Below, in pieces: positions 1 to 64,000 of a DNA stretch of 64,000 nucleotides. This DNA comes from Candidatus Multivoradales bacterium (lineage in GTDB: Bacteria; Acidobacteriota; Thermoanaerobaculia; Multivoradales; JAHEKO01), in NCBI GenBank assembly GCA_965248055.1, contig CBDFIJ010000004.1, positions 1,344,001 through 1,408,000 of the forward strand. The letters are read 5' to 3'. How positions within the stretch are numbered: the first letter of the stretch is position 1; each line of letters begins with the position of its first letter. The position numbers were made by a program, and so were the translations under genes. The notes under the pieces were generated by a model. It made no database searches and had not been told where the DNA came from. It worked only from the letters and a program-made list of their open reading frames with translations.

Positions 1-183
1 GAAGCCAACGCTGATGAGGCGAAACTAAAGATAGCTAGAAGCACGAACAGCCAAGCAAGAAAGATCCTTGATTCTGTTCAAGGGCTTCCGGAGGGTGTCC
101 GAATGGACAGCGTTTCTGTCGATCCGAAGTTGTTCGACTTCAGTGACACGATTGCTATTGGTCCCGCTCTTGAGGATTCGTAA
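1..183 (+). CDS. 3' end of an unidentified CDS entering the window
   Basis: Frame 1 is open from base 1 to TAA at 181-183; no motif recognised. Confidence 0.4.
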   Translation, partial: EANADEAKLKIARSTNSQARKILDSVQGLPEGVRMDSVSVDPKLFDFSDTIAIGPALEDS

Positions 184-234
184 GAGTTACCAATGACAAG
201 GATCATGGAGCAGTAGCAATCAAAATCGACACAC

Positions 235-900
235 CTACCTCCGCGCCAACCCGACGAAATACACCAACTGCAAAATCCCCATCAGCGCCGCCGCGACGTA
301 AGTCATGGCCGCTGCATTGAGGACTTTGTCGACGCCCTTGCGTTCATTTTCAAAAACAATCCCTTGTTCGACGATCAGTTTCTTGGCCCGATTGGAAGCG
401 TCGAATTCGACAGGAAGAGTGATGAGTTGGAACAGTACGACAGCGCTGAACAGAATTACGCCGGCCCAAATCAGACCGCTGAAGCTCATCCACGCACCAG
501 CGATGACAATGAAAAAGGCCATCCTGGAGCCCAGGTTGGCGGTTGGCACTAACAGGGTTCTTAGGCCTAATGCCGGATACTTTGTGGCGTGCTGAATCGC
601 GTGACCAGCTTCGTGACAAGCGACGCCAACCGCGGCAATCGACCGAGAGCTGTAGACGCCCTCGGACAGCGCCAATTTCTTGGTGCCGGGGTTGTAGTGA
701 TCCGACAGCATGCCCCGAGATCGAGTGACTTCGACATCAGTAATTCCGGCACTGCTAAGTAGCCGCTGGGCGGCCTCGGCGCCGGTCATCCCCGAAGATG
801 CAGCCACTTGCGACCATTTCTTAAATGCCCCACGAGTCTTGGCCGCCGCCCACATCGACAGCAGCATCGCCGGCAAGATCATTAATATGTAGCTACCCAT
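235..900 (-). CDS. YugP-like membrane zinc metallopeptidase (Zn_peptidase_2)
   Basis: LSDHYNP, HEAGHAIQH, TLPVEFDASNRA and LNAAAMTYV motifs. Confidence 0.9.
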   Translation of the reverse strand: MGSYILMILPAMLLSMWAAAKTRGAFKKWSQVAASSGMTGAEAAQRLLSSAGITDVEVTRSRGMLSDHYNPGTKKLALSEGVYSSRSIAAVGVACHEAGHAIQHATKYPALGLRTLLVPTANLGSRMAFFIVIAGAWMSFSGLIWAGVILFSAVVLFQLITLPVEFDASNRAKKLIVEQGIVFENERKGVDKVLNAAAMTYVAAALMGILQLVYFVGLARR

Positions 901-1026
901 AGAAGTTCTCCTTCACCTAGCCTAACAACGGCGAGCACGGTTTCCATTCCCGCAGCTCTCTCATCGTTCTTGTTGAGCGTGCCCGGTCGACACCTTACTG
1001 GGGTTGCACAGTGCTAGATTGCTGCC

Positions 1027-1758
1027 ATGACGAGTAACGCTACGAGTCACAGCAAAGTCGCAATCGTTACCGGGGGCACCCGCGGCATTGGCCGAGCGGT
1101 TTGCCAGCAGCTGCTGGCTGAGGGGTGGAAGGTCTGGTTCTGTGGCCGTTCACCGGAGACCGTGGGGCAAACACTGAATGATCTGGATGAGTTCATCCAC
1201 CGTCTGGCAGGACGGGTGGTGGACGTCACCGACCACGAGGCGGTCGACGCCCTGGTGGAGGAAGTCCTGGAGCACGAAGGCCGGATTGATCTGTTGGTAA
1301 ATAACGCCGGCGTCGGCTACTTCGCGCCGGTTGACGAACTCTCCCCCGCCGACTGGCGCCGGGTGCTTGCTACCAACTTGGACGGCTGTTTCTACGCACT
1401 ACACGCGGTAGCGCCTACCATGCGGGAACAGGGATCGGGCTGGATTATCAATATCGCTTCCTTGGCATCGCGCAATCCGTTCGCCGGTGGCACCGCCTAC
1501 AACGCCAGTAAGTTCGGCCTCTTGGGGATGTCAGAAGCGGCGATGCTCGACCTGCGCGGCGATGGGGTCAAGGTAGTAGCGATCCTGCCCGGTAGCGTCG
1601 CCACCGAGTTCAATCTCAATACCGGCGGTGATGACTCTTGGAAGTTAGCCGCAGATGACGTCGCCAAGGCGGTGACCGATGTCCTGCGCTACCCGGATCG
1701 CGCTCTGCCGAGTCGGATCGAATTGAGACCTTCGCGGCCGCCTTCGGCGCGCAATTAG
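1027..1758 (+). CDS. SDR family oxidoreductase
   Basis: TGGTRGIG, NNAG and YNASK motifs. Confidence 0.92.
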   Translation: MTSNATSHSKVAIVTGGTRGIGRAVCQQLLAEGWKVWFCGRSPETVGQTLNDLDEFIHRLAGRVVDVTDHEAVDALVEEVLEHEGRIDLLVNNAGVGYFAPVDELSPADWRRVLATNLDGCFYALHAVAPTMREQGSGWIINIASLASRNPFAGGTAYNASKFGLLGMSEAAMLDLRGDGVKVVAILPGSVATEFNLNTGGDDSWKLAADDVAKAVTDVLRYPDRALPSRIELRPSRPPSARN

Positions 1759-1853
1759 AGGTCGCATCCTGATGAATGGTGATCACGCCCCATTTGGAAA
1801 CAGCGTTTTGAAAGCTAGCGTAGTACGCCGTGCTACGGGAACAATCACGGCAA

Positions 1854-1918
1854 GTAACAGCTCTTGAGTTCAGCGTCGCTGGCCGAAGGCCCGTGTCCGC
1901 AGTAGCGATTGGTTAGGC
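1854..1918 (-). other. Degenerate integron attC-like site downstream of the TIR gene
   Basis: Minus strand reads GCCTAAC-caatcgctactgcggac...ggccttcggcc...gctgaactc-aagagctGTTAC; the R'' box and L-box-like arms are present but the R' box is damaged. Confidence 0.55.
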
Positions 1919-1946
1919 GGCGACGCTCGGGTCGCCTACAGTCGCG

Positions 1947-3026
1947 TCATCCGCCGGGCTTCTTTCGACGTGGCGATGGCCGGGGTTTTGCCTTTAGCGA
2001 CGCTGTCTTCTCTTCTAGTGCCATGTGAAGGAAATGTTCAAGCATCTGCGGAAACCCCATGACGATCATGTGGTGCTGTTTTCGGTCAAATTCGAATTTC
2101 TCCATGAAGGGCCCTCGCATCAGACGCTTGGAGACCCACCGAAAACGTGCTATCTCCCGTTCTATGTCATTGGTGTCGCCGTCTTTGACGGCACGGTAAG
2201 CCTCCATTGCGAGTTCATAGAGCCAGGGCACATCGTCTCTTATCATGCTTGCGGCCATCAAAATGAAAACGGGGTCCCCTGCATCGTCCGTCATATTCAC
2301 CAGTTCTTCAAACATCATTGGGTGGAACCTGTTCATTCGCCGACGGCGCAGTGGGTCACCTTCATTCATCAAGCGCTCAGCGACTCGAGATGGCAGAGTC
2401 TTCATCTCCTCCGCCAGCTTCGCAAGCGACCGCTCCTCTGAGTCTTCGACTTTAGCCTTCTTACCTCCAGTCGAAGACATCGAGCTGGCAATAGCGGCCT
2501 TGGCTTCTTTGAACGCGGCAACCTGACTTGCTACGACATCCGAATCAAGCTCAAGTCCCGGTACGCGTTCTGCCAATTGGTGGACAAGCTTCCTAAGGTC
2601 CTCGTCGCTATCGTCCATATTTTGGAACTGGTAGAAAGGGCCCGCGCTGACTTGACTCAAAGATACATCTAGTGCAACACCCACAACTGGAGTGTCGAGC
2701 TTTCCCTTCGCTACGCCTGCCTCGAAGAGTATCCACGGCCTATCGAGGCTTCGCTCCGTGAACAGGCAGACGACATCAGACGTGGACTGAAGCTGTGTCA
2801 TCAGTCGCTTGTACCACTCCTCGCCAAAGGCGATCCCATCGGTGCCCTTCTTGTCCGATGAGCGGAACGTCTTGATCATTCCGGCGCTCACGCTCTTAAG
2901 GAGCTTACTGAATGCCTCGGCGAGTTCCGCGTCTCTGGAATCATGGCTGATGAACACCATCGGAGAAGGTGCGGCGATCACGTCGCCGTCATCCGTAGGG
3001 GCGTCTATCTTGTTTGAGTCGACCAT
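1947..3026 (-). CDS. TIR-domain protein (N-terminal TIR plus helical C-terminal region)
   Basis: VFISHDSRD...PWILFEAG TIR motifs; ATG at 3026 preceded by GGGAGA. Confidence 0.8.
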   Translation of the reverse strand: MVDSNKIDAPTDDGDVIAAPSPMVFISHDSRDAELAEAFSKLLKSVSAGMIKTFRSSDKKGTDGIAFGEEWYKRLMTQLQSTSDVVCLFTERSLDRPWILFEAGVAKGKLDTPVVGVALDVSLSQVSAGPFYQFQNMDDSDEDLRKLVHQLAERVPGLELDSDVVASQVAAFKEAKAAIASSMSSTGGKKAKVEDSEERSLAKLAEEMKTLPSRVAERLMNEGDPLRRRRMNRFHPMMFEELVNMTDDAGDPVFILMAASMIRDDVPWLYELAMEAYRAVKDGDTNDIEREIARFRWVSKRLMRGPFMEKFEFDRKQHHMIVMGFPQMLEHFLHMALEEKTASLKAKPRPSPRRKKPGG

Positions 3027-3214
3027 GATTTTCTCCCGTCGATAGGGCCTGTCTTCTTCGCCGTCCAACATGTCATGGCCCAAAACACTCTTGTCCAGCA
3101 CTCGGAGGGACGTACTGTATCAAGAGCTAGAATCGAGCACCAGGCGACCAAGCACCGCGAGCGGGAGTAAACCTAGCCCCTACCCGGGTTCCCATCCCGG
3201 CGTCCCCAATAGAT

Positions 3215-4126
3215 CTAGAGAGAAGCGGTTACGGCGTCGCCGTAGAGAACGGTAGGCCCTTGTGGGGCGCTGTGAGTCGTGCCCGCCGCTTCGACGGTGA
3301 CGAACACCGCTTCTACATTGGCCGGGACTGCGGAGGCGAACATTTCACCCCGCTCGCCGTTCACTTCGACCACCCCCATGGGGATCGCGCGCCCTTGACT
3401 GCGGAACCAAGCGCGGTAGATCTGGCCCTCAGCCAAGGGACGAAGGCCTTCCACCGCCAGCAGGCAACTGGGATCGGCACCACCCATGTAAAGCCAGCCG
3501 CGGGCTCCGGTTTCGTCGCCCTGAGCTTGTAAGCTGCAAGACTCGACACTGACAGCGGCAACAAAATCCATATGGGTAGCACTCACCGCTGGCACCCCAC
3601 CAACCGGCAGCACACCGCTCACAGGGCGAAACAACGATTCCTGCTGTTGCAACAATGCAATCTCGGCATTCTTGGCCCGCACTTGGTTGCCCAGCCAGGC
3701 CGAGGTCACCATTAGACCAACAATGAGCACCGCCGCCAAACGCATCGCGGTCGCACTCCACGATCGCTGAGAATCAAGATGGGAGGTGTCTGTGGGCTGA
3801 AATGGGCGAACGTTGTCGTCTGCGATGGGTTCAGTTTCGCTGTGGTCCGTCTGAACTCGGGCTTGAATCTGGTTCCAAGTCGACCCCTCCGGCGCCACGC
3901 GATCTAGAGCAACCGGCAAAGCACCCCAGACCTCGCGCCACGGACGTAGCTCTGGATCTTCCGAGTACGGATCCAGGGCCGCTTCCACCTGCTCTGCTTC
4001 GGCTAGGTCTACGGGCTGTGGGTCGGCCAGATCGCTACGGTGCAGTTTTCTTGATTCGTCGTTCACTTTATTTTCCTCAGCCACAAAATTTCCCTCAACT
4101 ACCAGTTTCCTCGGCCAGAGGTTCAA
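3215..4126 (-). CDS. Anti-sigma factor, RskA-like (start uncertain)
   Basis: Single TM, GLRPLAEGQIYRAW and FVTVE...PQGPTVLYG motifs; directly downstream of an ECF sigma. Confidence 0.8.
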   Translation of the reverse strand: MNLWPRKLVVEGNFVAEENKVNDESRKLHRSDLADPQPVDLAEAEQVEAALDPYSEDPELRPWREVWGALPVALDRVAPEGSTWNQIQARVQTDHSETEPIADDNVRPFQPTDTSHLDSQRSWSATAMRLAAVLIVGLMVTSAWLGNQVRAKNAEIALLQQQESLFRPVSGVLPVGGVPAVSATHMDFVAAVSVESCSLQAQGDETGARGWLYMGGADPSCLLAVEGLRPLAEGQIYRAWFRSQGRAIPMGVVEVNGERGEMFASAVPANVEAVFVTVEAAGTTHSAPQGPTVLYGDAVTASL

Positions 4127-4145
4127 CCTGTGGCATATCCCTCAA

Positions 4146-4766
4146 TCACAGCAGATCTTCAATCTCTGAAGCCAAACTACGGCGGAGTTTGTTCATCGCC
4201 AGCAAAGTTCTCGTTTTGACGGTTCCCAACGGGATGTTCTCGCGCTCTGAGATTTCCCGCTGTGTGAGTCCTTGATAGAAAGCCAATTCCAAAACCGTCC
4301 GCTGCTCTTGGGGCAGCTTGTTCAGCGCCTGCGACAATCGCTTCCGGCGCTCCTGAGTCAATACGTCTGTCATGCCTTCGGGAGATTGGTGTTCGTCGCC
4401 CTTTTCCAGCTGCGCCGACACCGCGGTTCTGGCCACCACTTTTCGAGTCCGTATTCGGTCGATCGAACGACTGCGCGCAATCAGCGCCAACCAGGTCGAG
4501 ACCGACGCCCGCTGATGGTTGTAGCGATCAGCCTGACGCCAGGCTTGGACGAACACTTCCTGCAAGATTTCTTCGGCTTCACCGTAGTCTGCCACTACCC
4601 GCAAGATCAACGCCTTGAGCATCCCGGCGTAGCGGCGGTAGATCTCCTCCAGGGCTCGATCGTCGCCACTGGCGACCTGGCGCATTAGTTCGACCTCTTC
4701 GGAGATTTTGGCCTGTCTCTTGGCCCGAATTTCGGCCTGGGTCTTGTCAGACGGTTGGTCGCCCAT
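4146..4766 (-). CDS. ECF RNA polymerase sigma factor (SigK-like)
   Basis: AEEILQEVF region 2; LAFYQGLTQREISERENIPLGTVKTR region 4. Confidence 0.92.
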   Translation of the reverse strand: MGDQPSDKTQAEIRAKRQAKISEEVELMRQVASGDDRALEEIYRRYAGMLKALILRVVADYGEAEEILQEVFVQAWRQADRYNHQRASVSTWLALIARSRSIDRIRTRKVVARTAVSAQLEKGDEHQSPEGMTDVLTQERRKRLSQALNKLPQEQRTVLELAFYQGLTQREISERENIPLGTVKTRTLLAMNKLRRSLASEIEDLL

Positions 4767-4837
4767 GATCGTGCTGAAGGGTTGATCCGAAGTTGGCGCC
4801 GGTAGATTTGCCGACGAGCGGGCTAGGATAGCATGCG

Positions 4838-5332
4838 ATGAAGCCGCTCAAGATTGCCGTATGCGGAGCCGCAACTGCCAGTGAAGAGTTGTCGCGCCTG
4901 GCATTTCAGGTTGGAGCAGAACTGGCTCGACGGGAAGCGATCCTGTTCACCGGCGCTGGTCGTGGGGTCATGGCCGCCGCCAATCAAGGGGCAAAGTCCA
5001 ATGGTGGAACCACGTTGGGAATCTATCCAACGGCCCAGCCGAATCCCGACGACGCCGATGAATCGATCGACCTAGCGATCCACACAGGGCTCGGTCAGGG
5101 GCGCAGTCGAGTGCTGGTATTGTCCGCCCAGGCTGTGATTGCCGTCGGCGGCGAGTGAGGTGCCTTGTAGGAATTTGCCCTGGCGTTCAAACACGGGCGA
5201 CCAGTCATCGGCTTGGCAACTTGGCAGCTGAATCCTCTGCAGGGAACTTCACTCGAGCCGATCGTCGAAGCCAGCACGGCAAAGGAAGCTGTGACCCTGG
5301 CGATCTATCAAGCAAACGGAATAAGAAAATGA
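4838..5332 (+). pseudogene. TIGR00725/LOG-family Rossmann protein with two in-frame stops
   Basis: GVMAAANQGAK...AVIAVGGE, then TGA at 5156 and TAG at 5168; the same frame continues EFALAFKHGRPVIGL to TGA at 5330-5332. Confidence 0.8.
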
Positions 5333-5835
5333 CGCACGACCATCCAAAATCGTCCCTTCCCGATCTTGCTTTTCCCGATCCCGTTGACTACGGAGAGCCA
5401 GCCATTCGGGTGATGATGATGCCCAAGGACACCAATGCTTTGGGAACCATCTTCGGCGGCTTGATCCTTTCCTATATCGATCAAGCGGGAGCAGTCGAGG
5501 CGCACCGCTGCACCAATGGACGTTTGCTGACGGTCGCGGTTCACGAAGTCGATTTCGTCGCTCCGGTGTTCGTTGGGGATCTGGTCAGCTTCTATGCGAA
5601 AACTCTTCGCCGCGGTCGCACCTCGGTCTCAGTTCACGTTTTAGTCACCGCAGAACGCCGACTGCGCGGTGGGGACAAGGTCATCGTCACTCAGGCCGAA
5701 GTGGTCTATGTGCAAGTCGACGACGACGGCCACCCGACTCCGCTGCCAGCCAACGCACCGGACGGAAGCCCATGTTCCGACGACGACTCGGAGTCCTCAA
5801 GTAATCCCGACGAAACCGACTCCAAGCTGCGATAG
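5329..5835 (+). CDS. Acyl-CoA thioesterase (hotdog fold, YciA-like)
   Basis: MPKDTNALGTIFGGLILSYIDQAG. Confidence 0.9.
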   Translation: MTHDHPKSSLPDLAFPDPVDYGEPAIRVMMMPKDTNALGTIFGGLILSYIDQAGAVEAHRCTNGRLLTVAVHEVDFVAPVFVGDLVSFYAKTLRRGRTSVSVHVLVTAERRLRGGDKVIVTQAEVVYVQVDDDGHPTPLPANAPDGSPCSDDDSESSSNPDETDSKLR

Positions 5836-5847
5836 CATCCGCCGTTC

Positions 5848-6420
5848 ATGCGTTCACGACCTTCTCCAGCCGCCTCTCCCGGACAGATCGAAATCATCAC
5901 TGGAGGCATGTTCTCCGGTAAGAGCGAGGAATTGGTGAGGCGTTTACGCCGCGCCTTGATCGCCAAGCAAAAAATCTTGGTTTTTAAGCCGTTGACCGAC
6001 ACGCGCCACGACGAAGTTCGCTTGGTCACTCGGGATAATCGCGTGATCGATGCGGTCACGGTTCCTGACTCCGCGGCTTTGATCTCGTACATTCCCGAGG
6101 ACATCGATGTGGTCGGGATCGACGAAGCGCAGTTTTTTGACGGCGGTATCATCAACGCAGTCACCAGCTTGGCCGACAGCGGAATTCGGGTCTTGGTGGC
6201 TGGCTTGGATCAAGACTATCTGCGGCAACCCTTTGGACCGATCCCAGAGCTTCTAGCGCTCGCCGAACACGTCGACAAAATGCACGCGGTCTGTGTGCAG
6301 TGTGGTGCCAACGCTCACTACAGCCAGCGCATTGCCGGCGGCGACGCCCAGGTGGAAGTCGGCGACACCGAGCGCTACGAGGCACGCTGCCGCGCTTGCT
6401 ACGTTCCCTATCATTCCTAA
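5848..6420 (+). CDS. tdk: Thymidine kinase
   Basis: GGMFSGKS, IDEAQF and YEARCRAC motifs. Confidence 0.95.
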   Translation: MRSRPSPAASPGQIEIITGGMFSGKSEELVRRLRRALIAKQKILVFKPLTDTRHDEVRLVTRDNRVIDAVTVPDSAALISYIPEDIDVVGIDEAQFFDGGIINAVTSLADSGIRVLVAGLDQDYLRQPFGPIPELLALAEHVDKMHAVCVQCGANAHYSQRIAGGDAQVEVGDTERYEARCRACYVPYHS

Positions 6421-6466
6421 CCGGGTTGCTCCCAGCCTGTTTCGATTCACCTCGCCATTTGTAACC

Positions 6467-6811
6467 ATGGAATCTTCTGGAACCATTTTCAGTTACCGTC
6501 AGGCACTGGACCTGCTGCCGGCAGTTCGCAAGATCACTCGCGAGACGATCGACAAGATCGAATCGTTAAATCACCAGATCAAGAGTCGCGAGGATTTAGA
6601 ACAGAAGCGGACCGAACTGAGCGCCGCGACCGAGGCGATGCTCAACGACTGGCAGCGCCAGATTCGCGCGTTGGGCTGCTATCCCAAAGACCTTTGGTTG
6701 GTCGACTGGGACTCAGGCGACGGCTACTACTGCTGGCAATATCCTGAACCGACGATCGGGCATCATCACGGTTACGTGGAAGGCTTTTCGGGCCGAATCC
6801 CGATCCAGTAA
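6467..6811 (+). CDS. DUF2203-family protein
   Basis: KDLWLVDW...YYCWQYPE...HGYVEGFSGRIPI. Confidence 0.75.
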   Translation: MESSGTIFSYRQALDLLPAVRKITRETIDKIESLNHQIKSREDLEQKRTELSAATEAMLNDWQRQIRALGCYPKDLWLVDWDSGDGYYCWQYPEPTIGHHHGYVEGFSGRIPIQ

Positions 6812-6850
6812 TTGCCGATTCCGCACGCCATCTCGCCAGAAAATGACTGG

Positions 6851-7552
6851 CTAGCCAACCCCACCGAACAAATCGACCAACTGATCGACATTCAAACCGC
6901 CCAGGCCGTCGACCACCTCTTCGGCTAGATCCAAGTGGTCGCGTTTCACGGTGTGCGCCACGCCGAGTCGCCGCAGACCCGCTACGTGCGCCGCCCATAG
7001 ACCCTGGGGAGTGTCCTCCACCGCCAGCACCTCATGGGGATGAATCATCCGCGAGGGCAAAGGCGGCACGGTGTTGAAAGCAGCCACCGCTCGAGAGTAG
7101 CCCTGGGGGTCGGGCTTACCGGCAGAAACGTCTTCGGCGCTGACAATCACCTTGAATCGACCCGCGAGATCCATCTGGCGCAGCGCCCCATCGACCTCCG
7201 ATCGCAGGGCGCCGGTTACCACACCCAGCATCAATCCCCGATCATCGGCATCTTGGACCAAACGGGCGACGCCGGGAAACTCGGGAAAACCTTGGCGTTC
7301 GACGATCTTCTGATACATCTCTGCTTTGCGCTGCACCAAGTGCTCCACCCGCACCGACGGGTCCTCGTCTCCCGAAGCCCGAAGCGCCACGTCGAAGCAT
7401 TCTCGATCCGGGATCCCCAGCAAACGACGACTGTAAAAAGCCGGGGAGAAGGAGACTTCTTCCTCTTCAAGCAACCGCCGCACCAATTCCAGATGCAGAG
7501 GCTCATCGTCCACCAGGACTCCGTTGAAATCAAAAACTACCGCGCGCAGCAC
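6851..7552 (-). CDS. HAD-family phosphatase
   Basis: FDFNGVLVD, GKPDP and VEDT motifs. Confidence 0.9.
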   Translation of the reverse strand: MLRAVVFDFNGVLVDDEPLHLELVRRLLEEEEVSFSPAFYSRRLLGIPDRECFDVALRASGDEDPSVRVEHLVQRKAEMYQKIVERQGFPEFPGVARLVQDADDRGLMLGVVTGALRSEVDGALRQMDLAGRFKVIVSAEDVSAGKPDPQGYSRAVAAFNTVPPLPSRMIHPHEVLAVEDTPQGLWAAHVAGLRRLGVAHTVKRDHLDLAEEVVDGLGGLNVDQLVDLFGGVG

Positions 7553-7722
7553 GGCGTGATCCTACCTTTGACGGAGTCGCAATGGGTCTAGCGATGCCAA
7601 ACTGGGGGTTTGAGCGTTCGCCCGCTTGACCTGGAATCGGGCAAACCGCTAGTTTGGCAGTCGGTCGGGAATGAATACGATCTTTGAATCGTTGCACCCT
7701 ATGAACCGACTGGAGATTTTTC

Positions 7723-8130
7723 ATGCAAACCGAACCAACTTCCTCCACAACGCCCGAGGCTCAGGCATTTCCCGAGCCCGCCGCAACTGCGACTGAGAAT
7801 CCACCCATCGGACTGACCTCAAAAGCCGTCAAGATGGTCGGCTTGACCCGCGACGAAGAGAAACTGACGCCTGATTCGGGTCTGCGCATTGCGGTGCGCG
7901 GCGGTGGCTGCAGCGGATTTGAATACGCACTCGACTTCGACACCGAACCGCGAGCCACCGACACGGTGATCGAATACGAAGGTCTGCGGGTATTTATTGA
8001 TCCCATCAGCGGTCGCTATCTCCAGGGCACCGTCATCGACTACGTGATGGGCGCCACCGGAACTGGCTTCAAGTTCCACAACCCGAATGCCATGGGAACC
8101 TGTGGTTGTGGGTCTTCGTTCACGGTTTAG
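7723..8130 (+). CDS. Fe-S cluster assembly accessory protein (HesB/IscA family)
   Basis: GGGCSGFEY and NPNAMGTCGCGSSF. Confidence 0.93.
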   Translation: MQTEPTSSTTPEAQAFPEPAATATENPPIGLTSKAVKMVGLTRDEEKLTPDSGLRIAVRGGGCSGFEYALDFDTEPRATDTVIEYEGLRVFIDPISGRYLQGTVIDYVMGATGTGFKFHNPNAMGTCGCGSSFTV

Positions 8131-8178
8131 AACCTGACTGGAGAAATTCGGCTGTAGCGAGGCCTCGTAGCATGTTTC

Positions 8179-8768
8179 ATGCGCCTACTCCTCATGTTTT
8201 CCAGTTTGTTCTTGGCAGCCGCTGGTCCCTCTGTGGCGCAGCCAGCACCCCACGCAGAACAAGAGCCGCGTCCGATCAAGGCACTCTCTGCCGAACAAGT
8301 CGAGCAGTACCTGAGCGGAGTGGAAATGGGTTTTGCCAGTGCAATGGAACTCAACCACTACCCCGGCTCCAAACATGTGCTCGAACTAGTGGACGGACTT
8401 CAGTTGTCAACCGATCAAATCGAACAAACCCGAGCGACCTTTTCGCAAATGAAGCATCAGGCGGTAGCACTTGGGAGCCTGATCGTGGAGCGAGAAAGAC
8501 AATTCGACGCACTCTTTAGCTTGGGCCAAATTGACGAGGGCCAGATCAATCAATTGAGCGAAGAGGTCGCGCTCTGCAGGGCTGCCTGCGGGCCACCCAC
8601 CTACGCGCTCACATCCAGAGGAAAAAAATTCTGAGCGCTCACCAAGCGATGCTATATGACCGGATGCGTAGCTACTCCAACGCCAGAGTAGCGAACACCA
8701 CCACGAGCACCGAGTACTCGCCCCACGCGACGTCAAAGGCGGTCGTTTCTGCGCGCCTAGCCCTTTAG
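8179..8768 (+). pseudogene. Secreted Spy/CpxP-like protein, frameshifted near 8575
   Basis: Signal peptide and IKALS...ELNHYPG; a shifted frame continues LRATHLRAHIQ...YDRMRSY. Confidence 0.6.
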
Positions 8769-9403
8769 CCCTTGGACATGAACTGGCGGTAAAGACCCCC
8801 AGCGACCACCGCTCCGGCCACCGGACCGACAAAGTACAGCCACAGTAAGTTGAAGTTACCGGTCGCCATGGCCGGACCCAGCGAGCGCGCGGGGTTGAGG
8901 CTGGCACCGGTCAACGGTCCGCCCATCAAAATGCAAAAAACCAAGGTCAAACCAATTGCCACCCCAGCCAGATTTCCCGCTCTGCCACTGACCGCGGCAT
9001 GCAACACCGTGTTGACCAGAAAGAAAGTCAGGATCGCTTCCAGCACCACCGCCGCAGCTACCGTGGTGCTATCACTCGGCTGCGTCAGGCCCAGGCCTGA
9101 ATCCGCGCCTCCCAGCACCCAACGCAGAGTGAACGCACCTACTGCCCCACCCAACAACTGAAACACCATGTAGCTGACCGCGCGACCGGTGTCGATCTTG
9201 CCGGCAGCCCAGACTCCGGCAGTGACCGCAGGGTTGATGTGGGATCCCGAAATATCGCCGTGGGCATAGGCGAAAGCCAAGACCACCAAGCCATGGGCCA
9301 AAGCCACGCCAACCAAGCCTCCGGCACCAATCGCTGCGGCGCCAGCGCCGATAAAGATCAGTGCAAAGGTTCCAATGAATTCCGCTGTCAATTCTTTGGT
9401 CAT
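8765..9403 (-). CDS. Aquaporin (MIP family)
   Basis: Two NPA motifs (HINPAVT, LNPARS). Confidence 0.95.
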   Translation of the reverse strand: MTKELTAEFIGTFALIFIGAGAAAIGAGGLVGVALAHGLVVLAFAYAHGDISGSHINPAVTAGVWAAGKIDTGRAVSYMVFQLLGGAVGAFTLRWVLGGADSGLGLTQPSDSTTVAAAVVLEAILTFFLVNTVLHAAVSGRAGNLAGVAIGLTLVFCILMGGPLTGASLNPARSLGPAMATGNFNLLWLYFVGPVAGAVVAGGLYRQFMSKG

Positions 9404-9437
9404 TTTCTTCCCCTATACAAAAATAAAATCAAACCGC

Positions 9438-10568
9438 TCACTCTTGTGTCTTCTCCGGGTTCGCTATCTCAACGCTCTCGATCAACCCCGGAAGGCCATG
9501 TCGATCAGCTGCAAGCAAACCTAACACTCGCAAACTGGACCGCCCGACCTGAAACTCACTCTCGGTGGCGAAAGCAGAGCGTCGGATCATCGCGATTCCG
9601 GGCCGTTCTGCCCCATCATCTGGCATCCAACTGATGCTGGTCGCCATGCCAACCTGCTGACCGTCATGGTTGACCGCCACCGGGGTCTCCATCGCCCCCT
9701 CCACCATCACAGCGCACAGTCGCCGTTGCTCTTGACCTCGATAATGCAGCCGAGCGACCACTTCTTGACCTAGATAACACCCTTTCTCGTAGTCCACGGT
9801 GGCGTTGAGCCCGGCTTCTTGGGGCAAAGTCTGAGCGTCGAAGTCGATTGCCCAGCGCGCAGCACCAGCGGCAATCCTGGCCGACTCCAACGCCTGTCTC
9901 CCAACCCACAAGATCTGCGTCTCTTGCACCAATTCTTGAATAAACAGATCGGCAATCGACGCCGACACCGACAGGCACACCCCGGGAATTCCGGCAAGAG
10001 CACTATTTTCAACTTGAATCTCGGTGCCGCGCACTTCGGTTCTGTGATGCTGCCAACGTGGCGGCACTTCTACCCCCAAGCGACCCAGAATATCCTCCCT
10101 CTGCGGACCCAAAACCCAAACCGGAATCAGATCTCCCATCGGCAGGAACTCGGCGTCTTCGGTAATCACGTACTTACCCAAATGATCGCGCAGAGCTCTG
10201 CCCTGACCCGGAGGCACGCGCAACCAAAGACGGTCGGCGTGGGCGCAAAAAGTGATATCCGCAAGAACTTGCCCCTTGGGTCCGGTGGCCAACCCGTAGG
10301 CGACCTGCCCCTCTTCAAGTTCCCGCGTGTTGACGGTGCAGAATCCATGTACCAACCCGGGACCGTCGGCACCCAAGACCTCAATGCGACCCCAGGCTGA
10401 CCCGTCATAGATCGCCGCGCTGTGGGTCAGTGGCGCCAACTCTGTCGCGATATTGCCGTAGTGATCCGGAACCTGAAATCCACCCTCGGTCAGCCAGTCT
10501 TGGCATCCGGATTCTCGATGGACCGCGGCAAGCGGCAAGTTGGCAGCACTGGTAGACGCACTGGTCAT
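9438..10568 (-). CDS. YgfZ/GcvT-like folate-binding protein
   Basis: KGCYLGQEVVAR signature. Confidence 0.9.
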   Translation of the reverse strand: MTSASTSAANLPLAAVHRESGCQDWLTEGGFQVPDHYGNIATELAPLTHSAAIYDGSAWGRIEVLGADGPGLVHGFCTVNTRELEEGQVAYGLATGPKGQVLADITFCAHADRLWLRVPPGQGRALRDHLGKYVITEDAEFLPMGDLIPVWVLGPQREDILGRLGVEVPPRWQHHRTEVRGTEIQVENSALAGIPGVCLSVSASIADLFIQELVQETQILWVGRQALESARIAAGAARWAIDFDAQTLPQEAGLNATVDYEKGCYLGQEVVARLHYRGQEQRRLCAVMVEGAMETPVAVNHDGQQVGMATSISWMPDDGAERPGIAMIRRSAFATESEFQVGRSSLRVLGLLAADRHGLPGLIESVEIANPEKTQE

Positions 10569-10668
10569 CGGCCCGGACTCTAGCCCAAGCTGTCCGCAAC
10601 ACCCAAATCAGCACTCCTCAAATACAACTTTCACACTTGGTGCACCGATAGCCCGGTAGAATCCCCCT

Positions 10669-11505
10669 GTGCGCGATACAGAGCAATCGCCGTTTTCCGT
10701 GACCACACGGCGAGGTCAGATTCTCCGTGGTGTAACGGACTTGCCGGTCGGCGATGAAGCTCATCCAGTCGTCGTCATCAACCACGGCTTCAAGGGTTTT
10801 CTGGAATGGGGGTTTTTCCCCCATTTGGCAGAGCTATTGGCGTCACGCGGTTTTGCCGTCATCCGCTGGAATACCTCCGGCTCCGGCATGGCCCCGGGCG
10901 ACGAGTTAGTCACCGACCCGGAAGCGTTCGCCCAAGCCACATTCAGCAAAGACGTTGACGAAATTCTGACCATCGTCGATGCGGTGCCGGAGATCTTGGG
11001 TGATCGAGCGATCGCCGACCGAATCGGCCTTTTCGGACATAGTCGCGGTGGTGGAGCCTCGGTGATCGCTGCCGCGGAGGCGACGCCAACGCCGCTGGCT
11101 CTGGTCACCTGGGCAGCCATCGCTTCGTTTGACCGCATTAGCGGCGAAGATAAAGCGCATTGGCGTGAGCGAGGATGGATCCCGGTGGTCAATGGGCGCA
11201 CCGGCCAAGAGACGCGAATCGATGTCTCAGTCTTGGAGGACCTGGAAACCAACCGAGAGCGTCTGGATATTGTCGCTGCCGCGAGACGGTTAGCCGCTCC
11301 CTGGTTGATCGTGCACGGATCCGGCGACATGACGGTCTCGATCGAAGATGGCTGGGCTCTGGAACAAGCCGGACGCAAAGCCGAGAGACTGGAGATCGAA
11401 CACGCGGGGCACACGTTCGAAGCGCGGCATCCTTTCAGCGGACCGACCCCAGCCTTGATCGAAGCGATCAACGCTACCCAGGCTTGGTTCTTGCGCTATT
11501 TGTAG
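10669..11505 (+). CDS. Alpha/beta hydrolase
   Basis: HGFKGF, GHSRGG, HGSGD and AGHTF. Confidence 0.9.
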   Translation: MRDTEQSPFSVTTRRGQILRGVTDLPVGDEAHPVVVINHGFKGFLEWGFFPHLAELLASRGFAVIRWNTSGSGMAPGDELVTDPEAFAQATFSKDVDEILTIVDAVPEILGDRAIADRIGLFGHSRGGGASVIAAAEATPTPLALVTWAAIASFDRISGEDKAHWRERGWIPVVNGRTGQETRIDVSVLEDLETNRERLDIVAAARRLAAPWLIVHGSGDMTVSIEDGWALEQAGRKAERLEIEHAGHTFEARHPFSGPTPALIEAINATQAWFLRYL

Positions 11506-11689
11506 GTCAAGCCCCAACAACGGTTCAGACGACTCGGTGGCAGCCTACTTGGGTGTCGTAGAATTACCCTAGCGTGCGTTGAACAGTTCCCCACGGTCTC
11601 ATCGAGCCAGCATGGAATAGCAGCGGGGAAAGTCTTCGTGGAGTTGTTCGGTCCGCGATCAGTCAACGGCATTATCTTGGAGCATTTCC

Positions 11690-12712
11690 ATGGATCCACA
11701 TTTTCACGGCGTTATCTTCCAACAGTCGGTCCAAGAGATTAGGCGTCGCTTGGGCCGAGAGTTTCCACCCTTGGCGATTCTCGACGTGCGTCGTCTGGCA
11801 ACCTTTATTGACCAGCACATCCCTGGATCCGTGCCGACTCCGCGCCACCTGCCGGACGAGGGCGAAGTCTTGGTGGTCGGTCGAGATGGTGCCGATGAGC
11901 GCGTGCGGGCAGCGAGCCTGGAACTACTGGCCGGTGGACGCCGGGTCACCGAATTGGCTGGCGGCTTCAAAGCTTGGATGGCGTCGCACTATCCGGTCAA
12001 GAGTGGAGCGTTTCGCGCAACCCCGCCTTCGGTATCGGAAAGCTCTGTGCAACAACCGAACGCCTCTCGCTTCTTGTTTTGGGATGTCGACACCCAAGTC
12101 GATTTCATCGACCCAGAGGGCAAGCTCTACGTAGCGGAGGCAGAGACTCTGGTCGCCAACCTAGCGACCTTGAGCGAACTGGCTGATCGACATGGAATCG
12201 CCGTCGTCGCCTCCGCCGATGACCACCAAGACTCCGACGCTGAGATCTCTTCCGACCCCAACTTCTCCACTACCTACCCACCCCACTGCATGCGCGGCAC
12301 CAGCGGCGCCCAACGGATCATGGCAACCCAGCGTCCGTGGACCACGGAACTGGGGCACGATCTGGTTTCAGCTGAACAATTGGCGAGTGCTGCAACCCAT
12401 CTTCAACCCCAGATCTTGCTGCACAAGAAACACTTCGATGTCTTCACCAACCCCAACACCGAGCCACTTCTCAAACAGCTCAACCCCTCAACCATTGTGG
12501 TCTATGGTGTGGCGTTGGACGTCTGCAATCGCGCCGCAGTCGAGGGGTTGCTGAAGCGTGGTTACAACGACCTGGTGGTGGTTACCGATGCCACCAAGCC
12601 AATCCGGGCAGAAGTTGCCAACGACTTGTTGTCCGACTGGCAACGACGCGGGGTTCGTTTGGCGACCACCGCCGAAGTGACGGCGATGTGGTCCGGCGAC
12701 GAAGAAGAGTAA
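11690..12712 (+). CDS. Rhodanese-like domain fused to a nicotinamidase/isochorismatase-family cysteine hydrolase
   Basis: LDVR...HIPGS...LAGGFKAW, then DVDTQVDF, PPHC and GVALDVC. Confidence 0.8.
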   Translation: MDPHFHGVIFQQSVQEIRRRLGREFPPLAILDVRRLATFIDQHIPGSVPTPRHLPDEGEVLVVGRDGADERVRAASLELLAGGRRVTELAGGFKAWMASHYPVKSGAFRATPPSVSESSVQQPNASRFLFWDVDTQVDFIDPEGKLYVAEAETLVANLATLSELADRHGIAVVASADDHQDSDAEISSDPNFSTTYPPHCMRGTSGAQRIMATQRPWTTELGHDLVSAEQLASAATHLQPQILLHKKHFDVFTNPNTEPLLKQLNPSTIVVYGVALDVCNRAAVEGLLKRGYNDLVVVTDATKPIRAEVANDLLSDWQRRGVRLATTAEVTAMWSGDEEE

Positions 12713-12736
12713 GAACGGCTGAGGCTGACACAGCCT

Positions 12737-13132
12737 CTATTTTTTTCTATCCAGTACGCGCTCAAAGCACTGCCGACCAATGCCATGCGCCCATTCGCTG
12801 TCGTTGCTCTCTTCGGTGGCAAAAGTAGCACATATCTCGAATTGATCGCTGCCCAGTGGGCGATACTCGAACCTCTCACCGGTCGCCGGGTCGACCCGCA
12901 GCTGCCTCCATAAGTTGTCGCCGCGTAGCGCGTCGAGAGTCGGCGCCAAGCTACCCTCTCGCTGAGCATAGGTGGTGGCAACGCGTGCGATCGACTGGAG
13001 ATCGCGCACGCGCTCCTGGTCTTGATCTCTCAGCCGTGCGTTCTGTGGTGAGCCGTGTTGCCAAAGCGCAACAACCACCACCAAACCGACCAACCCGATC
13101 AGCGCAGCGAGCAAGATCGATTGCTTGCTCAT
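12737..13132 (-). CDS. Membrane-anchored hypothetical protein (partner of DUF5671)
   Basis: N-terminal TM; RVDPATGERFEY...FEICATF; overlaps the upstream stop. Confidence 0.7.
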   Translation of the reverse strand: MSKQSILLAALIGLVGLVVVVALWQHGSPQNARLRDQDQERVRDLQSIARVATTYAQREGSLAPTLDALRGDNLWRQLRVDPATGERFEYRPLGSDQFEICATFATEESNDSEWAHGIGRQCFERVLDRKK

Positions 13133-13752
13133 GGCTCTTGCTCCACCTGGCGCATCTCACGCAGGTAGTAGAGAAACGCTCCTCCCGCCAGCACCGCAAC
13201 GGTCAGCGCTTTGAGCATGAATCGAATCGACACTTCGCCGCCCAGAAGCTTGTAAATCAGTGTCGCAACATCGCCGGTGACAAAAGCCGCAGCGATCGCC
13301 AAGGCCAAGTAGGTGAACCACTTGCGCGTCGCAGACCCCGCCAAAGCCGGGTTGTGGCGAAAGCGTCGTCCCAGAATCCGATGAACGGTGAGGAAGATCG
13401 GTAGATTGACCAGAACAATCGCGATCGGCCAGCGCAGACGCTCGGCGTGCAAGGTCTGTGACTCGGGAAACCAGCCATCGATCAAGTGCAGCATCAGATA
13501 TCCGGTATGAAACAGCACCAAACCGAGCGACAGGTAGAGCAGCAAGTAGAGGAAAGCTTCAAACGGCGAGTGCGAGCGTCGGCTGGAAGGTACCGGGATC
13601 GGAAAAACCACCTCGGACCAATCGGCTAAAGCGTCCTTGATATCGGCCTCCGCCCAGCCTGCTTGAGCTAGGGTCTCCTGGACTTCCTCCCGGGAGCGGC
13701 CTTTGTCCAGGGCTTGGTAGACGAAACGCTCTAGAGCTTCTTTGTCTTTCAT
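13129..13752 (-). CDS. DUF5671-like membrane protein
   Basis: RKWFTYLALAIAA...GDVATLIY..L.GE pattern. Confidence 0.7.
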   Translation of the reverse strand: MKDKEALERFVYQALDKGRSREEVQETLAQAGWAEADIKDALADWSEVVFPIPVPSSRRSHSPFEAFLYLLLYLSLGLVLFHTGYLMLHLIDGWFPESQTLHAERLRWPIAIVLVNLPIFLTVHRILGRRFRHNPALAGSATRKWFTYLALAIAAAFVTGDVATLIYKLLGGEVSIRFMLKALTVAVLAGGAFLYYLREMRQVEQEP

Positions 13753-15593
13753 GGTTGGCTACCTCCATCCACAGCCTGGTAGGTCACCGAGCGAAATCGA
13801 TGGGTCAAGGCATCCCTAATCTTGCTGGCAATGACCCCGTGCAGTGCTTCTTCCCAGGCTGTGTACCGGTCGTCGAATTCCCTCGCCTGGTCCAGGTCGC
13901 CGGCACTCTGAATCGCCAACACTCGCCGCAAGAATGTTTCGACGACTAACGGATATTGCTGATAGTTAATCGTCAAAGTCCCGGTCTCAGCATCAAACGA
14001 CAATGCTCCGTTCTCCAGAAAGTAGTTCCACTGCATCAACTGCATCGTTTGATATGCCTGCTCGCGCCGCGGCTGGTTGCTCTGAAGCACACGCAAGATT
14101 CCGCTCGCGTAAATACCGCGCAGAGCATCCTGGTCGTGGCGTTCCTCTGATCCCAGGATTCCCGCTGCGAACAACGACACCAGATCAGACTTCATCTCCT
14201 CATAGAGATCTGCAGCATCTTGTAACGCTACGTCGAGATCTCGACCGTCGGCGGTGCGATCAACCCCCAAGTAGTGACCCACCTCGTGCCACAGGGTGCG
14301 CTGAAAGTTCGAATCCAACAATAGATGGTCGTGGAACTCGGGCGCTACCGCTGCTTGGTAGCGATCTTGGGCCAAGCCGAACAATTCAGGGTGGGTCATG
14401 ATGTTGGAGCGCAGCAAGATGGTGCGCCCGTACTTGCGGGTATGGCCAGCGTCGTTGGGCAGGATAGTGGCGGTATTGGTGCCGCGCGCCTGCCCAAAGT
14501 CGGCAATCACCTGGTAAACCCCGACTGGAATGTCGTCACGAACTTTCTTTTGACGGTCGTAAGGCAATCGGTCTTCAATCTCTTGCAAACTGCCCAGAGT
14601 CTTGGCGACCTCGGCGCTGCGTTCCGCGTCCCGCTTCAGCAAGCTCATACTGTGAAACGCTTTGACGCCAAACAGAGCGTCGTCGTAGGTCTCGTAGCTG
14701 CCAATTTGAGCGTTCAGGTTGCCGCTGAACCGACCGGTCACCCAAGAAGCGTCACCCGCTTCGTAGTTGTTGGTCAGCAAATCCAGAGCTCGATGCCGCA
14801 GGTAGGCGGCGAACTCAGCGTCGTCTCCCTGCAGTTTGGCTGCGGCGGACCTCAGCAACTCTGAGGCTTCCAGCAACTCCTCCGCATAAGCCACGGCGTA
14901 AGGCACCGCGTAGAACCCGCCATCCGGCTCTCGTTGCGACAACGATTGTTCGAACTCCGCGTGGAGAAACCCCAATATCGGAATGTGCCCCAGAGTGGCG
15001 AGATCTTCTCGTTGTTGTTCCAGTGAGTTGCGACGCACCACCGATCGTACTGCCATCAACTCCGCCGCCAGAGACGGGTCGGCGGCGATCGCCGCATCTA
15101 TTTCTTCTCGGGTGACCCCGGACGGGTAGACGTTCTTCCCCAGCTGTTCGTCCGGAACTGCTATGAACTGCTGGCGCCGGTTATCCAAGGTCGTCGCCAC
15201 GGGCCCTTTGGCCATTCGGTAGAGCTTGGCAACGTTGGTCGCATATTGCTCTCCGTACAGCTCTCCGTATTGGAATCGCCATTGCGAACCCTCGGCCAAA
15301 CCCGCTGCGATCACTGCGCGCGCGGTCTCAGCGTGAGCATGTTTCTGATCCTCATACAGTTTCTGCATGATGCCCCCGGCACCCAGAAGATCGTCCAACG
15401 CCGCCCTTTCGCCGGTGGTCAGAGTCGAAAGGTCCGGAGCCAAATGGACGTCCAGGGTCTTGTCCAAGATCGCCTGGATATCCTCTGGCGTCATCACCTG
15501 CGGTTGCTCAGAGGCGATCGCAAAACCTGCAAGCCCTAACAAGAAAACTGTGATCCAAAGCTGGGGGTGAATTCGTCGCATTAGCTCCTCCAA
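13749..15593 (-). CDS. Secreted peptidase M49-like (dipeptidyl peptidase III-type) protein
   Basis: IGSYETYDDALFGVKA, LPND, HEVGH and EEMKSD. Confidence 0.85.
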   Translation of the reverse strand: MEELMRRIHPQLWITVFLLGLAGFAIASEQPQVMTPEDIQAILDKTLDVHLAPDLSTLTTGERAALDDLLGAGGIMQKLYEDQKHAHAETARAVIAAGLAEGSQWRFQYGELYGEQYATNVAKLYRMAKGPVATTLDNRRQQFIAVPDEQLGKNVYPSGVTREEIDAAIAADPSLAAELMAVRSVVRRNSLEQQREDLATLGHIPILGFLHAEFEQSLSQREPDGGFYAVPYAVAYAEELLEASELLRSAAAKLQGDDAEFAAYLRHRALDLLTNNYEAGDASWVTGRFSGNLNAQIGSYETYDDALFGVKAFHSMSLLKRDAERSAEVAKTLGSLQEIEDRLPYDRQKKVRDDIPVGVYQVIADFGQARGTNTATILPNDAGHTRKYGRTILLRSNIMTHPELFGLAQDRYQAAVAPEFHDHLLLDSNFQRTLWHEVGHYLGVDRTADGRDLDVALQDAADLYEEMKSDLVSLFAAGILGSEERHDQDALRGIYASGILRVLQSNQPRREQAYQTMQLMQWNYFLENGALSFDAETGTLTINYQQYPLVVETFLRRVLAIQSAGDLDQAREFDDRYTAWEEALHGVIASKIRDALTHRFRSVTYQAVDGGSQP

Positions 15594-15878
15594 ATACCTA
15601 TCCTAGCGAACTGGTCTATCCCGAGACAGACTCCACCGGGTCGCGGTGGCTTGGTGATCCAACCAAAGCGCGGCGACGGAATCTTGTCTGTCACCCACGA
15701 CATTATCCTTGGTGAAAACATCCCCGGCTACCCGAGATGCGCATTACAGACTGGCTGACTCTCGGTCCACCTGTGCAGATGCTAGTCACTCCAGATGGTG
15801 GAGCTCATTCGTCCTATCCAGGCGGATTTCGATTCCTTCCTAGCTGCCGAGAGCGTTGGTCGCCGCTACAATCCGACC

Positions 15879-17870
15879 ATGACTTTCTTCCTTCGATCTC
15901 TTTGCCTCGCCGGATTGCTCTTGGGTATCGCCAGCGCAGTTACCGGGCAAGCCGGCTCTGCGTCGCCGATTCGCTATCACGCCGACCTCTCTGACCGCGA
16001 CCATCACGAAATGAAGGTGGTGGTCCATTTCACTGACTTGCCGCCCGGGCCTCTCGAAGTCCGCATGAGCCGTACCTCGCCAGGGCGCTATGCGTTGCAT
16101 GAATTTGCCAAGAACGTCTACAACGTTTCGGCGGTCGACGGCGCTGGCAAGGAGCTCAGCATCAGCCAGCCGGATCTGCACCAATGGAACGTTACTGGAC
16201 ACGACGGTACGGTCGAATTTCGCTACACCTTATTCGGCGACCACAGCGACGGCACCTACGCCGCGATCGACGCCAGTCACGCCCATCTCAACGTTCCCGC
16301 TAGCTTTGTTTGGGCCCGTGGCTTGGAAGACCGTCCGATCGAAGTGAAGATCGAAGGCCCGGAGGACTGGCGTATAGCCAGCCAACTGTTCCAGCGCGAA
16401 GACGGGACTCTATCCGCCCCCCACCTCGCTTACTTCATCGATAGTCCAATTGAAGTCAGCGCCTTCGAGTTCTTTGACTGGACGATCGGCGAGGGAGAGG
16501 AGCAACAGACCATTGAACTGGCACTACACCACGAGGGGGAGCTCGCTGAGGCGCAAGTGATCGCGGATCTGGCCCAGTTGGTGGTCGATGAGCAGGTCGC
16601 TACGCTCGGCCAGGCCCCCCGGTTCGATCTGGGTCGATATACCTTTCTGGTGGATGCTCTGCCGTGGGCAAGCGGGGACGCGATGGAGCATCGAAACTCA
16701 ACTATCGTGTCCGCCGATGACCACATCCAACAGCGATCCGATCGCCTCACCGGCGCCATCTCGCATGAATTTTTCCACGCCTGGAATGTCGAACGCATCC
16801 GCCCGACATCCTTAGAGCCGTTTGATCTGGAACACGCCAACGTCTCCCAAGAACTGTGGTTTTCCGAAGGCTTCACCCAATATTACGGCAATCTCACGTT
16901 GGCGCGCATCGGCGTGTTGAGCCTGGAAGAGTTCGCGGAGCGGTTGAGCGCTGCCATTGACCACGTGGTCCGTTCGCCTGGCACCAAGCTGCGTTCACCG
17001 ATTGAAATGAGTACACGGGCTCCGTTTGTCGACGCTGCGACCGCCAACGAACCGACCAATCGAACCAACACCTTCGTCTCTTACTACACCTATGGCGCCG
17101 CGCTCGCTCTCGGCCTCGACTTGCAATTGCGCGCTCAGTTCGAGGCGACGACTCTGGACGACCTGATGGTGGCAGTCTGGCGAGAATTCGGCCGCTCCGA
17201 GACTTCGTTTGAAAACGATGATCTCAGGCTCGCACTGGGCGAAGTCACTGGCAGCACTTCCTTTGCCGACGACTTCTTTCAGCGCTCGGTTTACGGACAC
17301 ACGCCACCCGACTTTGAATCCCTGTTGGCAGCCGTCGGCCTACACCTCCAGGTCAAGAGCCCTGGAGAGGCGTGGCTGGGTCTGACATCGGTTAGCTTTC
17401 AGGAAGCCAATCCCGAGAACAAAGAAAGTCGCGCGGGTCTGCGCGTGATCGACGCCCCGCAAAAAGGCACCCCGGCACATCAAGCCGGGGTCGGACGAGG
17501 CGACCTATTGTTGAAACTCAACGACCAAGATCTCACTGGCGATGACGCGCTCAAGACCATTCTCGATCAACAAGAAGCGGGAGCGACGCTGACACTGGAA
17601 TTCGAAAAACGGGGCGAGACGCGAACGGCCGAAGTTACCTTGATCGAAGATCCAACCTTGGACGTGGTCAGTTTCGAAGCTGCCGACATGCCCGTCAGTA
17701 GTGAAGTGATGGTGCGTCGCAACGCGTGGCTGGCTGCCCGTGCAACGCCAAGCGTAGAACTACTCAAGTACTGCCCGACCACCGGAGAGCCCTATCCATT
17801 CCATTTCCACCATTGCCCGCTTCACGGAAAAGAACTCCAACTGACGCCTCGTACCCGAGAAAACTCATGA
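15879..17870 (+). CDS. M61 glycyl aminopeptidase with PDZ domain
   Basis: MEHRNS, HEFFHAWNV, LWFSEGFTQYY and SYYTYG. Confidence 0.92.
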   Translation: MTFFLRSLCLAGLLLGIASAVTGQAGSASPIRYHADLSDRDHHEMKVVVHFTDLPPGPLEVRMSRTSPGRYALHEFAKNVYNVSAVDGAGKELSISQPDLHQWNVTGHDGTVEFRYTLFGDHSDGTYAAIDASHAHLNVPASFVWARGLEDRPIEVKIEGPEDWRIASQLFQREDGTLSAPHLAYFIDSPIEVSAFEFFDWTIGEGEEQQTIELALHHEGELAEAQVIADLAQLVVDEQVATLGQAPRFDLGRYTFLVDALPWASGDAMEHRNSTIVSADDHIQQRSDRLTGAISHEFFHAWNVERIRPTSLEPFDLEHANVSQELWFSEGFTQYYGNLTLARIGVLSLEEFAERLSAAIDHVVRSPGTKLRSPIEMSTRAPFVDAATANEPTNRTNTFVSYYTYGAALALGLDLQLRAQFEATTLDDLMVAVWREFGRSETSFENDDLRLALGEVTGSTSFADDFFQRSVYGHTPPDFESLLAAVGLHLQVKSPGEAWLGLTSVSFQEANPENKESRAGLRVIDAPQKGTPAHQAGVGRGDLLLKLNDQDLTGDDALKTILDQQEAGATLTLEFEKRGETRTAEVTLIEDPTLDVVSFEAADMPVSSEVMVRRNAWLAARATPSVELLKYCPTTGEPYPFHFHHCPLHGKELQLTPRTRENS

Positions 17871-18271
17871 GCACCCCCCACATCCCCAGCGCCGAATTCA
17901 GCTTCAAAACCGCCCGCTCCTCCGGTCCGGGCGGCCAGAACGTCAACAAAGTGGAGACCAAGGTCACCCTGTTGTTTGACCTCGACCACTCCCCCAACCT
18001 CACCGACCAACAAAAGGAAAAGATTCGCTTGGCGATGCCCGGCAGGATTAACAAAGAGGACGTCCTACGCGTCACCTCTAGCAAGTACCGCAGCCAATCC
18101 GCCAACCGCGAAGCCGCAACCGAGCGCTTCTATGACTTGATCGGCGGGGCACTGGCACCACGGAAAAGTAGGCGCAAAACTCGACCATCACGCAAAGCCA
18201 AAAAAAAGAGACTGGAGAGTAAGAGGAAGCGGTCAGAGGTCAAGCGGCTACGCCGGAAACCAAATACCTAG
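17867..18271 (+). CDS. arfB: Alternative ribosome rescue peptidyl-tRNA hydrolase
   Basis: RSSGPGGQNVNKVETKV and basic C-terminal tail. Confidence 0.93.
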   Translation: MSTPHIPSAEFSFKTARSSGPGGQNVNKVETKVTLLFDLDHSPNLTDQQKEKIRLAMPGRINKEDVLRVTSSKYRSQSANREAATERFYDLIGGALAPRKSRRKTRPSRKAKKKRLESKRKRSEVKRLRRKPNT

Positions 18272-18313
18272 CCTCAAGAATCCGAAAAACTATGCAGGAT
18301 ATTCATCTGAAGG

Positions 18314-18727
18314 CTAAGAACGCCATTTAGTCCATCCTGCCCCACCCAGAAAACCAGCAGTGGCCGATCCAACAACTTTCACAAAATCCGCAAAATATTC
18401 ACTGTGTTGCTCAAGGATATAAACACCGAAACCTAGTATTGACAATAGCAATCCGAAGACCATCCATTTGGTTTCTCGCCGATTTGAATGCTCTTTGTCT
18501 TCAAGATCTTTGATATTTTCAAGATATATGCGAGCGTCGCCTGGCTCCATCTTGTCGAAGATTGGATGGTGATTAGTCGATCCGGTAATCGATAGAAGTT
18601 GAGTTAATTTTTTGATTATCGCTGGTTGGGCGACATCCAGTAATTCACCCTCCGCGACCTCGCTCTCTTCTTCTGCTGCAACACTGGCAATCTGTGCGTC
18701 ACCGCCACCTGCCATCTTATTGGTCAA
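18314..18727 (-). CDS. Hypothetical protein with two C-terminal TM segments (AT-richer islet)
   Basis: 137-aa ORF coupled by a 4-bp overlap to the upstream ORF. Confidence 0.6.
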   Translation of the reverse strand: MTNKMAGGGDAQIASVAAEEESEVAEGELLDVAQPAIIKKLTQLLSITGSTNHHPIFDKMEPGDARIYLENIKDLEDKEHSNRRETKWMVFGLLLSILGFGVYILEQHSEYFADFVKVVGSATAGFLGGAGWTKWRS

Positions 18728-18978
18728 AGAGGATACCTCTTAATAAACTGACTACTGCGACGTAAGTGATGCTCCATCGTAGCAGCAGCAGCAGCCCCTG
18801 CTAGCGAACGAAGGAGCCTCACCAAAACTTCATTAGGAATAGAAGCAATAATTGCTTCAAGCTCGCGTTCACTCAGGCGTCGCGTCCCTGATGGCCGTCG
18901 ATATGGAGAAATGCCGTCAAGCGTACGCTCCCTTATCGCATCTTTATGCGTGCCATTTAAGGATGAAGACATTCTCAT
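18724..18978 (-). CDS. Hypothetical protein
   Basis: 84-aa ORF with an AAGGGAG RBS-like sequence upstream. Confidence 0.4.
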   Translation of the reverse strand: MRMSSSLNGTHKDAIRERTLDGISPYRRPSGTRRLSERELEAIIASIPNEVLVRLLRSLAGAAAAATMEHHLRRSSQFIKRYPL

Positions 18979-19299
18979 TTGTGCTCCCTTTGCCGTACGA
19001 TCCTCGTACGAACAAGTGAGGGTATCACGGCCCTCAATTCGGTAACGCGGCGCTTGTAGCTTTCATTCCATTTTCACCGTAAGTCTTTTCGAGACTATTA
19101 CCTACAAGCCAAAAGATCAAATGCAAACTTCGATCCGACTATCAAAAATCCTGGTTCTCGTTTTCGTGTGCAATAGAGCAAGAAACTCCAATTTTCCGTA
19201 CGAAGAATATGGAACAGTTTTCGAAAACACACATAAATACGGGCACGAACTCATTAGATTGCTCAACCGCATTCCCAAGGTCCTCTTTCTCCGCAACTT

Positions 19300-20085
19300 T
19301 CATCGCCAATTCGGCGGTTTCTTAGTCTCCAGAAACGTGGCGATGCCGTGTTTGCAATCGTCTGTCATACGCGCTTTAGCGTTGGCGCGCTCGGCAGCGA
19401 TCAGGGCATCGTCCAGCGGTCGTCCATAGACTTCCAACAGCAATCTCTTGGTACCAGCGATGGATTCCGAACTCGCGGTGGTGAGGATCTCGTCGGCCAA
19501 TGCCCCCGCAGCGACGCGAAGATCGTCGTTCGGCACTACGCGGTTGGCCAAACCCATTTCCAGCGCTTTGTCGGCGGCGACAAACTGGGGATTGAGCAAC
19601 ATCTCGCGTAGATCTCGACCGCTGACTCGCATCGGCAAGTAGGTGGCGACCAATGCCGCGACAAAACCGATCCGTACCTCGCTGTAGAGAAAACGGGAGG
19701 ACTCTGCGGCAACGACAAAATCGTGAGCGGTGGCGAGACCACAGCCGCCAGCGACGCAAGACCCCTGTACCAGGGCGATGGTCAAGGCTTCCTGGCGCAG
19801 GACCGCCTCAAACAATCTGCGTAGCTTGCGCGAATCTCGGGCGTTGTCCTCTTCCCCAGCGTCCTTGAGCGAAGCCAAGTGCCCGAGGTCGGCGCCCGCG
19901 GAAAAATGCTTTCCCGCCCCGCTGAGCAGGATCGCCCGCACCCCATCGCTGCGCCAGTCTTTGCAGTAGATCTCCGTCAGCGCCGAGATCAGAGCGGGAG
20001 AAAGCGCGTTGGCTTTGTCTGGTTGGTTGAGAGTGACCCAAAGCAGGTCATCTTGACGTTGTGTTAGCGCAAGGTCGTTCGCCAT
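19300..20085 (-). CDS. Enoyl-CoA hydratase (methylglutaconyl-CoA hydratase-like)
   Basis: FSAGADL, AGGCGL and SEVRIG. Confidence 0.92.
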   Translation of the reverse strand: MANDLALTQRQDDLLWVTLNQPDKANALSPALISALTEIYCKDWRSDGVRAILLSGAGKHFSAGADLGHLASLKDAGEEDNARDSRKLRRLFEAVLRQEALTIALVQGSCVAGGCGLATAHDFVVAAESSRFLYSEVRIGFVAALVATYLPMRVSGRDLREMLLNPQFVAADKALEMGLANRVVPNDDLRVAAGALADEILTTASSESIAGTKRLLLEVYGRPLDDALIAAERANAKARMTDDCKHGIATFLETKKPPNWR

Positions 20086-20633
20086 GTTGTAAGCCTATCG
20101 CGGCTGGCTCTTAGGAGTGGCTCCCGGGCTCATTTTCTTGTTCAGAGAGACCCCCTGGGCCTCCGCAACTAAACGGCAGGGGATATCCAAATTGTAGGTT
20201 CGTTGCCGGGAAAACGACCGGCAACTCAAAGCATTTTAACCACCGGACTAAAGATGAGACCAGACTGACCTTCTTCGCGGTATCCTCATGGCTGGTTACC
20301 GTGGCCTCGGGGGGTTGTCGGTTTGCGTGTCAACTCTGTCCTGCCTCGGAAAAAGACCCATTGAAGAAGTGAACATAGCCTCTGACGGATCGAGCCGGGA
20401 GCATTGCACGCTCCCAAGCCTCCCGCGACAGCGAGAGCAACCGCAAATGTGGTCATCACTAGGTTCGCGTAGGGACCCGAAGGAACCCTTGCGAGGATGT
20501 CCATGAAAACCTCCATAGCCAGACCTTGCGGTCCGGAGTTACGGGCAGCCTGGCCCCAATGACGCCACCATACCGAATTGGAATAATAAAGTCCAATTTT
20601 GGCTACCCGTCTCCAGGGTGCGAGGGTCGGGCC

Positions 20634-21023
20634 ATGGGCCGCTCCACTCGTCGCCGCGAATACCGCGCCTTGGTCGCTCGTCTGAAAGCCGCTCGTTTGA
20701 AAGTTCAAATGACCCAGCAAAGCGTCGCCGATGCCTTGGGAACTACACAGGTCTTTATCTCGCGGGTTGAAAGAGCTCAACGCCGCATCGACCCGATTGA
20801 GTTGGCAGAGTTCGCCGCCATTTATCAAACCACGGTGAACGCCCTGCTGCCCGACGTCGCTCTCGGCGCCGAGCGCCGTCAGCGGATCGAAACGGTGGTG
20901 GATCTCAGCCGCGACGAGTACCAGCGGCTGTTAGCCCAAGCCGAGTCCTTGGGTCAAAGCCCAGAATCGCTGATCGCCGAAATGGTGGTCCAATACGCGC
21001 ACACGCCCGAAGATCTCGATTAG
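20634..21023 (+). CDS. XRE-family HTH regulator, copy 1
   Basis: MTQQSVADALGTTQVFISRVER...RRIDPIEL. Confidence 0.85.
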   Translation: MGRSTRRREYRALVARLKAARLKVQMTQQSVADALGTTQVFISRVERAQRRIDPIELAEFAAIYQTTVNALLPDVALGAERRQRIETVVDLSRDEYQRLLAQAESLGQSPESLIAEMVVQYAHTPEDLD

Positions 21024-21152
21024 AGAGAAAGCGGTAAGACCGGCCAGACCTCGGCTCCAGCGCTTAGAAGCGCTGCGTTAAGCAATCGAATGCGATAACC
21101 GCATAATAAGTCTCATTTGGGCTACTCCAATCTGGGATGCAAGGGTCAGTGC

Positions 21153-21539
21153 ATGGGTCGCACTACCCGTCGTCACGAATACCGAGCTCTGCTTGGTCGG
21201 CTGAAGGAGGCTCGCTCCAAGGCACGAATGACCCAGCAGGAGGTCGCCGAGACCTTGGAAACCACGCAAGTCTTTGTTTCTCGAGTCGAGCGTGGAGAAC
21301 GGCGCCTCGACCCGATTGAGTTGGCCGAGTTCGCCGCTGTCTACGGCACAACTGTCAGCGCGCTGTTACCCGACGTCACCCTCGGATCCGAACGACGACA
21401 ACGGGTGGAAGCGGTGGTCGACATGAGCCAGGAAGAGTACGAACGATTGCTGGCCAAAGCCAAGTCCGAGGGCCAGAGCCCCGAATCCTTGATCACCGAG
21501 ATGGTATTGGACTACGCCCATCAGGCGGGCGACTCCTAG
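21153..21539 (+). CDS. XRE-family HTH regulator, copy 2 (tandem paralog)
   Basis: Co-linear and highly similar to 20634-21023. Confidence 0.85.
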   Translation: MGRTTRRHEYRALLGRLKEARSKARMTQQEVAETLETTQVFVSRVERGERRLDPIELAEFAAVYGTTVSALLPDVTLGSERRQRVEAVVDMSQEEYERLLAKAKSEGQSPESLITEMVLDYAHQAGDS

Positions 21540-21710
21540 TTAGCTATCACTCAGCCTAAGATCCACAGACTCATTTTCCATATCGCGCTCTCTTACACAG
21601 GGACGCTCCGAAGAATTACCCAGGAGAAATTCACTCCAGAACAGATCCAATCTGATACATAGTGAAACAAAGTATCTTGCGCCACGTACACCATAGGAGC
21701 AAGGTCACCG

Positions 21711-22055
21711 ATGAATCAACACCGAGAACTCAAACGCGGCACCCTAGAAATGGTGCTGCTGCGCATCCTGGCCGACGGCCCCACCTATGGCTACCAGTTG
21801 GTCAGTCAGTTGGCAGAGCGATCAGACGGCCTGTTTGGGCTCAAGGAAGGGACTCTGTACCCGGTGCTCTACCGCCTGGATGACACCGGGATGATTGAGC
21901 CCGAGTGGAGAAATCCCGAGCGCGGCGTACCGCGCAAGTACTACCGCCTAACCCCGGCGGGCCGAGAGCGGCTCGCCGACTTGGAAACCCGCTGGCGTCA
22001 GTTCGCCGGCGCCGTCGACAGCATTCTGACTTCTGGCTCGGAGGAAACATCATGA
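21711..22055 (+). CDS. PadR-family regulator
   Basis: YGYQL, EGTLYPVLYRL and RKYYRLT. Confidence 0.93.
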   Translation: MNQHRELKRGTLEMVLLRILADGPTYGYQLVSQLAERSDGLFGLKEGTLYPVLYRLDDTGMIEPEWRNPERGVPRKYYRLTPAGRERLADLETRWRQFAGAVDSILTSGSEETS

Positions 22056-22684
22056 GTATGGAACAACGCTACATCGAATCGGTCCACGCCAACGTCCTAG
22101 CCTCGGAGGAGGACTGGAAGACTCTGAAAGAAGATTTGCGCCAGCACTTCGTAGCCGGCACCGACGATGGCAAGACCTTCGCCCAAACCATTCAACGACT
22201 CGGTAAGCCAGAGGAGGTCGCGGCTTCCTTCATGGCCGAGCGCAAACTCAACTACGCCGGACTGTGGATCCGAGGTTTGGCATTCGTCATCGATCTATGT
22301 GCGCTGGTCGCCACCACCGCGGTAGTAGCGATTCCAGTCTTGGCCATCGTTCTACCCTGGATGGAGGAGATCGAATCCGGGCGTATTCACTCTGTCGTCG
22401 CTCCCGTGATCGGCTTACCGGTGGGTTTGGCACTGGTCGGTCTGTGGCTCGCGTACTTCCCGGTCGCCGAAGCTCGTTTTGGCAAGACCCTGGGCAAGCA
22501 TCTACTGAGGCTACGAGTTGTGCAGGAGAGCGGAATCGCGGTCACCCTGGGCAAAGCCTTTATTCGCCGCCTGCCGTTTTACCTGAAAATCGCAGTTATT
22601 GACGCACTGTTTACCCCGTTTACCGAGAAGAAACAGCGAGCCTTCGACATCGTGGCGCGAACGGTGGTGGTCCATGAACCGTAG
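22052..22684 (+). CDS. RDD-family membrane protein with an N-terminal PadR-associated domain
   Basis: YAGLWIRGLAFVID, GKTLGK and QRAFDIVARTVVV. Confidence 0.85.
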   Translation: MSMEQRYIESVHANVLASEEDWKTLKEDLRQHFVAGTDDGKTFAQTIQRLGKPEEVAASFMAERKLNYAGLWIRGLAFVIDLCALVATTAVVAIPVLAIVLPWMEEIESGRIHSVVAPVIGLPVGLALVGLWLAYFPVAEARFGKTLGKHLLRLRVVQESGIAVTLGKAFIRRLPFYLKIAVIDALFTPFTEKKQRAFDIVARTVVVHEP

Positions 22685-22774
22685 GAATCCACACGTTAAC
22701 AATGTTCAAAGACGGCAGGGGACAATCCCCTCCCTTGCTTCACCGGAGCTGGCCACTCACCGTTTTCGCCGGGA

Positions 22775-23337
22775 TCTCGGATCTTCCTCTCAAAAGCCCT
22801 TGTTCTCCGACTCAGTCCGCCTCGGCCGGCTCAAGCCGGACAGCGATCACTCTAACTCCAAGCGTGCGTGGTTTCTTGCTCGACGTTTGCCATCCCTTCT
22901 TGCTCTTGATCATCACAAGGGCAGCCTCTCCCGGCGCCAGCGGTTCCAAGGATACAAATTGCCCTCCAGGTCGCTCAAACGCTAGGCCCCTACGAACACC
23001 GCGCTGATCCACGCTCACCTCAACTGGGAATTCGGCATCTTTTCGATTGATGGCGAGATGCAATCTTGGCCGCACCAACCTGTGCAAATGTATCCGCCCC
23101 GAGTAGATAGACAAACTCATCGGCAATGCCCGGACGGGGGATTCCGGTAACCATCGCGACCCCTATCGCCCCGAGAACGGTGGCGAAAGCGAGTACAACC
23201 ATGGCTACGGGAGGTCGACTCTCCAACTTTGCCAGAATCCCTCTGAAAGCTTTGTACAATACGTCGCGACGGCTCGACGCCTTCTCTTTCCGCACTGCTG
23301 CGTATCCTAGGTGGTCACTACTCTGTCGCCAAGCCAA
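22775..23337 (-). pseudogene. Fragmented membrane protein remnant (possibly glycosyltransferase-like)
   Basis: PRPGIADEFVYLLGADTFA N-terminal segment followed by broken frames; boundaries approximate. Confidence 0.35.
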
Positions 23338-23351
23338 GCGCCTAGATAACT

Positions 23352-23684
23352 CTATCCCAACAACTTGTTGGGGACTTCCAGCTCCATGGTCAACAAACCT
23401 TGTCCGTGGGTCTTGCCCTGGGCGTCGGTCTTGAGGCTCTCGGTGCCGCCGCCGCCGAGGGAGTCGTGAAGAATGAAGTTAAGCGCTTTGAGATTGGGGA
23501 TCTCGTAGCGGTCGACCTCGCCGAAACAGACCTGGCTAAAGTGCTCTTTGACCCGCTCTGCTGTCAGTTCAGCGCGCAGAAATTCATAGATCGCTTGGTT
23601 CTTGGCGATGATGCCAACGTTGGAGCCGTCGCCTTTATCACCGGAGCGGGCGTTGGCGATTTCGTAGAGACGGGTGGTGGCCAT
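23352..23684 (-). CDS. AtuA-related small protein
   Basis: ARSGDKGD...LGGGG...DAQGKT. Confidence 0.88.
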   Translation of the reverse strand: MATTRLYEIANARSGDKGDGSNVGIIAKNQAIYEFLRAELTAERVKEHFSQVCFGEVDRYEIPNLKALNFILHDSLGGGGTESLKTDAQGKTHGQGLLTMELEVPNKLLG

Positions 23685-25054
23685 TAGACACTCTCTACAG
23701 TCACTTGGACATCCTTCTCCACTTCGTCCCGCGCCAACAGTGCTGGCCAGTAAGCCATCACCCGCTGCGGCTTGGGGCGACCGCCAGCAAAGCCGGTTAC
23801 CCCTGGTGGCCCAGAGGTCACCAGCGGGGCGATCTCCTTGCCGAAGCGCTCGACCTTGGCAAAGTCGGTATCCCGAACCCCCAGACGCAATACCACCTCG
23901 GGCGGATCTTCGGGGGCAGCCAAGATGCCGGGCAGACAGGAATCGACGCCCAGATATTCCTCCGAGCGATTCTCAGGCGCAAAATCGACTCCGGCACGTT
24001 CCAGTCGCTTCCACACCACTTCGGCAGACAGCTTGGCCTTTTCGATCGCCTGCGGACCGACGATGGTCACTTGACCAGAGGCTTTGAAACCCGCCAGATA
24101 GGTCGCAGAGAGCTTGAGTGAGTCGGTGCGCGGTAGGCCTTGAATCCCCGACACCCGAACCCGGTTCTCACCCTCCTGTGTCAGGTGCGCCGAGGTGAAG
24201 TCCGCGATCACGTCCGGGGTGATGTAGCCGTCGGGATCACCCATCTCGTAGAGCAACTGCTCAGAAACGGTATCCACGGTCACCATGCCGCCGGTTCCGG
24301 GATGCTTAGTGACAACAAATTCGCCACTTTCTTCCGCCTCGATCACCGGATAGCCGACGTTCCAAAGATCCGGCACTTCCCACCAACGACTGAAGTTGCC
24401 GCCGGTACACTGCGGACCGCACTCGATAATGTGACCGGCGATGGTGCCTGCTGCCAAGCGATTCCAATCGTCGGTAGCCCAACCGAACTCGTGCATCAGT
24501 GGAGCCAGGGCGAGCGCGGTATCGGTGACCCGGCCACAGAGCACAATGTCAGCACCTTGAGCGAGCGCGTCGACCACACCCCGTGCCCCCAAATAGGCAT
24601 TGGCACTGGAAAAGCTGTCCAGCAACGGCTCCATCGGCTCACCCGTCTCCATATTTTTCATCGCGTGGCCGCGGCCAATCAACTCGGCCAACTGATCGAG
24701 AACGTCGTCGCCCTCGACCACTCCAACCTTGAGATCGGTAATGCCCAGGTCACGCGCGACCTGAAACACCCCTTCGCGGCAACCCACCGGATTCAAGCCC
24801 CCGGCATTGGTGATGATCTTCACCCCGCGCTGACGAATCTCGGGCAGAGTACGACGGATGAAGTCGACAAAGTCGCGGGCGAATCCCGCTGACGGATCGC
24901 GCAGCTTCTGACGCATCATGATCGAGAGCGTCACTTCCGCTAAGTAATCCAGCCCCATGTAGTCAATCGGGCCGCCACGCAATAGGTCCACCGGAGCGTC
25001 AATAGAATCGCCCCAAAATCCCTGTCCATTGGCTATGCGTACGGTCTTACTCAC
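23684..25054 (-). CDS. Acyclic terpene utilization AtuA-family protein (DUF1446)
   Basis: GFWGD, DYLAE, TNAGGLNP, ANAYLG and QLLYE. Confidence 0.9.
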   Translation of the reverse strand: MSKTVRIANGQGFWGDSIDAPVDLLRGGPIDYMGLDYLAEVTLSIMMRQKLRDPSAGFARDFVDFIRRTLPEIRQRGVKIITNAGGLNPVGCREGVFQVARDLGITDLKVGVVEGDDVLDQLAELIGRGHAMKNMETGEPMEPLLDSFSSANAYLGARGVVDALAQGADIVLCGRVTDTALALAPLMHEFGWATDDWNRLAAGTIAGHIIECGPQCTGGNFSRWWEVPDLWNVGYPVIEAEESGEFVVTKHPGTGGMVTVDTVSEQLLYEMGDPDGYITPDVIADFTSAHLTQEGENRVRVSGIQGLPRTDSLKLSATYLAGFKASGQVTIVGPQAIEKAKLSAEVVWKRLERAGVDFAPENRSEEYLGVDSCLPGILAAPEDPPEVVLRLGVRDTDFAKVERFGKEIAPLVTSGPPGVTGFAGGRPKPQRVMAYWPALLARDEVEKDVQVTVESV

Positions 25055-25140
25055 AGGTCTAAGGGTAGCACCTGTTTGACGGCGTTTAAGTCGCATCTTC
25101 AGAGGGAGCCGGTATGACTTACTGGTTCAGAATCCGGACA

Positions 25141-25184
25141 ATTTAGTTCACTATTTGAACTAAATAGGTCTATTTTCGTATAAT
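25141..25184 (+). promoter_or_regulatory. Sigma70-like promoter overlapped by a palindromic operator-like site
   Basis: TTGAAC (25155)-18 bp-TATAAT (25179); inverted repeat ATTTAGTTCA-ctatt-TGAACTAAAT at 25141-25165. Confidence 0.6.
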
Positions 25185-25218
25185 CCATGCACCCACCGGT
25201 TGCTTTATGCCACCGGCC

Positions 25219-25261
25219 CAAGAGCCGCACGGGTTAGACCCGTCGCGGCTTTTGCTTTTTT
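25219..25261 (+). terminator. Intrinsic terminator-like hairpin in the NYN leader
   Basis: AAGAGCCGC-ACGGG-ttaga-CCCGT-c-GCGGCTTTT followed by a T-run. Confidence 0.6.
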
Positions 25262-25272
25262 GAAGGAGCGGC

Positions 25273-25882
25273 ATGCGTACTATGGTTTACGTAGATGGAT
25301 TTAACCTCTACTATCGGGCGCTTCGTGGAACCGGGTTCAAATGGCTTGATATCGACAAGCTTTGTCGATCAGTACTGGATCCAGCAAACAAGATCGAAGA
25401 GATCAAGTACTACACAGCTAACATTTCTGGCAAGTTCGACAAAGACGCGCCGACAAGACAGCAGATCTACCTGAGAGCCTTGAGATCAATCCCCAATCTC
25501 ACTATTTACAGGGGCAGATTCCTAACCACAACCTCCAAGGGCCCCTGTGTTTCGCAGCCCTCCAAAATAGGGCACATTTATCGATCTGAAGAAAAGGGCT
25601 CCGACGTTAATCTAGCAGTGCACCTCGTCGCGGACGGGTTCCGTGACGCATACGATGCGGCGGTCGTATTGAGCAATGATACTGACCTCGTTGAACCGAT
25701 TCGACTCGTCAACGAAGAACTGCGCAAACCAGTCGGTGTCATTTGCCCAGCGTCCAAGTGCGCAGGACAACTTGCGCGGACCCGCAGCCTTCGTCCTCCA
25801 CATCTCCAAGCCGAGGCTGCGCCAAGCTCAATTTCCAAAACGAATCAAAGGAACCAATCTAGTTAAGCCGCACCGTTGGTAA
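25273..25882 (+). pseudogene. NYN-domain (PIN-like) nuclease, frameshifted near 25782
   Basis: VYVDGFNLYY, EEKGSDVNLA and SNDTDL; the natural C-terminus (AQFP...KPHRW) is in another frame. Confidence 0.8.
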
Positions 25883-25918
25883 CTTGATACCCTTCGCCAG
25901 TAGGAAATACAAATTAGT

Positions 25919-27583
25919 CTAGGTCTGCAAAACACCGGTTCTAAACTCACCCAGATGGGCGTTGTGCGCCACCGCCGAGAGCGACTTGGAGATCACTTGG
26001 CGGGTCGAAGCCGGATCGATAATCGCGTCGACCCACAACCGCGCCGCGCCGTAGCGCGGGTCCGCGGCATCTTCGTAGCGTTTACGGATGCGATCCATTA
26101 GATCGTTCTTTTCTTCTTCGCTGACGTCCGCGCCACGGTTCTTGAGTTGGATCGACAATAGGGTCTTGGACGCCTGGTCTCCACCCATCACCGCGATCGA
26201 GGCCGACGGCCAAGCGTAGAGAAACCGCGCGCCATAGGCTTTGCCACACATGGCGTAGTTACCAGCTCCGAAGGAGTTGCCAGTGAAAATCGTAATCTTG
26301 GGCACCACGCTATTGGCCACCGCGTTGACCATCTTGGCGCCGTCTTTGATGATGCCGCCATGCTCGGCGCGGCTGCCGACCATGAATCCGGTCACGTCTT
26401 GCAGAAACAGCAGCGGTATTTTCTTTTGATTGCACAGTTGGACGAAGCGAGCGCCTTTGTCGGCTGCCTCGGAGTAAACCACGCCCCCGATCTGTAGCTC
26501 TTTCTCGCTCGCCTGGGTGCCGGTGCGACGTTCGACGATCGAACGCTGGTTGGCTACGATACCGATCGCCCAGCCATCGATCCATCCGGTTCCGCACACC
26601 AGTGTCCGACCATAGGTCTCTTTGTACTCATCGAACTCCGAACCGTCCAGCAGACGTGCCAGGATCTCCTTGGTCTCGTAGGGTCGAGATCGATCGATTG
26701 GCATCACTCCGATCAGCTCGTCCGGGGACAATAACGGTTCGCTTGGCGCACGACGAGCGAACGGCGCGCGCTCGCTGGCACCCAGCTGGGTGAATTGGCT
26801 GCGAATCTTGGCCAAGCAAGTGGCGTCATCGGGATGACGATGATCGACCACGCCCGAGACATCGCATTGCACTAACGCTCCGCCCAGTTCTTCATTCTCG
26901 ACCTGCTCGCCGATCGCCGCTTTGACCAAGTGCGAGCCGGCTAAGAAAATCGACCCGGTGCCTTCGACGATATGCGATTCATCGCTCATGATCGGCAGGT
27001 AAGCACCACCCGCTACGCAGGGCCCCATGATCGCCGCAGATTGAAAGATCCCTTCGGCTGACAGCCGAGCATTGTTATAGAACGCGCGACCGAAGTGTTC
27101 TTTGTCGGGAAAGATCTCGTCCTGCATCGGCAGGAAAACTCCTGCCGAATCAACCAAGTAGACGATCGGCAAACGATTTTCCAGTGCCATCTCCTGTGCC
27201 CGCAAAACTTTCTTGCAGGTCATCGGGAACCAGGCACCAGCCTTGACGGTGGCGTCGTTGGCGACGATCACCGCATCGCGACCCTCGATGGTGCCAATGC
27301 CAATCACCACCCCGGCAGACGGCGCTCCCCCATACTCAGAGTAGAAACCTTCGGCGGCCCAGATGCCGAACTCCAAGAACGAGCTTCCCGGGTCACACAG
27401 CTGCTCGACGCGCTCCCGCGCCGTCAACTTACCCTTGGACCGATGCTTGGCCATCCGCGCTGCCCCACCACCGAGGCGCAGTTCGGCCTCCCGCTCTTCT
27501 AGTTCATCCAGCGCTTGGCGCCAATGCGCAAGCCGTTGGGCGTATCGCTGATCCTTCTGGATGTTGCTCTCTAGAACCTTCAC
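25919..27583 (-). CDS. Acyl-CoA carboxylase carboxyltransferase subunit (MCC-beta-like)
   Basis: GKLTARER, NDATVKAG, VDSAG and GAGNYAMCG. Confidence 0.93.
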   Translation of the reverse strand: MKVLESNIQKDQRYAQRLAHWRQALDELEEREAELRLGGGAARMAKHRSKGKLTARERVEQLCDPGSSFLEFGIWAAEGFYSEYGGAPSAGVVIGIGTIEGRDAVIVANDATVKAGAWFPMTCKKVLRAQEMALENRLPIVYLVDSAGVFLPMQDEIFPDKEHFGRAFYNNARLSAEGIFQSAAIMGPCVAGGAYLPIMSDESHIVEGTGSIFLAGSHLVKAAIGEQVENEELGGALVQCDVSGVVDHRHPDDATCLAKIRSQFTQLGASERAPFARRAPSEPLLSPDELIGVMPIDRSRPYETKEILARLLDGSEFDEYKETYGRTLVCGTGWIDGWAIGIVANQRSIVERRTGTQASEKELQIGGVVYSEAADKGARFVQLCNQKKIPLLFLQDVTGFMVGSRAEHGGIIKDGAKMVNAVANSVVPKITIFTGNSFGAGNYAMCGKAYGARFLYAWPSASIAVMGGDQASKTLLSIQLKNRGADVSEEEKNDLMDRIRKRYEDAADPRYGAARLWVDAIIDPASTRQVISKSLSAVAHNAHLGEFRTGVLQT

Positions 27584-27593
27584 AAGGTCTCCG

Positions 27594-27769
27594 TGTATTC
27601 AAACGGCACTGTATTCAAATGGCACTGTATTCAAATGGCACTGTATTCAAACGGCACTGTATTCAAACGGCACTGTATTCAAACGGCACTGTATTCAAAC
27701 GGCACTGTATTCAAACGGCACCGTATTCAGGTGGCACCGTATTCAGATAGCACAGCATCCAGGTAGCGC
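27594..27769. repeat. 16-bp tandem repeat TGTATTCAAAYGGCAC, 8 near-perfect plus 3 degenerate units
   Basis: Read directly from the sequence. Confidence 0.95.
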
Positions 27770-27885
27770 AAGCCAAGCGGCTAGGTGTCAACAACCGCTC
27801 CGCAATCCAGGGCGTCCCCCTCGGCTGCGGCCAACTGATTATACGGCTCCATCAAAGCTGCTGACGGTTCCCATAGAATGCCGCC

Positions 27886-28131
27886 ATGATGGTTACCGTG
27901 CTTCTCTTCGCTGGACTTCGCGACTCGGTCGGAAGTGACCGACTGGAATTGGAATTGGCTGACGACCTCCTCGTTAACGATCTGTGGTCTGAGATCGAAA
28001 ATCTGCACCCCGCTACCTCCGGCTACCGCGGGCGAGTCGCTTTCGCCATCGGCGACCGCATCGTCTCCGCAGAGTCGCCGTTGGGCTCGGCGGGTGAAGT
28101 CGCTGTCCTACCACCCATTTCCGGGGGTTGA
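27886..28131 (+). CDS. moaD: Molybdopterin synthase sulfur carrier
   Basis: LFAGLRD...LPPISGG C-terminus. Confidence 0.92.
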   Translation: MMVTVLLFAGLRDSVGSDRLELELADDLLVNDLWSEIENLHPATSGYRGRVAFAIGDRIVSAESPLGSAGEVAVLPPISGG

Positions 28132-28134
28132 GTC

Positions 28135-28569
28135 GTGGCGCGCGTGCTGCTGACCGACCGTTCACTGAACCCTTCTGGAGTGGTTGCCGAAGTCTGTTGT
28201 AAAGCCAACGGTGCGCTGGTTTGCTTCGTCGGTACGGTGCGCGATTCACGCGGCGACGCCAAGGTTACCCATCTGGTCTACCAGGCCTACCAACCGTTGG
28301 CGCGGCCGACGATACAGAAAATCGTCGATGAGCTTCAAGAGCAGCACACCGGCTTGACGCTGGCTATCCACCATCGACTCGGTTGGGTTGGTATCGGCGA
28401 GGAAGCGATAGTGATCGCCGCCTCTTCGCCCCACCGCAAAGCGTCGTTTGATGCGGTTTCGACCGCTCTCGAGAGAGTCAAGCGCGAAGTGCCGATTTGG
28501 AAGTGCGAGCACTTCGCCGACGGTTCCAGTCAATGGCGGGAAGAAGAACCGCTTACTGACTGCGACTAG
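28135..28569 (+). CDS. moaE: Molybdopterin synthase catalytic subunit
   Basis: FVGTVR, HRLG, SPHR and VPIWK. Confidence 0.92.
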   Translation: MARVLLTDRSLNPSGVVAEVCCKANGALVCFVGTVRDSRGDAKVTHLVYQAYQPLARPTIQKIVDELQEQHTGLTLAIHHRLGWVGIGEEAIVIAASSPHRKASFDAVSTALERVKREVPIWKCEHFADGSSQWREEEPLTDCD

Positions 28570-28663
28570 TCAGTGCAACGGGCCAGTGCCACTATTCAGT
28601 GCGACTGGCCAGTTCGACTAGTTAGTGCGACCGTTGGTTCGATTAGCCAGTGCGGCTGGCCAG
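28561..28663. repeat. Degenerate 13-bp tandem repeat (TGCGACTRGYCAG-like), about 8 units
   Basis: Units at 28561, 28574, 28587, 28600, 28613, 28626, 28638 and 28651. Confidence 0.75.
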
Positions 28664-30091
28664 GGCTGCGACCAATTGCTCATCGGTCACAGCCAATCGG
28701 AGCTGCCAAGCAGCCCAGAAACGGTCCGGGGTGGCGAGATAGGCGACTTCCACATCAGCCGTTGGGTCCAGCGGTTTCCCTTCCGCACGCTCCTGCAAGA
28801 AATCCTTGGACGCTGCTGCATAGCGCGAATCGGTGAGCAACAGATCTACCCACGCCGCCGCCAATTGATAGCGTGCAGCTAAGTTGCCGTTGTAGAACTG
28901 GTTGTCCATCGACAGCACTTCGACCTGCGACATATCGGGGGGCGGATTGGGATGAGCGGAATCGAACTTATGTTCCAAGACTGCGGCGATCCCCTCAGAC
29001 AACCACGGCGGCAACAAAGGCCCGAACGCCCGACGCGCAGTCAAGTGAGCCGCCTCATGAACCAACATCTCACAGACTCTGGCCCCCGGCTCTTGGCCAA
29101 AGAAGGTCGCGGCAAAGCCTTGAAACGGTAACGCAACACCGGCCGGATCACGAGCTGGCAACCGGTCGTCGCCAAGAAATGAGCGATAGGAATCATGAGT
29201 GGAAAAAGCCAGCAGCGTTTCGCGAGGCTGCCAGCGCGGCTTGACTCCGGTGAGAGTGGCAAAATCATGATCCAGATCGGCCAAACGCCCCGAGCACAAG
29301 GCCGCCAACGAGCGGATCCGCGGCGAATCGCCGATCAATCGATAAGGGCCAGCAGCCGCGGCGACTTCAGGCGCTTGAAACGCCGAGCGGGCACGAATCA
29401 TCCTCTCTGCAGAAATTTCTACAGCTTCCAATCCCCGCACCGGCTCGGGTGCAGATCCCAGCGGCGGTTTCCCACCGGTGAACTGGGGCGCTCGCAACCA
29501 CAGCTTGAGATCGCCGTAGATCACCCGCACCCAGTCTTGATCTGCGGTCTGATCGACGGCAAGATTGCCTGCCGTGCTGGTCCTGGCGAACTCCAGACCG
29601 CCGGGCTCCATGAACAGAGGTTGGTCAACGACCACGAAGACTCGTCGCCGTTGGGACGGGTCCGGGTCGTTCAGTGCTGGAGCACCCGCAGCGAGCAGCA
29701 CCCATCCACTGTACCGCCCAACAGCTTGCACCCAATCTCCCCGCCTCTCAACCACCTCCAAGCGGGTTGCAACCGGCAACACTTCAACCACCTCACCCGC
29801 GGGCAACCGGTGAAGCCCAGTTCCGGCATCCAGCCACACGGACACTCCAATCATCTTGATCACATCTTCGGATTCTGCGCTCGCTCCAGAACCATCATCG
29901 AAGCGCAGCTCGATTGATTCCCGATCAAGCCCGGCGACCCACTCGCCGATCAGAGGCCAGTCGCGAGCCGCCAGCGCCCAAGGATGTCGAGGAGTCGTAG
30001 TGACCAACATCAGCAACGCCAAGATCACCACCGGCAGCAACACCAGAATTGTCGTGACTAGGTCGCGAACCCAGAGTTTCCAGTGTCGCAT
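28643..30091 (-). CDS. Membrane-anchored protein with SH3-like segments and an HExxH metallopeptidase-like domain
   Basis: N-terminal TM; HEAAHL...PPWLSEGIA. Confidence 0.7.
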   Translation of the reverse strand: MRHWKLWVRDLVTTILVLLPVVILALLMLVTTTPRHPWALAARDWPLIGEWVAGLDRESIELRFDDGSGASAESEDVIKMIGVSVWLDAGTGLHRLPAGEVVEVLPVATRLEVVERRGDWVQAVGRYSGWVLLAAGAPALNDPDPSQRRRVFVVVDQPLFMEPGGLEFARTSTAGNLAVDQTADQDWVRVIYGDLKLWLRAPQFTGGKPPLGSAPEPVRGLEAVEISAERMIRARSAFQAPEVAAAAGPYRLIGDSPRIRSLAALCSGRLADLDHDFATLTGVKPRWQPRETLLAFSTHDSYRSFLGDDRLPARDPAGVALPFQGFAATFFGQEPGARVCEMLVHEAAHLTARRAFGPLLPPWLSEGIAAVLEHKFDSAHPNPPPDMSQVEVLSMDNQFYNGNLAARYQLAAAWVDLLLTDSRYAAASKDFLQERAEGKPLDPTADVEVAYLATPDRFWAAWQLRLAVTDEQLVAALASRTG

Positions 30092-30134
30092 CAGATTATT
30101 TCCTGTGCGTCGCCGTTCATCTCAGAGGCCGGCG

Positions 30135-31307
30135 TCAATAACGCGGCAAGGTCGGGTCAACCTCGACAGACCAAGCGTCGGTCCCGCCGGTTAGATTTCG
30201 CGCGCGCCGGAACCCCAATTGATGCAGATAGCGAACAGCTTGGGCCGAGCGAATGCCGAGATGGCAATAGATCACCCAGTCCGCGTCGCGATCTAGCTCC
30301 TCGGCTCGTTGCGGTAGTTCCTCCAAAGGCATCGCCAAGGCACCCGATAGCCCGCGGAAGCGCTGTTCAAACGCACTACGCACATCGAGCAAACGAATCG
30401 CTTCTCCGGCGTCGAAGCGCGCCGACAATTCGTGCGGACTAATGTCGAACGACAGGGAGCCCTCCAGTTCGTCGGGGTGCTGGTCCGCTAACTCATCTGC
30501 CGACCCGGCCTCCGGATCCGCAGGGCAATGGTCCGAGAGATCCACCAGCTCGATCTCGCCGCGTCGAGAGCAGGCCGGACACTCTGGGTCTCGCGGCACA
30601 GTGACTTCACGAAAGCTCGCGCCCAGGGCGTCGAATATCAGTAAGCGACCGGACAACGGTTCGCCAATCCCCAGCAGCACTTTGAGCACCTCCACTCCCT
30701 GCAAGCTGCCGATCACCCCGGGCACCACCCCGAGCACCCCAGCGTCGGCGCAACTGTCTACCATCCCCGCCGGAGGTGGCTCGGGAAACAGACAGCGGTA
30801 ACAAGGGCCATCACCCAGACCCCACACGGCGACCTGGCCTTCGAATCGATGTACCGCGCCCCAGACGTCGGGCTTTCCCGCCTGCAGGCACGCGTCGTTG
30901 ACTAAATAACGGGTGGAGAAGTTATCACTGCCGTCGGCGACCAAGTCGTACTGCTCGACCAATCCGGCGATGTCTGCGGCAGTGGTTTTGATGCTGTGTA
31001 GTTCCAGGATGACGTGGGGATTGAGATCGCGCAAACGCTCCGCCGCCACCTCGACCTTGGGGCGATCGACGTCCTCGGTGCCGTAGAGAACTTGGCGCTG
31101 CAAATTGCTCTCGGTCACTCGATCGAATTCAACCAGTCCTAGTCGACCAACGCCGGCGGCCGCCAGGTAAAGCGCCAGCGGCGAACCGAGGCCACCCAGA
31201 CCTACCAAAAGTACACTCGCTTGCTGAAGTTTCAGCTGCCCTTGCTCTCCCACTTCCGGCAGAACCAAGTGACGGCTGTAACGAATTTGTTGCTGCGGAT
31301 TCAGCAC
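30135..31307 (-). CDS. moeB: Molybdopterin-synthase adenylyltransferase with rhodanese domain (MoeB/MoeZ)
   Basis: RYSRH, GLGGLG, SNLQRQ and CYRC; GTG start after GGAGG. Confidence 0.92.
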   Translation of the reverse strand: MLNPQQQIRYSRHLVLPEVGEQGQLKLQQASVLLVGLGGLGSPLALYLAAAGVGRLGLVEFDRVTESNLQRQVLYGTEDVDRPKVEVAAERLRDLNPHVILELHSIKTTAADIAGLVEQYDLVADGSDNFSTRYLVNDACLQAGKPDVWGAVHRFEGQVAVWGLGDGPCYRCLFPEPPPAGMVDSCADAGVLGVVPGVIGSLQGVEVLKVLLGIGEPLSGRLLIFDALGASFREVTVPRDPECPACSRRGEIELVDLSDHCPADPEAGSADELADQHPDELEGSLSFDISPHELSARFDAGEAIRLLDVRSAFEQRFRGLSGALAMPLEELPQRAEELDRDADWVIYCHLGIRSAQAVRYLHQLGFRRARNLTGGTDAWSVEVDPTLPRY

Positions 31308-31436
31308 CGGAAGACCTCCCACAAAGGGAACTAGGCTAACACCACCCTGGTTGCTCAGACTATGTTTTAGTTGCTCTCGACCTGCGTTCGTATGCTCGGT
31401 ATCCTTCGCCTGGAGACAGCTTTGGAGAAGCAGGGA

Positions 31437-32087
31437 ATGAACGATCGAATTCGCAGCGGCTCGGAACGCGTCCCACCCGGTCAATACCTGACCGACAAGT
31501 GGCCAGTCTTGACCTATGGCGAAATCCCGCAAGTTGAAGCCGCCGATTGGACCCTGCGCATCTTTGGCTCAGTAGAACAAGAAATCTGCTGGTCCTGGGA
31601 GCCGTTCCAGAGTCTTCCCCGTTTCGATCTGACCGCTGACTTCCACTGCGTCACCCGCTTTTCCACCCTCGACAACCCCTGGTCCGGGGTCGCCACGCGC
31701 ACCCTGGTCGCAGCGGTCCAACCCGAACCCAGTGCCACCTTTGTCACCGTCCACTGTTATGGCGGATACACCACCAATCTGCCGCTCGAAGACTTTCTTT
31801 CTGAGCGCGCCCTGGTCGCTGATCGACACGCCGATTTATCGCTTGCTGGAGACCATGGGGGACCAGCCCGACTGATCGTTCCCCATCTCTACGCCTGGAA
31901 GAGTGCCAAATGGGTTTCAGGCATCGAGCTACGAACCGAGAATCAACGCGGATTTTGGGAGAAAGCCGGATATCATTCTTACGGTGACCCATGGAGCGAA
32001 CAACGTTTCTCATCGCAGGAAACCCAACACGCCTATCAAGTCCGTCGACGGGCCGATGAACTCGGTCTAGTGCTCGGCGCCGACTAG
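31437..32087 (+). CDS. Sulfite oxidase-like molybdopterin oxidoreductase
   Basis: RVPPGQ, DFHCVT, WKSAKW and GFWE. Confidence 0.9.
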   Translation: MNDRIRSGSERVPPGQYLTDKWPVLTYGEIPQVEAADWTLRIFGSVEQEICWSWEPFQSLPRFDLTADFHCVTRFSTLDNPWSGVATRTLVAAVQPEPSATFVTVHCYGGYTTNLPLEDFLSERALVADRHADLSLAGDHGGPARLIVPHLYAWKSAKWVSGIELRTENQRGFWEKAGYHSYGDPWSEQRFSSQETQHAYQVRRRADELGLVLGAD

Positions 32088-32176
32088 CCCTCTCAAGCAA
32101 CAACGCCACCTCAGATAACGGCAAGACGACTTGGACAAAATTCTTCCGACCAACCTTCACCCTGGAGAATTCATCG

Positions 32177-33502
32177 ATGAAGCAACCGAACGTCTTTGAA
32201 GATTCGCTCGCCCGCTTGGAGCAGATTGCCAGCGCTGCCGGGGTGGGCCCCGAAGTGGTCGCTGCGCTGCGCCAACCCAAAGCGACACAAATAGCCTCCT
32301 TGCCCGTGCGCCGAGACGACGGCTCCACCGACTACTTCCAGGCCTACCGTTGTCGTTACAACGACGCCCTCGGACCAACCAAGGGCGGCATTCGCTTCCA
32401 CCCCAACGTCACCATCGAAGAAGTTCAAGCGCTGGCGCTGTGGATGACTTTGAAGTGTGCAGTGGTTGGCATTCCCTACGGCGGCGGCAAGGGTGGGGTC
32501 ACGGTAAACCCCAAGTCGCTTTCGCGGATGGAGCTAGAGCGCTTGTCTCGTGCCTACATTCGGGCGATGGCGGATTTCATCGGCCCGGACACTGACATTC
32601 CAGCGCCCGACGTCTACACCGACGCTCGGATCATGGGCTGGATGGCCGACGAGTACCAGATGATCAAGCGGGTCAAAGCACCGGCTGTGATCACCGGAAA
32701 ACCGATCGCATTGGGTGGCAGCCTCGGGCGAGATGAAGCCACCGGTCGTGGCGCCTACTTGGTCACTAAGGCGTGGGCCGACCGCGTTGGGGTGCTGTCC
32801 CAAGGAACTCGCGTGGCGATACAAGGATTTGGCAACGCGGGCTACCACTTCGCCCGCCTGATGGAACAGGACGGCTACTGCATCCAAGCGGTGAGTGATT
32901 CGCGCGGTGGCATCTATGCTGCCGGTGGCGTGGATATCGAGGAAGTCGCCCGAATCAAAGCCGCCGAGGGCACGGTGCGCGCGGTACCCGGGGTCGAGTC
33001 CATTTCTAACGACGAACTGCTTCGTTTGGACGTCGAGATCCTCGCACCCTCTGCTCTGGAATCCGTGATCGGCGGTTGGAACGTGTCCAGAATCCAAGCC
33101 AAAACCATCGTCGAAGTCGCCAACGGTCCGGTGACCTCGGAAGCCGATGCCGCGCTTGAGGCGGCAGGACAAACGGTTCTGCCCGATGTCTTGATCAATG
33201 CTGGCGGGGTTACGGTTAGCTACTTTGAATGGGTGCAGAACCGCCAGGGGCGTTCTTGGTCTCTGGAGAAGGTACGCCAAGAACTCGCGACCACCATGGC
33301 CGAGGCGTTTGAAGGTGTTTGGAAGTTGGTGGAAGACCGCGGCGTCTCGCCTCGGTCTGCTGCCTACACGCTAGCGATTGAGCGCATTGGTCAAGCAATT
33401 CAGGCGCACGGAACCCGGGAGTACTTCTCGAGCCGTCCTGCCGAAGCCAGAGATGTAGGCGTGAAAGTCGAAGAAAAAATCGCGGTTACGACAGCGGGCT
33501 AA
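32177..33502 (+). CDS. gdhA: Glu/Leu/Phe/Val dehydrogenase (glutamate dehydrogenase)
   Basis: GPTKGGIRFHP, GGGKGG, DIPAPD, QGFGNAG and SYFEWVQN. Confidence 0.9.
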   Translation: MKQPNVFEDSLARLEQIASAAGVGPEVVAALRQPKATQIASLPVRRDDGSTDYFQAYRCRYNDALGPTKGGIRFHPNVTIEEVQALALWMTLKCAVVGIPYGGGKGGVTVNPKSLSRMELERLSRAYIRAMADFIGPDTDIPAPDVYTDARIMGWMADEYQMIKRVKAPAVITGKPIALGGSLGRDEATGRGAYLVTKAWADRVGVLSQGTRVAIQGFGNAGYHFARLMEQDGYCIQAVSDSRGGIYAAGGVDIEEVARIKAAEGTVRAVPGVESISNDELLRLDVEILAPSALESVIGGWNVSRIQAKTIVEVANGPVTSEADAALEAAGQTVLPDVLINAGGVTVSYFEWVQNRQGRSWSLEKVRQELATTMAEAFEGVWKLVEDRGVSPRSAAYTLAIERIGQAIQAHGTREYFSSRPAEARDVGVKVEEKIAVTTAG

Positions 33503-34337
33503 AGAAGCTCCACACCACTGCCAGCAGTGAGACGCCGGCCAACACCAGCCCGGTAAGTAGCTGATCGGCGCGTTCCGGTTTGTAGGGGTCCATCAGCCGG
33601 GCGATGGCATAGCCGCCAACGAAACCACCCAGATGCGCCCAGTTGTCGACGTGGGGAATGAAGGCGCTCAATACGAACAGGGCGATCGCGTACTGCCACA
33701 TGGTCCGACCCAAGCTGGAAGCAATGCCACGACGTCCAGCGTAGACCACCGCGCCAAGCAAGCCGAAGATCGCCGCCGAAGCGCCCACCGTCACATGCCC
33801 TGATCCCATAAGCGAGGCAAGCAAGCCGCTGTTCGTTTTGTAGGTCAAGAAACCCATGCCGGTGGAGGTCATAAACCCCGCCACAGAAGACAGGATCAAC
33901 AACGTCAAAGAACGACCGGTGCCATAAATGGCCGCGGTCACAGGCACCAACTGTCGCAGCCACATCACGTTGAAAAAGATGTGCAGCAAGCCCCCGTGCA
34001 GCCACCCCGCAGACAACACCGTCCACCATCGTCCGTATTCAATCACCGGAACCCAGCTGCTGGCTCCGAAGCGCATGATCGAATCAAACCCAGGCGACAG
34101 CATGCCGAGCAAACCACCGCCCCGGATGGCACTGAGGTCGTAGACCAAGGTCAAGACATACAGCAGGACACAGACCCCAACCACCACCTGCGTGACGCCA
34201 AAATCTCCACCCATGCGTTGCAACTTGGTCGCCAACCCGAACATTCCCGGGCGCACGCGTCCACAAAATGGGCACTTGTCGGCCGAGGAGGAGACGAGCT
34301 TGCCGCACGAGGGACAGATGATGGAGCCGGTTGCCAT
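33486..34337 (-). CDS. Rhomboid intramembrane serine protease with N-terminal zinc ribbon
   Basis: CPSC...CPFC, HIFFN, GASAA and AHLGG. Confidence 0.9.
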   Translation of the reverse strand: MATGSIICPSCGKLVSSSADKCPFCGRVRPGMFGLATKLQRMGGDFGVTQVVVGVCVLLYVLTLVYDLSAIRGGGLLGMLSPGFDSIMRFGASSWVPVIEYGRWWTVLSAGWLHGGLLHIFFNVMWLRQLVPVTAAIYGTGRSLTLLILSSVAGFMTSTGMGFLTYKTNSGLLASLMGSGHVTVGASAAIFGLLGAVVYAGRRGIASSLGRTMWQYAIALFVLSAFIPHVDNWAHLGGFVGGYAIARLMDPYKPERADQLLTGLVLAGVSLLAVVWSFFSPLS

Positions 34338-34387
34338 GGCTGCGGAGTCTATCCCGTCTCGATCATCGACAAGTGCGACGTCAACGT

Positions 34388-35040
34388 TTAGCCCAGCGCT
34401 TGTTGCGCCAAGGCCGCGCGCGCGTCTTTTCCGTACCTTTTGCTCACCGGGAAGCTCTGCCCCGTCTCGCATCTCGACTATCTGGCGAGTCCCGGAACTG
34501 CGGAACTCTCGCAGTTTGTCGGTGTTTGCCAGAAAGCTACGGTGCAAGCGTACGAACTGCTCCTCTGGGAGTTGCTCCATGACCGCCTTCAGCGAGCTAC
34601 GGAGCAAGTATCTATTGCCCATCGAATGAACCCTGACGTAATTGCCAGCCGCCTCTAGGTAGTCAATTTCCTTTATCGCGATCAGACGCTCGCCATTTTG
34701 GGTTGGGACCGCCAAACTACGTGGCTGCGCCACGGCATCGACCGGCGCTTGCGCAGTGGGCAGCCTGTCCTTGCGAAAGTAGAGCTGCAAGGCCGCGATC
34801 AAGACCAGCCCCAAATAGATCTTGAGATCCTTCTGATATTCGAAAAATAGATTTCCCAGATGGCTATAGGCGACCTGATAGCCCATTCCTAGTCTGGGAT
34901 AGAGCGCGGCGCGCAAGATCACCATCAGGAAGTAGTGCCCAAGGGTAAAGATCACGCTGCCGACTAGGTAAACAGGGAGCGCAAAAAGTCGCAGCTTGGA
35001 GAAAGGGAACTTCCGTACCCAGAAGATGACAAAAGCAGCT
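34388..35040 (-). pseudogene. Membrane LytTR-domain regulator, 5'-truncated and frameshifted
   Basis: AAGNYV...FVRLHRS; an extra base near 34450 bypasses the natural TAA at 34388; the frame is open up to the RAYT end at 35041 with no convincing start. Confidence 0.75.
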
Positions 35041-35148
35041 CTCCCCTAAGTGCCAGATGAGATGAGTCGGTCGGTCTCCAAGCTGGGACAATGTGCCAGT
35101 TTGGATCAACCAAAGAAATCGGCATCTAGCCGAGAAAGGAGACCGACC

Positions 35149-36162
35149 ATGGAGTATCTTGGCATTGACGTTCACTCAAAGTACAGCGAGGTATGTGGGA
35201 TATCTCAGGAGGGTGAGGTGACGGTTCGTCGTCGGATTTCGACGACGGAGACGTCGATCCGTGGGTTCTTCGGTTCTCGTGAGCGTGCACAAGTGACGCT
35301 GGAGAGCGGTCCGGTGACGCCGTGGGTATATCGGTTGCTGTGTGATCTAGGTCATGCGGTAACGGTAGTCAATCCCCGGCGAGTGCGTTTGATTGCCGAA
35401 TCGACACTAAAGACCGACGGCATTGATGCCGAGGTTTTAGCTCGGCTGAGCCGATTAGACCTGGGGTTTCTGCGTCCGGTGTATCAGCGAAGCCCTGAGG
35501 CCCAGGAGCTTCGCACTCGTTTACGGGTGCGATCGGCTCTGGTTAAGTCTCGGACTTCGTTGATCAACGCGGTACGTGGGACTCTGCGTGCTCAGGGCTA
35601 CCGGATGCCTTCGTGTGCGGCCAAGATTTTCATGGTGCGTTACGAATCGATGGGATTCGATTCGGGAGTATCAGAGGCCCTGGCTCCCTTGGTATCGACG
35701 ATCGGTGAGCTGTCGGATCGGATCTGTGAGCTAGAGAATGACCTGAAAGCTCAAGCAAGTACCGATGAGCTTCTCGTTCGTCTGCAGACAGTGCCCGGGG
35801 TAGGGCCTCTGGTGAGCTTGGCTTTTGCCGGCTGGGTAGACAATCCAGATCGGTTTCAAAAGAGTCGAGATGTTGGAGCATGCCTGGGCTTGAGGCCCTC
35901 GCTTCGCAGCTCAGGAGGGCATGAGATCCGTGGCCGGATCACTCGGGAGGGGGATAGCGAGATGCGCCGACTCCTGGTCCAGGCTGCGCATGCATCTTTA
36001 CAGTGTCACAAGGACTCAGCGCTCAAGCGCTGGGGTGAGGGTTTGGTGGCAAGGCTAGGTAAGAGCAAAGCAGTGGTAGCGCTGGCTAGAAAGATCGGAG
36101 TCCTACTGCATAGGTTGTGGGTCACAAACGAGAATTTCCAGCCGTTTCCACAAGCCACATAA
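35149..36162 (+). CDS. IS110-family DEDD recombinase/transposase
   Basis: YLGIDVH, KTDGIDA, VPGVGP, GLRPSLRSSG and ALARK. Confidence 0.95.
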   Translation: MEYLGIDVHSKYSEVCGISQEGEVTVRRRISTTETSIRGFFGSRERAQVTLESGPVTPWVYRLLCDLGHAVTVVNPRRVRLIAESTLKTDGIDAEVLARLSRLDLGFLRPVYQRSPEAQELRTRLRVRSALVKSRTSLINAVRGTLRAQGYRMPSCAAKIFMVRYESMGFDSGVSEALAPLVSTIGELSDRICELENDLKAQASTDELLVRLQTVPGVGPLVSLAFAGWVDNPDRFQKSRDVGACLGLRPSLRSSGGHEIRGRITREGDSEMRRLLVQAAHASLQCHKDSALKRWGEGLVARLGKSKAVVALARKIGVLLHRLWVTNENFQPFPQAT

Positions 36163-36421
36163 GCGAGGATTCGAAGTAAGAAAGCAAGAGAAATCAGTCA
36201 TGAGTTTCAAAGGACGGATGAAAAGTTTCGATGACTCCGATAAATGGGTTGGAGGCTGGGACTCCGCGTGCCAGATGGGAGCATCGAATTTCCTCAACAG
36301 ACGGAAAACTCACCATGCACCGGTCCAAAGACGGACCCAAGAGAGTGCGAATAGAAGCTCGTCCTGAGGTTAGATCCGAATCTAAAGAACGCATGATCGA
36401 TGGAAAGAAAACCCTTGACTG
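36163..36421 (+). ncRNA. Candidate bridge/seek RNA region of the IS1111 element
   Basis: Long 3' non-coding region containing GTGCCAG (36268, left target plus core) and ATAGAAG (36351, left donor plus core). Confidence 0.65.
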
Positions 36422-36486
36422 GACCGCCCGACTCATAGAAGCCGATTACTTGCAAGGTTGGGAACCTACGTTGCGTCTCCATTCCT

Positions 36487-37374
36487 ATGAGCCGCCGACT
36501 TCGATTCATCCCACCCGGTGGGGCGCTGGTAGAAATCACCTGCCGTACCTTTCAAGGGCGTTACCTCCTCAAGCCGTCTCCCGCTGTCAATCGGTGCATC
36601 CTGGGGATTCTCGGGCGGGCTCAGAGACTCTACCCCACCGAGGTCCATGCCTTTGTATTCATGTCGAATCACTACCATCTCTTGGTCTCAGTACCCGACG
36701 CTCAGCGCATGGCGCAATTCGTCGGCTACCTCAACAGCAATCTGGGACGCGAGTTGGGCAGAATGCATGGATGGAACGGGAAGTTTTGGGATCGCCGTTA
36801 TCAGGCCATCGTAGTCAGCGAAGAGGAAGCGGCTCAAGTGGCTCGACTTAAATACCTGTTGAGCCAAGGAGTCAAAGAGCGCTTAGTTAGACGTCCCACT
36901 GACTGGCCAGGTCTCCATGCTGCCAAGATCCTCCTGGCTAGTAATAGCACGATCACAGGCCGCTGGCGCGACCGAACACGCGAGTACCACGCCAGAGGAG
37001 CAGGCAATACGCAGGTATTTATGTGTATCGAACGACTCCACCTAACGCCCCTTCCATGTTGGCGTGATCAAACTACGCTTTGGATGCGACAACGAGTTCA
37101 AGAACTCGTCGACCTAGTCTGTGAAGAGAATTCCGGCCAAATCGTTGGAGATCCGCCCAATCCCAAACCCACCAAGCGTCCTGCCAGAATCAAGAGATCC
37201 CCAGTTCCACTTTTTCACTGTGCCACCAAGGCAGCCCGCAAAGCACTCTACGAAGCCTACTCCTGGTTTGTTGCCGCCTACAGGGATGCTTGTGAGCGAC
37301 TCAAAGCTGGGCACGAAAACGCCACCTTCCCTCCGGGATCGTTCCCACCGCCCAGACCATTCGTTCCTGTCTAG
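36487..37374 (+). CDS. RAYT-like HUH Y1 transposase, full copy 1
   Basis: HAFVFMSNHYHLL (HUH), FWDRRY and KYLLSQGVKE...PTDWPG. Confidence 0.88.
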   Translation: MSRRLRFIPPGGALVEITCRTFQGRYLLKPSPAVNRCILGILGRAQRLYPTEVHAFVFMSNHYHLLVSVPDAQRMAQFVGYLNSNLGRELGRMHGWNGKFWDRRYQAIVVSEEEAAQVARLKYLLSQGVKERLVRRPTDWPGLHAAKILLASNSTITGRWRDRTREYHARGAGNTQVFMCIERLHLTPLPCWRDQTTLWMRQRVQELVDLVCEENSGQIVGDPPNPKPTKRPARIKRSPVPLFHCATKAARKALYEAYSWFVAAYRDACERLKAGHENATFPPGSFPPPRPFVPV

Positions 37375-37609
37375 CTAATTACCGCTCGGTTTGGGCTGAA
37401 CCGGCACTTAGGAGAGGTATGTCCAATCTGAGTCTCTCCCTGTCTAAGAGCTCGATCCCGGAGTCAGAGTTCCGTTCCGGTGTGATTCCGGCCACCAACT
37501 GGGGAGCGCAGATGCGCCGACAACCGAGCTTCAGGAGGTGCTTCCAGACCTCTCAATAATCGCCTGGGACCTCAGTCAGGTACCTCGGCCCAACTCTTTC
37601 TTCGCACCT

Positions 37610-38101
37610 CTACCTAGAATGCACCATTCCAGAGTCCTTCGATACTGAATCAACTCTGACGTACTCCATGACGAGAGAAACTGACTCCTCTCCCCCAACT
37701 CGAACGGACAAGCCCAACACACACGCATCCAAGTCCTCGAAGAGATCAGCTTCCGAAAGATCGTCCCATCTGATGAAGGCGGACTGAGTTGCACCCCGTT
37801 CGACCACACACCTTCTCTCACACGAACCCTTATGAACACGTGCTTCGGATTTTGCTGTTGAACCGTCAACACGCGCAACTTCGCCGCACCGGTTAGTCAC
37901 AAGTACGTTATGCAAGAGCGGTGGAGGCGAGGGAGCAAAGACAGTAATAGGTTGCCACCGAATGTCTAGGCACTCAGTACTCACCTGGCAATCTACAGAA
38001 GGCTGCCCGGAACAGACCGGACGAAACTCTACCCACCGATCACAACCACAGACTACAAGTAGGACTACGCCCATGGTCCATATCGTCTTTGTCACGGGCA
38101 T
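37610..38101 (-). CDS. Putative immunity lipoprotein
   Basis: Overlaps the toxin-tip stop; hydrophobic leader ending VCGC. Confidence 0.7.
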   Translation of the reverse strand: MPVTKTIWTMGVVLLVVCGCDRWVEFRPVCSGQPSVDCQVSTECLDIRWQPITVFAPSPPPLLHNVLVTNRCGEVARVDGSTAKSEARVHKGSCERRCVVERGATQSAFIRWDDLSEADLFEDLDACVLGLSVRVGGEESVSLVMEYVRVDSVSKDSGMVHSR

Positions 38102-38891
38102 GGATTTCCTACTTCACCTAGGACCATTGCAGCGTGTCCAATTGCCTGAGCTTCATATTCGTTGTCAACGTACGCATCCATACCTCTCAACCAAGCCCTG
38201 GTCGACGCTCCTAAGTACCTAGGGGCGAAGGAATAAACACCTCCGGCAAACTCACCGGCTTGATCACTATGAGTCAGTTCGTGGGCCACCAAGAGTGCAC
38301 TAGACTCCAGCTGGTCATAGGCGTCCTTGGCAAGGTAGATATCTGATCCAAGTGTAATCCCTCCCCAGTCCTCTTCTGACATCCCAGGTAGCAGTCCACG
38401 ATGGATCGTAACCGTTGAAAGGTTTATCGAGTAGTACGGCTGGAAAGAAGCCGAATAACAGTCCGGCAATAGCTTACTACCATCTGGATTCTGCTTGTTC
38501 TTCAAGTTTTGACCCCCAATCGTATCTTTGTCGCCAGCATCGTTGACTTGTGTCGGAACACCCACTGGGTTGTTTGAGAAGAAAGATAGGAGGATAGATG
38601 CGGACACCTCGGGCGGGGGAGCCGACCCTTGGATCTCATGGTAATCAGTTGGACCTGCAATCCCGGATGCTATGTCAAGCGCGGCTTCCCTGGAGAGGGC
38701 CACCTGAGAAACGTGGTAAGAAATGGGCTCCAGGCCATTGGGATCAAAGTACGTGATAACACCTCCTCTGGCATACCCATACCGATTCCAACTCCCCCCA
38801 CTTCCAGTATTGCCCAACACAGGGTCGACGCTCATAAACCTCCCTAAGTGGTTCGTATAAAACCTCGCATGCATGTAATCCATCCCAGTAT
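38092..38891 (-). pseudogene. Orphan Rhs core end plus HExxH (DUF4157-like) tip, cut by IS256
   Basis: DYMHARFY...WNRYGY...FDPNG, then GITLG...AHELTHSDQ. Confidence 0.85.
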
Positions 38892-40260
38892 GAGATATAA
38901 CCGAAAGTTGTGTATGAGAGTTTGAAGGCGGCGTATCCTGAGCCCGGTTTTCAAAGCTGGGTTCAATCATCCCAAAAGGAGGATACGCCGTTGAGCAAGA
39001 GTAACGTAGTTTCAATCGATCAAGTAGAACGTCCTGAGGACGCTCTGAGTGAGGTCTTGCGCCGAGGTTCACGGTTGCTTCTTTGCGAAGCAATCGAGGC
39101 AGAGGTGGAGAGTTTTTTGGTTGAGTACCAAGATCAACGTACGGCGGTCGGTCACCGGCGGTTGGTGAGAAACGGCTACATGCCAGAGCGGGAGATCCAG
39201 ACCGGAATCGGCGGCATTTCGGTCAAAGTGCCACGGGTGCGGGATCGCCAGGGTGAGCTTCATTTTCGCTCCAATCTAGTGCCACCGTATCTGCGCCGGT
39301 CCAAGAGCATCGCGGATCTCTTGCCCTGGCTATACTTACGGGGGATTTCTACCGGGGACTTCTCACGAGCTCTGGAAGTTTTGGTGGGCCCTGAAGCGCC
39401 AGGTCTTTCGTCTTCGACGGTGAGCCGCCTCAAACGCGTCTGGGGCCAGGAGTACAGCGAATGGCGGCAGCGCGATCTTTCGTCCAAGCGCTACGTCTAT
39501 GTATGGGCTGACGGCATTTACTGCAAGGCTCGCCTGGATAACGCCAAGCTCTGCTTGCTGGTGTTAATTGGTGCCACTGCGGACGGCAACAAAGAACTGA
39601 TCGCTGTTGAAGACGGTTACCGGGAGAGTGAGGCGTCATGGCTGGAGCTGTTGCGAGGCCTGGAAGCAAGAGGCCTTACATTCGAGCCTAAGATCGCAAT
39701 CGGTGACGGCAATCTGGGTTTCTGGAAGGCTCTGGCTCAGGTGTGGGGAAATACCAAGACCCAGCGCTGCTGGGTCCACAAGACGGCCAACGTCTTGAAT
39801 AAGCTCCCCAAGGCGATCCAGCCCAAGGCCAAGCAGGCAATCCACCAAATCTGGATGGCGCAGACACGTCACGATGCCGAGAGGGCTTTTGATGCATTCC
39901 AGGCAATCTACCAAGCTAAATATCCGAAAGCAGTCCAGTGCTTGGTCAAAGATCGCGTCCAGCTACTCGCTTTCTACGATTTCCCGGCTGAGCACTGGGT
40001 GCATTTGAGGACCACCAACCCAATCGAATCAACTTTTGCTACCGTACGCTTGAGAACCTCCAAAACCCGGGGCTGTCTGTCGCGAGAAACCATGCTCTCG
40101 ATGGTCTTCAAGCTGTGCCAAAGCGCAGAAAAACGATGGCGGAGGCTACAGGGCTACAGGCGCATTGCCGAAGTCGTTGAAGGTCTCCAGTTCGTGGACG
40201 GAGAAAAACAAAAACAGATCGCCGCCTGATGGCTCAATACACAACTTTTGACAATAACTC
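38892..40260 (+). mobile_element. IS256-family element, copy 1 (transposase 38991-40229)
   Basis: TIRs GAGATATAACCGAAAGTTGTGTAT / ATACACAACTTTTGACAATAACTC; WADG, QRCWVHK and TTNPIES; no target duplication. Confidence 0.93.
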
Positions 40261-40370
40261 CCATTGCTACCCCAGGTGGTCATGTTTCCGGAGGCGTCGT
40301 AACCGGCCACTGACAGCCGGTTGGTGTTGGCGTTAACCGCAATGGTGGTGGTTTGACATACCTCCAACAT
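40261..40370 (-). pseudogene. 5' stub of an orphan Rhs cassette
   Basis: MLEVCQTTTIAVN..TNRLS...GNMTTWGSNG, interrupted by IS256. Confidence 0.8.
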
Positions 40371-40461
40371 TCGGGTGGCACCTTTCCGGCCCGCACCGGA
40401 CCTCTTTAGAGCACCTACTTAGACATGTCCAACGATTGGTGTCCACCTCTACCAACAAACA

Positions 40462-41091
40462 TCAAGAATCCCAAATCTTGATCGCATCTATCACTCGCCA
40501 ATCACTATCTTCACGTTGCAAAACCACCATCCGTCCAGCTCCGCCTAGCTCAGCCCACTGACGCCCATAGTAAAGCAGCGCCTGACCACCATCACTGCTG
40601 AAGCCGACTCTAGAGAACACGATAATCCCCGCGGAGTCCGGGTAGCGGTCGTAGAACACACTCCAGGAAGGAACGCCTTCAAGCTCGTAGAGGGGAAAGT
40701 GACCGCTGCTGTTGTTCACTAATGTGACACGTGTATCGCTAAAGTGAGATCGATTCAACTTGATTGCCGCCTGGTTTTTTCTCACAAAAGATTCGAAAGT
40801 CGATCGTCGGAGATCAGATACGTGGACAGATAGCCACCCCCAAAGGCTCGACTGATCTTGGACGATGTCTTGCTCTTGAAAGGCCGGATCCATCGTTGTC
40901 TTATTGAATACGACGAGGGTGCTCGCTTCTGCATTTCCTCCGCCGGTAACTGCCCACGTCTTGTCTTGGAAGAGTCGGTTGTAGATTTCATAGTCTCGGA
41001 GGTGCTCATGCGGTACAGGAGCATGGCAAGACATCGCTGCGAAACCAATCGCGACCGAGAAAGATAGACCCAATGCTCGATTTCGCATCAC
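40462..41091 (-). CDS. Putative immunity lipoprotein
   Basis: Downstream of the orphan tip; leader ending AAMSC. Confidence 0.65.
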   Translation of the reverse strand: MMRNRALGLSFSVAIGFAAMSCHAPVPHEHLRDYEIYNRLFQDKTWAVTGGGNAEASTLVVFNKTTMDPAFQEQDIVQDQSSLWGWLSVHVSDLRRSTFESFVRKNQAAIKLNRSHFSDTRVTLVNNSSGHFPLYELEGVPSWSVFYDRYPDSAGIIVFSRVGFSSDGGQALLYYGRQWAELGGAGRMVVLQREDSDWRVIDAIKIWDS

Positions 41092-41167
41092 CCCCCTCTG
41101 TTCGTCTTGAGCTTATTCATTGTGAGTTGTACCTATTTCAGCCCCAAGTGGCAACGTTCCTGTAAGT

Positions 41168-41743
41168 TCAAAAAATACAGGTTGCACAATAACCACCATT
41201 AACACCATGCCATTGACCATTGACGAGTACGCTAGATACACCCCCTCCACTTATATTTGAGAAACCCGACCACAAGCTGTTACCGCCGCCACCGCTGCCT
41301 GGTGCTTCAGGAGGCAGCTGCGTTTCCGACTGTTCGGGCACCGGCTTACTGGGAAAATGGTAATCCCATTCTGGCTCCTCTTCTGGTTTCCATTCTGGTC
41401 CGCAGCCTCCAGTCGATATTCCTTGTTCAAGCAACCAACCGGTTGCGGCCCCTCTGGATATGTCTCCCGATTCCGTCATAATCCGGGCAAGGTCTTGCTC
41501 CATGAATTGATGCTCGTCCCAGTTGTCTGCCCAGGTTCCGGAGAAGATGGCGATTCTCTCGCCTGAGAAGTTATACAAGAAGTACCAGCGGGCACCCTGG
41601 GTCACCATGTTGTTGGCGGTATCGTACTCATAACCATTGGCACCCCAGGAGGTCATGTTGCCGGAGGCGTCGTAGGCAGCGGATGACAACCGATTCGTGT
41701 CTGGATTCACAGCGATGGTGGTAGTTTGACATACCTCCAACAT
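41168..41743 (-). pseudogene. Orphan Rhs cassette with internal deletion (core start fused in frame to a tip fragment)
   Basis: Core sequence stops at GERIA (about 41548) and joins unrelated sequence without DPxG. Confidence 0.75.
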
Positions 41744-41767
41744 TCGGGTGGCACCTTTCCGCAGTTG

Positions 41768-42180
41768 GCTGGCGCGACCGAACACGCGAGTACCACGCCA
41801 GAGGAGCAGGCAATACGCAGGTATTTATGTGTATCGAACGACTCCACCTAACGCCCCTTCCATGTTGGCGTGATCAAACTACGCTTTGGATGCGACAACG
41901 AGTTCAAGAACTCGCCGACCTAGTCTGTGAAGAGAATTCCGGCCAAATCGTTGGAAGTCTGCCCAATCCCAAACCCACCAAGCGTCCTGCCAGAATCAAG
42001 AGATCCCCAGCTCCACTTTTTCACTGTGCCACCAAGGCAGCTCGCAACGCCCTCTACGAAGCCTACTCCTGGTTTGTTGCCGCCTACAGGGATGCTTGTG
42101 AGCGACTCAAAGCTGGGCACGAAAACGCTACCTTCCCTCCGGGATCGTTTCCACCGCCCAGACCATTCGTTCCTGTTTAG
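41768..42180 (+). pseudogene. RAYT copy 2, 5'-truncated
   Basis: Near-identical to 36962-37374. Confidence 0.92.
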
Positions 42181-42620
42181 TTGATTCCGTTCCGTTTGGG
42201 TTTTATCGGCGCTTAGGGATTAGTATATCCAGTCCGAGTTTCTCCCCGTCCAAGAGCTGAACCGCTGAGCGAAAGTTCCGTTTCGGTGTGAATGAGATCA
42301 CGAACTTGACGTGTTCAATATATCCCTGATCAGCCCAATCAAGCAATTCTAGATTCTCTCAATAATCGCCTGGGACCTCAGTCAGCGGCTGGGCTTACCA
42401 AAGCCTGGGGTACCGAGGACTGATAACTCGACTACCTAGATCCTGATGAGTGGCTGGAGCGTCATCGACTCCTACTTAGAGAGACCCAACAACACGCGCT
42501 GCCTTTCTTTGATCACTCAATACCGGGACGCCCCCCACCCGGAAAGAAAAGATGTACCCCTTGACATAACGCCGCCTAATAAGTGGCACCCAATCCAATC
42601 AGCTTCATTCTGCTTCACAC

Positions 42621-43358
42621 CTATTTCTCTATCTCCTCCTCACTCTCCTCCCAAGCCTCCAACCACTGAAGTGTCTTTTCAACCTTATGCGTCAAATTCT
42701 CGATTTCATCCTCATCTTCCTCGCCCTCAGGCAGTTCACGAAGCAGTTTCAAAGCGTCGTGGGCGGCAGCTAGAGCCTCGTCGTGGCGCCCCAGATCGTA
42801 GTACGAATAGGCCATCCCGTGGCGGCCTTCGATCCTCACAAATGTCTCCGCGCCGCGCTCGAATGCTTCCCGGAATCCAGCGAGCGCATCTTCTTCGCGG
42901 CCGAGCATCGACAAGGATCCCGCTTCGTAAATCCAGCCCCAAGGTTCGCCTCCCTCTCGCGCCAGCTGGAAGTACGGGAGAGTGACTTCCGGACCCATCT
43001 CCTCTCGAAGATAAATTGCAAACCACAGTAGTAGGTTCGCATCTACACCTTTCATCAGATGGGGAGGACTTGCATAACTAAGCGCCTCTCGAAATTCCCT
43101 TTTCTCAACAAGCAGCCGCAGCATGAACTCCCTCGCCATCGTGCTACTGGGGTCTAGCTTGAGGGCCGCACGATACAACCGCTTGGCCTTTATCTCATTG
43201 CCCATCGCGTTTCGTATCCACCCTCGCCAAGCCAACGACCACGCGTCCCGCCAGCCGAGAAACTCGGCCGCCAGGAGAAAGGCGTGCGAGGTCCGATAGT
43301 GACCGTTTTCGCAAAGCTCCATCGCCCTGTCGCGAGCCGCCTTCAGGAAATTGTACAT
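42621..43358 (-). CDS. TPR-repeat protein, putative immunity protein
   Basis: TPR-like helices (YRAALKLDP, YYDLGRHDEAL); directly downstream of an orphan tip. Confidence 0.75.
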   Translation of the reverse strand: MYNFLKAARDRAMELCENGHYRTSHAFLLAAEFLGWRDAWSLAWRGWIRNAMGNEIKAKRLYRAALKLDPSSTMAREFMLRLLVEKREFREALSYASPPHLMKGVDANLLLWFAIYLREEMGPEVTLPYFQLAREGGEPWGWIYEAGSLSMLGREEDALAGFREAFERGAETFVRIEGRHGMAYSYYDLGRHDEALAAAHDALKLLRELPEGEEDEDEIENLTHKVEKTLQWLEAWEESEEEIEK

Positions 43359-43439
43359 ATGTCTAGTGCTCTCTTTTCGGGCCCGGAAAGGGAAATCCAG
43401 CTTGCCCGTTGACTAAAAACTATCAACTGTTGGACCCCC

Positions 43440-44828
43440 TCACTCACTCACACACGGGATGATTGACCCGTTTGCCTGGTCCGCAGAACCCCTTGACTTC
43501 CCGAGTTGACTGTAATCCAGAGGGGGAATCGGAGGAAACTTTGGCGGATCTGGACCTCCATGACTACCTTTGAATCGAATGTTTAACGGTGTCGTGCCTA
43601 GGCCAGTTCGGTAATGACCGGGAAACAGAGTGGGATCTCCGCTGTTTTCCGGAAGAGGCCTGGTGGTGTCTGGGCCGCCTTTCCCAGGTGAGTGCGCGGG
43701 CCGACTAGAGGGGTTTCTTCGGTCCCTAGTGAGGAAGTCCCAGATAGCTGCCGCGCTCATGACTATTAAGGCAGCCTCTCCAAGCGGCGTCGGCTCTACT
43801 ATTGCAACACCGACTGTTGCCGCCAGACCTAAGCCTGAACCTCCATCCTCGCAATCCGGCGGTCCAAGCGGTCCCCCACCCCCGCCGCGGCCACCGCCGT
43901 CTGCATTGGCGCCACCTAGATTCTGGCCGCCCTGGAGATTACCTGTCGCTGCCGGTCCGGGGCTCTCAGGTGGGTCGTCTTGTCCCCATGCATCTTGGTC
44001 CGAAGCTTCGTACCGATCACTCCCATCATCATTATTCACAACAACTGTAGTACCATCGCCGCCGCCGTCGTCAGGACACCAATATGTAGAAGTCCCGTCG
44101 CCATTGTCCGCGATTTTCATACAATTGGCAGCTACACGGCCATCAGGATCGAAATGTGTTACCGGCCTTCCCCCAACATACGACTAACGATTCCAGATAT
44201 TCGGACCAGCCCCCTGCATTACCGGATCCACCCCCATAAACCTCCCCAAATGCGAGGTATAAAACCTCGCATGCATGTAATCCATCCCGGTATCCCCATC
44301 CCTCTCATGCCCAGTAAACTTCATGATGCCGTTGCCAGCCGCGGTGATCTCCTGTCCATAGGGTAGATATTCATGCTCCGACACCTTGTTGCCAAGGTTA
44401 TCGGTCACAAGGCGAATACTCCCCAAGTGGTCAGTATGGTAATGCTGCTTGGTACCGCTTCCATCCTCAGTCCCCAACAACCTCCTACCCATCCAGATGT
44501 AATCCATCTCATGGCTCCAGTTGCCGGATTGGTCTTCACCGACGAGCTTAAAGGTAGATAACACCTGGTTGGAGGGGCCGCGGATGGTCCAATCGACCTC
44601 GCGGGTAGCAATCGAGCCCTGCCAGTCAATGGTGGCGATTCTCTCGCCTGAGAAGTTATACAAGAAGTACCAGCGGGCACCCTGGGTCACCATGTTGTTG
44701 GCGGTGTCGTACTCATAACCGTTAGCACCCCAGGAGGTCATGTTGCCAGAAGCATCATATGCAGCGGATGACAACCGGTTGGTGTCGGGATTCACAGCGA
44801 TGGTGGTAGTTTGACATACCTCCAACAT
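43440..44828 (-). pseudogene. Orphan Rhs core plus tip with an in-frame amber stop
   Basis: WNR-TAG(44184)-SYVGGRPVTHFDPDG; the same frame continues to 43440. Confidence 0.85.
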
Positions 44829-45048
44829 TCGGGTGGCACCTTTCCGCAGAGCACTGCAGTGTGGCACCTCAATCCAATCAGCGGTTCCGGCACCACAATC
44901 ACAGAAGTTCCATTTTCGGCGTAATCTCTGCCACCAACTAGGCACTCTGAAGCACCTACGCCGACCCCAATGCGTGATCCTAGGCCTCCAAATAATCGCC
45001 TGGCACCATTATCTCCTCTATCTCCTCTATCTCCTCTATCTCCTGTTT

Positions 45049-45414
45049 TCATAGGTATTTGCTTCCATAAAAGAGAAGAATGGCGTTAACCAAAGCGACA
45101 GCCGTGGCGACGCGGGTCGACTCTTTTTCACCTGAATAGACTAACCGCTGCGAGGCGATTGCGAGTACTGCCAGCCATCCCAGCGCAAGAATTCGCGGAG
45201 ACACAAAGGATCCCACTGTAAGCAAGGTCACCCCTTCGAATACCGCCGTTAGCGTCACAACGAAGGTATCCAGCGAGCGCTTCGTCCAATCGAAACCAGC
45301 TCCTTTGGTACACACGAGAATGACCGCCACGGCGGCTCCCAATGCCTCGATCACGCGATGGTAGTCAAACTGATTCGCCACAACGAGATAAGCGCTATCT
45401 ATCCACATCGTCAT
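45049..45414 (-). CDS. Putative membrane immunity protein
   Basis: About 4 hydrophobic segments; starts 8 bp after the tip stop. Confidence 0.7.
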   Translation of the reverse strand: MTMWIDSAYLVVANQFDYHRVIEALGAAVAVILVCTKGAGFDWTKRSLDTFVVTLTAVFEGVTLLTVGSFVSPRILALGWLAVLAIASQRLVYSGEKESTRVATAVALVNAILLFYGSKYL

Positions 45415-45422
45415 CGACTCCG

Positions 45423-48400
45423 CTACTTGAATTCGCTCGATGGCCCTGCCTTCAGACAGCGCCTATGAATTCCTTCTCCGGCATGGCCTGCTGCAATAGA
45501 AAACGCGATGGCACCAGCTGGGGTACCGGTAACCAACCACCCAACAGCGCCTCCAGTACCATATATCATGGTGTCGCACCCAGCATGAGCGAAGGCCTGA
45601 GCAATAGCGCCGATGCCGTTGAACTCACTCCGGTTGCCGCTAACAACTGCATTCCAAGCATTATTCTCATTCCATCCAAGCCATGTACCATTCCCGCTGT
45701 TCTCTGCAGACCCGAATGATATCTCTGGTGGAGTCGTAACTGTTGTCTCATTAGCCGTTATCGTGAGGCCCTCTGAAAAAGTACCATCGGAGTCCTTCGT
45801 GACACCTGTACTAGTGGAGCTAATGGTAGTGGTGCTCTTGGTTTTGCCGTCTGTTATCGTGATTCTCTTTGCCCCAGTACTTAGATCGGTTTCAATAGTC
45901 TGCGTAGATCCATCTGCATAGGTTATGGTCGTGGTTTCTTGAGTTGGTTTGTAGATCTCCTCCAAATTCGCATCGAACAGCGCCGCGCCAATATCACCCA
46001 CTGACCCGCCACCTCCACCGGTAGCCGCACACTGACCCGTCAAGTGGTGCCAAATAACTGCTGCCCCACTGCTTGCCGAACTGCATCCCGTGGTGTGGGC
46101 CATCCTCATCCCATCCGGATCTACACCTCCAATCGGATTTCCTCCCACATAAGAATACGCATTCCAAACCCCATCTCGAGTTATTGTCAAAAGTTGTGTA
46201 TCGGGTCATCAGGCGGCGATCCGATTTTGTTTTTCTCCGTCGACGAAATGGACCCCTTCAACGACTTGGGCAATGCGCTTGTAGCCCTGTAGCCTTCGCC
46301 ATCGTTTCTCAGCACTCTGACAGAGCTTGAAGACCATCGAGAGCATGGTTTCTCTCGACAGACAGCCCCGGGTCTTGGCGGTTCTCAAGCGCACGGTGGC
46401 AAAGGTTGATTCGATTGGGTTAGTGGTCCTCAAGTGCAGCCAGTGCTCAGCCGGGAAATCGTAGAAAGCGAGTAGCTGGTCGCGATCTTTGACCAAGCAC
46501 TGGACCGCTTTCGGATATTTGGCTTGGTAGATTGCCTGGAATGCATCAAAAGCCCTCTCGGCATCTTTCCTGGTCTCGGCCATCCAGATCTGATGGATCG
46601 CCTGCTTGGCCTTGGGTTGGATCACCTTGGGGAGCTTATTCAAGATGTTGGCCGTCTTGTGGACCCAGCAGCGCTGGGTCTTGGTATTGCCCCACACCTG
46701 AGCCAGAGCCTTCCAGAAACCCAGGTTGCCATCACCGATTGCGATCTTAGGCTCGAATGTAAGGCCTCTTCTCTCCAAGCCTCGCAGCAGCTCCAGCCAT
46801 GACGCCTCACTCTCCCGGTAACCGTCTTCAACAGCGATCAGCTCCTTGTTGCCATCCGCTGTGGCCCCAATTAACACCAGCAAGCAGAGCTTGGCGTTAT
46901 CCAGACGAGCCTTGCAGTAGATGCCGTCAGCCCATACGTAGACGTAGCGCTTGGAAGAAAGATCGCGCTGCCGCCATTCGCTGTACTCCTGGCCCCAGAC
47001 GCGTTTGAGCCGGCTCACCGTCGAAGCTGAAAGCCCAGGTGCATCAGGACCCACCAGGGCCTCGAGAGCATCGCTGAAGTCTCCGGTCGATATCCCCCGC
47101 AAGTACAGCCAGGGCAAGAGATCCTCGACGCTCTTGGACCGGCGCAGGTACGGTGGCACTAGATTGGAGCGAAACTGAAGCTCACCCTGGCGATCCCGCA
47201 CCCGTGGCACCTTGACTGAAACTCCACCTATACCGGTCTGGATCTCCCGCTCCGGCATGTAGCCGTTTCTCACCAAACGGCGGTGACCCGCCGCTGTACG
47301 TTGATCTTGGTACTCGGCCAAAAAACTCGCCACCTCGGCCTCGATTGCTTCGCAAAGAAGCAGCCGTGAACCCAGGCGAAGGACCTCGCTCAGAGCGTCC
47401 TCAGGACGCTCTGACTGATCGATTGAAATTACGTTACTCTTGCTCAACGGCGTATCCTCCTTTTTTGGATGATTGAACCCAGACAAAAACCGGGCTCAGG
47501 ATACGCCGCCTTCAAACTCTCATACACAACTTTCGGTTATATCTCCCCATCTCCCCGCTGCACCGGATCCACACTCATCATCCTCCCCAAGTGGCTGGTA
47601 TAAAACCTCGCATGCATGTAATCCATGCCGGTATCCGCATCCCTCTCATGGCCGGTAAACTTCATGATGCCGTTGCCAGCCGCAGTGATCTCCTCGCCAT
47701 AGGGTAGATATTCATGCTCAGAGATCTTGTTGCCCAGATCATCGGTCACTAACCTGACACTTCCTAGATGATCGGTATGGTAATGCTGTTTGGTTCCCGA
47801 TCCATCCTGGGTTCCTAAGAGTCTCCTGCCCATCCAGATGTAGTCGATTTCATGGGTCCAGTTGCCCGATTGGTCTTCACCGACCAGCTTAAAGGTAGAT
47901 AACACCTGATTGCTGGGTCCGCGAATGGTGTAGTCGACTTCACGGGTGGCGATGCTCCCTTGCCAGTCGATGGTGGCGACGCGTTCCCCGGCAAAGTTGT
48001 AGATGAAGTACCAGCGACCATCTTGGCTGACCATGTTGTTGGCGGTGTCGTACTCATAACCGTCGCTGCCCCAAGTGGTCATGTTGCCAGAAGCATCATA
48101 TGCAGCGGATGACAACCGGTTGGTGTCTGGATTCACTGCGATGGTTGTGTGCTGCGCACTCTGACCAGGAGCCCAAGTTGAAACCTTGGTCATATTGCCA
48201 AAGACATCGTAGGTGTAGTCCTGTTGCGTGGTGCCTCCCGTAGGATCTCGGACAAACGCTTGGGTCAAGCGGTTGATCTTGTCGTAGCGATAGAGGTCGG
48301 GAGCGATCTGGTTGGCCAATGGATCGGTAACGACAATGGTCACGATTTTAGTCTGTGCGTAGGTACTGTCACTCACGGTCAGGGTGACGTTGTAGTTTCC

Positions 48401-48957
48401 TGCCGAGGCGTAGGTATGCGAGGTACTCAAACCCGAGGCCCCGGTGCCGCCGCCGAAATCCCAGGTGGAGCTCAAAGCCTGACCGTTGGGGTCGCTTGAG
48501 CAGTTGCCGTCAAAAGTGATGTTCTGGCCTACTGTGGCCGAGGTCGACGACGAGCTAAAGCACGCGCTGGGCGCTGCATTGGAGCCCGCGGCTGGGGCCT
48601 TGAACTCAACTTTCTTGATCACCACTGTCGTCGGATCGCCGTTGGTATGCCATTTGGTGAACTGTAGCCTCAAGTCGGCGTAATTGGTCAGGGCCGCTGC
48701 TACGGTGCTGGATAGGCTATAAGTATGGCGTCTCATCACCGTGTCCAGGGTGATGGTGGTCCACTTCAGTACTGTGTTATTCGGTGCCATGATGTAGAGA
48801 CGCACACCTTTGCTGGTGCCGTTTTCAACATTGCCGGTGAGGTACACCTTGTGGCCGCTGTGAACGCCGGGATCGGTCAACCCAGCCATGCGCACCCGGA
48901 AACTGTCGGTGACACCACTCGACTTTTGCGATTTGGTGACGTTGGTGTCGTCATCGG
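45423..48957 (-). pseudogene. Large orphan Rhs module (PKD, core, tip) interrupted by IS256
   Basis: 47546-48957 duplicates about 58620-60007 of the intact Rhs; continues at 46177 with WNAYSY...VDPDG and a Gly/Ala-rich tip. Confidence 0.88.
46178..47545 (-). mobile_element. IS256-family element, copy 2 (transposase 46209-47447)
   Basis: Same TIRs as copy 1; 8-bp target duplication CCCATCTC at 46170 and 47546. Confidence 0.95.
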
Positions 48958-49193
48958 AGCTTCTCAGCAAAGGCGTGAAGCATCAACGCAAAGAAGGTCA
49001 GTCCGGCACCCACATTGCCCCACTCCCCTTCTCTAACCGCAAATCCGATGATAGCCCCAAAAACTAGTCCGATCAGAGCGAGTCCTACGGTCCAGCGCTG
49101 CCTCCTGCCAATTCTTACTGTAACCGCGAGAAGAACGCTAAAGCCAACCCCTGTTAAGACCAACTCCCATATTCGTTGCCAATCAAGTTTCAT
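48951..49193 (-). CDS. Small membrane protein, putative orphan immunity protein (3' end formed by a junction)
   Basis: Three hydrophobic segments; follows a tiny tip remnant (..GPPHCEQ*); its stop lies in the adjacent Rhs fragment. Confidence 0.55.
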   Translation of the reverse strand: MKLDWQRIWELVLTGVGFSVLLAVTVRIGRRQRWTVGLALIGLVFGAIIGFAVREGEWGNVGAGLTFFALMLHAFAEKLR

Positions 49194-49328
49194 CTACTGC
49201 TCACAATGAGGTGGACCCCACTCAATACCGGGACGCCCCCCACCCGGAAAGAAAAGATGTACCCCTTGACATAACGCCGCCTAATAAGTGGCACCATTAT
49301 CTCCTCCATTATCTCCTCTATCTCCTGA

Positions 49329-49580
49329 TCAGTTCCGCCATTTGGCCTCCAAAAGAAAGACGAGCATCGATATGACCACGATGATTCCGACAGAGAGAAG
49401 AATGCGTGTCGGAGTTTCGAGGTTCAGGCTCCGAGAAAGCTCAGAAACAAAGATCCCAGACAACATGCTGTTAAGAAAGATGCTCATCTTATTATCCATC
49501 CCCGTCAATCTTGGCAATATGACTAACGAGAGACAGGCCACAACGAACGAAACACCGACCATCTGCATGACTATTTTCAT
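49329..49580 (-). CDS. Putative membrane immunity protein
   Basis: ATGA overlap with the tip stop; 3 hydrophobic segments. Confidence 0.7.
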   Translation of the reverse strand: MKIVMQMVGVSFVVACLSLVILPRLTGMDNKMSIFLNSMLSGIFVSELSRSLNLETPTRILLSVGIIVVISMLVFLLEAKWRN

Positions 49581-50956
49581 TGAACCGCGCCCGCTGCTGC
49601 TCTGCAGACAAGGTCTCCAGAAACAACAATGCCGCTACCCATTGACATGCCAGCGGCCGCTCCGAATACTGCCCCGCCTGCTTCAACAGTCGCAGCGTAC
49701 ATGCCGGCACCTCCGTACCAAGCCGCTGTCGCAACGCCTGCCCAACAGGCTCCATAAACCACCGTCGAGCGTGAATGTACGTCCCCCAGCACTTCGAACT
49801 CATGCCGGTCGTTGCGAACAACTGCTTCCCAAGCATTGTTCTCATTCCATCCCCTCCATGTACCATTCCCGCTGTTCTCTGCAGACCCGAATGATATCTC
49901 TGGTGGAGTCGTAGCTGTTGTCTCATTAGCCGTTATCGTGAGGCCCTCTGAAAAAGTACCATCGGAGTCCTTCGTGACACCTGTACTAGTGGAGCTGATG
50001 GTAGTGGTGCTCTTGGTTTTGCCGTCTGTTATCTTGATTGTGCTTGCCCCGGTACTTAGATCGGTTGTAATAGTCTCCGTAGATCCATCTGCATAGGTTA
50101 TGGTCGTGGTTTCGTGAGTTGGTTGGTAGATCGCATCCAAATTCGCATCGAACAATGCCGCGCCAACGTCACCCACGGCCTCGCCGGTCCCAATGCCCGT
50201 ACAAGTTCCCGATAGAAGTCCGTAAATAATTGCCGCCCCACTCCCCGACAATGCACAGTGAGCCATCGCCCTGCCATCCGGATCTACACCTCCAATCGGA
50301 TTTCCCGCCACATAAGAATACGCATTCCAAACCCCATCTCCTCGATTCACCGGATCCACTCCCATCAGTCTCCCCAAATGCGAGGTGTAGTACCTAGCAT
50401 GCATGTAATCCAAGCCGGTATCCGCATCTCTTTCATGCCCGGTGAATTTCATGATGCCATTACCCGCCGCTGTGATCTCCTGCCCATAGGGTAGATATTC
50501 ATGCTCTGAGACTTTGTTGCCAGAGCTATCGGTCACCAGCCGGATGCTCCCCAGATGGTCAGTATGGTAATGCTGCTTGGTACCTGAGCCATCTTCCGTT
50601 CCCAGGAGCTTCCTGCCCATCCAGATGTAGTCCATCTCGTGGGACCAATTACCGGATTGGTCTTCACCGACGAGCTTAAAGGTAGATAACACCTGGTTGG
50701 AGGGGCCGCGGATGGTCCAATCGACCTCGCGGGTAGCAATCGAGCCCTGCCAGTCAATGGTGGCGATTCTCTCGCCTGAGAAGTTATACAAGAAGTACCA
50801 GCGGGCACCCTGGGTCACCATGTTGTTGGCGGTATCGTACTCATAACCATTGGCACCCCAGGAGGTCATGTTGCCGGAGGCGTCGTAGGCAGCGGATGAC
50901 AACCGATTCGTGTCTGGATTCACAGCGATGGTGGTAGTTTGACATACCTCCAACAT
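49577..50956 (-). CDS. Uninterrupted orphan Rhs core plus hydrophobic tip
   Basis: YHTDHLGS, KFTGHERD and NPIGGVDPDG, followed by a Gly/Ala-rich tip. Confidence 0.85.
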   Translation of the reverse strand: MLEVCQTTTIAVNPDTNRLSSAAYDASGNMTSWGANGYEYDTANNMVTQGARWYFLYNFSGERIATIDWQGSIATREVDWTIRGPSNQVLSTFKLVGEDQSGNWSHEMDYIWMGRKLLGTEDGSGTKQHYHTDHLGSIRLVTDSSGNKVSEHEYLPYGQEITAAGNGIMKFTGHERDADTGLDYMHARYYTSHLGRLMGVDPVNRGDGVWNAYSYVAGNPIGGVDPDGRAMAHCALSGSGAAIIYGLLSGTCTGIGTGEAVGDVGAALFDANLDAIYQPTHETTTITYADGSTETITTDLSTGASTIKITDGKTKSTTTISSTSTGVTKDSDGTFSEGLTITANETTATTPPEISFGSAENSGNGTWRGWNENNAWEAVVRNDRHEFEVLGDVHSRSTVVYGACWAGVATAAWYGGAGMYAATVEAGGAVFGAAAGMSMGSGIVVSGDLVCRAAAGAVQ

Positions 50957-50977
50957 TCGGGTGGCACCTTTCCGGCC

Positions 50978-51216
50978 GCCAAATCGTTGGAAGTCTGCCC
51001 AATCCCAAACCCACCAAGCGTCCTGCCAGAATCAAGAGATCCCCAGCTCCACTTTTTCACTGTGCCACCAAGGCAGCTCGCAACGCCCTCTACGAAGCCT
51101 ACTCCTGGTTTGTTGCCGCCTACAGGGATGCTTGTGAGCGACTCAAAGCTGGGCACGAAAACGCTACCTTCCCTCCGGGATCGTTTCCACCGCCCAGACC
51201 ATTCGTTCCTGTTTAG
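50978..51216 (+). pseudogene. RAYT copy 3, 3' fragment
   Basis: Matches 41942-42180. Confidence 0.92.
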
Positions 51217-51466
51217 TTGATTCCGTTCCGTTTGGGTTTTATCGGCGCTTAGGGATTAGTATATCCAGTCCGAGTTTCTCCCCGTCCAAGAGCTGAACCG
51301 CTGAGCGAAAGTTCCGTTTCGGCGTGAATGAGATCACGAACTTGACGTGTTCAAGATAGCCGTGATCAGCCCAATCAAAGAATCCTAGATTCTCTCAATA
51401 ATCGCCTGGAACCTCAGTCCAGCTGCCCGAGCAGACCTCTTAATAATCGCCTGGGACCTCAGTCAG

Positions 51467-51766
51467 CTTCCCAAGCATTATTCTCATTCCATCCCCTCCA
51501 TGTACCATTCCCGCTGTTCTCTGCAGACCCGAATGATATCTCTGGTGGAGTCGTAGCTGTTGTCTCATTAGCCGTTATCGTGAGGCCCTCTGAAAAAGTA
51601 CCATCGGAGTCCTTCGTGACACCTGTACTAGTGGAGCTGATGGTAGTGGTGCTCTTGGTTTTGCCGTCTGTTATCTTGATTGTGCTTGCCCCGGTACTTA
51701 GATCGGTTGTAGTAGTCTCCGTAGATCCATCTGCATAGGTTATGGTCGTGGTTTCGTGAGTTGGTT
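51467..51766 (-). repeat. Duplicated internal fragment of the 49577/45423 toxin tip
   Basis: Near-identical to about 49825-50124; bounded by junction motifs; a 55-bp piece recurs at 56617-56673. Confidence 0.9.
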
Positions 51767-51820
51767 GCACCTTTCCGGCCGAGGTATCGCCGCCAAATAA
51801 TCGCCTGGCACCACTATCTG

Positions 51821-52511
51821 GGTCTCAGTACCCGACGCTCAGCGCATGGCGCAATTCGTCGGCTACCTCAACAGCAATCTGGGACGCGAGTTGGGCAGAA
51901 TGCATGGATGGAACGGGAAGTTTTGGGATCGCCGTTATCAGGCCATCGTAGTCAGCGAAGAGGAAGCGGCTCAAGTGGCTCGACTTAAATACCTGTTGAG
52001 CCAAGGAGTCAAAGAGGGCTTAGTTAGACGTCCCACTGACTGGCCAGGTCTCCATGCTGCCAAGTTACTCCTGGCAAGAAATAGCACTCTCACAGGCCGC
52101 TGGCGCGACCGAACACGCGAGTACCACGCCAGAGGAGCAGGCAATACGCAGGTATTTATGTGTATCGAACGACTCCACCTAACGCCCCTTCCATGTTGGC
52201 GTGATCAAACTACGCTTTGGATGCGACAACGAGTTCAAGAACTCGCCGACCTAGTCTGTGAAGAGAATTCCGGCCAAATCGTTGGAAGTCTGCCCAATCC
52301 CAAACCCACCAAGCGTCCTGCCAGAATCAAGAGATCCCCAGCTCCACTTTTTCACTGTGCCACCAAGGCAGCTCGCAACGCCCTCTACGAAGCCTACTCC
52401 TGGTTTGTTGCCGCCTACAGGGATGCTTGTGAGCGACTCAAAGCTGGGCACGAAAACGCTACCTTCCCTCCGGGATCGTTTCCACCGCCCAGACCATTCG
52501 TTCCTGTCTAG
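51821..52511 (+). pseudogene. RAYT copy 4, 5'-truncated just after the HUH codons
   Basis: Near-identical to 36684-37374. Confidence 0.92.
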
Positions 52512-52760
52512 CTAATTACCGCTCGGTTTGGGCTGAACCGGCACTTAGGAGAGGTATGTCCAATCTGAGTCTCTCCCTGTCTAAGAGCTCGATCCCGGAG
52601 TCAGAGTTCCGTTCCAGTGTGATTCCGGCCACCAACTGGGGAGCGCAGATGCGCCGACAACCGAGCTTCAGGAGGTGCTTCCAGACCTCTCAATAATCGC
52701 CTGGGACCTCAGTCAGTCAGCTCAGGCGGCTCCTATCTGCCTTCCCGCACAATTCCAGAC

Positions 52761-53279
52761 CTATTTCTTCTGCATTCTACGAATTCCAGCAATCAGCGAC
52801 GTGAGGCGCGGAAACCGAACGCGATAGTACGCTCTTTCAAATTCATCGCGGTATTTCTCGGCATCTGCCTCAGAACCTCCCCCGGCACGACCGTTCAGTA
52901 GTGCCACGTGGTGGCCAATCTCGTGAAATAGCGTATCTCGAATCATTAGCGGGCGGAGTACTTTGGTCCAATAGAGCAATCGAGGATATGAGGCGAACAG
53001 ATTGTCTACAAGTATTTCAATGTGAGCGAGTTTGTGGTGTCGCGGAGCAAAATACGATCCAAGAGTGTTTTCTCGCAGATGCGTCCGTCCATGCACACGG
53101 TAAGGGGCCCGCTCCTTTCTTGATAGGGATGCCACATCTCGCAAAATGACACTCCCAAGACCCCGTGTGTACTTTTCCGGCAGCGTCACAAGCGTGCGCT
53201 CAACGACTTTCTCGACACCTCCAAAAGGGCTGGTTAGAGGGTGCCACAAGACTTTCAGGAGACGGCCTTTCTTCGACAT
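52761..53279 (-). CDS. Putative immunity protein with an HExxH motif
   Basis: TLFHEIGHH...EADAEKY; directly downstream of a tip fragment. Confidence 0.7.
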   Translation of the reverse strand: MSKKGRLLKVLWHPLTSPFGGVEKVVERTLVTLPEKYTRGLGSVILRDVASLSRKERAPYRVHGRTHLRENTLGSYFAPRHHKLAHIEILVDNLFASYPRLLYWTKVLRPLMIRDTLFHEIGHHVALLNGRAGGGSEADAEKYRDEFERAYYRVRFPRLTSLIAGIRRMQKK

Positions 53280-53306
53280 GGAGTCCACAGCCACAAGGAT
53301 TCAGCT

Positions 53307-53784
53307 CTAGGGGTCACCATCAAACGCCTTCCCGATCCCATTCCAGATTATCATCTTAGCCTTCCCCCAGCGCGAAGTCGGCGATAGGAGTTCGTCCGCG
53401 TCAGGAGCAACGCCTTTTGCGTATTTTAGTCCCCTCCCCGCCTTTCCGCTCATCTTCACGAGGTACTTCGCTCTAGCAATCTTCGCAGCTGAACGTACCT
53501 TCCCTCCGGGTAGAACGAAGGTTGCCAGCTCGCCCAGTCCCTCGGCTATTTCAGTCTGTCCATCAAAGTGGTTAATTCCGCTAGAGGCGCCGCAGCCCAA
53601 TATGTTGTCGCCAAGACAGACGCCGCCAGAAGCATTCGTCCTTACCCTTGTAGTTATAACAGTGAGTTCTTCGTTCACTGAGAATGACCCAGCGTCAAAT
53701 TTCACTCCCGAGGATTCAGCAGAATCCACCCAAGCCCAATATGCTTTGACTTCTTCAGGGCTTGCCCCCGCAAGAAACTCAGCG
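53307..53784 (-). pseudogene. Orphan toxin-tip fragment truncated by the RAYT left end
   Basis: Open frame ending GKAFDGDP*; no core or start; abuts CTCCCCTAAGTGCCAG. Confidence 0.6.
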
Positions 53785-54935
53785 CTCCCCTAAGTGCCAG
53801 CTGATTATTTGCAAGGTTGGGAACCTACGTTGCGTCTCTATCCCCATGAGCCGCCGACTTCGATTCATCCCAGCCGGTGGGGCGCTGGTAGAAATCACCT
53901 GCCGTACCTTTCAAGGGCGTTACCTCCTCAAGCCGTCTCCCGCTGTCAATCGGTGCATCCTGGGGATTCTCGGGCGGGCTCAGAGACTCTACCCCACCGA
54001 GGTCCATGCCTTTGTATTCATGTCGAATCACTACCATCTCTTGGTCTCAGTACCCGACGCTCAGCGCATGGCGCAATTCGTCGGCTACCTCAACAGCAAT
54101 CTGGGACGCGAGTTGGGCAGAATGCATGGATGGAACGGGAAGTTTTGGGATCGCCGTTATCAGGCCATCGTAGTCAGCGAAGAGGAAGCGGCTCAAGTGG
54201 CTCGACTTAAATACCTGTTGAGCCAAGGAGTCAAAGAGGGCTTAGTTAGACGTCCCACTGACTGGCCAGGTCTCCATGCTGCCAAGTTACTCCTGGCAAG
54301 AAATAGCACGATCACAGGCCGCTGGCGCGACCGAACACGCGAGTACCACGCCAGAGGAGCAGGCAATACGCAGGTATTTATGTGTATCGAACGACTCCAC
54401 CTAACGCCCCTTCCATGTTGGCGTGATCAAACTACGCTTTGGATGCGACAACGAGTTCAAGAACTCGTCGACCTAGTCTGTGAAGAGAATTCCGGCCAAA
54501 TCGTTGGAGATCCGCCCAATCCCAAACCCACCAAGCGTCCTGCCAGAATCAAGAGATCCCCAGTTCCACTTTTTCACTGTGCCACCAAGGCAGCTCGCAA
54601 CGCCCTCTACGAAGCCTACTCCTGGTTTGTTGCCGCCTACAGGAATGCTTGTGAGCGACTCAAAGCTGGGCACGAAAACGCCGCCTTCCCTCCGGGATCG
54701 TTTCCACCGCCCAGACCATTCGTTCCTGTTTAGTTGATTCCGTTCCGTTTGGGTTTTATCGGCGCTTAGGGATTGGTATATCCAGTCCGAGTTTCTCCCC
54801 GTCCAAGAGCTAAACCGCTGAGTGAAAGTTCCGTTTCGGCGTGAATGAGATCACGAACTTGACGTGTTCAAGATAGCCGTGATCAGCCCAATCAAAGAAT
54901 CCTAGATTCTCTCAATAATCGCCTGGAACCTCAGT
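53785..54935 (+). mobile_element. Complete RAYT-like element with imperfect inverted end motifs
   Basis: Left end GTGCCAGCTGATTATT, gene, 180-bp trailer, right end AATAATCGCCTGGAACC. Confidence 0.75.
53846..54733 (+). CDS. RAYT-like HUH Y1 transposase, full copy 5
   Basis: 295 aa, near-identical to 36487-37374. Confidence 0.88.
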   Translation: MSRRLRFIPAGGALVEITCRTFQGRYLLKPSPAVNRCILGILGRAQRLYPTEVHAFVFMSNHYHLLVSVPDAQRMAQFVGYLNSNLGRELGRMHGWNGKFWDRRYQAIVVSEEEAAQVARLKYLLSQGVKEGLVRRPTDWPGLHAAKLLLARNSTITGRWRDRTREYHARGAGNTQVFMCIERLHLTPLPCWRDQTTLWMRQRVQELVDLVCEENSGQIVGDPPNPKPTKRPARIKRSPVPLFHCATKAARNALYEAYSWFVAAYRNACERLKAGHENAAFPPGSFPPPRPFVPV

Positions 54936-55019
54936 CCAGCTGCCCGAGCAGACCTCTTAATAATCGCCTGGGACCTCAGTCAGTACCCCTTGACACCACG
55001 CCGCCTAATAAGTGGCACC

Positions 55020-55361
55020 TCAGTCAGCAGCACACAAGACGAAGGGCACTCCGGCGAGTACACAAACTACAAGGCCAATACCTGCAACACGACGCACCAA
55101 GCTACCGATCCGAACAAGTCTCGCCCCTAGAGCGTCGTCTTCTGCCCACATTGTATTTGCCGCACCGTCGATGAAATACGCAAATGGAACGAAAGTTCCA
55201 AACAACCATTTTGGGAAATCGCGTTTCTTCTTATATCTGAATAAGAGAACATACACTGCAGCCAACCAAACGGTTATCACAAACAAGAACTGCGTCATCA
55301 TTCCGGCAACGAAGAACACTTGGACTATCCTACATACCATTTCAGTCTCCCTCAGATGCAA
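55020..55361 (-). CDS. Putative membrane immunity protein; stop codon supplied by a junction tail
   Basis: Hydrophobic segments; starts 3 bp after the tip stop; ends in the TCAGTCAG tail. Confidence 0.65.
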   Translation of the reverse strand: MHLRETEMVCRIVQVFFVAGMMTQFLFVITVWLAAVYVLLFRYKKKRDFPKWLFGTFVPFAYFIDGAANTMWAEDDALGARLVRIGSLVRRVAGIGLVVCVLAGVPFVLCAAD

Positions 55362-55364
55362 TAT

Positions 55365-55742
55365 TTACTCACTAGAGCACGGATCACCAATGGTCCCAGA
55401 AGTAGACTCTCCGCTTGCCCATGCCGCACCAGGCGGTCCACCGGTAATGGAGACGGACCAATTGCTTTGACCAGAATAGTTGTCTTTGCTTCTCGTAAAA
55501 CCGACAGGGCCAGCCATCCATAGAGAGGTTGTTTGACTCGATCCTAGCGGTGGGCCGTGGGTGTACTGGATTCCAGCCCCTACCGCAACCCCAATTCCGT
55601 TTCCTTCAGTGCTCCGTCCAGCTAGCCCGCGCGTGCCGGCAGAGCCCTCTAAAGCGGCCCCCTTCCAGAGTCCCCCCGCTGCTGCCGCTACGAATTCAAC
55701 GCTATTATTGCAGTAGATTTCGACAATCTCTTCGAGTACCGC
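55365..55742 (-). pseudogene. Orphan Gly-rich toxin-tip fragment cut by IS256
   Basis: Open frame ending IGDPCSSE*; abuts the IS256 TIR. Confidence 0.65.
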
Positions 55743-56271
55743 GAGATATAACCAAAAGTTGTGTATGAGAGTTTGAAGGCGGCGTATCCTGAGCCCGGTT
55801 TTCAAAGCTGGGTTCAATCATCCCAAAAGGAGGACACGCCGTTGAGCAAGAGTAACGTAGTTTCAATCGATCAAGTAGAGCGTCCTGAGGACGCTCTGAC
55901 CGAGGTCTTGCGCCGAGGTTCACGGTTGCTTCTTTGCGAAGCAATCGAGGCAGAGGTGGAGAGTTTTTTGGTTGAGTACCAAGATCAACGTACGGCGGTC
56001 GGTCACCGGCGGTTGGTGAGAAACGGCTACATGCCAGAGCGGGAGATCCAGACCGGAATCGGCGGCATTTCGGTCAAAGTGCCACGGGTGCGGGATCGCC
56101 AGGGTGAGCTTCATTTTCGCTCCAATCTAGTGCCACCGTATCTGCGCCGGTCCAAGAGCATCGCGGATCTCTTGCCCTGGCTATACTTACGGGGGATTTC
56201 TACCGGGGACTTCTCACGAGCTCTGGAAGCTTTGGTGGGCCCTGAAGCGCCAGGTCTTTCGTCTTCGACGG
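55743..56271 (+). mobile_element. IS256 copy 3, left-end fragment
   Basis: Near-identical to 38892-39420; ends abruptly at a motif-A unit. Confidence 0.92.
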
Positions 56272-56727
56272 CCCGAGCAGACCTCTTAATAATCGCCTGG
56301 GACCTCAGTCAGAGCGTCACTTCCAGATCTCTCAATAATCGCCTGGAACCTCAGTCACAGTCACCGCCGGGGGAAATCTATCCCTTGACATAACCCCGCC
56401 TAATAAGTGGCACCTCAATCCAATCAGCGGTTCCGGCACCACAATCACAGAAGTTCCATTTTCGGCGTAATCTCTGCCACCAACTAGGCACTCTGAAGCA
56501 CCTACGCCGACCCCAATGCGTGATCCTAGGCCTCCAAATAATCGCCTGGCACCATTATCTCCTCTATCTCCTCTAGCCCGAGCAGACCTCTTAATAATCG
56601 CCTGGGACCTCAGTCAGTAGTAGTCTCCGTAGATCCATCTGCATAGGTTATGGTCGTGGTTTCGTGAGTTGGTTGCACCTTTCCGGCCGAGGTATCGCCG
56701 CCAAATAATCGCCTGGCACCACTATCT

Positions 56728-57030
56728 CATTTCGTCGATACATAAAGGGAAAATGTCCACCCCGGGATCACAGCCCGAAGCAGCCATCGCCAGAATCACT
56801 ATTGAACTCAAAGACATTTTTCGCAGCATTGTCCTATGCTCCATTATCAAACCGGCTACTTAGCCGTCTCCACATGGGTCACCGACGGCCTTGTCCGTCA
56901 TCTCCTCGACAGCATAGGCCTCCTGCTCCTGATGGATAGCAGCATAGGCTTGGTCGCCGGTCATTCCGGCGGCAACACCATCGAGCCAATGGTCGCCATA
57001 GTCCGACAAGAACGAGACAAGGCCCCCGAA
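56728..57030 (-). pseudogene. Remnant of a tip (56860-57030) and its lipoprotein immunity start (56844 downward), paralogous to the 38092/37610 pair
   Basis: FGGLVSF...EQEA...VGDPC versus AGGVYSF...EAQA...VGNPC; SGCDPGVDIFPLC versus CGCDRWVEFRPVC. Confidence 0.65.
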
Positions 57031-57071
57031 CGGGATCGTTTCCACCGCCCAGACCATTCGTTCCTGTTTAG
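57031..57071 (+). pseudogene. RAYT copy 6, last 41 bp plus trailer
   Basis: CGGGATCGTTTCCACCGCCCAGACCATTCGTTCCTGTTTAG. Confidence 0.9.
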
Positions 57072-57438
57072 TTGACTCCGTTTCGTTTCGGGATTTTGTC
57101 GGCGCATAGGGATTGGTATATCCAGTCCGAGTTTCTCCCCGTCCAAGAGCTGAACCGCTGAGTGAAAGCTCCGTTTCGGCGTGAATATGATCGCAACTTA
57201 ACGTGTTCAATATATCCGTGATCAGCCTGATCAAGGAATTCTAGATTCTCTCAATAATCGCCTGGGACCTCAGTCACCTATTCCGGCCACCAACTGGGGA
57301 GCGCAGATGCCCCGACAACCGAGCCTCGGAGGTGCTTCCAGACCTCTCAATAATCGCCTGGGACCTCAGTCAGTCTAGATACTGAGTGGTCTGCGTGAGG
57401 TCGCCCATATTGGACTGCGTCGACAGCCAGCCGGGGCA

Positions 57439-57840
57439 CTACAAAGATTTGAGATAATCCGCGCACCACTTGAAACCAGATATTGTTTCAAACTCGACAC
57501 TAACCTCAGGATGCTTGAAGATTGGGACGTACGCCGCTTCTTTACCAATGACCGAAACAACCACCTTTCTCCCTTCCCAATGCAAGTCACAAACCGCGAC
57601 GTAGCCAGTACGCACGAGATCGATTCTCTTACCTCGTACTCCTGCTGGTATATTTTTAGCGGTTTCCCTAAAGTCCATGATTCCAACTACATACGGCTGA
57701 TCTTCGTCGCCCGCGGAGCGCACTCGCCGAATGATGAAAGCCGCATACTGCCCGTCCTGGCTGTCAATCGAGTAAACCGGGTATTCACACGAGCAGCTTG
57801 AACAAAGTAAGAGGCATCCTAGAACAATAGATTTCATCAT
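57439..57840 (-). CDS. Cognate immunity protein candidate, lipoprotein-like
   Basis: ATGA overlap with the Rhs stop; MMKSIVLGCLLLCSSC leader. Confidence 0.75.
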   Translation of the reverse strand: MMKSIVLGCLLLCSSCSCEYPVYSIDSQDGQYAAFIIRRVRSAGDEDQPYVVGIMDFRETAKNIPAGVRGKRIDLVRTGYVAVCDLHWEGRKVVVSVIGKEAAYVPIFKHPEVSVEFETISGFKWCADYLKSL

Positions 57841-60800
57841 TGGATCCCCACACATCCACCCTTCACGTACTGCTGTCCGTTTTTGATTTGATCGTAGTCA
57901 ACTCGATTGTCGCCATATGGCGCTTCAAGTAAAGGTGTTCCCTCTTGATTGGGCTTTCCTTGAATAATCTGATCCATTCCCCCTATCTGCCCCGCTAGCC
58001 AGAGCGGTATCCCCAGTTCGCGTGTAGCTACTCCAAATGCAAAATTGCCCATAGCTGTCGCGGTAGAGTTTCCTAGACTGGGGTTGGATACTCTAAAGTT
58101 CCACTTGTTTCCTATGTCGTGCTGTGTCGGGGCCAAATTTTGAGCCGCGTTTAAGTAGGCAGCGACAGCCCCACCGGGGCCATTCTCAATATCGGAGCTG
58201 ATTTCGTTGGAGATCGCGTTCGCGCCTCCAACACTCATCCCCTCTGGCAATAGCGACTCACACCTCTTCTTGATCTTTTTCAGCATCCCAGCTGGAAGGC
58301 TCTTGCCCGATTTTTCAACTCCCCAACCTTCCTTACAAAGCGGATCGGTCAAGATGTCGCAACCGTTATCTATGCTCTGATTGAAGGTTGCATTATTGAG
58401 CGGCCGTCCAACGGTTATCGTTGAGGTGGTGTAACGTGGGGCAGTAACAATGACGTTCTCGACGTAAGTTGAATCGGTACAAAAGCCTTCTACATTCATC
58501 TGCCCGGCGGGGCACTCATCCAACCCATTGGGATCAAGCATCCGTATCGGATTCCCCAAACCATATTGATACCGATTCCAGCTTCCCCCTCTCCCTCCCA
58601 CATCCCCAAGCACTGAGTCCACCCCCATAAACCTCCCCAAATGCCCGGTATAAAACCTCGCATGCATGTAATCCATGCCCGTATCCGCATCCCTCTCATG
58701 GCCGGTAAACTTCATCACTCCATTGCCAGCCGCAGTGATCTCCTGCCCATAGGGTAGATATTCATGCTCGGAGACTTTGTTGCCCAGATCATCGGTCACC
58801 AGCCGGATACTCCCCAAATGGTCAGTATGGTAGTGCTGCTTGGTACCTGAGCCATCTTGCGTGCCGAGTAACCTCCTACCCATCCAGATGTAGTCCATCT
58901 CATGGGTCCAGTTGCCGGATTGGTCTTCACCGACCAGCTTAAAGGTAGATAACACCTGATTGCTGGGTCCGCGAATGGTGTAGTCGACTTCACGGGTGGC
59001 GATGCTCCCTTGCCAGTCGATGGTGGCAACGCGTTCCCCGGCAGAGTTGTAGATGAAGTACCAGCGACCATCTTGGCTGACCATGTTGTTGGCAGTGTCG
59101 TACTCATAACCGTCGCTGCCCCAAGTGGTCATGTTGCCGGAGGCATCATAGCCAGCCACCGAAAGGCGGTTGGTGTCTGGATTGACCGCGATGACGGTAT
59201 TGCTCCCAGTCTGGCCCGGTGGCTTGGTAAAGACGTTGGTCATATTGCCAAAGACATCGTAGGTGTAGTCCTGTTGCGTGGTGCCTCCCGTAGGATCTCG
59301 GACAAACGCTTGGGTCAAGCGGTTGATCTTGTCGTAGCGATAGAGGTCGGGAGCGATCTGGTTGGCCAATGGATCGGTAACGACAATGGTCACGATTTTA
59401 GTCTGTGCGTAGGTACTGTCACTCACGGTCAGGGTGACGTTGTAGTTTCCTGCCGAGGCGTAGGTATGCGAGGTACTCAAACCCGAGGCCCCGGTGCCGT
59501 CGCCGAAATCCCAGGTGGAGCTCAAAGCCTGACCGTTGGGGTCGCTTGAGCAGTTGCCGTCAAAAGTGATGTTCTGGCCTACTGTGGCCGAGGTCGACGA
59601 CGAGCTAAAGCACGCGCTGGGCGCTGCATTGGAGCCCGCGGCTGGGGCCTTGAACTCAACTTTCTTGATCACCACTGTCGTCGGATCGCCGTTGGTATGC
59701 CATTTGGTGAACTGTAGCCTCAAGTCGGCGTAATTGGTCAGGGCCGCTGCTACGGTGCTGGATAGGCTATAAGTATGGCGTCTCATCACCGTGTCCAGAG
59801 TGATAGTGGTCCAATTCAGCACTGTGTTATTCGGTGCCATGATGTAGAGACGCACACCTTTACTGGTGCCGTTTTCAACATTGCCGGTGAGGTACACCTT
59901 GTGGCCGCTGTGAACGCCGGGATCGGTCAACCCAGCCATGCGCACCCGGAAACTGTCGGTGACACCACTCGACTTTTGCGATTTGGTGACGTTGGTGTCG
60001 TCATCGGTCATCGACCACACCGGTGTAGGGGAAAAACCATCTAGTGACAAATCCGCCACCGGCAGGGCCAGTTGCGAAGTGAGGGTCAAAGATCCGGCAT
60101 TGGAGCCGATCGAGCCGCCGGCATTAGTCGCCACGCAGCGATAGGAGGCCACGTCCGAAGTAATGACTCCAGTGAGGGTCAGGGTCGAGGTGGAGGCTCC
60201 AGAAACACGACCACCATTGGCTAGGTCAGACCACAGGCTGGCGCTGTTCTTCTGCCACTGGTAGCTGATCGGAGCGCTGCCGGAGGCGGCACAGGAAAAG
60301 CTCGCGTTGGCGCCCGCCGCTAAGCTGGACGAAGCAGGATTCTGGCTAATCGCCGGCGGGGCGGTGCCGGGAGAAGAAACCGCATCGCCGATCTGGACAA
60401 TGTTTCCCGAGCCGTCATAGGAGTAGCTACCGGTGTTCCACAGGTTGCCGGGGTTTAAGGTGTAGAGGCGGTTGGTACGCCCATTGTTGTTGGCGTGCAC
60501 GTCGTGGAAGTCTGAGCTGCCGTTTAGATGAGGGATCTCTGACCAGGAGCCAGACGGATGATAGCTGAGATCTCCGGTCCAGTTCTTGACCCGAAGGATG
60601 CGGCCGTTGGACCAATCGGTGTCGACGACCTGACCGTCGGTTCCCAGGGAACTGCAGGATGCCTCCATACAGCGTGGATAGGTAAGCCCATCGTTGAGAC
60701 CCCAAGCGTTGGGATTCATGTTCAGCTGAAACCGCTGCCTCCCACCGGTGCGGGTGCTGTCGAGATTCGCAAAGACGTATGTCGACTTCACGCTCATCGC

Positions 60801-63800
60801 TCCATCCGAGGCTCGATAGGCTCGGTTCTCGGCCACACGCACCTGCTCTTCCCCTTGGGTCGGTGTCCAGGGCAGGTCGAGATAGTTGTAGCGCCAAGTC
60901 TGGTAGACCTTGCCCAAGCCAGGTCCGTTGGCGATGTCGTACTTAGTCTGCGTCACCGCGCGATTGCCGTTGTTGGCATCGCGGACAAAAGTCAGCCTCC
61001 CCAACCAGTCGTATTCAAAGCTGACATTGACTCTACCGTCATTCTTGGAGTCCACTTGACCACGCGAGTTGTAGGAACCGTAACTCACCGTACCGTTTCC
61101 CGTAGCACCGATCTCGGGATGGACCTCGGAAAGAATATTACCCAGGTTGTTGTAGCTGAAGGTCCGGGTTTGCGTCACGGTGCCCGAAACATCCTGATCC
61201 ACTTGGGTCAGGTTGCCGTTGACATCGTACTGGTAGGCGGTTTCCACCAATCGGTTGGTGTCGTTGGCATCCGAGTACTCTTCAACCCTGGTGGTGCGGC
61301 CAAAGCCATCTCGATGACTGTATTTCGGAATCCACTGGTAGCCCACTCCGGTGATAAAGGTCCGGGTTTCGGCCTTAACTGTGCGATCCCCGGTGAAAGT
61401 GGTCTTGATGTCGTAATTCGACCCTTCAGGTGGTCGAACCGTGGTCGCTCGACCAAACGCATCGTAATTCAAATATTGAGTCGTCTGAGTGAGGTCCCCC
61501 ATATTGGAGCGCGTCGACAACCAGCCGCGAGCGTTGTAGGTGGTTTCACTCTCTGCCCACACCCCTCCAGCTTCGGCGTGGCGTTGCTTCCACGGACGAC
61601 CAAAGTCATCAAACCAGGTCTCGTTCTGATCAAACACCCCTCCCCCAGACCACTTCTTGGCCGAGTTGACCTTGGCTGGGGTAGTTGCAGTCGGGGCGGA
61701 GTAGCTGTAGTCCACATAAGCCCCACTGGGCAGTGTGGTCTTCGTCGCTCGGCCCAGACTGTCGTAGGAAAAGGTGGTGGCGAGCAGGTTGGGGTCACGG
61801 CTGGTTTTCACCAAACCGGTCGAAGCATCCAAGGTTACGTCGTAGGTCAACCAAGCTCCCGCGGTGCCATCCGGCTGATAAGGGCGTGAGGTCTTGCGTA
61901 CTCCGCTTTCATAAGTGTGCTTGACCCAAGATTCCGGCTGGGAGGGCAAGTTGCTGCAAACAGAAGTGGTATCCAGTGTCTGTTGATCTCCACCATAAGT
62001 CTTGGCCTCGGCGACTTCACCACCGGTGGTGTGCGTGCCGCGCGCTGGTGGAGTAAAGACACTAACTACATCGTGGGTACTCTTGCCGGCCCCGGTACGA
62101 CTTTGGCGAGAGCATTCCAAGAACCCTGTATTGCTATCAAATTGATAAAAGCCGCGGGTGTACAGCTCTCCTGTTGCGCCGACTTCATTGCTCTGGGTGT
62201 ATTCAAAGGTGCCCAGAATCCAGTTGTCCGACGGGGTCGGAGGTGCCCAGCTGCCGTTGGTGTATTGCACGTTGTTGGCGATCTTGTCGTACTGTGTTTT
62301 GGCGATCCGATCTTTAACCACACTGGTGTTGTCATTAAAGTTGTGCTTGGTGGTCACCGTGCGCCAGTGCCCCAAACCATCGTCATTGGCACTATTGGAG
62401 TCGATATAACGATCGCCGTCATCATGGTAAATCACTCGGCTGTCTTCGACTCGGCGATTGGTCGAAGTCCATTGCGATTGGTCGGTGGTGCCGGAAGTGG
62501 GCAGTACGTCGTGGCGGTAGCTTACGTAGGTAGATCGTAGCTTGGTGCCCGAGCACTGACCGTTAGAGGCATGGGAAGCCGACCAGATCTCGGACGACAA
62601 GTACTTGCCGTCCACCTGAGCCGCTCGCGGAGAGAATGGCAAGCCATACTCCCAGCCTTTTCCTTGACTCCCGACCACATGTTGGCCATTGAAGTAGTGC
62701 TTGGTGCACTCTCCGGTCGGCTGCTGCACCCAGGAGATGGTCTCTGCAGCTTCGGTTGAAGTCTTGGCGTAGTAGGTTGATTTGTAGTTCCAGGTCCCTA
62801 GTACGTTCCCTGAGCTATCTAACATCTCGCGCTTGCCCACACCCGCGGTGGTGTTCCAAGGGGCGGACCCAGCAAAGGTGTTCTCTTGGATTGTCCAAGC
62901 GTAGGCACCGCCGGTTGGCAGGATGAGTTTCTCCAAGAAACCAGGGGCATCGTCCGCACCACCACATAGATTTTCGTAGGTCATAACCCCGTTCTCGATC
63001 ATCTTGTACGAGGTGCCGTCGGGCAGGTTGATTTGCTTCAAATGGGGTAACGGTTCACGGGTACTATTTGATGGATAGTTGTCCTTGCAAGAACGGTTGA
63101 CGTGTTTGTCCCAGTAATCGAGAGTGTAGATGGCTCGCTGGCCGTTGTACGACTCCAAATCTACCTTGGTTACCACCCCTGGCAGGGTGTGCCAATGGTA
63201 GAGGTTGTAGAACGTTAGGTAGTTCTTACGGTTATAGCGATCTTCAAAAGTCCAGATACTGTAGCCGTTGGCGTCAAACGCTGAGCGAGTCACCGTCATG
63301 TCGGGATCGGACGCTGAACCATACGCATTCCACACCTTGGTCAAGTTGTAAGTAGCGCTGGGACCACACCAATCGCCTTTGAATTGCCGAGTCGTACCGT
63401 CGGAGAACTCTATGTTCGCCGTCAGGCAGTCCACATCTTTGAGACGGAGATAACTCCCGTCGCGAGTGTAGAACGTCGATGAATCGCTGTCCAAATGGGT
63501 GCGATCAAAGTCGTTCCAAAAAGTATGGGTACCACCGAATTGGTCGATGTAGAGCCATTTGCCGGTTGAGTTAGACGGATGGGTAGGTTTGTAAAGCTCG
63601 CCTACCCCGACATGCCAACCAATACCACCAGTCCTTCTTCGCAGAGGAACCGCTTGGGTGTAGACGTTGCCATTCTCGACAATCGTCTCGTAGTCCCAAG
63701 TGTTGGAGTTATAAGTGATCGAGAAGGGGCCAAGGGGAATCGTTACGCTCAACGAGCCCGACATGACATCGACGTTGTCGATCTGACCTACTTCAAACAC

Positions 63801-63944
63801 TGATTCCGGCTTGTAGCCAAGGGGATGGTTGGGGTGCATTGCACCGGCGGGTGAGGTGAGACCCAAAGCAGCGAGGATCATCAAACAGGTCCCGGCCCCA
63901 CAAACCCCCGCCCGCCGGGATGACCGGACTTTCGCCACAGTCAT
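57837..63944 (-). CDS. Full-length Rhs/YD-repeat polymorphic toxin with signal peptide, Ig-like and PKD domains, and an Ntox44-like tip
   Basis: AAGGAGGT RBS; YD repeats; KFTGHERD...NPIRMLDPNG; tip KWNFR...GNFAFG...PYGDN..D...I..G. Confidence 0.93.
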   Translation of the reverse strand: MTVAKVRSSRRAGVCGAGTCLMILAALGLTSPAGAMHPNHPLGYKPESVFEVGQIDNVDVMSGSLSVTIPLGPFSITYNSNTWDYETIVENGNVYTQAVPLRRRTGGIGWHVGVGELYKPTHPSNSTGKWLYIDQFGGTHTFWNDFDRTHLDSDSSTFYTRDGSYLRLKDVDCLTANIEFSDGTTRQFKGDWCGPSATYNLTKVWNAYGSASDPDMTVTRSAFDANGYSIWTFEDRYNRKNYLTFYNLYHWHTLPGVVTKVDLESYNGQRAIYTLDYWDKHVNRSCKDNYPSNSTREPLPHLKQINLPDGTSYKMIENGVMTYENLCGGADDAPGFLEKLILPTGGAYAWTIQENTFAGSAPWNTTAGVGKREMLDSSGNVLGTWNYKSTYYAKTSTEAAETISWVQQPTGECTKHYFNGQHVVGSQGKGWEYGLPFSPRAAQVDGKYLSSEIWSASHASNGQCSGTKLRSTYVSYRHDVLPTSGTTDQSQWTSTNRRVEDSRVIYHDDGDRYIDSNSANDDGLGHWRTVTTKHNFNDNTSVVKDRIAKTQYDKIANNVQYTNGSWAPPTPSDNWILGTFEYTQSNEVGATGELYTRGFYQFDSNTGFLECSRQSRTGAGKSTHDVVSVFTPPARGTHTTGGEVAEAKTYGGDQQTLDTTSVCSNLPSQPESWVKHTYESGVRKTSRPYQPDGTAGAWLTYDVTLDASTGLVKTSRDPNLLATTFSYDSLGRATKTTLPSGAYVDYSYSAPTATTPAKVNSAKKWSGGGVFDQNETWFDDFGRPWKQRHAEAGGVWAESETTYNARGWLSTRSNMGDLTQTTQYLNYDAFGRATTVRPPEGSNYDIKTTFTGDRTVKAETRTFITGVGYQWIPKYSHRDGFGRTTRVEEYSDANDTNRLVETAYQYDVNGNLTQVDQDVSGTVTQTRTFSYNNLGNILSEVHPEIGATGNGTVSYGSYNSRGQVDSKNDGRVNVSFEYDWLGRLTFVRDANNGNRAVTQTKYDIANGPGLGKVYQTWRYNYLDLPWTPTQGEEQVRVAENRAYRASDGAMSVKSTYVFANLDSTRTGGRQRFQLNMNPNAWGLNDGLTYPRCMEASCSSLGTDGQVVDTDWSNGRILRVKNWTGDLSYHPSGSWSEIPHLNGSSDFHDVHANNNGRTNRLYTLNPGNLWNTGSYSYDGSGNIVQIGDAVSSPGTAPPAISQNPASSSLAAGANASFSCAASGSAPISYQWQKNSASLWSDLANGGRVSGASTSTLTLTGVITSDVASYRCVATNAGGSIGSNAGSLTLTSQLALPVADLSLDGFSPTPVWSMTDDDTNVTKSQKSSGVTDSFRVRMAGLTDPGVHSGHKVYLTGNVENGTSKGVRLYIMAPNNTVLNWTTITLDTVMRRHTYSLSSTVAAALTNYADLRLQFTKWHTNGDPTTVVIKKVEFKAPAAGSNAAPSACFSSSSTSATVGQNITFDGNCSSDPNGQALSSTWDFGDGTGASGLSTSHTYASAGNYNVTLTVSDSTYAQTKIVTIVVTDPLANQIAPDLYRYDKINRLTQAFVRDPTGGTTQQDYTYDVFGNMTNVFTKPPGQTGSNTVIAVNPDTNRLSVAGYDASGNMTTWGSDGYEYDTANNMVSQDGRWYFIYNSAGERVATIDWQGSIATREVDYTIRGPSNQVLSTFKLVGEDQSGNWTHEMDYIWMGRRLLGTQDGSGTKQHYHTDHLGSIRLVTDDLGNKVSEHEYLPYGQEITAAGNGVMKFTGHERDADTGMDYMHARFYTGHLGRFMGVDSVLGDVGGRGGSWNRYQYGLGNPIRMLDPNGLDECPAGQMNVEGFCTDSTYVENVIVTAPRYTTSTITVGRPLNNATFNQSIDNGCDILTDPLCKEGWGVEKSGKSLPAGMLKKIKKRCESLLPEGMSVGGANAISNEISSDIENGPGGAVAAYLNAAQNLAPTQHDIGNKWNFRVSNPSLGNSTATAMGNFAFGVATRELGIPLWLAGQIGGMDQIIQGKPNQEGTPLLEAPYGDNRVDYDQIKNGQQYVKGGCVGIQ

Positions 63945-64000
63945 TGGGCACCTCCTTCTTCGGAGGTACCTACTTCTACGGCGCCTACCTCACTGGCCCC

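What the first reader, a model, noticed from the sequence alone, without database searches (positions are those of the whole stretch)
35041..57440. Candidate RAYT/HUH-driven Rhs toxin-immunity cassette shuffling system
Seen: downstream of one intact Rhs gene lie about 9 orphan tip/immunity units, all on the minus strand. They are interleaved with 2 full and 4 5'-truncated copies of a RAYT-like Y1 transposase, all on the plus strand. About 27 short sites (25 with core TGG(C/G/A)ACC, 2 clipped to TGCACC) all point the same way and mark most fragment boundaries. The commonest site (motif A) is the RAYT element's own right end and is an imperfect inverted copy of its left end. DNA to the right of a site often starts in mid-gene (RAYT at 41768, 50978 and 51821; toxin tip at 51467 and 56617). 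Established: orphan Rhs tips are usually explained by homologous recombination between core remnants, and characterised RAYTs act on palindromic REP/REPIN sequences. Inference: this non-REPIN RAYT nicks at its end motif and joins it to other sites, which builds and reshuffles the toxin/immunity array. I do not know of a description of such a system.
Basis: partly seen in the sequence, partly recalled or inferred. Interest (0 to 1): 0.92.

Follow-up and report, generated by a model that had tools for sequence, protein, structure and literature searches.

The report
Transposase repeats framing Rhs toxin cassettes
A toxin-gene island in an uncultured Acidobacterium is stitched together at the short end-repeats of a single-strand-DNA transposase family, and the same repeats head spare toxin modules in related species, which hints at an undescribed way of building such arsenals.

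Summary
Downstream of an intact Rhs gene lie five orphan Rhs modules and further fragments. Among them are 2 full and 4 5'-truncated copies of a Y1 (HUH) transposase gene and 25 one-way sites with core TGGNACC.

Three parts of the reading need correcting.
- The enzyme is not an unknown "non-REPIN RAYT". It matches the TIRYT/TIRtron kind (Di Nocera 2013), and the sites are its terminal inverted repeat (TIR).
- Motif B is the end of an IS110-family element that inserts into these TIRs.
- The sites are not confined to the island.

The Rhs link is real and wider than proposed.
- All 4 Rhs loci of this genome have a TIR within 6 kb.
- In 7 of 12 same-order genomes that carry the family, a Y1 gene or fragment lies within 3 kb of an Rhs core end.
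- In the sister species the Y1 gene is syntenic, but the 30.7-kb island is missing.
- A 25-38-nt TIR heads orphan Rhs remnants in frame at 5 independent junctions in 4 species.
- Eleven TIR termini in the window abut truncated elements.

Cutting and joining by the enzyme remains inference. No long reads, circles or assay were available.

The parts
35050..36443 (+). IS110-family element (IS110-A; transposase ORF 35050-36162), inserted inside the left TIR of Y1 copy 1
   Evidence: Pfam DEDD_Tnp_IS110 and Transposase_20. NCBIfam IS110, 236 bits. Ends defined by 3 other genomic copies; flanks carry the split TIR halves.
36444..37579 (+). Y1 element copy 1: remainder of the left TIR, gene 36487-37374 (295 aa), right TIR 37550-37579 (core 37565-37571, terminus after TCAGTCAG)
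   Evidence: PF01797. HUH motif H62/H64 and Y123 invariant in 25 homologues. Three A1-type ends diverge right after 37579, 52716 and 57373.
37610..40388 (-). Orphan cassette I: immunity-like ORF 37610-38101; tip with Rhs core end and eCIS_core domain 38092-39093; IS256 copy 38892-40260(+) splitting the core remnant; TIR head 40351-40388
40462..41761 (-). Orphan cassette II: ORF 40462-41091, core remnant and tip 41168-41723, TIR head 41724-41761 with an in-frame ATG
41768..42386 (+). 5'-truncated Y1 copy (aa 160-295) with its right TIR (core 42371)
42403..42590 (+). Last 189 nt of a second IS110-family element (IS110-B), ending in CTAATAAG + TGGCACC ('motif B'). Shorter copies at 49219-49295, 54983-55019 and 56382-56414
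   Evidence: Matches the 3' end of a 338-aa IS110 transposase element at C4:3286998-3287512 and three other places.
42621..44846 (-). Orphan cassette III: TPR ORF 42621-43358, ORF 43440-44120, core remnant and tip 44184-44808, TIR head 44809-44846
45049..48970 (-). Orphan cassette IV: ORF 45049-45414, tip 45423-46190, IS256 copy 46178-47545(-), long core remnant 47546-48970. It has no TIR head
49577..50974 (-). Orphan cassette V: core remnant and tip ORF 49577-50956, TIR head 50937-50974
50978..52716 (+). Mosaic of pieces: Y1 fragment (aa 218-286) with right TIR; 45-nt solo TIR unit 51414-51458; tip fragment 51466-51767 (99% identical to 49824-50125); A6-type TIR (core 51806); Y1 fragment 51820-52716 (aa 65-295) with right TIR
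53794..54938 (+). Y1 element copy 2: intact left TIR 53794-53816, gene 53846-54733, right TIR (core 54924)
54931..57375 (+). Arrays of solo TIR units (cores 54969, 55013, 56298, 56344, 56408, 56547, 56603, 56714, 57263, 57359). Interleaved with two minus-strand ORFs (55020-55817), an IS256 fragment (55743-56271), a tip fragment (56617-56727) and a Y1 3' fragment (57031-57276)
57439..63944 (-). Intact Rhs gene 57837-63944 (2035 aa) and its immunity-like ORF 57439-57855

Best explanation
This is an Rhs toxin island that grew next to a resident Y1 (HUH) transposase gene of the TIRYT/TIRtron kind.

The short one-way sites are that family's terminal inverted repeat. It is about 25-38 nt long. Its core reads GGTNCCA at left ends and TGGNACC at right ends, and a few conserved bases lie outside the core. 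The repeat occurs as element ends, as solo copies and in tandem arrays.

Shown:
- The repeat belongs to the gene family.
- Its outer termini are the breakpoints of the mosaic.
- A copy of it heads orphan Rhs modules in frame in four species.
- Y1 genes sit beside Rhs 3' ends far more often than chance allows.
- The island lies exactly between the Y1 right end and the next conserved gene.

Inferred: the Y1 enzyme, acting in trans, cuts at TIR termini and rejoins them to other TIRs or to look-alike sequences. That would do three things.
1. Fuse a TIR to mid-gene positions of Rhs cores, making TIR-headed toxin/immunity cassettes.
2. Delete, duplicate or insert DNA between TIRs that lie in direct orientation.
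3. Leave 5'-truncated neighbours abutting intact termini.

Two IS110-family elements that target the same TIR, together with IS256 copies, add to the mosaic. Ordinary homologous recombination between core remnants can then swap tips onto the main gene.
For: The repeat is the element's end:
- In the genome's own paralogues, 8 left ends and 7 right ends were readable. The left TIR lies about 52 nt upstream of the start codon and the right TIR about 190-390 nt after the stop.
- 36 of 53 full-length homologues in other genomes have TGGNACC at +200..+340. Left ends read AGGTGCCA(C/G)CCGA(A/T)T.
- The family PWM gives 269 hits in 1.19 Mb of related loci, against 22 in shuffled sequence. Tandem arrays lie beside element ends.

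Termini are breakpoints:
- Left and right flank types recombine at the core.
- 11 termini are followed by truncated elements: 3 Y1 fragments, 3 IS110-B ends, 2 tip fragments and 3 TIR fragments.
- The window holds 13 A-type right ends whose flank begins TCAGTC (the three further AATAATCGCC-type sites, of types A5 and A6, carry other flanks) but only 2 left ends.
- Some moved pieces are 99-100% identical, which points to recent events.

Rhs link:
- The 10 core-end hits in the genome fall at 4 loci, and each locus has a TIR within 6 kb.
- At C4:1482520 the right end of another paralogue abuts a 5'-truncated Rhs end plus tip.
- 8 core-end hits fall in 6 of 80 related loci, against about 1 expected.
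- In 7 of 12 same-order genomes a Y1 gene or fragment lies within 3 kb of a core end, always on its 3' side.

Sister species G053:
- The order there is left flank, Y1 gene, right flank. The stretch corresponding to window 34356 to about 65117 (30.7 kb) is missing.
- Its Rhs array L094 has no Y1 gene but 6 TIRs antisense to Rhs.

TIR-headed orphans (a GTG or ATG inside the repeat is in frame with the Rhs remnant):
- This window: one junction at aa 1583, present in 4 diverged copies.
- G053: junctions at aa 1035 and aa 1133.
- G010: junction at about aa 1104.
- G045: one junction.
Against: - No catalysis, circle or junction polymorphism was seen. The only reads available were short contigs of one sample, and every loose end is explained by another genomic copy.
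- The three Y1-fragment junctions lie 7-16 nt outside the core and show 3-8 nt of microhomology. That also fits slippage or illegitimate recombination.
- Of 20 orphan 5' boundaries inspected in other genomes, 17 have no TIR core within 120 nt. Orphan IV in the window has none either.
- 73 of 80 related Y1 loci show no Rhs sequence.
- No hairpin is conserved at the ends: 28 sequences gave 0 predicted pairs. Every characterised Y1 enzyme needs one, so the chemistry at a double-strand-like TIR is unknown.
- The four TIR-headed orphans of the window share one junction. They could have multiplied by plain unequal crossing-over.
Confidence: 0.5

Rival explanations
1. IS graveyard. Orphan Rhs regions tolerate insertions. 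TIRYT elements, IS110 and IS256 pile up there. TIRYT elements and the IS110s prefer to land in or next to existing TIRs, and later random deletions and unequal crossing-over between repeats give the mosaic. The Rhs modules themselves were built only by the usual homologous recombination between core remnants. The Y1 enzyme has no role in moving toxin DNA.
For: - Three other IS types lie in the same 22 kb.
- IS110-A shows a TIR-type half-site at all 5 right-end junctions in the genome. Motif B is an IS110 end. IS110 elements that target REP-like repeats are well known (search listing and abstracts only).
- The second Rhs locus is riddled with IS3 copies.
- TIRs also occur in IS-rich DNA without Rhs.
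- The junctions show microhomology.
- 17 of 20 orphan boundaries elsewhere lack a TIR.
Against: - Random deletions should not have one endpoint exactly at a TIR terminus 11 times.
- They should not fuse the inner side of a 25-38-nt TIR to five different Rhs positions in four species, always in frame.
- G053's array carries 6 TIRs without any Y1 gene or fragment.
- The Y1-Rhs proximity recurs in 7 of 12 genomes and is always on the 3' side.
Confidence: 0.3
2. Expression head. The TIR is kept at orphan 5' ends mainly because it supplies a start codon, and perhaps a promoter or leader, that lets a truncated Rhs-tip/immunity module be expressed. The fusions arose by rare accidents and were retained by selection. 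The array is not being reshuffled.
For: - The GTG of the TIR core is in frame with the Rhs remnant in 4 of 4 junctions in G053, G010 and G045.
- An ATG inside the TIR is in frame in the window's junction.
- In the Y1 element the left TIR sits about 50 nt upstream of the transposase start codon.
- The window's junction is old: its copies are 84-100% identical to each other.
Against: - No sigma-70-like promoter is predicted at the TIR heads: 0 on the minus strand in 40200-45100 (a crude consensus scan).
- No Shine-Dalgarno sequence lies before the GTG (read from the sequences).
- This reading does not explain TIR termini abutting truncated Y1, IS110 and tip fragments, nor the tandem solo units.
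- No RNA data were available.
Confidence: 0.12
3. Assembly artefact. The mosaic is a mis-join of repeats from several loci or strains.
For: - The array holds repeats of up to 1 kb at 95-98% identity.
- Short-read contigs break at every repeat and cannot confirm the order of the pieces.
- One contig of run X4 shows a variant join, 53298 to 54700, at 96% identity.
Against: - The contig is 3.35 Mb long, and its conserved flanks are in synteny with G053.
- Unique segments are matched at 99-100% by contigs from 4 runs.
- All loose ends map to other copies in the same genome.
- The same architecture occurs in independent assemblies of three other species.
Confidence: 0.03

Closest known systems
TIRYT / TIRtron (Di Nocera, De Gregorio and Rocco 2013, PMC3733652; largely equated with TnpA-Y1 subclass 2.1 by Quentin et al. 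2018, PMC6006769)
   Same: A RAYT-like Y1 HUH gene flanked by terminal inverted repeats rather than REP hairpins. The repeats also occur solo, in dimers and in clusters. Several diverged genes per genome, each with its own TIR variant. Reported in an acidobacterium (Koribacter).
   Different: The TIR core here is GGTGCCAS, which agrees with the published GGGGWSAS at 6 of 8 positions. The protein has a 150-aa C-terminal half with no HTH or DnaA-like Pfam match. Its Tyr motif reads Y---Q/H, not the class 2 Y---NP. The passages I read say nothing about Rhs, toxin cassettes or in-frame fusions. The figures and supplements that list the TIRs could not be seen.
RAYT / REP / REPIN systems (E. coli TnpA-REP, PDB 4ER8; Pseudomonas REPINs)
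   Same: The fold of the N-terminal 150 residues is closest to 4ER8 (TM 0.75 on the target). The gene is bracketed by inverted copies of a short repeat that is scattered through the genome. The sister species has 2 copies, both syntenic with this genome.
   Different: No GTAG-tagged palindrome and no conserved hairpin. The score is below the NCBIfam RAYT cut-off (51 against 80). There are 9 full copies plus fragments in this genome.
IS200/IS605 transposases (ISDra2 TnpA 2XM3, IS608 TnpA)
   Same: Best sequence match among solved structures (E 1.5e-4). HUH and single-Tyr motifs. One-way orientation of ends. 'Peel and paste' chemistry would explain DNA lying between two like-oriented cleavage sites being cut out and put in beside a third.
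   Different: Twice the length. Ends are inverted repeats without subterminal hairpins. Below the NCBIfam IS200 cut-off (22.7 against 55). No TnpB partner was seen.
Rhs orphan arrays formed by C-terminal displacement and homologous recombination (Jackson 2009; Koskiniemi 2014; recalled, not read here)
   Same: An intact Rhs gene followed by 5'-truncated core remnants with alternative tips and immunity genes. Core remnants are 82-94% identical to the main gene and could recombine with it.
   Different: Here 4 of 5 orphans begin with a transposase end-repeat fused in frame. The array is interleaved with one-way copies of that repeat and truncated copies of its transposase gene. The whole island abuts the right end of a resident Y1 element.
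Integron gene cassettes (attC x attI, IntI)
   Same: It works like an integron only in layout: promoterless cassettes in one orientation, each bounded by a short site in direct orientation, next to a resident recombinase gene.
   Different: No tyrosine-recombinase integrase and no attC structure. The candidate enzyme is an HUH nuclease, and the sites are 25-38-nt TIR copies. Excision and integration were not shown.
IS110/IS1111 elements that target REP or transposon TIRs (IS621, ISPpu9/10; search listing and abstracts)
   Same: Both IS110-family elements here are inserted at a fixed point inside the Y1 TIR.
   Different: The target is a TIRYT repeat rather than a REP hairpin. These elements explain motif B and the disrupted left end, but not the TIR-headed orphans.

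Membership tests
Y1 HUH transposase superfamily (Pfam PF01797) | Profile match above the gathering score; HUH motif; single catalytic Tyr | tested here: met
   37.4 bits against a cut-off of 23. H62-Y-H64 and Y123 are invariant in 25 homologues. The fold matches 4ER8, 2XM3 and IS608 TnpA.
RAYT (REP-associated tyrosine transposase) | NCBIfam NF047646 equivalog score | tested here: not met
   51.4 bits, cut-off 80.
RAYT (REP-associated tyrosine transposase) | Flanked by GTAG-tagged palindromic REP hairpins or REPINs | tested here: not met
   Alignment of 28 right ends gave 0 predicted pairs. The flanks are inverted copies of a non-palindromic motif.
RAYT (REP-associated tyrosine transposase) | Single copy, vertically inherited | tested here: inconclusive
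   9 full copies plus fragments in G000. G053 has only 2, both syntenic with G000 copies, at about the same nucleotide identity as the flanking genes.
IS200/IS605 | NCBIfam NF033573 score; subterminal hairpins; no inverted repeats | tested here: not met
   22.7 bits, cut-off 55. No hairpin. Inverted repeats are present.
TIRYT / TIRtron | RAYT-like Y1 gene bracketed by terminal inverted repeats at similar distances from the gene | tested here: met
   Left TIR at about -52 and right TIR at about +250, in this genome and in other genomes.
TIRYT / TIRtron | TIR copies form a repeat family (solo, dimers, clusters) | tested here: met
   269 PWM hits against 22 in shuffled sequence; tandem arrays and inverted pairs. 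75 hits in G000.
TIRYT / TIRtron | Shared TIR motif GGGGWSAS; C-terminal HTH-like domain (subclass 2.1) | tested here: inconclusive
   The core GGTGCCAS agrees at 6 of 8 positions. The C-terminal half has no Pfam match and no fold match. The published TIR lists are in a figure and supplements that I could not see.
TnpA-Y1 class 3 (Quentin 2018) | Y----Q motif; flanking structures with a CnGA foot; found in Acidobacteria and Planctomycetes | tested here: inconclusive
   The Tyr motif here is Y---Q/H. The TIR contains CCGA, and the taxon fits. No class 3 sequence was at hand for comparison (section read).
Rhs polymorphic toxin locus | RHS repeats, core-end domain (TIGR03696), variable tip, downstream immunity-like ORF, orphan remnants | tested here: met
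   Immunity function was not tested.
IS110 family | DEDD transposase profile; site-specific insertion without its own inverted repeats | tested here: met
   NF033542 at 236 and 205 bits, cut-off 140. Insertion at one point of the TIR.
Integron | IntI tyrosine recombinase, attI, attC-bounded cassettes | not tested
   No integrase turned up among the ORFs scanned in the region, but no dedicated search was made. The comparison is one of layout only.

The most novel reading that the evidence does not exclude
A cassette system for Rhs toxins run by an HUH enzyme. The Y1 protein cuts at its 25-38-nt end-repeat and rejoins it, so that any toxin-immunity module headed by a repeat can be excised and inserted beside another repeat downstream of an Rhs gene, much as integrons handle attC cassettes. 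The repeat also serves as the cassette's translation start. This would be a dedicated route for gaining and shuffling orphan toxin modules, alongside homologous recombination.
Probability: 0.3. Interest if true: 0.9.

Novelty: new variant of a known kind. Interest (0 to 1): 0.72.

Why it matters
How orphan Rhs, CDI and T6SS toxin modules are acquired and ordered is usually put down to horizontal transfer plus homologous recombination. No dedicated machinery is known.

Here a defined short DNA site, tied to a defined enzyme family, sits at the 5' edge of orphan modules in four species and at the breakpoints of a whole island. That gives a testable molecular handle, one enzyme and one site, on how these arrays are built.

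It also gives the little-studied TIRYT elements a first candidate biological role. And it raises a mechanistic question, because every characterised Y1 transposase needs a hairpin and these ends have none.

Tried and rejected
- Conserved hairpin at the right ends: alignment folding of 28 sequences predicted no pair.
- Reads: only short contigs of 4 runs from one sample were available. They break at the repeats. All loose ends and the odd joint at 49295 match other copies in the same genome. They therefore give neither support for nor evidence against heterogeneity or circles. One X4 contig joins 53298 to 54700 at 96% identity, which probably reflects another strain or copy. I did not follow it up.
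- Promoter scan of 40200-45100: nothing at the TIR heads and no excess over shuffles.
- Literature: searches for Rhs + orphan + RAYT gave 3 hits, and in the 2 that I opened the only 'rayt' match was the author name 'Raytselis'; the third I saw only in the listing. Polymorphic toxin + HUH + transposase + immunity gave 1 unrelated paper. 'TIRYT' occurs in only 3 held texts, two of them versions of one paper.
- The idea that motif C is part of the Rhs coding sequence was rejected. The main gene and the long orphan read on as Rhs where the four short orphans switch to the motif.
- The idea that motif B is a Y1 end was rejected.
- TIR heads at orphan boundaries in G015, G020, G065, G089 and G093: none found within 120 nt of the alignment starts. 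Those starts are only approximate boundaries.
- Pfam and NCBIfam gave nothing for most tip and immunity ORFs.

Full report
**What is there.**
The window is G000:C4:1344001-1408000 of a 3.35-Mb, 57% GC genome of an uncultured Acidobacterium, with Thermoanaerobaculia-like relatives.
- An intact Rhs gene (57837-63944, minus strand, 2035 aa; RHS repeats, PKD and Ig domains) is followed by an immunity-like ORF.
- Further downstream, five orphan modules carry Rhs core remnants and core-end domains.
- There are also tip fragments at 51466-51767 and 56617-56727, and two pairs of unassigned minus-strand ORFs.
- Interleaved on the plus strand are two full copies of a 295-aa Y1 transposase gene (36487-37374 and 53846-54733) and four 5'-truncated pieces, starting at 41768, 50978, 51820 and 57031.
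- The region also holds an IS110-family element (35050-36443), two IS256 copies and an IS256 fragment.

**The sites.**
- TGGNACC occurs 64 times in the window, against 34 on average in shuffles. None of 100 shuffles reached 64.
- Inside 35041-57440 there are 32 on the plus strand and 6 on the minus strand.
- Twenty-five of the plus-strand hits carry an extended motif: 16 end in AATAATCGCC+core, 4 in CTAATAAG+core ('B'), 4 in CAACATTCGGG+core ('C'), and one is odd (44862).

**What the sites are.**
- The genome has 9 full-length paralogues of the gene (62-67% identical to each other) plus fragments.
- Among these paralogues, 8 left ends and 7 right ends were readable. The left end, GGTNCCA(C/G)CCGA.., lies about 52 nt before the start codon. 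The right end is an inverted copy ending in TGGNACC, about 190-390 nt after the stop.
- The same holds in other genomes. Of 53 full-length homologues in 80 fetched loci, 36 have TGGNACC at +200..+340, with the consensus ..AATCG(G/C)(C/G)TGGCACCT.
- A matrix built from these ends finds 269 copies in 1.19 Mb of those loci, against 22 in shuffled sequence. The copies include tandem arrays beside element ends and inverted pairs.
- No hairpin is conserved at the right end: 28 sequences gave 0 predicted pairs.
- The protein has the HUH motif and a catalytic Tyr. Its AlphaFold model (pLDDT 86) matches TnpA-REP 4ER8 best, then ISDra2 and IS608 TnpA. Its C-terminal half matches nothing.
- It scores below the NCBIfam cut-offs for both RAYT and IS200.
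- This is the TIRYT/TIRtron arrangement of Di Nocera et al. 2013: RAYT-like genes flanked by terminal inverted repeats that also form dimers and clusters, including in an acidobacterium (PMC3733652, passages read; PMC6006769, sections 20 and 27 and passages read).
The element type is therefore known, and 'non-REPIN RAYT of unknown kind' is not right.

**Motif B and the IS110 elements.**
- Motif B is the last 33-189 nt of a second IS110-family element (338-aa transposase), joined to TGGCACC. Full or longer copies lie at four other places in the genome.
- The first IS110 element sits inside the left repeat of Y1 copy 1. All 5 of its right-end junctions in the genome show the remainder of a left-type repeat.
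- Both elements therefore target the Y1 repeat, as IS621 and its relatives target REPs (search listing and abstracts only).

**Breakpoints.**
- The outer terminus of the repeat is sharply defined. The three A1-type ends, at 37579, 52716 and 57373, share sequence up to TCAGTCAG and diverge immediately after it. The four C-type ends share sequence up to TTTCCG and then diverge.
- Inner and outer flank types are recombined at the core. For example, the B-type inner side pairs with three outer types.
- Eleven termini are followed directly, or after at most 20 nt, by something truncated: Y1 at aa 160, 218 and 65; three IS110-B ends; two tip fragments; three repeat fragments.
- The window has 13 A-type right ends whose flank begins TCAGTC, but only 2 left ends.
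- Some moved pieces are 99-100% identical, against 82-95% for other paralogous parts, so some events are recent.
- On the other side, the three Y1-fragment joints lie 7-16 nt outside the core and show 3-8 nt of microhomology with the intact gene.

**The Rhs link in this genome.**
- The repeats are not island-restricted. Of 75 matrix hits, 25 are in the window, and shuffled sequence predicts about 20 in the whole genome. The rest cluster at other Y1 paralogues and in IS-rich DNA.
- Even so, the 10 Rhs core-end matches of the genome fall at 4 loci, and each locus has a repeat within 6 kb.
- At C4:1482520 the right end of a different paralogue abuts a 5'-truncated Rhs end plus tip.

**The Rhs link in other genomes.**
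- Rhs sequence lies in 7 of the 80 related loci. Six loci hold 8 core-end hits. The class-wide density of 407 hits in 101 genomes (a rough figure) predicts about 1 hit.
- The full-length family occurs only in the same order, in 12 of 24 genomes sampled. The 12 genomes of one genus have neither the family nor Rhs core ends.
- In 7 of those 12 genomes a Y1 gene or fragment lies within 3 kb of a core end, always on its 3' side: G000, G005, G010, G015, G045 (three loci), G089 and G093 (two loci). About one such pair would be expected by chance over all 12 genomes.
- Related genomes are not independent of each other, so these odds are rough.

**Sister species.**
- In G053 (same genus, about 72% nucleotide identity) the left flank, a Y1 gene and the right flank are contiguous.
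- The 30.7 kb between window position 34356 and about 65117, which is the whole Rhs island, has no counterpart there.
- The island therefore lies exactly between the right end of a resident, syntenic Y1 element and the next conserved gene. Whether it was gained or lost cannot be told without outgroups.

**Repeat-headed orphans.**
- In the window, four orphans switch from Rhs sequence to the 38-nt C repeat at the same point (aa 1583 of the main gene). The main gene and the long orphan read on as Rhs at that point. The outer terminus faces away from the gene, and an ATG inside the repeat is in frame (MLEVCQTTTIAVNPD..).
- G053's array L094 has no Y1 gene but has six repeats antisense to Rhs. Two of them are fused to core remnants, at aa 1035 and aa 1133. 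Their first 20 nt are identical to the left end of that species' Y1 element, and the GTG of the core is in frame.
- G010 has the same fusion at about aa 1104, 11 nt after the stop codon of the preceding gene.
- G045, in another family of the order, has one in front of a core-end remnant.
- That makes five independent junctions in four species, each with an in-frame start codon inside the repeat.
- The pattern is not universal. Of 20 orphan boundaries looked at in other genomes, only those three (the G053 pair and G010) had a repeat core within 120 nt. The window's long orphan has none.

**Reading.**
Shown:
- The sites are the TIR of a TIRYT-type Y1 family.
- Their termini are the breakpoints of this mosaic.
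- They and their genes are associated with Rhs 3' regions across an order.
- They head orphan modules in frame.

Inferred: the Y1 enzyme cuts and rejoins at these termini. That would produce repeat-headed cassettes and move or delete DNA between like-oriented repeats, with IS110 and IS256 adding noise and homologous recombination swapping tips.

I put this reading at 0.5. The rivals are:
- a tolerated IS graveyard with target preference for existing repeats (0.3);
- retention of the repeat mainly as an expression head (0.12; no promoter predicted);
- misassembly (0.03).

The reads available could not test heterogeneity.

**Novelty.**
- The element type is known.
- Its tie to Rhs arrays and the in-frame repeat heads did not turn up in the searches made.
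- Other notes of this scan report RAYT genes beside displaced gene ends in unrelated genomes (not checked here). The theme may therefore be broader.
- Figures and supplements of the two key papers could not be seen, and they may list this TIR.

Noticed in passing
window 35050-36443; also C4:1144161-1145554, 2104276-2105669, 683544, 1488028: An IS110-family element is always inserted at the same point of the Y1 terminal repeat. All 5 right-end junctions show the remainder of a left-type repeat. It looks like a bridge-RNA-type IS that has taken a TIRYT repeat as its target.
   Followed up: partly
L005 7428-8624 (C4:1484428-1485624): A right-type repeat (ending at C4:1484482) abuts a gene for a CHASE2 plus TIR-domain protein. 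Its CHASE2 match starts at profile position 105 of 257, so this looks like another 5'-truncated gene next to a repeat terminus, and it is not Rhs.
   Followed up: no
L090 8930-9385 (G053:C2): In the sister species the 3' untranslated stretch and right repeat of the syntenic Y1 element are tandemly duplicated (two copies of about 235 nt).
   Followed up: no
class sample, genus g6 (12 genomes): One genus of the same order has neither the Y1 family nor any Rhs core end (0 of 12 for both). All other same-order genomes sampled have both.
   Followed up: no
G000 contigs C1-C3 (14.8, 16.7 and 28.4 kb): The three small contigs have 39-43% GC, against 57% for the chromosome. They carry no repeat copies. 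They may be foreign replicons or binning contaminants.
   Followed up: no
about 20 nt upstream of the Y1 start codons (e.g. window 53832-53840; L010-L034): A short block, (T)TTACGTCT(T/C), or TTGCGTCTC in this genome, is conserved just before the start codon across diverged homologues, including those whose left repeat has decayed. It may be a regulatory site.
   Followed up: no
window 38092-39093(-): The tip of orphan I carries an eCIS_core (DUF4157-like) domain after the Rhs core end.
   Followed up: no
window 27594-27745: A short tandem repeat (16-nt register, about 90-93% identity between shifted copies) showed up in the self-comparison.
   Followed up: no
window 53298/54700 (run X4 contig): One 692-nt short-read contig joins 52851-53298 to 54700-54852 through 91 other letters, at about 96% identity. 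This is a variant arrangement in another strain or copy, and it lacks most of Y1 copy 2.
   Followed up: no
window 48950-49190(-): An 80-codon ORF for a small protein that looks like a two- or three-helix membrane protein lies between the IS110-B end at 49219-49295 and the long orphan's core remnant. It is probably an immunity gene.
   Followed up: no

Follow-up and report, generated by a model that had tools for sequence, protein, structure and literature searches.

Anatomy of the element and its insertion site

The window, by which we mean the whole 64,000-nucleotide stretch of DNA that was analysed, carries a 1385 bp insertion sequence (IS) with a recombinase gene and a long 3′ non-coding region, and this IS lies directly upstream of a RAYT-like Y1 (HUH) transposase gene. 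The features of the element and of its surroundings are as follows.

35050..35056, + strand: left target GTGCC (35050-54) with the AG core (35055-56); the same 7-mer is also encoded as the left target guide
35055..36439, + strand: insertion sequence, 1385 bp, with AG assigned to the left end (convention of Siddiquee et al.) and bounds based on the filled versus the empty site
35055..35061, + strand: left extension AGATGAG, 7 nt, made up of the core AG and the right donor ATGAG
35062..35074, + strand: left subterminal inverted repeat ATGAGTCGGTCGG, 13 nt, 12/13 complementary to 36424-36436 and conserved in relatives
35079..35099, + strand: palindrome-like conserved left-end stretch CTGGGACA.TGTGCCAG with a third GTGCCAG
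35149..36162, + strand: recombinase gene, 337 amino acids, with an AGGAG ribosome-binding site upstream
36415..36420, + strand: outward-facing -35-like TTGACT, 17 nt before GAAGAT
36424..36441, + strand: right subterminal inverted repeat CCGCCCGACTCAT (36424-36), extension AGA (36437-39) and the AG of the target (36440-41)
36442..36449, + strand: right target CCGATTAC, which starts the left end of the Y1 element
36487..37374, + strand: RAYT-like Y1 (HUH) transposase gene, 295 amino acids
53785..53816, + strand: uninterrupted paralogous site CTCCCCTAAGTGCC-AG-CTGATTATTTGCAAGG, preceding a Y1 gene that is 98% identical

The filled site reads CTCCCCTAAGTGCC (35041-54), AG (35055-56), ATGAG...CATAGA (35057-36439), AG (36440-41) and CCGATTACTTGCAAGG (36442-57), which places the IS between GTGCC and AGCC, within the left-end motif of the RAYT-like Y1 transposase element. 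When this was compared with the empty site, where GTGCCAG occupies 53794-53800, only an ambiguous AG remained and there was no target duplication; assignment of this AG to the right end would give alternative element bounds of 35057-36441. The empty site is paralogous and not orthologous, and a search for an orthologous empty site in a genome of the same genus (G053) found none, the match to the left flank being limited to 57 of its 757 nt. As well as the lack of a duplication, the element has subterminal inverted repeats with 7-nt left and 3-nt right extensions, and non-coding regions of 94 nt and 277 nt on the 5′ and 3′ sides of the recombinase gene, respectively, all of which are features of the IS1111 group. 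The 7-nt left extension is present in every relative with a readable left end. A first-pass annotation of this DNA had proposed an IS1111-type element at this point, and its sequence statements, including those on the filled and empty sites, all hold, as do the family and the point of insertion; the span that it gave (35041-36460) contains the element but also takes in flanking DNA.

The recombinase matches Pfam DEDD_Tnp_IS110 (PF01548; 3.7e-22) and Transposase_20 (PF02371; 1.1e-19), with both the RuvC-like DEDD N-terminal domain and the C-terminal Tnp domain of the IS110 family present, and scores 236.9 bits against a cut-off of 140 with the NCBIfam model NF033542 ('IS110 family RNA-guided transposase'). 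In a match to the IS621 structure 8wt6 (chain 8wt6_A; E 2.4e-10), residues D7, E52, D90, D93 and S255 align to catalytic residues, whose roles are taken from the cited passages of PMC11208158, and S255 is contained in GLRPSLRSSG (residues 247-256), which corresponds to the GL-P----SG motif. With 337 amino acids the protein is also within the range of 330-350 that is given for IS1111-family recombinases (PMC11187229). Judged by its sequence, the element belongs to the IS1111 group of the IS110 family, for which an RNA-guided mechanism is already known, and it is intact and was active recently.

The invaded Y1 element and its end motif

The Y1 transposase scored 37.4 bits with Pfam Y1_Tnp (3.1e-9; cut-off 23) and 51.4 bits with the NCBIfam model for REP-associated tyrosine transposases (NF047646; cut-off 80). 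The initial description of the target as a RAYT end motif is therefore accurate in that the transposase is a RAYT-like Y1 enzyme, but the NCBIfam cut-off for a RAYT is missed. In addition, while RAYT genes are usually single-copy, tblastn gave 16 matches to this Y1 gene in the genome, comprising full-length copies and fragments.

The motif GT[GTA]CCA[GC]CCGA(A/T)T was found ~45 nt upstream of 10 of the 12 Y1 genes with a full start, and the Y1 gene in the window is one of the two without it, its motif being split by the IS. In the IS-free genome G053 the motif is unoccupied before both Y1 genes, and an inverted copy is also present on the far side of one of them. Both a multicopy RAYT-like Y1 element and related REP-like hairpins have the 9-bp site GTGCCA[GC]CC as their terminal motif, and so the IS inserts at the ends of a different mobile element. 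Free GTGCCA[GC]CC sites number 113, where chance predicts 95, and the 9-mer by itself is thus no predictor of occupancy. It had also been suggested at first pass that being targeted marks these sites as functional and recurrent; their recurrence is evident, but function does not follow from targeting.

Copies and remnants of the element in the genome

The genome holds three full copies that are 100% identical and a truncated fourth that is 99.9% identical, with the reading frame intact in 4/4 and both ends intact in the three full copies. GTGCCAG precedes all four transposase-bearing copies as well as a remnant (L007), A[G/C]CC follows in 5/5 intact right ends (AGCC in two and ACCC in three), and the polarity of the copies relative to GTGCC and A(G/C)CC is uniform, again as in the IS1111 group. 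The flanks are therefore shared among copies, which is the outcome that the first-pass annotation had predicted.

A GTGCCAG to the left of every copy could in principle belong to the element or stem from a target duplication, with the Y1 element as the later arrival beside the IS ends, and the 1871 bp that copies B and C have in common on their right would agree with this. We regard this order of events as extremely unlikely, given that the motif is found without an IS at 53785-53816 and at both Y1 genes of G053, that copy D and the remnants L005 and L006 lie in different contexts, and that the left 7-mer of sister elements (see below) differs and matches their own guide.

The 3.26-kb blocks around copies B and C are identical, one of the copies is both truncated and split, and there are four solo 3′ fragments in the genome, all of which might be expected of dead relics that were spread by segmental duplication after RNA-guided activity had been lost. 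Likewise, contigs from four runs of one sample (maybe the assembly's own) showed no circle junction and no excised site, and their loose ends repeat flanks known from the assembly. However, rare circles cannot appear in contigs, and the identity of the full copies (n=3), the intact frames and ends, and the presence of the correct target in at least three distinct flanks make the relic explanation very improbable. There are also transposase-less remnants that start exactly at the guide.

A predicted guide RNA with two modules

The 277 nt that follow the recombinase gene would give rise to a bridge (seek) RNA formed of a target-binding and a donor-binding module with the following features.

36227..36288, + strand: target-binding module, with an outer stem in which 36227-33 and 36235-38 pair with 36278-88
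36242-49, + strand: right target guide AAAUGGGU, on the 5′ side of the loop
36250-54 / 36262-66, + strand: apical hairpin of the target module
36268-74, + strand: left target guide GUGCCAG, on the 3′ side of the loop and followed by AU
36309..36357, + strand: donor-binding module, with a hairpin (36317-21 / 36343-48) that encloses 36322-26 / 36333-37
36309-15, + strand: candidate right donor guide CUCA(CCA), tentative
36351-57, + strand: left donor guide AUAGAAG, equal to the predicted circle junction ...ATAGA-AG...

The internal loop of the target module would be enclosed by a stem that contains a bulged A; within this loop, AAAUGGGU is expected to pair with the top strand at the core and right target, and GUGCCAG with the bottom strand at the left target and core. 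Shuffles of the window contain GTGCCAG 9.74 and ATAGAAG 4.23 times per 64 kb (both strands), and the chance expectation for the sense strand of the 277-nt region is ~0.02 and ~0.009, respectively, or ~2e-4 jointly. The first-pass annotation had read these two 7-mers as left target and left donor guides and had expected both in loops; comparison with 28 relatives confirms the position and role of GTGCCAG, and both 7-mers are on the 3′ side of loops that are bounded by conserved stems. The right-hand guides, which it had been unable to identify by eye, are now located in the case of the target guide and assigned tentatively in the case of the donor guide.

Guide length is 7 nt for the left target guide and up to 9-10 nt for the right one. 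The latter fits poorly in the window copy, where no more than 3 complementary nt are contiguous and 6/8 is reached only with one rU-dG wobble allowed; its perfect match would be GTGCC-AC-CCATTT. The two target guides are also discordant at the second core base, as the left guide reads AG and the GU of the right guide expects AC. Two further segments were considered as guides and rejected: GGCUGG (36254-59), the complement of CCAGCC, is part of the apical hairpin loop and fails to track the target in relatives, and the third GTGCCAG, which the 5′ non-coding region contains at 35093-99, stays the same in a sister lineage that targets GTGACAG.

In the donor module, AUAGAAG would read the joined ends of the excised circle (...CATAGA-AGATGAG...), and TGAG at the left end is probably read by the upstream CUCA. 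The left donor guide varies together with the right extension, in that AUAGAAG accompanies AGA and AUGGAAG is found in the clade that has GGA instead, which upholds the original assignment of ATAGAAG. It is an exact match in 24 of 27 elements with both ends read, the mismatched ones being the L033/L041/L043 clade. The candidate right donor guide forms 4 contiguous pairs only, and its covariation comes from one position with two exceptions (L053 and L051). No conserved closing stem was found for the donor loop, and duplex predictions between its two sides are weak and out of register across relatives.

Guides and targets covary across related elements

Our comparison set consisted of 28 related elements from one bacterial class, with 39-81% amino acid identity and ~16 different targets. 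The guide of L039 was assigned by hand from the alignment, and L037, L040, L049 and L059, in which one end is missing, were left out of the flank statistics. The left target guide matched its own left flank and core at 7/7 positions in 17 elements and at 6/7 in eight, with 5, 4 and 1 matches in one element each (poor fit in 3/28; L033, L038 and L056), while the longest complementary run of the right target guide was ≥8 nt in 15, 5-7 nt in eight and ≤4 nt in five. Across 24 distinct guide sets, cognate pairs had a mean of 6.25 on the left and 7.04 on the right, compared with 3.72 and 3.34 for non-cognate pairs, and 0 of 10,000 permutations reached the observed left or right match in a test that ignores relatedness. 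The covarying segments are complementary to opposite target strands and overlap at the insertion point, as is the case in seekRNAs and bridge RNAs. Covariation of the 7-mers with the target had been anticipated from the window alone, and the proposal that the element is programmed against GTGCCAG is borne out by both the copy flanks and this guide-flank covariation. Within the L033/L037/L041/L043 clade, the boundaries of which are putative, the guides disagree on the core (TG, GT and CG).

Two sister elements illustrate the same relationship. The first (79% amino acid identity) is present as 14 copies in GGTGAC-AG-GATAC and has the guides GUGACAG and GUAUCCU, and the second (81%) as two copies in GT[TG]CC-A[CG]-CCTTT with the guides GUGCCAG and AAAAGGGU. 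GTGAC-AG-GATAC has 11 natural occurrences in this genome. Comparison of their guide and flank sequences indicates that these ~80% identical sisters are naturally reprogrammed.

The scaffold around the guides is also conserved. Outer stem cells are 89.7% paired across relatives, with a covariation score of 0.189 against 0.081 when shuffled (reached in 0/500 shuffles) and ≤0.071 with the partners slid, and one outer-stem pair is GC in 14, CG in 13 and UA in one. Folding of the apical hairpin is seen in 28/28 for the target module, despite unrelated sequences, and in 26/28 for the donor module; compensatory changes in the outer stem and conserved hairpin shapes together describe a stem-loop scaffold. 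RNAalifold on a MAFFT alignment recovered only the outer stem and an invariant GCAC/GUGC stem because the variable-length hairpins were misaligned, and hairpins were examined sequence by sequence instead. Folds of the single sequence did not outperform shuffled controls (z = -0.11 over 279 nt; z = -1.2 over 176 nt), and 3 nt of each target guide pair together in the minimum-energy fold. A search with Rfam covariance models gave a single chance-level match (E 0.49), within the coding region.

This lack of significance in single-sequence folding, along with the location of many targets near hairpins or palindromes and the poor fit of the right target guide at the window site, might be taken to mean that the target is chosen by protein or by DNA structure at REP-like hairpins, and that the 7-mer matches are leftovers or chance. 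Such a scheme is hard to reconcile with guide columns and flanks that change together over ~16 targets to a degree that the permutations never reach, or with ~80% identical sisters that differ exactly at the guide positions and the targets. Furthermore, seekRNA dependence has been demonstrated experimentally for ISEc11, ISPa11 and ISKpn4, as described in the cited passages of PMC11187229, and we give target choice by protein or structure very little credence. The element is, in our judgement, very probably an active IS1111-group IS with a DEDD/Ser recombinase that is guided by its own bridge (seek) RNA to the end motif of the Y1 element.

Proposed route of transposition

By homology with ISEc11 and IS621, we infer that the guide RNA is expressed, that a circle is formed, and that strand-exchange chemistry and a junction promoter operate as in those elements. 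The element would excise as a circle with the predicted junction ...CCGACTCATAGA-AG-ATGAGATGAGTCGG..., which would then insert between GTGCC and A(G/C)CC. A GAAGAT hexamer would form only across this junction, and circle formation therefore probably creates a promoter (TTGACT-17 nt-GAAGAT). CTTGAC is kept in 27 of 29 aligned right ends, with GTTGAT (L032) and CCTTGC (L045) as the exceptions, and junction promoters are described for the IS1111 family (PMC11187229).

Two linked readings of the guide region are possible but rather doubtful, namely that the target guides are deliberately discordant at the core and that guide DNA acts as a pseudo left end. With discordant guides (AG versus AC), one RNA could accept both GTGCC-AG-CC and GTGCC-AC-CC, which are the two variants at the inverted ends and hairpins of the Y1/REP family. 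Right junctions have AG in three cases (copy A and L005 in the window genome, and L022 in a relative genome) and AC in four (B, C and L006 in the window genome, and L021 in the relative genome). Together with the AUGG that follows it, the left target guide is encoded by DNA that copies the left junction of the element (left target-core-right donor), and this DNA could therefore serve as a pseudo left end. This would yield ~170-bp transposase-less derivatives that start exactly at the guide (L007 and L008), for which mobilisation in trans is one possibility and an origin by guide-directed self-deletion another.

Relation to known RNA-guided elements

The mechanism, that of seekRNA/bridge RNA IS1111 elements, is already known, and it is the example that is new. 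As described in the cited passages of PMC11187229, ISEc11, ISXne4 and other seekRNA-dependent IS1111 elements similarly have subterminal inverted repeats, a 7-nt left extension ('the required 7 bp extension at that end' is mentioned for the family) and no duplication, and in the ISEc11/ISXne4 group the guide RNA is likewise encoded in a long 3′ non-coding region. The arrangement of IS1111 seekRNAs is also alike, with the segment that pairs with the top strand located 5′ of the one that pairs with the bottom strand and the two overlapping on the target, and the natural redirection of close relatives comes from changes within these two segments alone (PMC11187229). In contrast to this group, the element described here belongs to a different lineage (its best plasmid-borne relatives are ≤37% identical in amino acid sequence) and a different host phylum, with the nearest relatives in a MAG labelled Ca. 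Multivoradales, Acidobacteriota; it has a different target, with target guides that disagree at one core base, and its RNA, circle and transposition are predicted from sequence.

IS621, according to the cited passages of PMC11208160 and PMC11208158, also has a DEDD and Ser recombinase, with which the catalytic residues align, a two-loop RNA in which target and donor are each read by a left and a right guide, and a 2-nt core common to donor and target, and it inserts into REP sequences; as here, pairing is to the bottom strand for its left target guide and to the top strand for its right target guide (PMC11208158). However, IS621 is an IS110-group element with an RNA from the left end, whereas in the present element the RNA is from the right end; the left target guide of IS621 is 5′ of the right target guide, an order that is reversed here, and its core is CT as opposed to AG, while the subterminal repeats of the present element are long. 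This adds a well-resolved natural case to the IS1111 bridge/seek-RNA branch, which is less studied than IS621, with all four guide positions mapped (the right donor guide tentatively) and ~16 natural guide-target pairs from one bacterial class, including a sister pair reprogrammed by few substitutions. Such guide-target sets are useful for inferring guide-length rules and core tolerance.

The element is also an instance, in an uncultivated Acidobacteriota lineage, of one mobile element specialised on the end motif of another (RAYT-like Y1, with REP-like sites). The closest repeat-targeting IS1111/IS110 members, as far as the cited descriptions extend, are IS4321/IS5075, which specifically hit the terminal repeats of another transposon, and ISPa11 (PMC11187229) and ISPpu9, which target REP sequences, with ISPpu10 grouped alongside ISPpu9. 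These have the same parasite-of-a-repeat lifestyle, but what is hit here is the motif at the ends of a RAYT-like Y1 element family. ISPpu9 likewise leaves solo 3′ modules in the genome; the solo module of ISPpu9 is described as a separate sRNA gene that is dispensable for transposition, whereas the solo fragments observed here are the distal guide region itself.

An IS1111-type element splits the end motif of a Y1 element

The insertion sequence (IS) at 35055-36439 encodes a recombinase that matches Pfam DEDD_Tnp_IS110 and Transposase_20, scores 236.9 bits against the NCBIfam model 'IS110 family RNA-guided transposase' (cut-off 140), and can be aligned with the IS621 recombinase (structure 8wt6, E 2.4e-10), D7, E52, D90, D93 and S255 (GLRPSLRSSG motif) being in position. 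Its main features, together with the neighbouring gene, are:

35149-36162, recombinase ORF, 337 aa
35062-74 and 36424-36, subterminal inverted repeats, 13 nt, complementary at 12/13 positions
Extensions outside the repeats: left, 7 nt (AGATGAG); right, 3 nt (AGA)
36487-37374, Y1/HUH transposase gene downstream of the IS (Pfam Y1_Tnp, 3.1e-9)

Non-coding regions of 94 and 277 nt lie upstream and downstream of the ORF, respectively, and the long downstream region, subterminal repeats and extensions are those by which Siddiquee et al. (PMC11187229) and Durrant et al. (PMC11208160) separate the IS1111 from the IS110 group. The nearest plasmid-borne relatives have protein identities of ≤37%, and this is therefore a new IS inside a known group. 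A conserved palindrome-like stretch at the left end (35079-35099, CTGGGACA(A/C)TGTGCCAG) is common to all close relatives whatever their target; it might form a hairpin in the leader RNA or serve as a site for a protein.

The filled site reads ...CTCCCCTAAGTGCC-AG-(ATGAGATGAG...CCGACTCATAGA)-AG-CCGATTACTTGCAAGG..., with AG at 35055-56 repeated at 36440-41, while an empty site at 53785-53816, CTCCCCTAAGTGCC-AG-CTGATTATTTGCAAGG, leads into a copy (98% identical) of the gene downstream of the IS and is a paralogue of the filled site. No orthologous empty site was found in the same-genus genome G053, because, of the 757 nt of left flank, this genome matches just 57. The downstream region contains GTGCCAG (36268-74) and ATAGAAG (36351-57). 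Shuffled windows held 9.74 and 4.23 of these per 64 kb on both strands, which by arithmetic gives chance expectations of ~0.02 and ~0.009, respectively, on the sense strand of the 277 nt. Re-reading of the coordinates confirmed the sequences of both sites and both 7-mers recorded in the first-pass annotation, whose overall reading, an IS1111-type RNA-guided element inserted in the motif, was real as a finding and right in interpretation. Elements of this kind, with an IS1111 seekRNA or bridge RNA, are already known and the mechanism is not new; several of them target REPs or transposon ends. The present element adds a member in which natural guide-target pairs are unusually legible.

Copies share a left junction

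The window genome carries four transposase-bearing copies, three full (100% identical) and one truncated (99.9%), and four solo 3' fragments (L005-L008). Positions on the window's contig (C4) are:

Copy A, the window copy
Copy B, C4:2104283
Copy C, C4:1144165, minus strand
Copy D (L004), C4:804843-806096, truncated within the downstream region
L007, C4:2189021-2189188, diverged (~82%) transposase-less 3'-region remnant
L008, C4:2181139-2181311, minus strand, diverged (~82%) transposase-less 3'-region remnant

The left junction is GTGCCAG/ATGAG at A, B, C and D (4/4), so that unrelated flanks, which would have told against the first-pass annotation, were not found among the copies. Right junctions are CATAGA/AGCC at A and L005, and CATAGA/ACCC at B, C and L006. 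The core at left junctions is AG in 20/20 transposase-bearing copies (4 here, 16 in a relative genome) and also in L007 and L008; at right junctions it is AG or AC.

L007 and L008 start exactly with left-target-guide DNA, a target-like flank being followed by GTG(C/A)CAG-ATGG.... Guide DNA and left junction are identical over 10 nt, which suggests, from sequence, that both remnants may have arisen by deletion or a mini-circle through this stretch. L008 carries GTGACAG and lies in the site GAATACGGTGAC-AG-GTTAC, and a sister lineage was therefore formerly present in this genome, where its target 12-mer, GTGACAGGATAC, has 11 occurrences left. These 11 places, all unoccupied (e.g. C4:1102653, 2170290 and 3253807), make up another repeat family, (A)ATACGGTGAC-AG-GATAC..., which is the target of that sister IS lineage in a related MAG; here only the remnant L008 represents the sister IS.

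In IS coordinates, copy D ends at ~36309 and L005 (C4:683411-683555) starts at ~36312, and one copy seems to have been split. The two pieces share an orientation and are separated by 121 kb, the 3' piece coming first. This is the pattern that integration of a circular 121-kb segment would leave, or a rearrangement with a break in the donor-guide region of the IS. Copies B and C lie in identical blocks of ~3.26 kb (C4:2104274-2107536 and C4:1142294-1145556) with different outer flanks. Each block consists of the IS and a further 1871 bp that contain an inverted Y1 gene, and is bounded by GTGCCAG ... CTGGCAC; either a Y1 element moved while carrying the IS at one end, or the IS independently entered two identical elements. 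The left flank of L006 (C4:1487858-1487917), directly downstream of a Y1 gene, holds CACCTGGCACGCTCT, CTGGCACGCTCT and CACCTGGTACCCTCT in tandem and may be the opposite end of the adjoining Y1 element.

Target guides covary with flanking sequence

The recombinase was detected at E ≤ 1e-40 in 53/401 genomes of the class. The element set comprised the class-search loci, the window element and three sister-lineage loci, giving 28 elements with both ends defined and one further element with the right end only; four loci lacking an end were excluded. One MAG labelled Candidatus Multivoradales (Acidobacteriota, Thermoanaerobaculia) holds two sister lineages.

Targets and target guides of the window element and its sister lineages
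Window element: 4 copies; target GTGCC-A[GC]-CC; left guide GUGCCAG; right guide AAAUGGGU
Sister 1: 79% protein identity; 14 copies; target GGTGAC-AG-GATAC(N)TAT; left guide GUGACAG; right guide (A)GUAUCCU
Sister 2: 81% protein identity; 2 copies; target GT[TG]CC-A[CG]-CCTTT; left guide GUGCCAG; right guide AAAAGGGU

GUAUCCU of sister 1 is the exact complement of AGGATAC, and AAAAGGGU that of ACCCTTTT, which flanks one sister-2 copy. Across the 28 elements, the 7-mer at the GTGCCAG position was compared with the 5 nt flanking the same element on the left and its first 2 nt, and matched at 7/7 positions in 17 and 6/7 in eight, with 5, 4 and 1 matches in one each (the guide of L039 was placed by hand from the alignment of downstream regions). 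About 16 different left 7-mers occur, e.g. GAGCCAG, GCGAGAG, GUACCUG, CCCAGAG, UGCCGAG and CCCAUAG. Complementarity to the core and right flank is found in the segment that immediately precedes the apical hairpin, with a longest run of ≥8 nt in 15 elements, 5-7 nt in eight and ≤4 nt in five, the window copy (3 nt) being among the poor fits. Among 24 distinct guide sets, the mean was 6.25 for cognate and 3.72 for non-cognate pairings on the left, and 7.04 and 3.34, respectively, on the right, and 0/10,000 permutations reached the observed match on either side, a statistic that ignores relatedness; common descent is nevertheless unlikely as the sole cause because of the number of distinct targets.

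The segment pairing with the top strand lies 5' and that pairing with the bottom strand 3', the two overlapping on the core. Siddiquee et al. (PMC11187229) describe the same order and overlap for IS1111 seekRNAs, and the window element is also consistent with the strands to which the target guides of IS621, left and right, pair (PMC11208158). Flank covariation and strand arrangement therefore identify GUGCCAG as the left target guide, in agreement with the earlier proposal that the element is programmed against GTGCCAG, and AAAUGGGU (36242-49) as the right target guide, which had not been readable by eye. The two guides differ on the core: the left (36268-36274) ends AG, whereas the right (36242-36249) ends GU in the window lineage, expecting AC, and CU in all other lineages. 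A similar guide disagreement (TG, GT, CG) is seen in the clade of L033, L041 and L043.

Conserved stems and donor guides

In the target module, the outer stem (36227-33 and 36235-38 with 36278-88, and a bulged A at 36234) is paired in 89.7% of cells, one pair being GC in 14, CG in 13 and UA in one, and its covariation score was 0.189 compared with 0.081 when shuffled (0/500) and ≤0.071 with partners slid. The apical hairpin folds in 28/28 elements in spite of unrelated sequences of 19-44 nt, and the donor hairpin (GCAC.../...GUGC plus inner stem) in 26/28, the exceptions being L050, from which it is deleted, and L052, where it is weak. These conserved stems bound the loops and thus place both 7-mers on the 3' side of loops, which answers the question in the first-pass annotation whether the 7-mers are in internal loops or buried in stems. 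Single-sequence folds of the downstream region were not better than shuffles, and in the minimum-energy fold the two target guides pair with each other over 3 nt; some such pairing is expected because the sequences that they read overlap and are on opposite strands. Among aligned relatives, no conserved stem was found that would close the donor loop.

AUAGAAG (36351-57) equals the element's last five bases followed by AG, as they would stand at the circle junction predicted for the element, ...CATAGA/AGATG.... It is constant with the right extension AGA and becomes AUGGAAG throughout the clade with extension GGA, which upholds its assignment as left donor guide plus core; the match is exact in 24/27 elements with both ends read, the L033/L041/L043 clade being mismatched. 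For the right donor guide, the candidate is the 7 nt preceding an invariant UGCACC (CUCACCA), in which CUCA can pair with TGAG of the left extension. The equivalent is CCCA in most AGATGGG elements and again CUCA in a distant AGATGAG clade, with L053 and L051 as exceptions, and we tentatively regard CUCA as the right donor guide.

Proposed mechanism

From what is described for the homologous ISEc11 and IS621 (PMC11187229, PMC11208158 and PMC11208160), we infer that a recombinase-RNA complex would recombine the left junction (left target-AG-right donor) with the right junction (left donor-AG-right target) and release a circle. The circle junction would set TTGACT (36415-20) 17 nt ahead of GAAGAT as a plausible weak promoter; CTTGAC is present in 27/29 aligned right ends, L032 and L045 differing. 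The target module would then bind GTGCC-A(G/C)-CC and the donor module the circle junction, and strand exchange at the 2-nt core would give insertion in a single orientation without duplication. Four runs on a single sample gave contigs in which no circle or excision joints were found, although contigs cannot show rare circles.

The target is the end motif of a Y1 element

The downstream Y1 gene scores 51.4 bits against the NCBIfam RAYT model, under the cut-off of 80, and tblastn with its protein gave 16 matches in the genome (full-length copies and fragments). GT[GTA]CCA[GC]CCGA(A/T)T lies ~45 nt upstream of 10/12 full-start copies; the window Y1, whose motif the IS splits, is one of the two exceptions. 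In IS-free G053, an unoccupied GGTGCCACCCGA(A/T)T lies upstream of each of two such Y1 genes, one of which also has an inverted motif copy on its far side, a layout like that of RAYTs, which are flanked by REPs. At copies B and C, the adjoining Y1 gene is inverted and the IS lies at its opposite end; the 1871 bp on the right, identical for both copies, finish with ...CCTTGCAAATATTTGG-CTGGCAC, which is the motif in reverse complement.

Observed sites in the genome and numbers expected by base composition
GT[GTA]CCA[GC]CCGA: 36 observed, 14.8 expected
GTGCCA[GC]CC[GT][ACT][TA]T: 14 observed, 3.2 expected
GTGCCA[GC]CC (bare 9-mer, free sites): 113 observed, 95 expected

Occupancy is not set by the 9-mer GTGCCA[GC]CC alone. 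The earlier suggestion that these sites are functional and recurrent stands for recurrence of the motif family, where the IS does insert, but targeting says nothing on function. Four near-identical copies of ggaaagGTGCCACCCgaatgttggaggtatgtcaaac also occur within 11 kb on the minus strand of the window (~40373-40381, 41746-41754, 44831-44839 and 50959-50967), interspersed with Y1 gene fragments (C4:1385770, 1394980 and 1395816), and this cluster represents REP-like sites and decayed Y1 elements.
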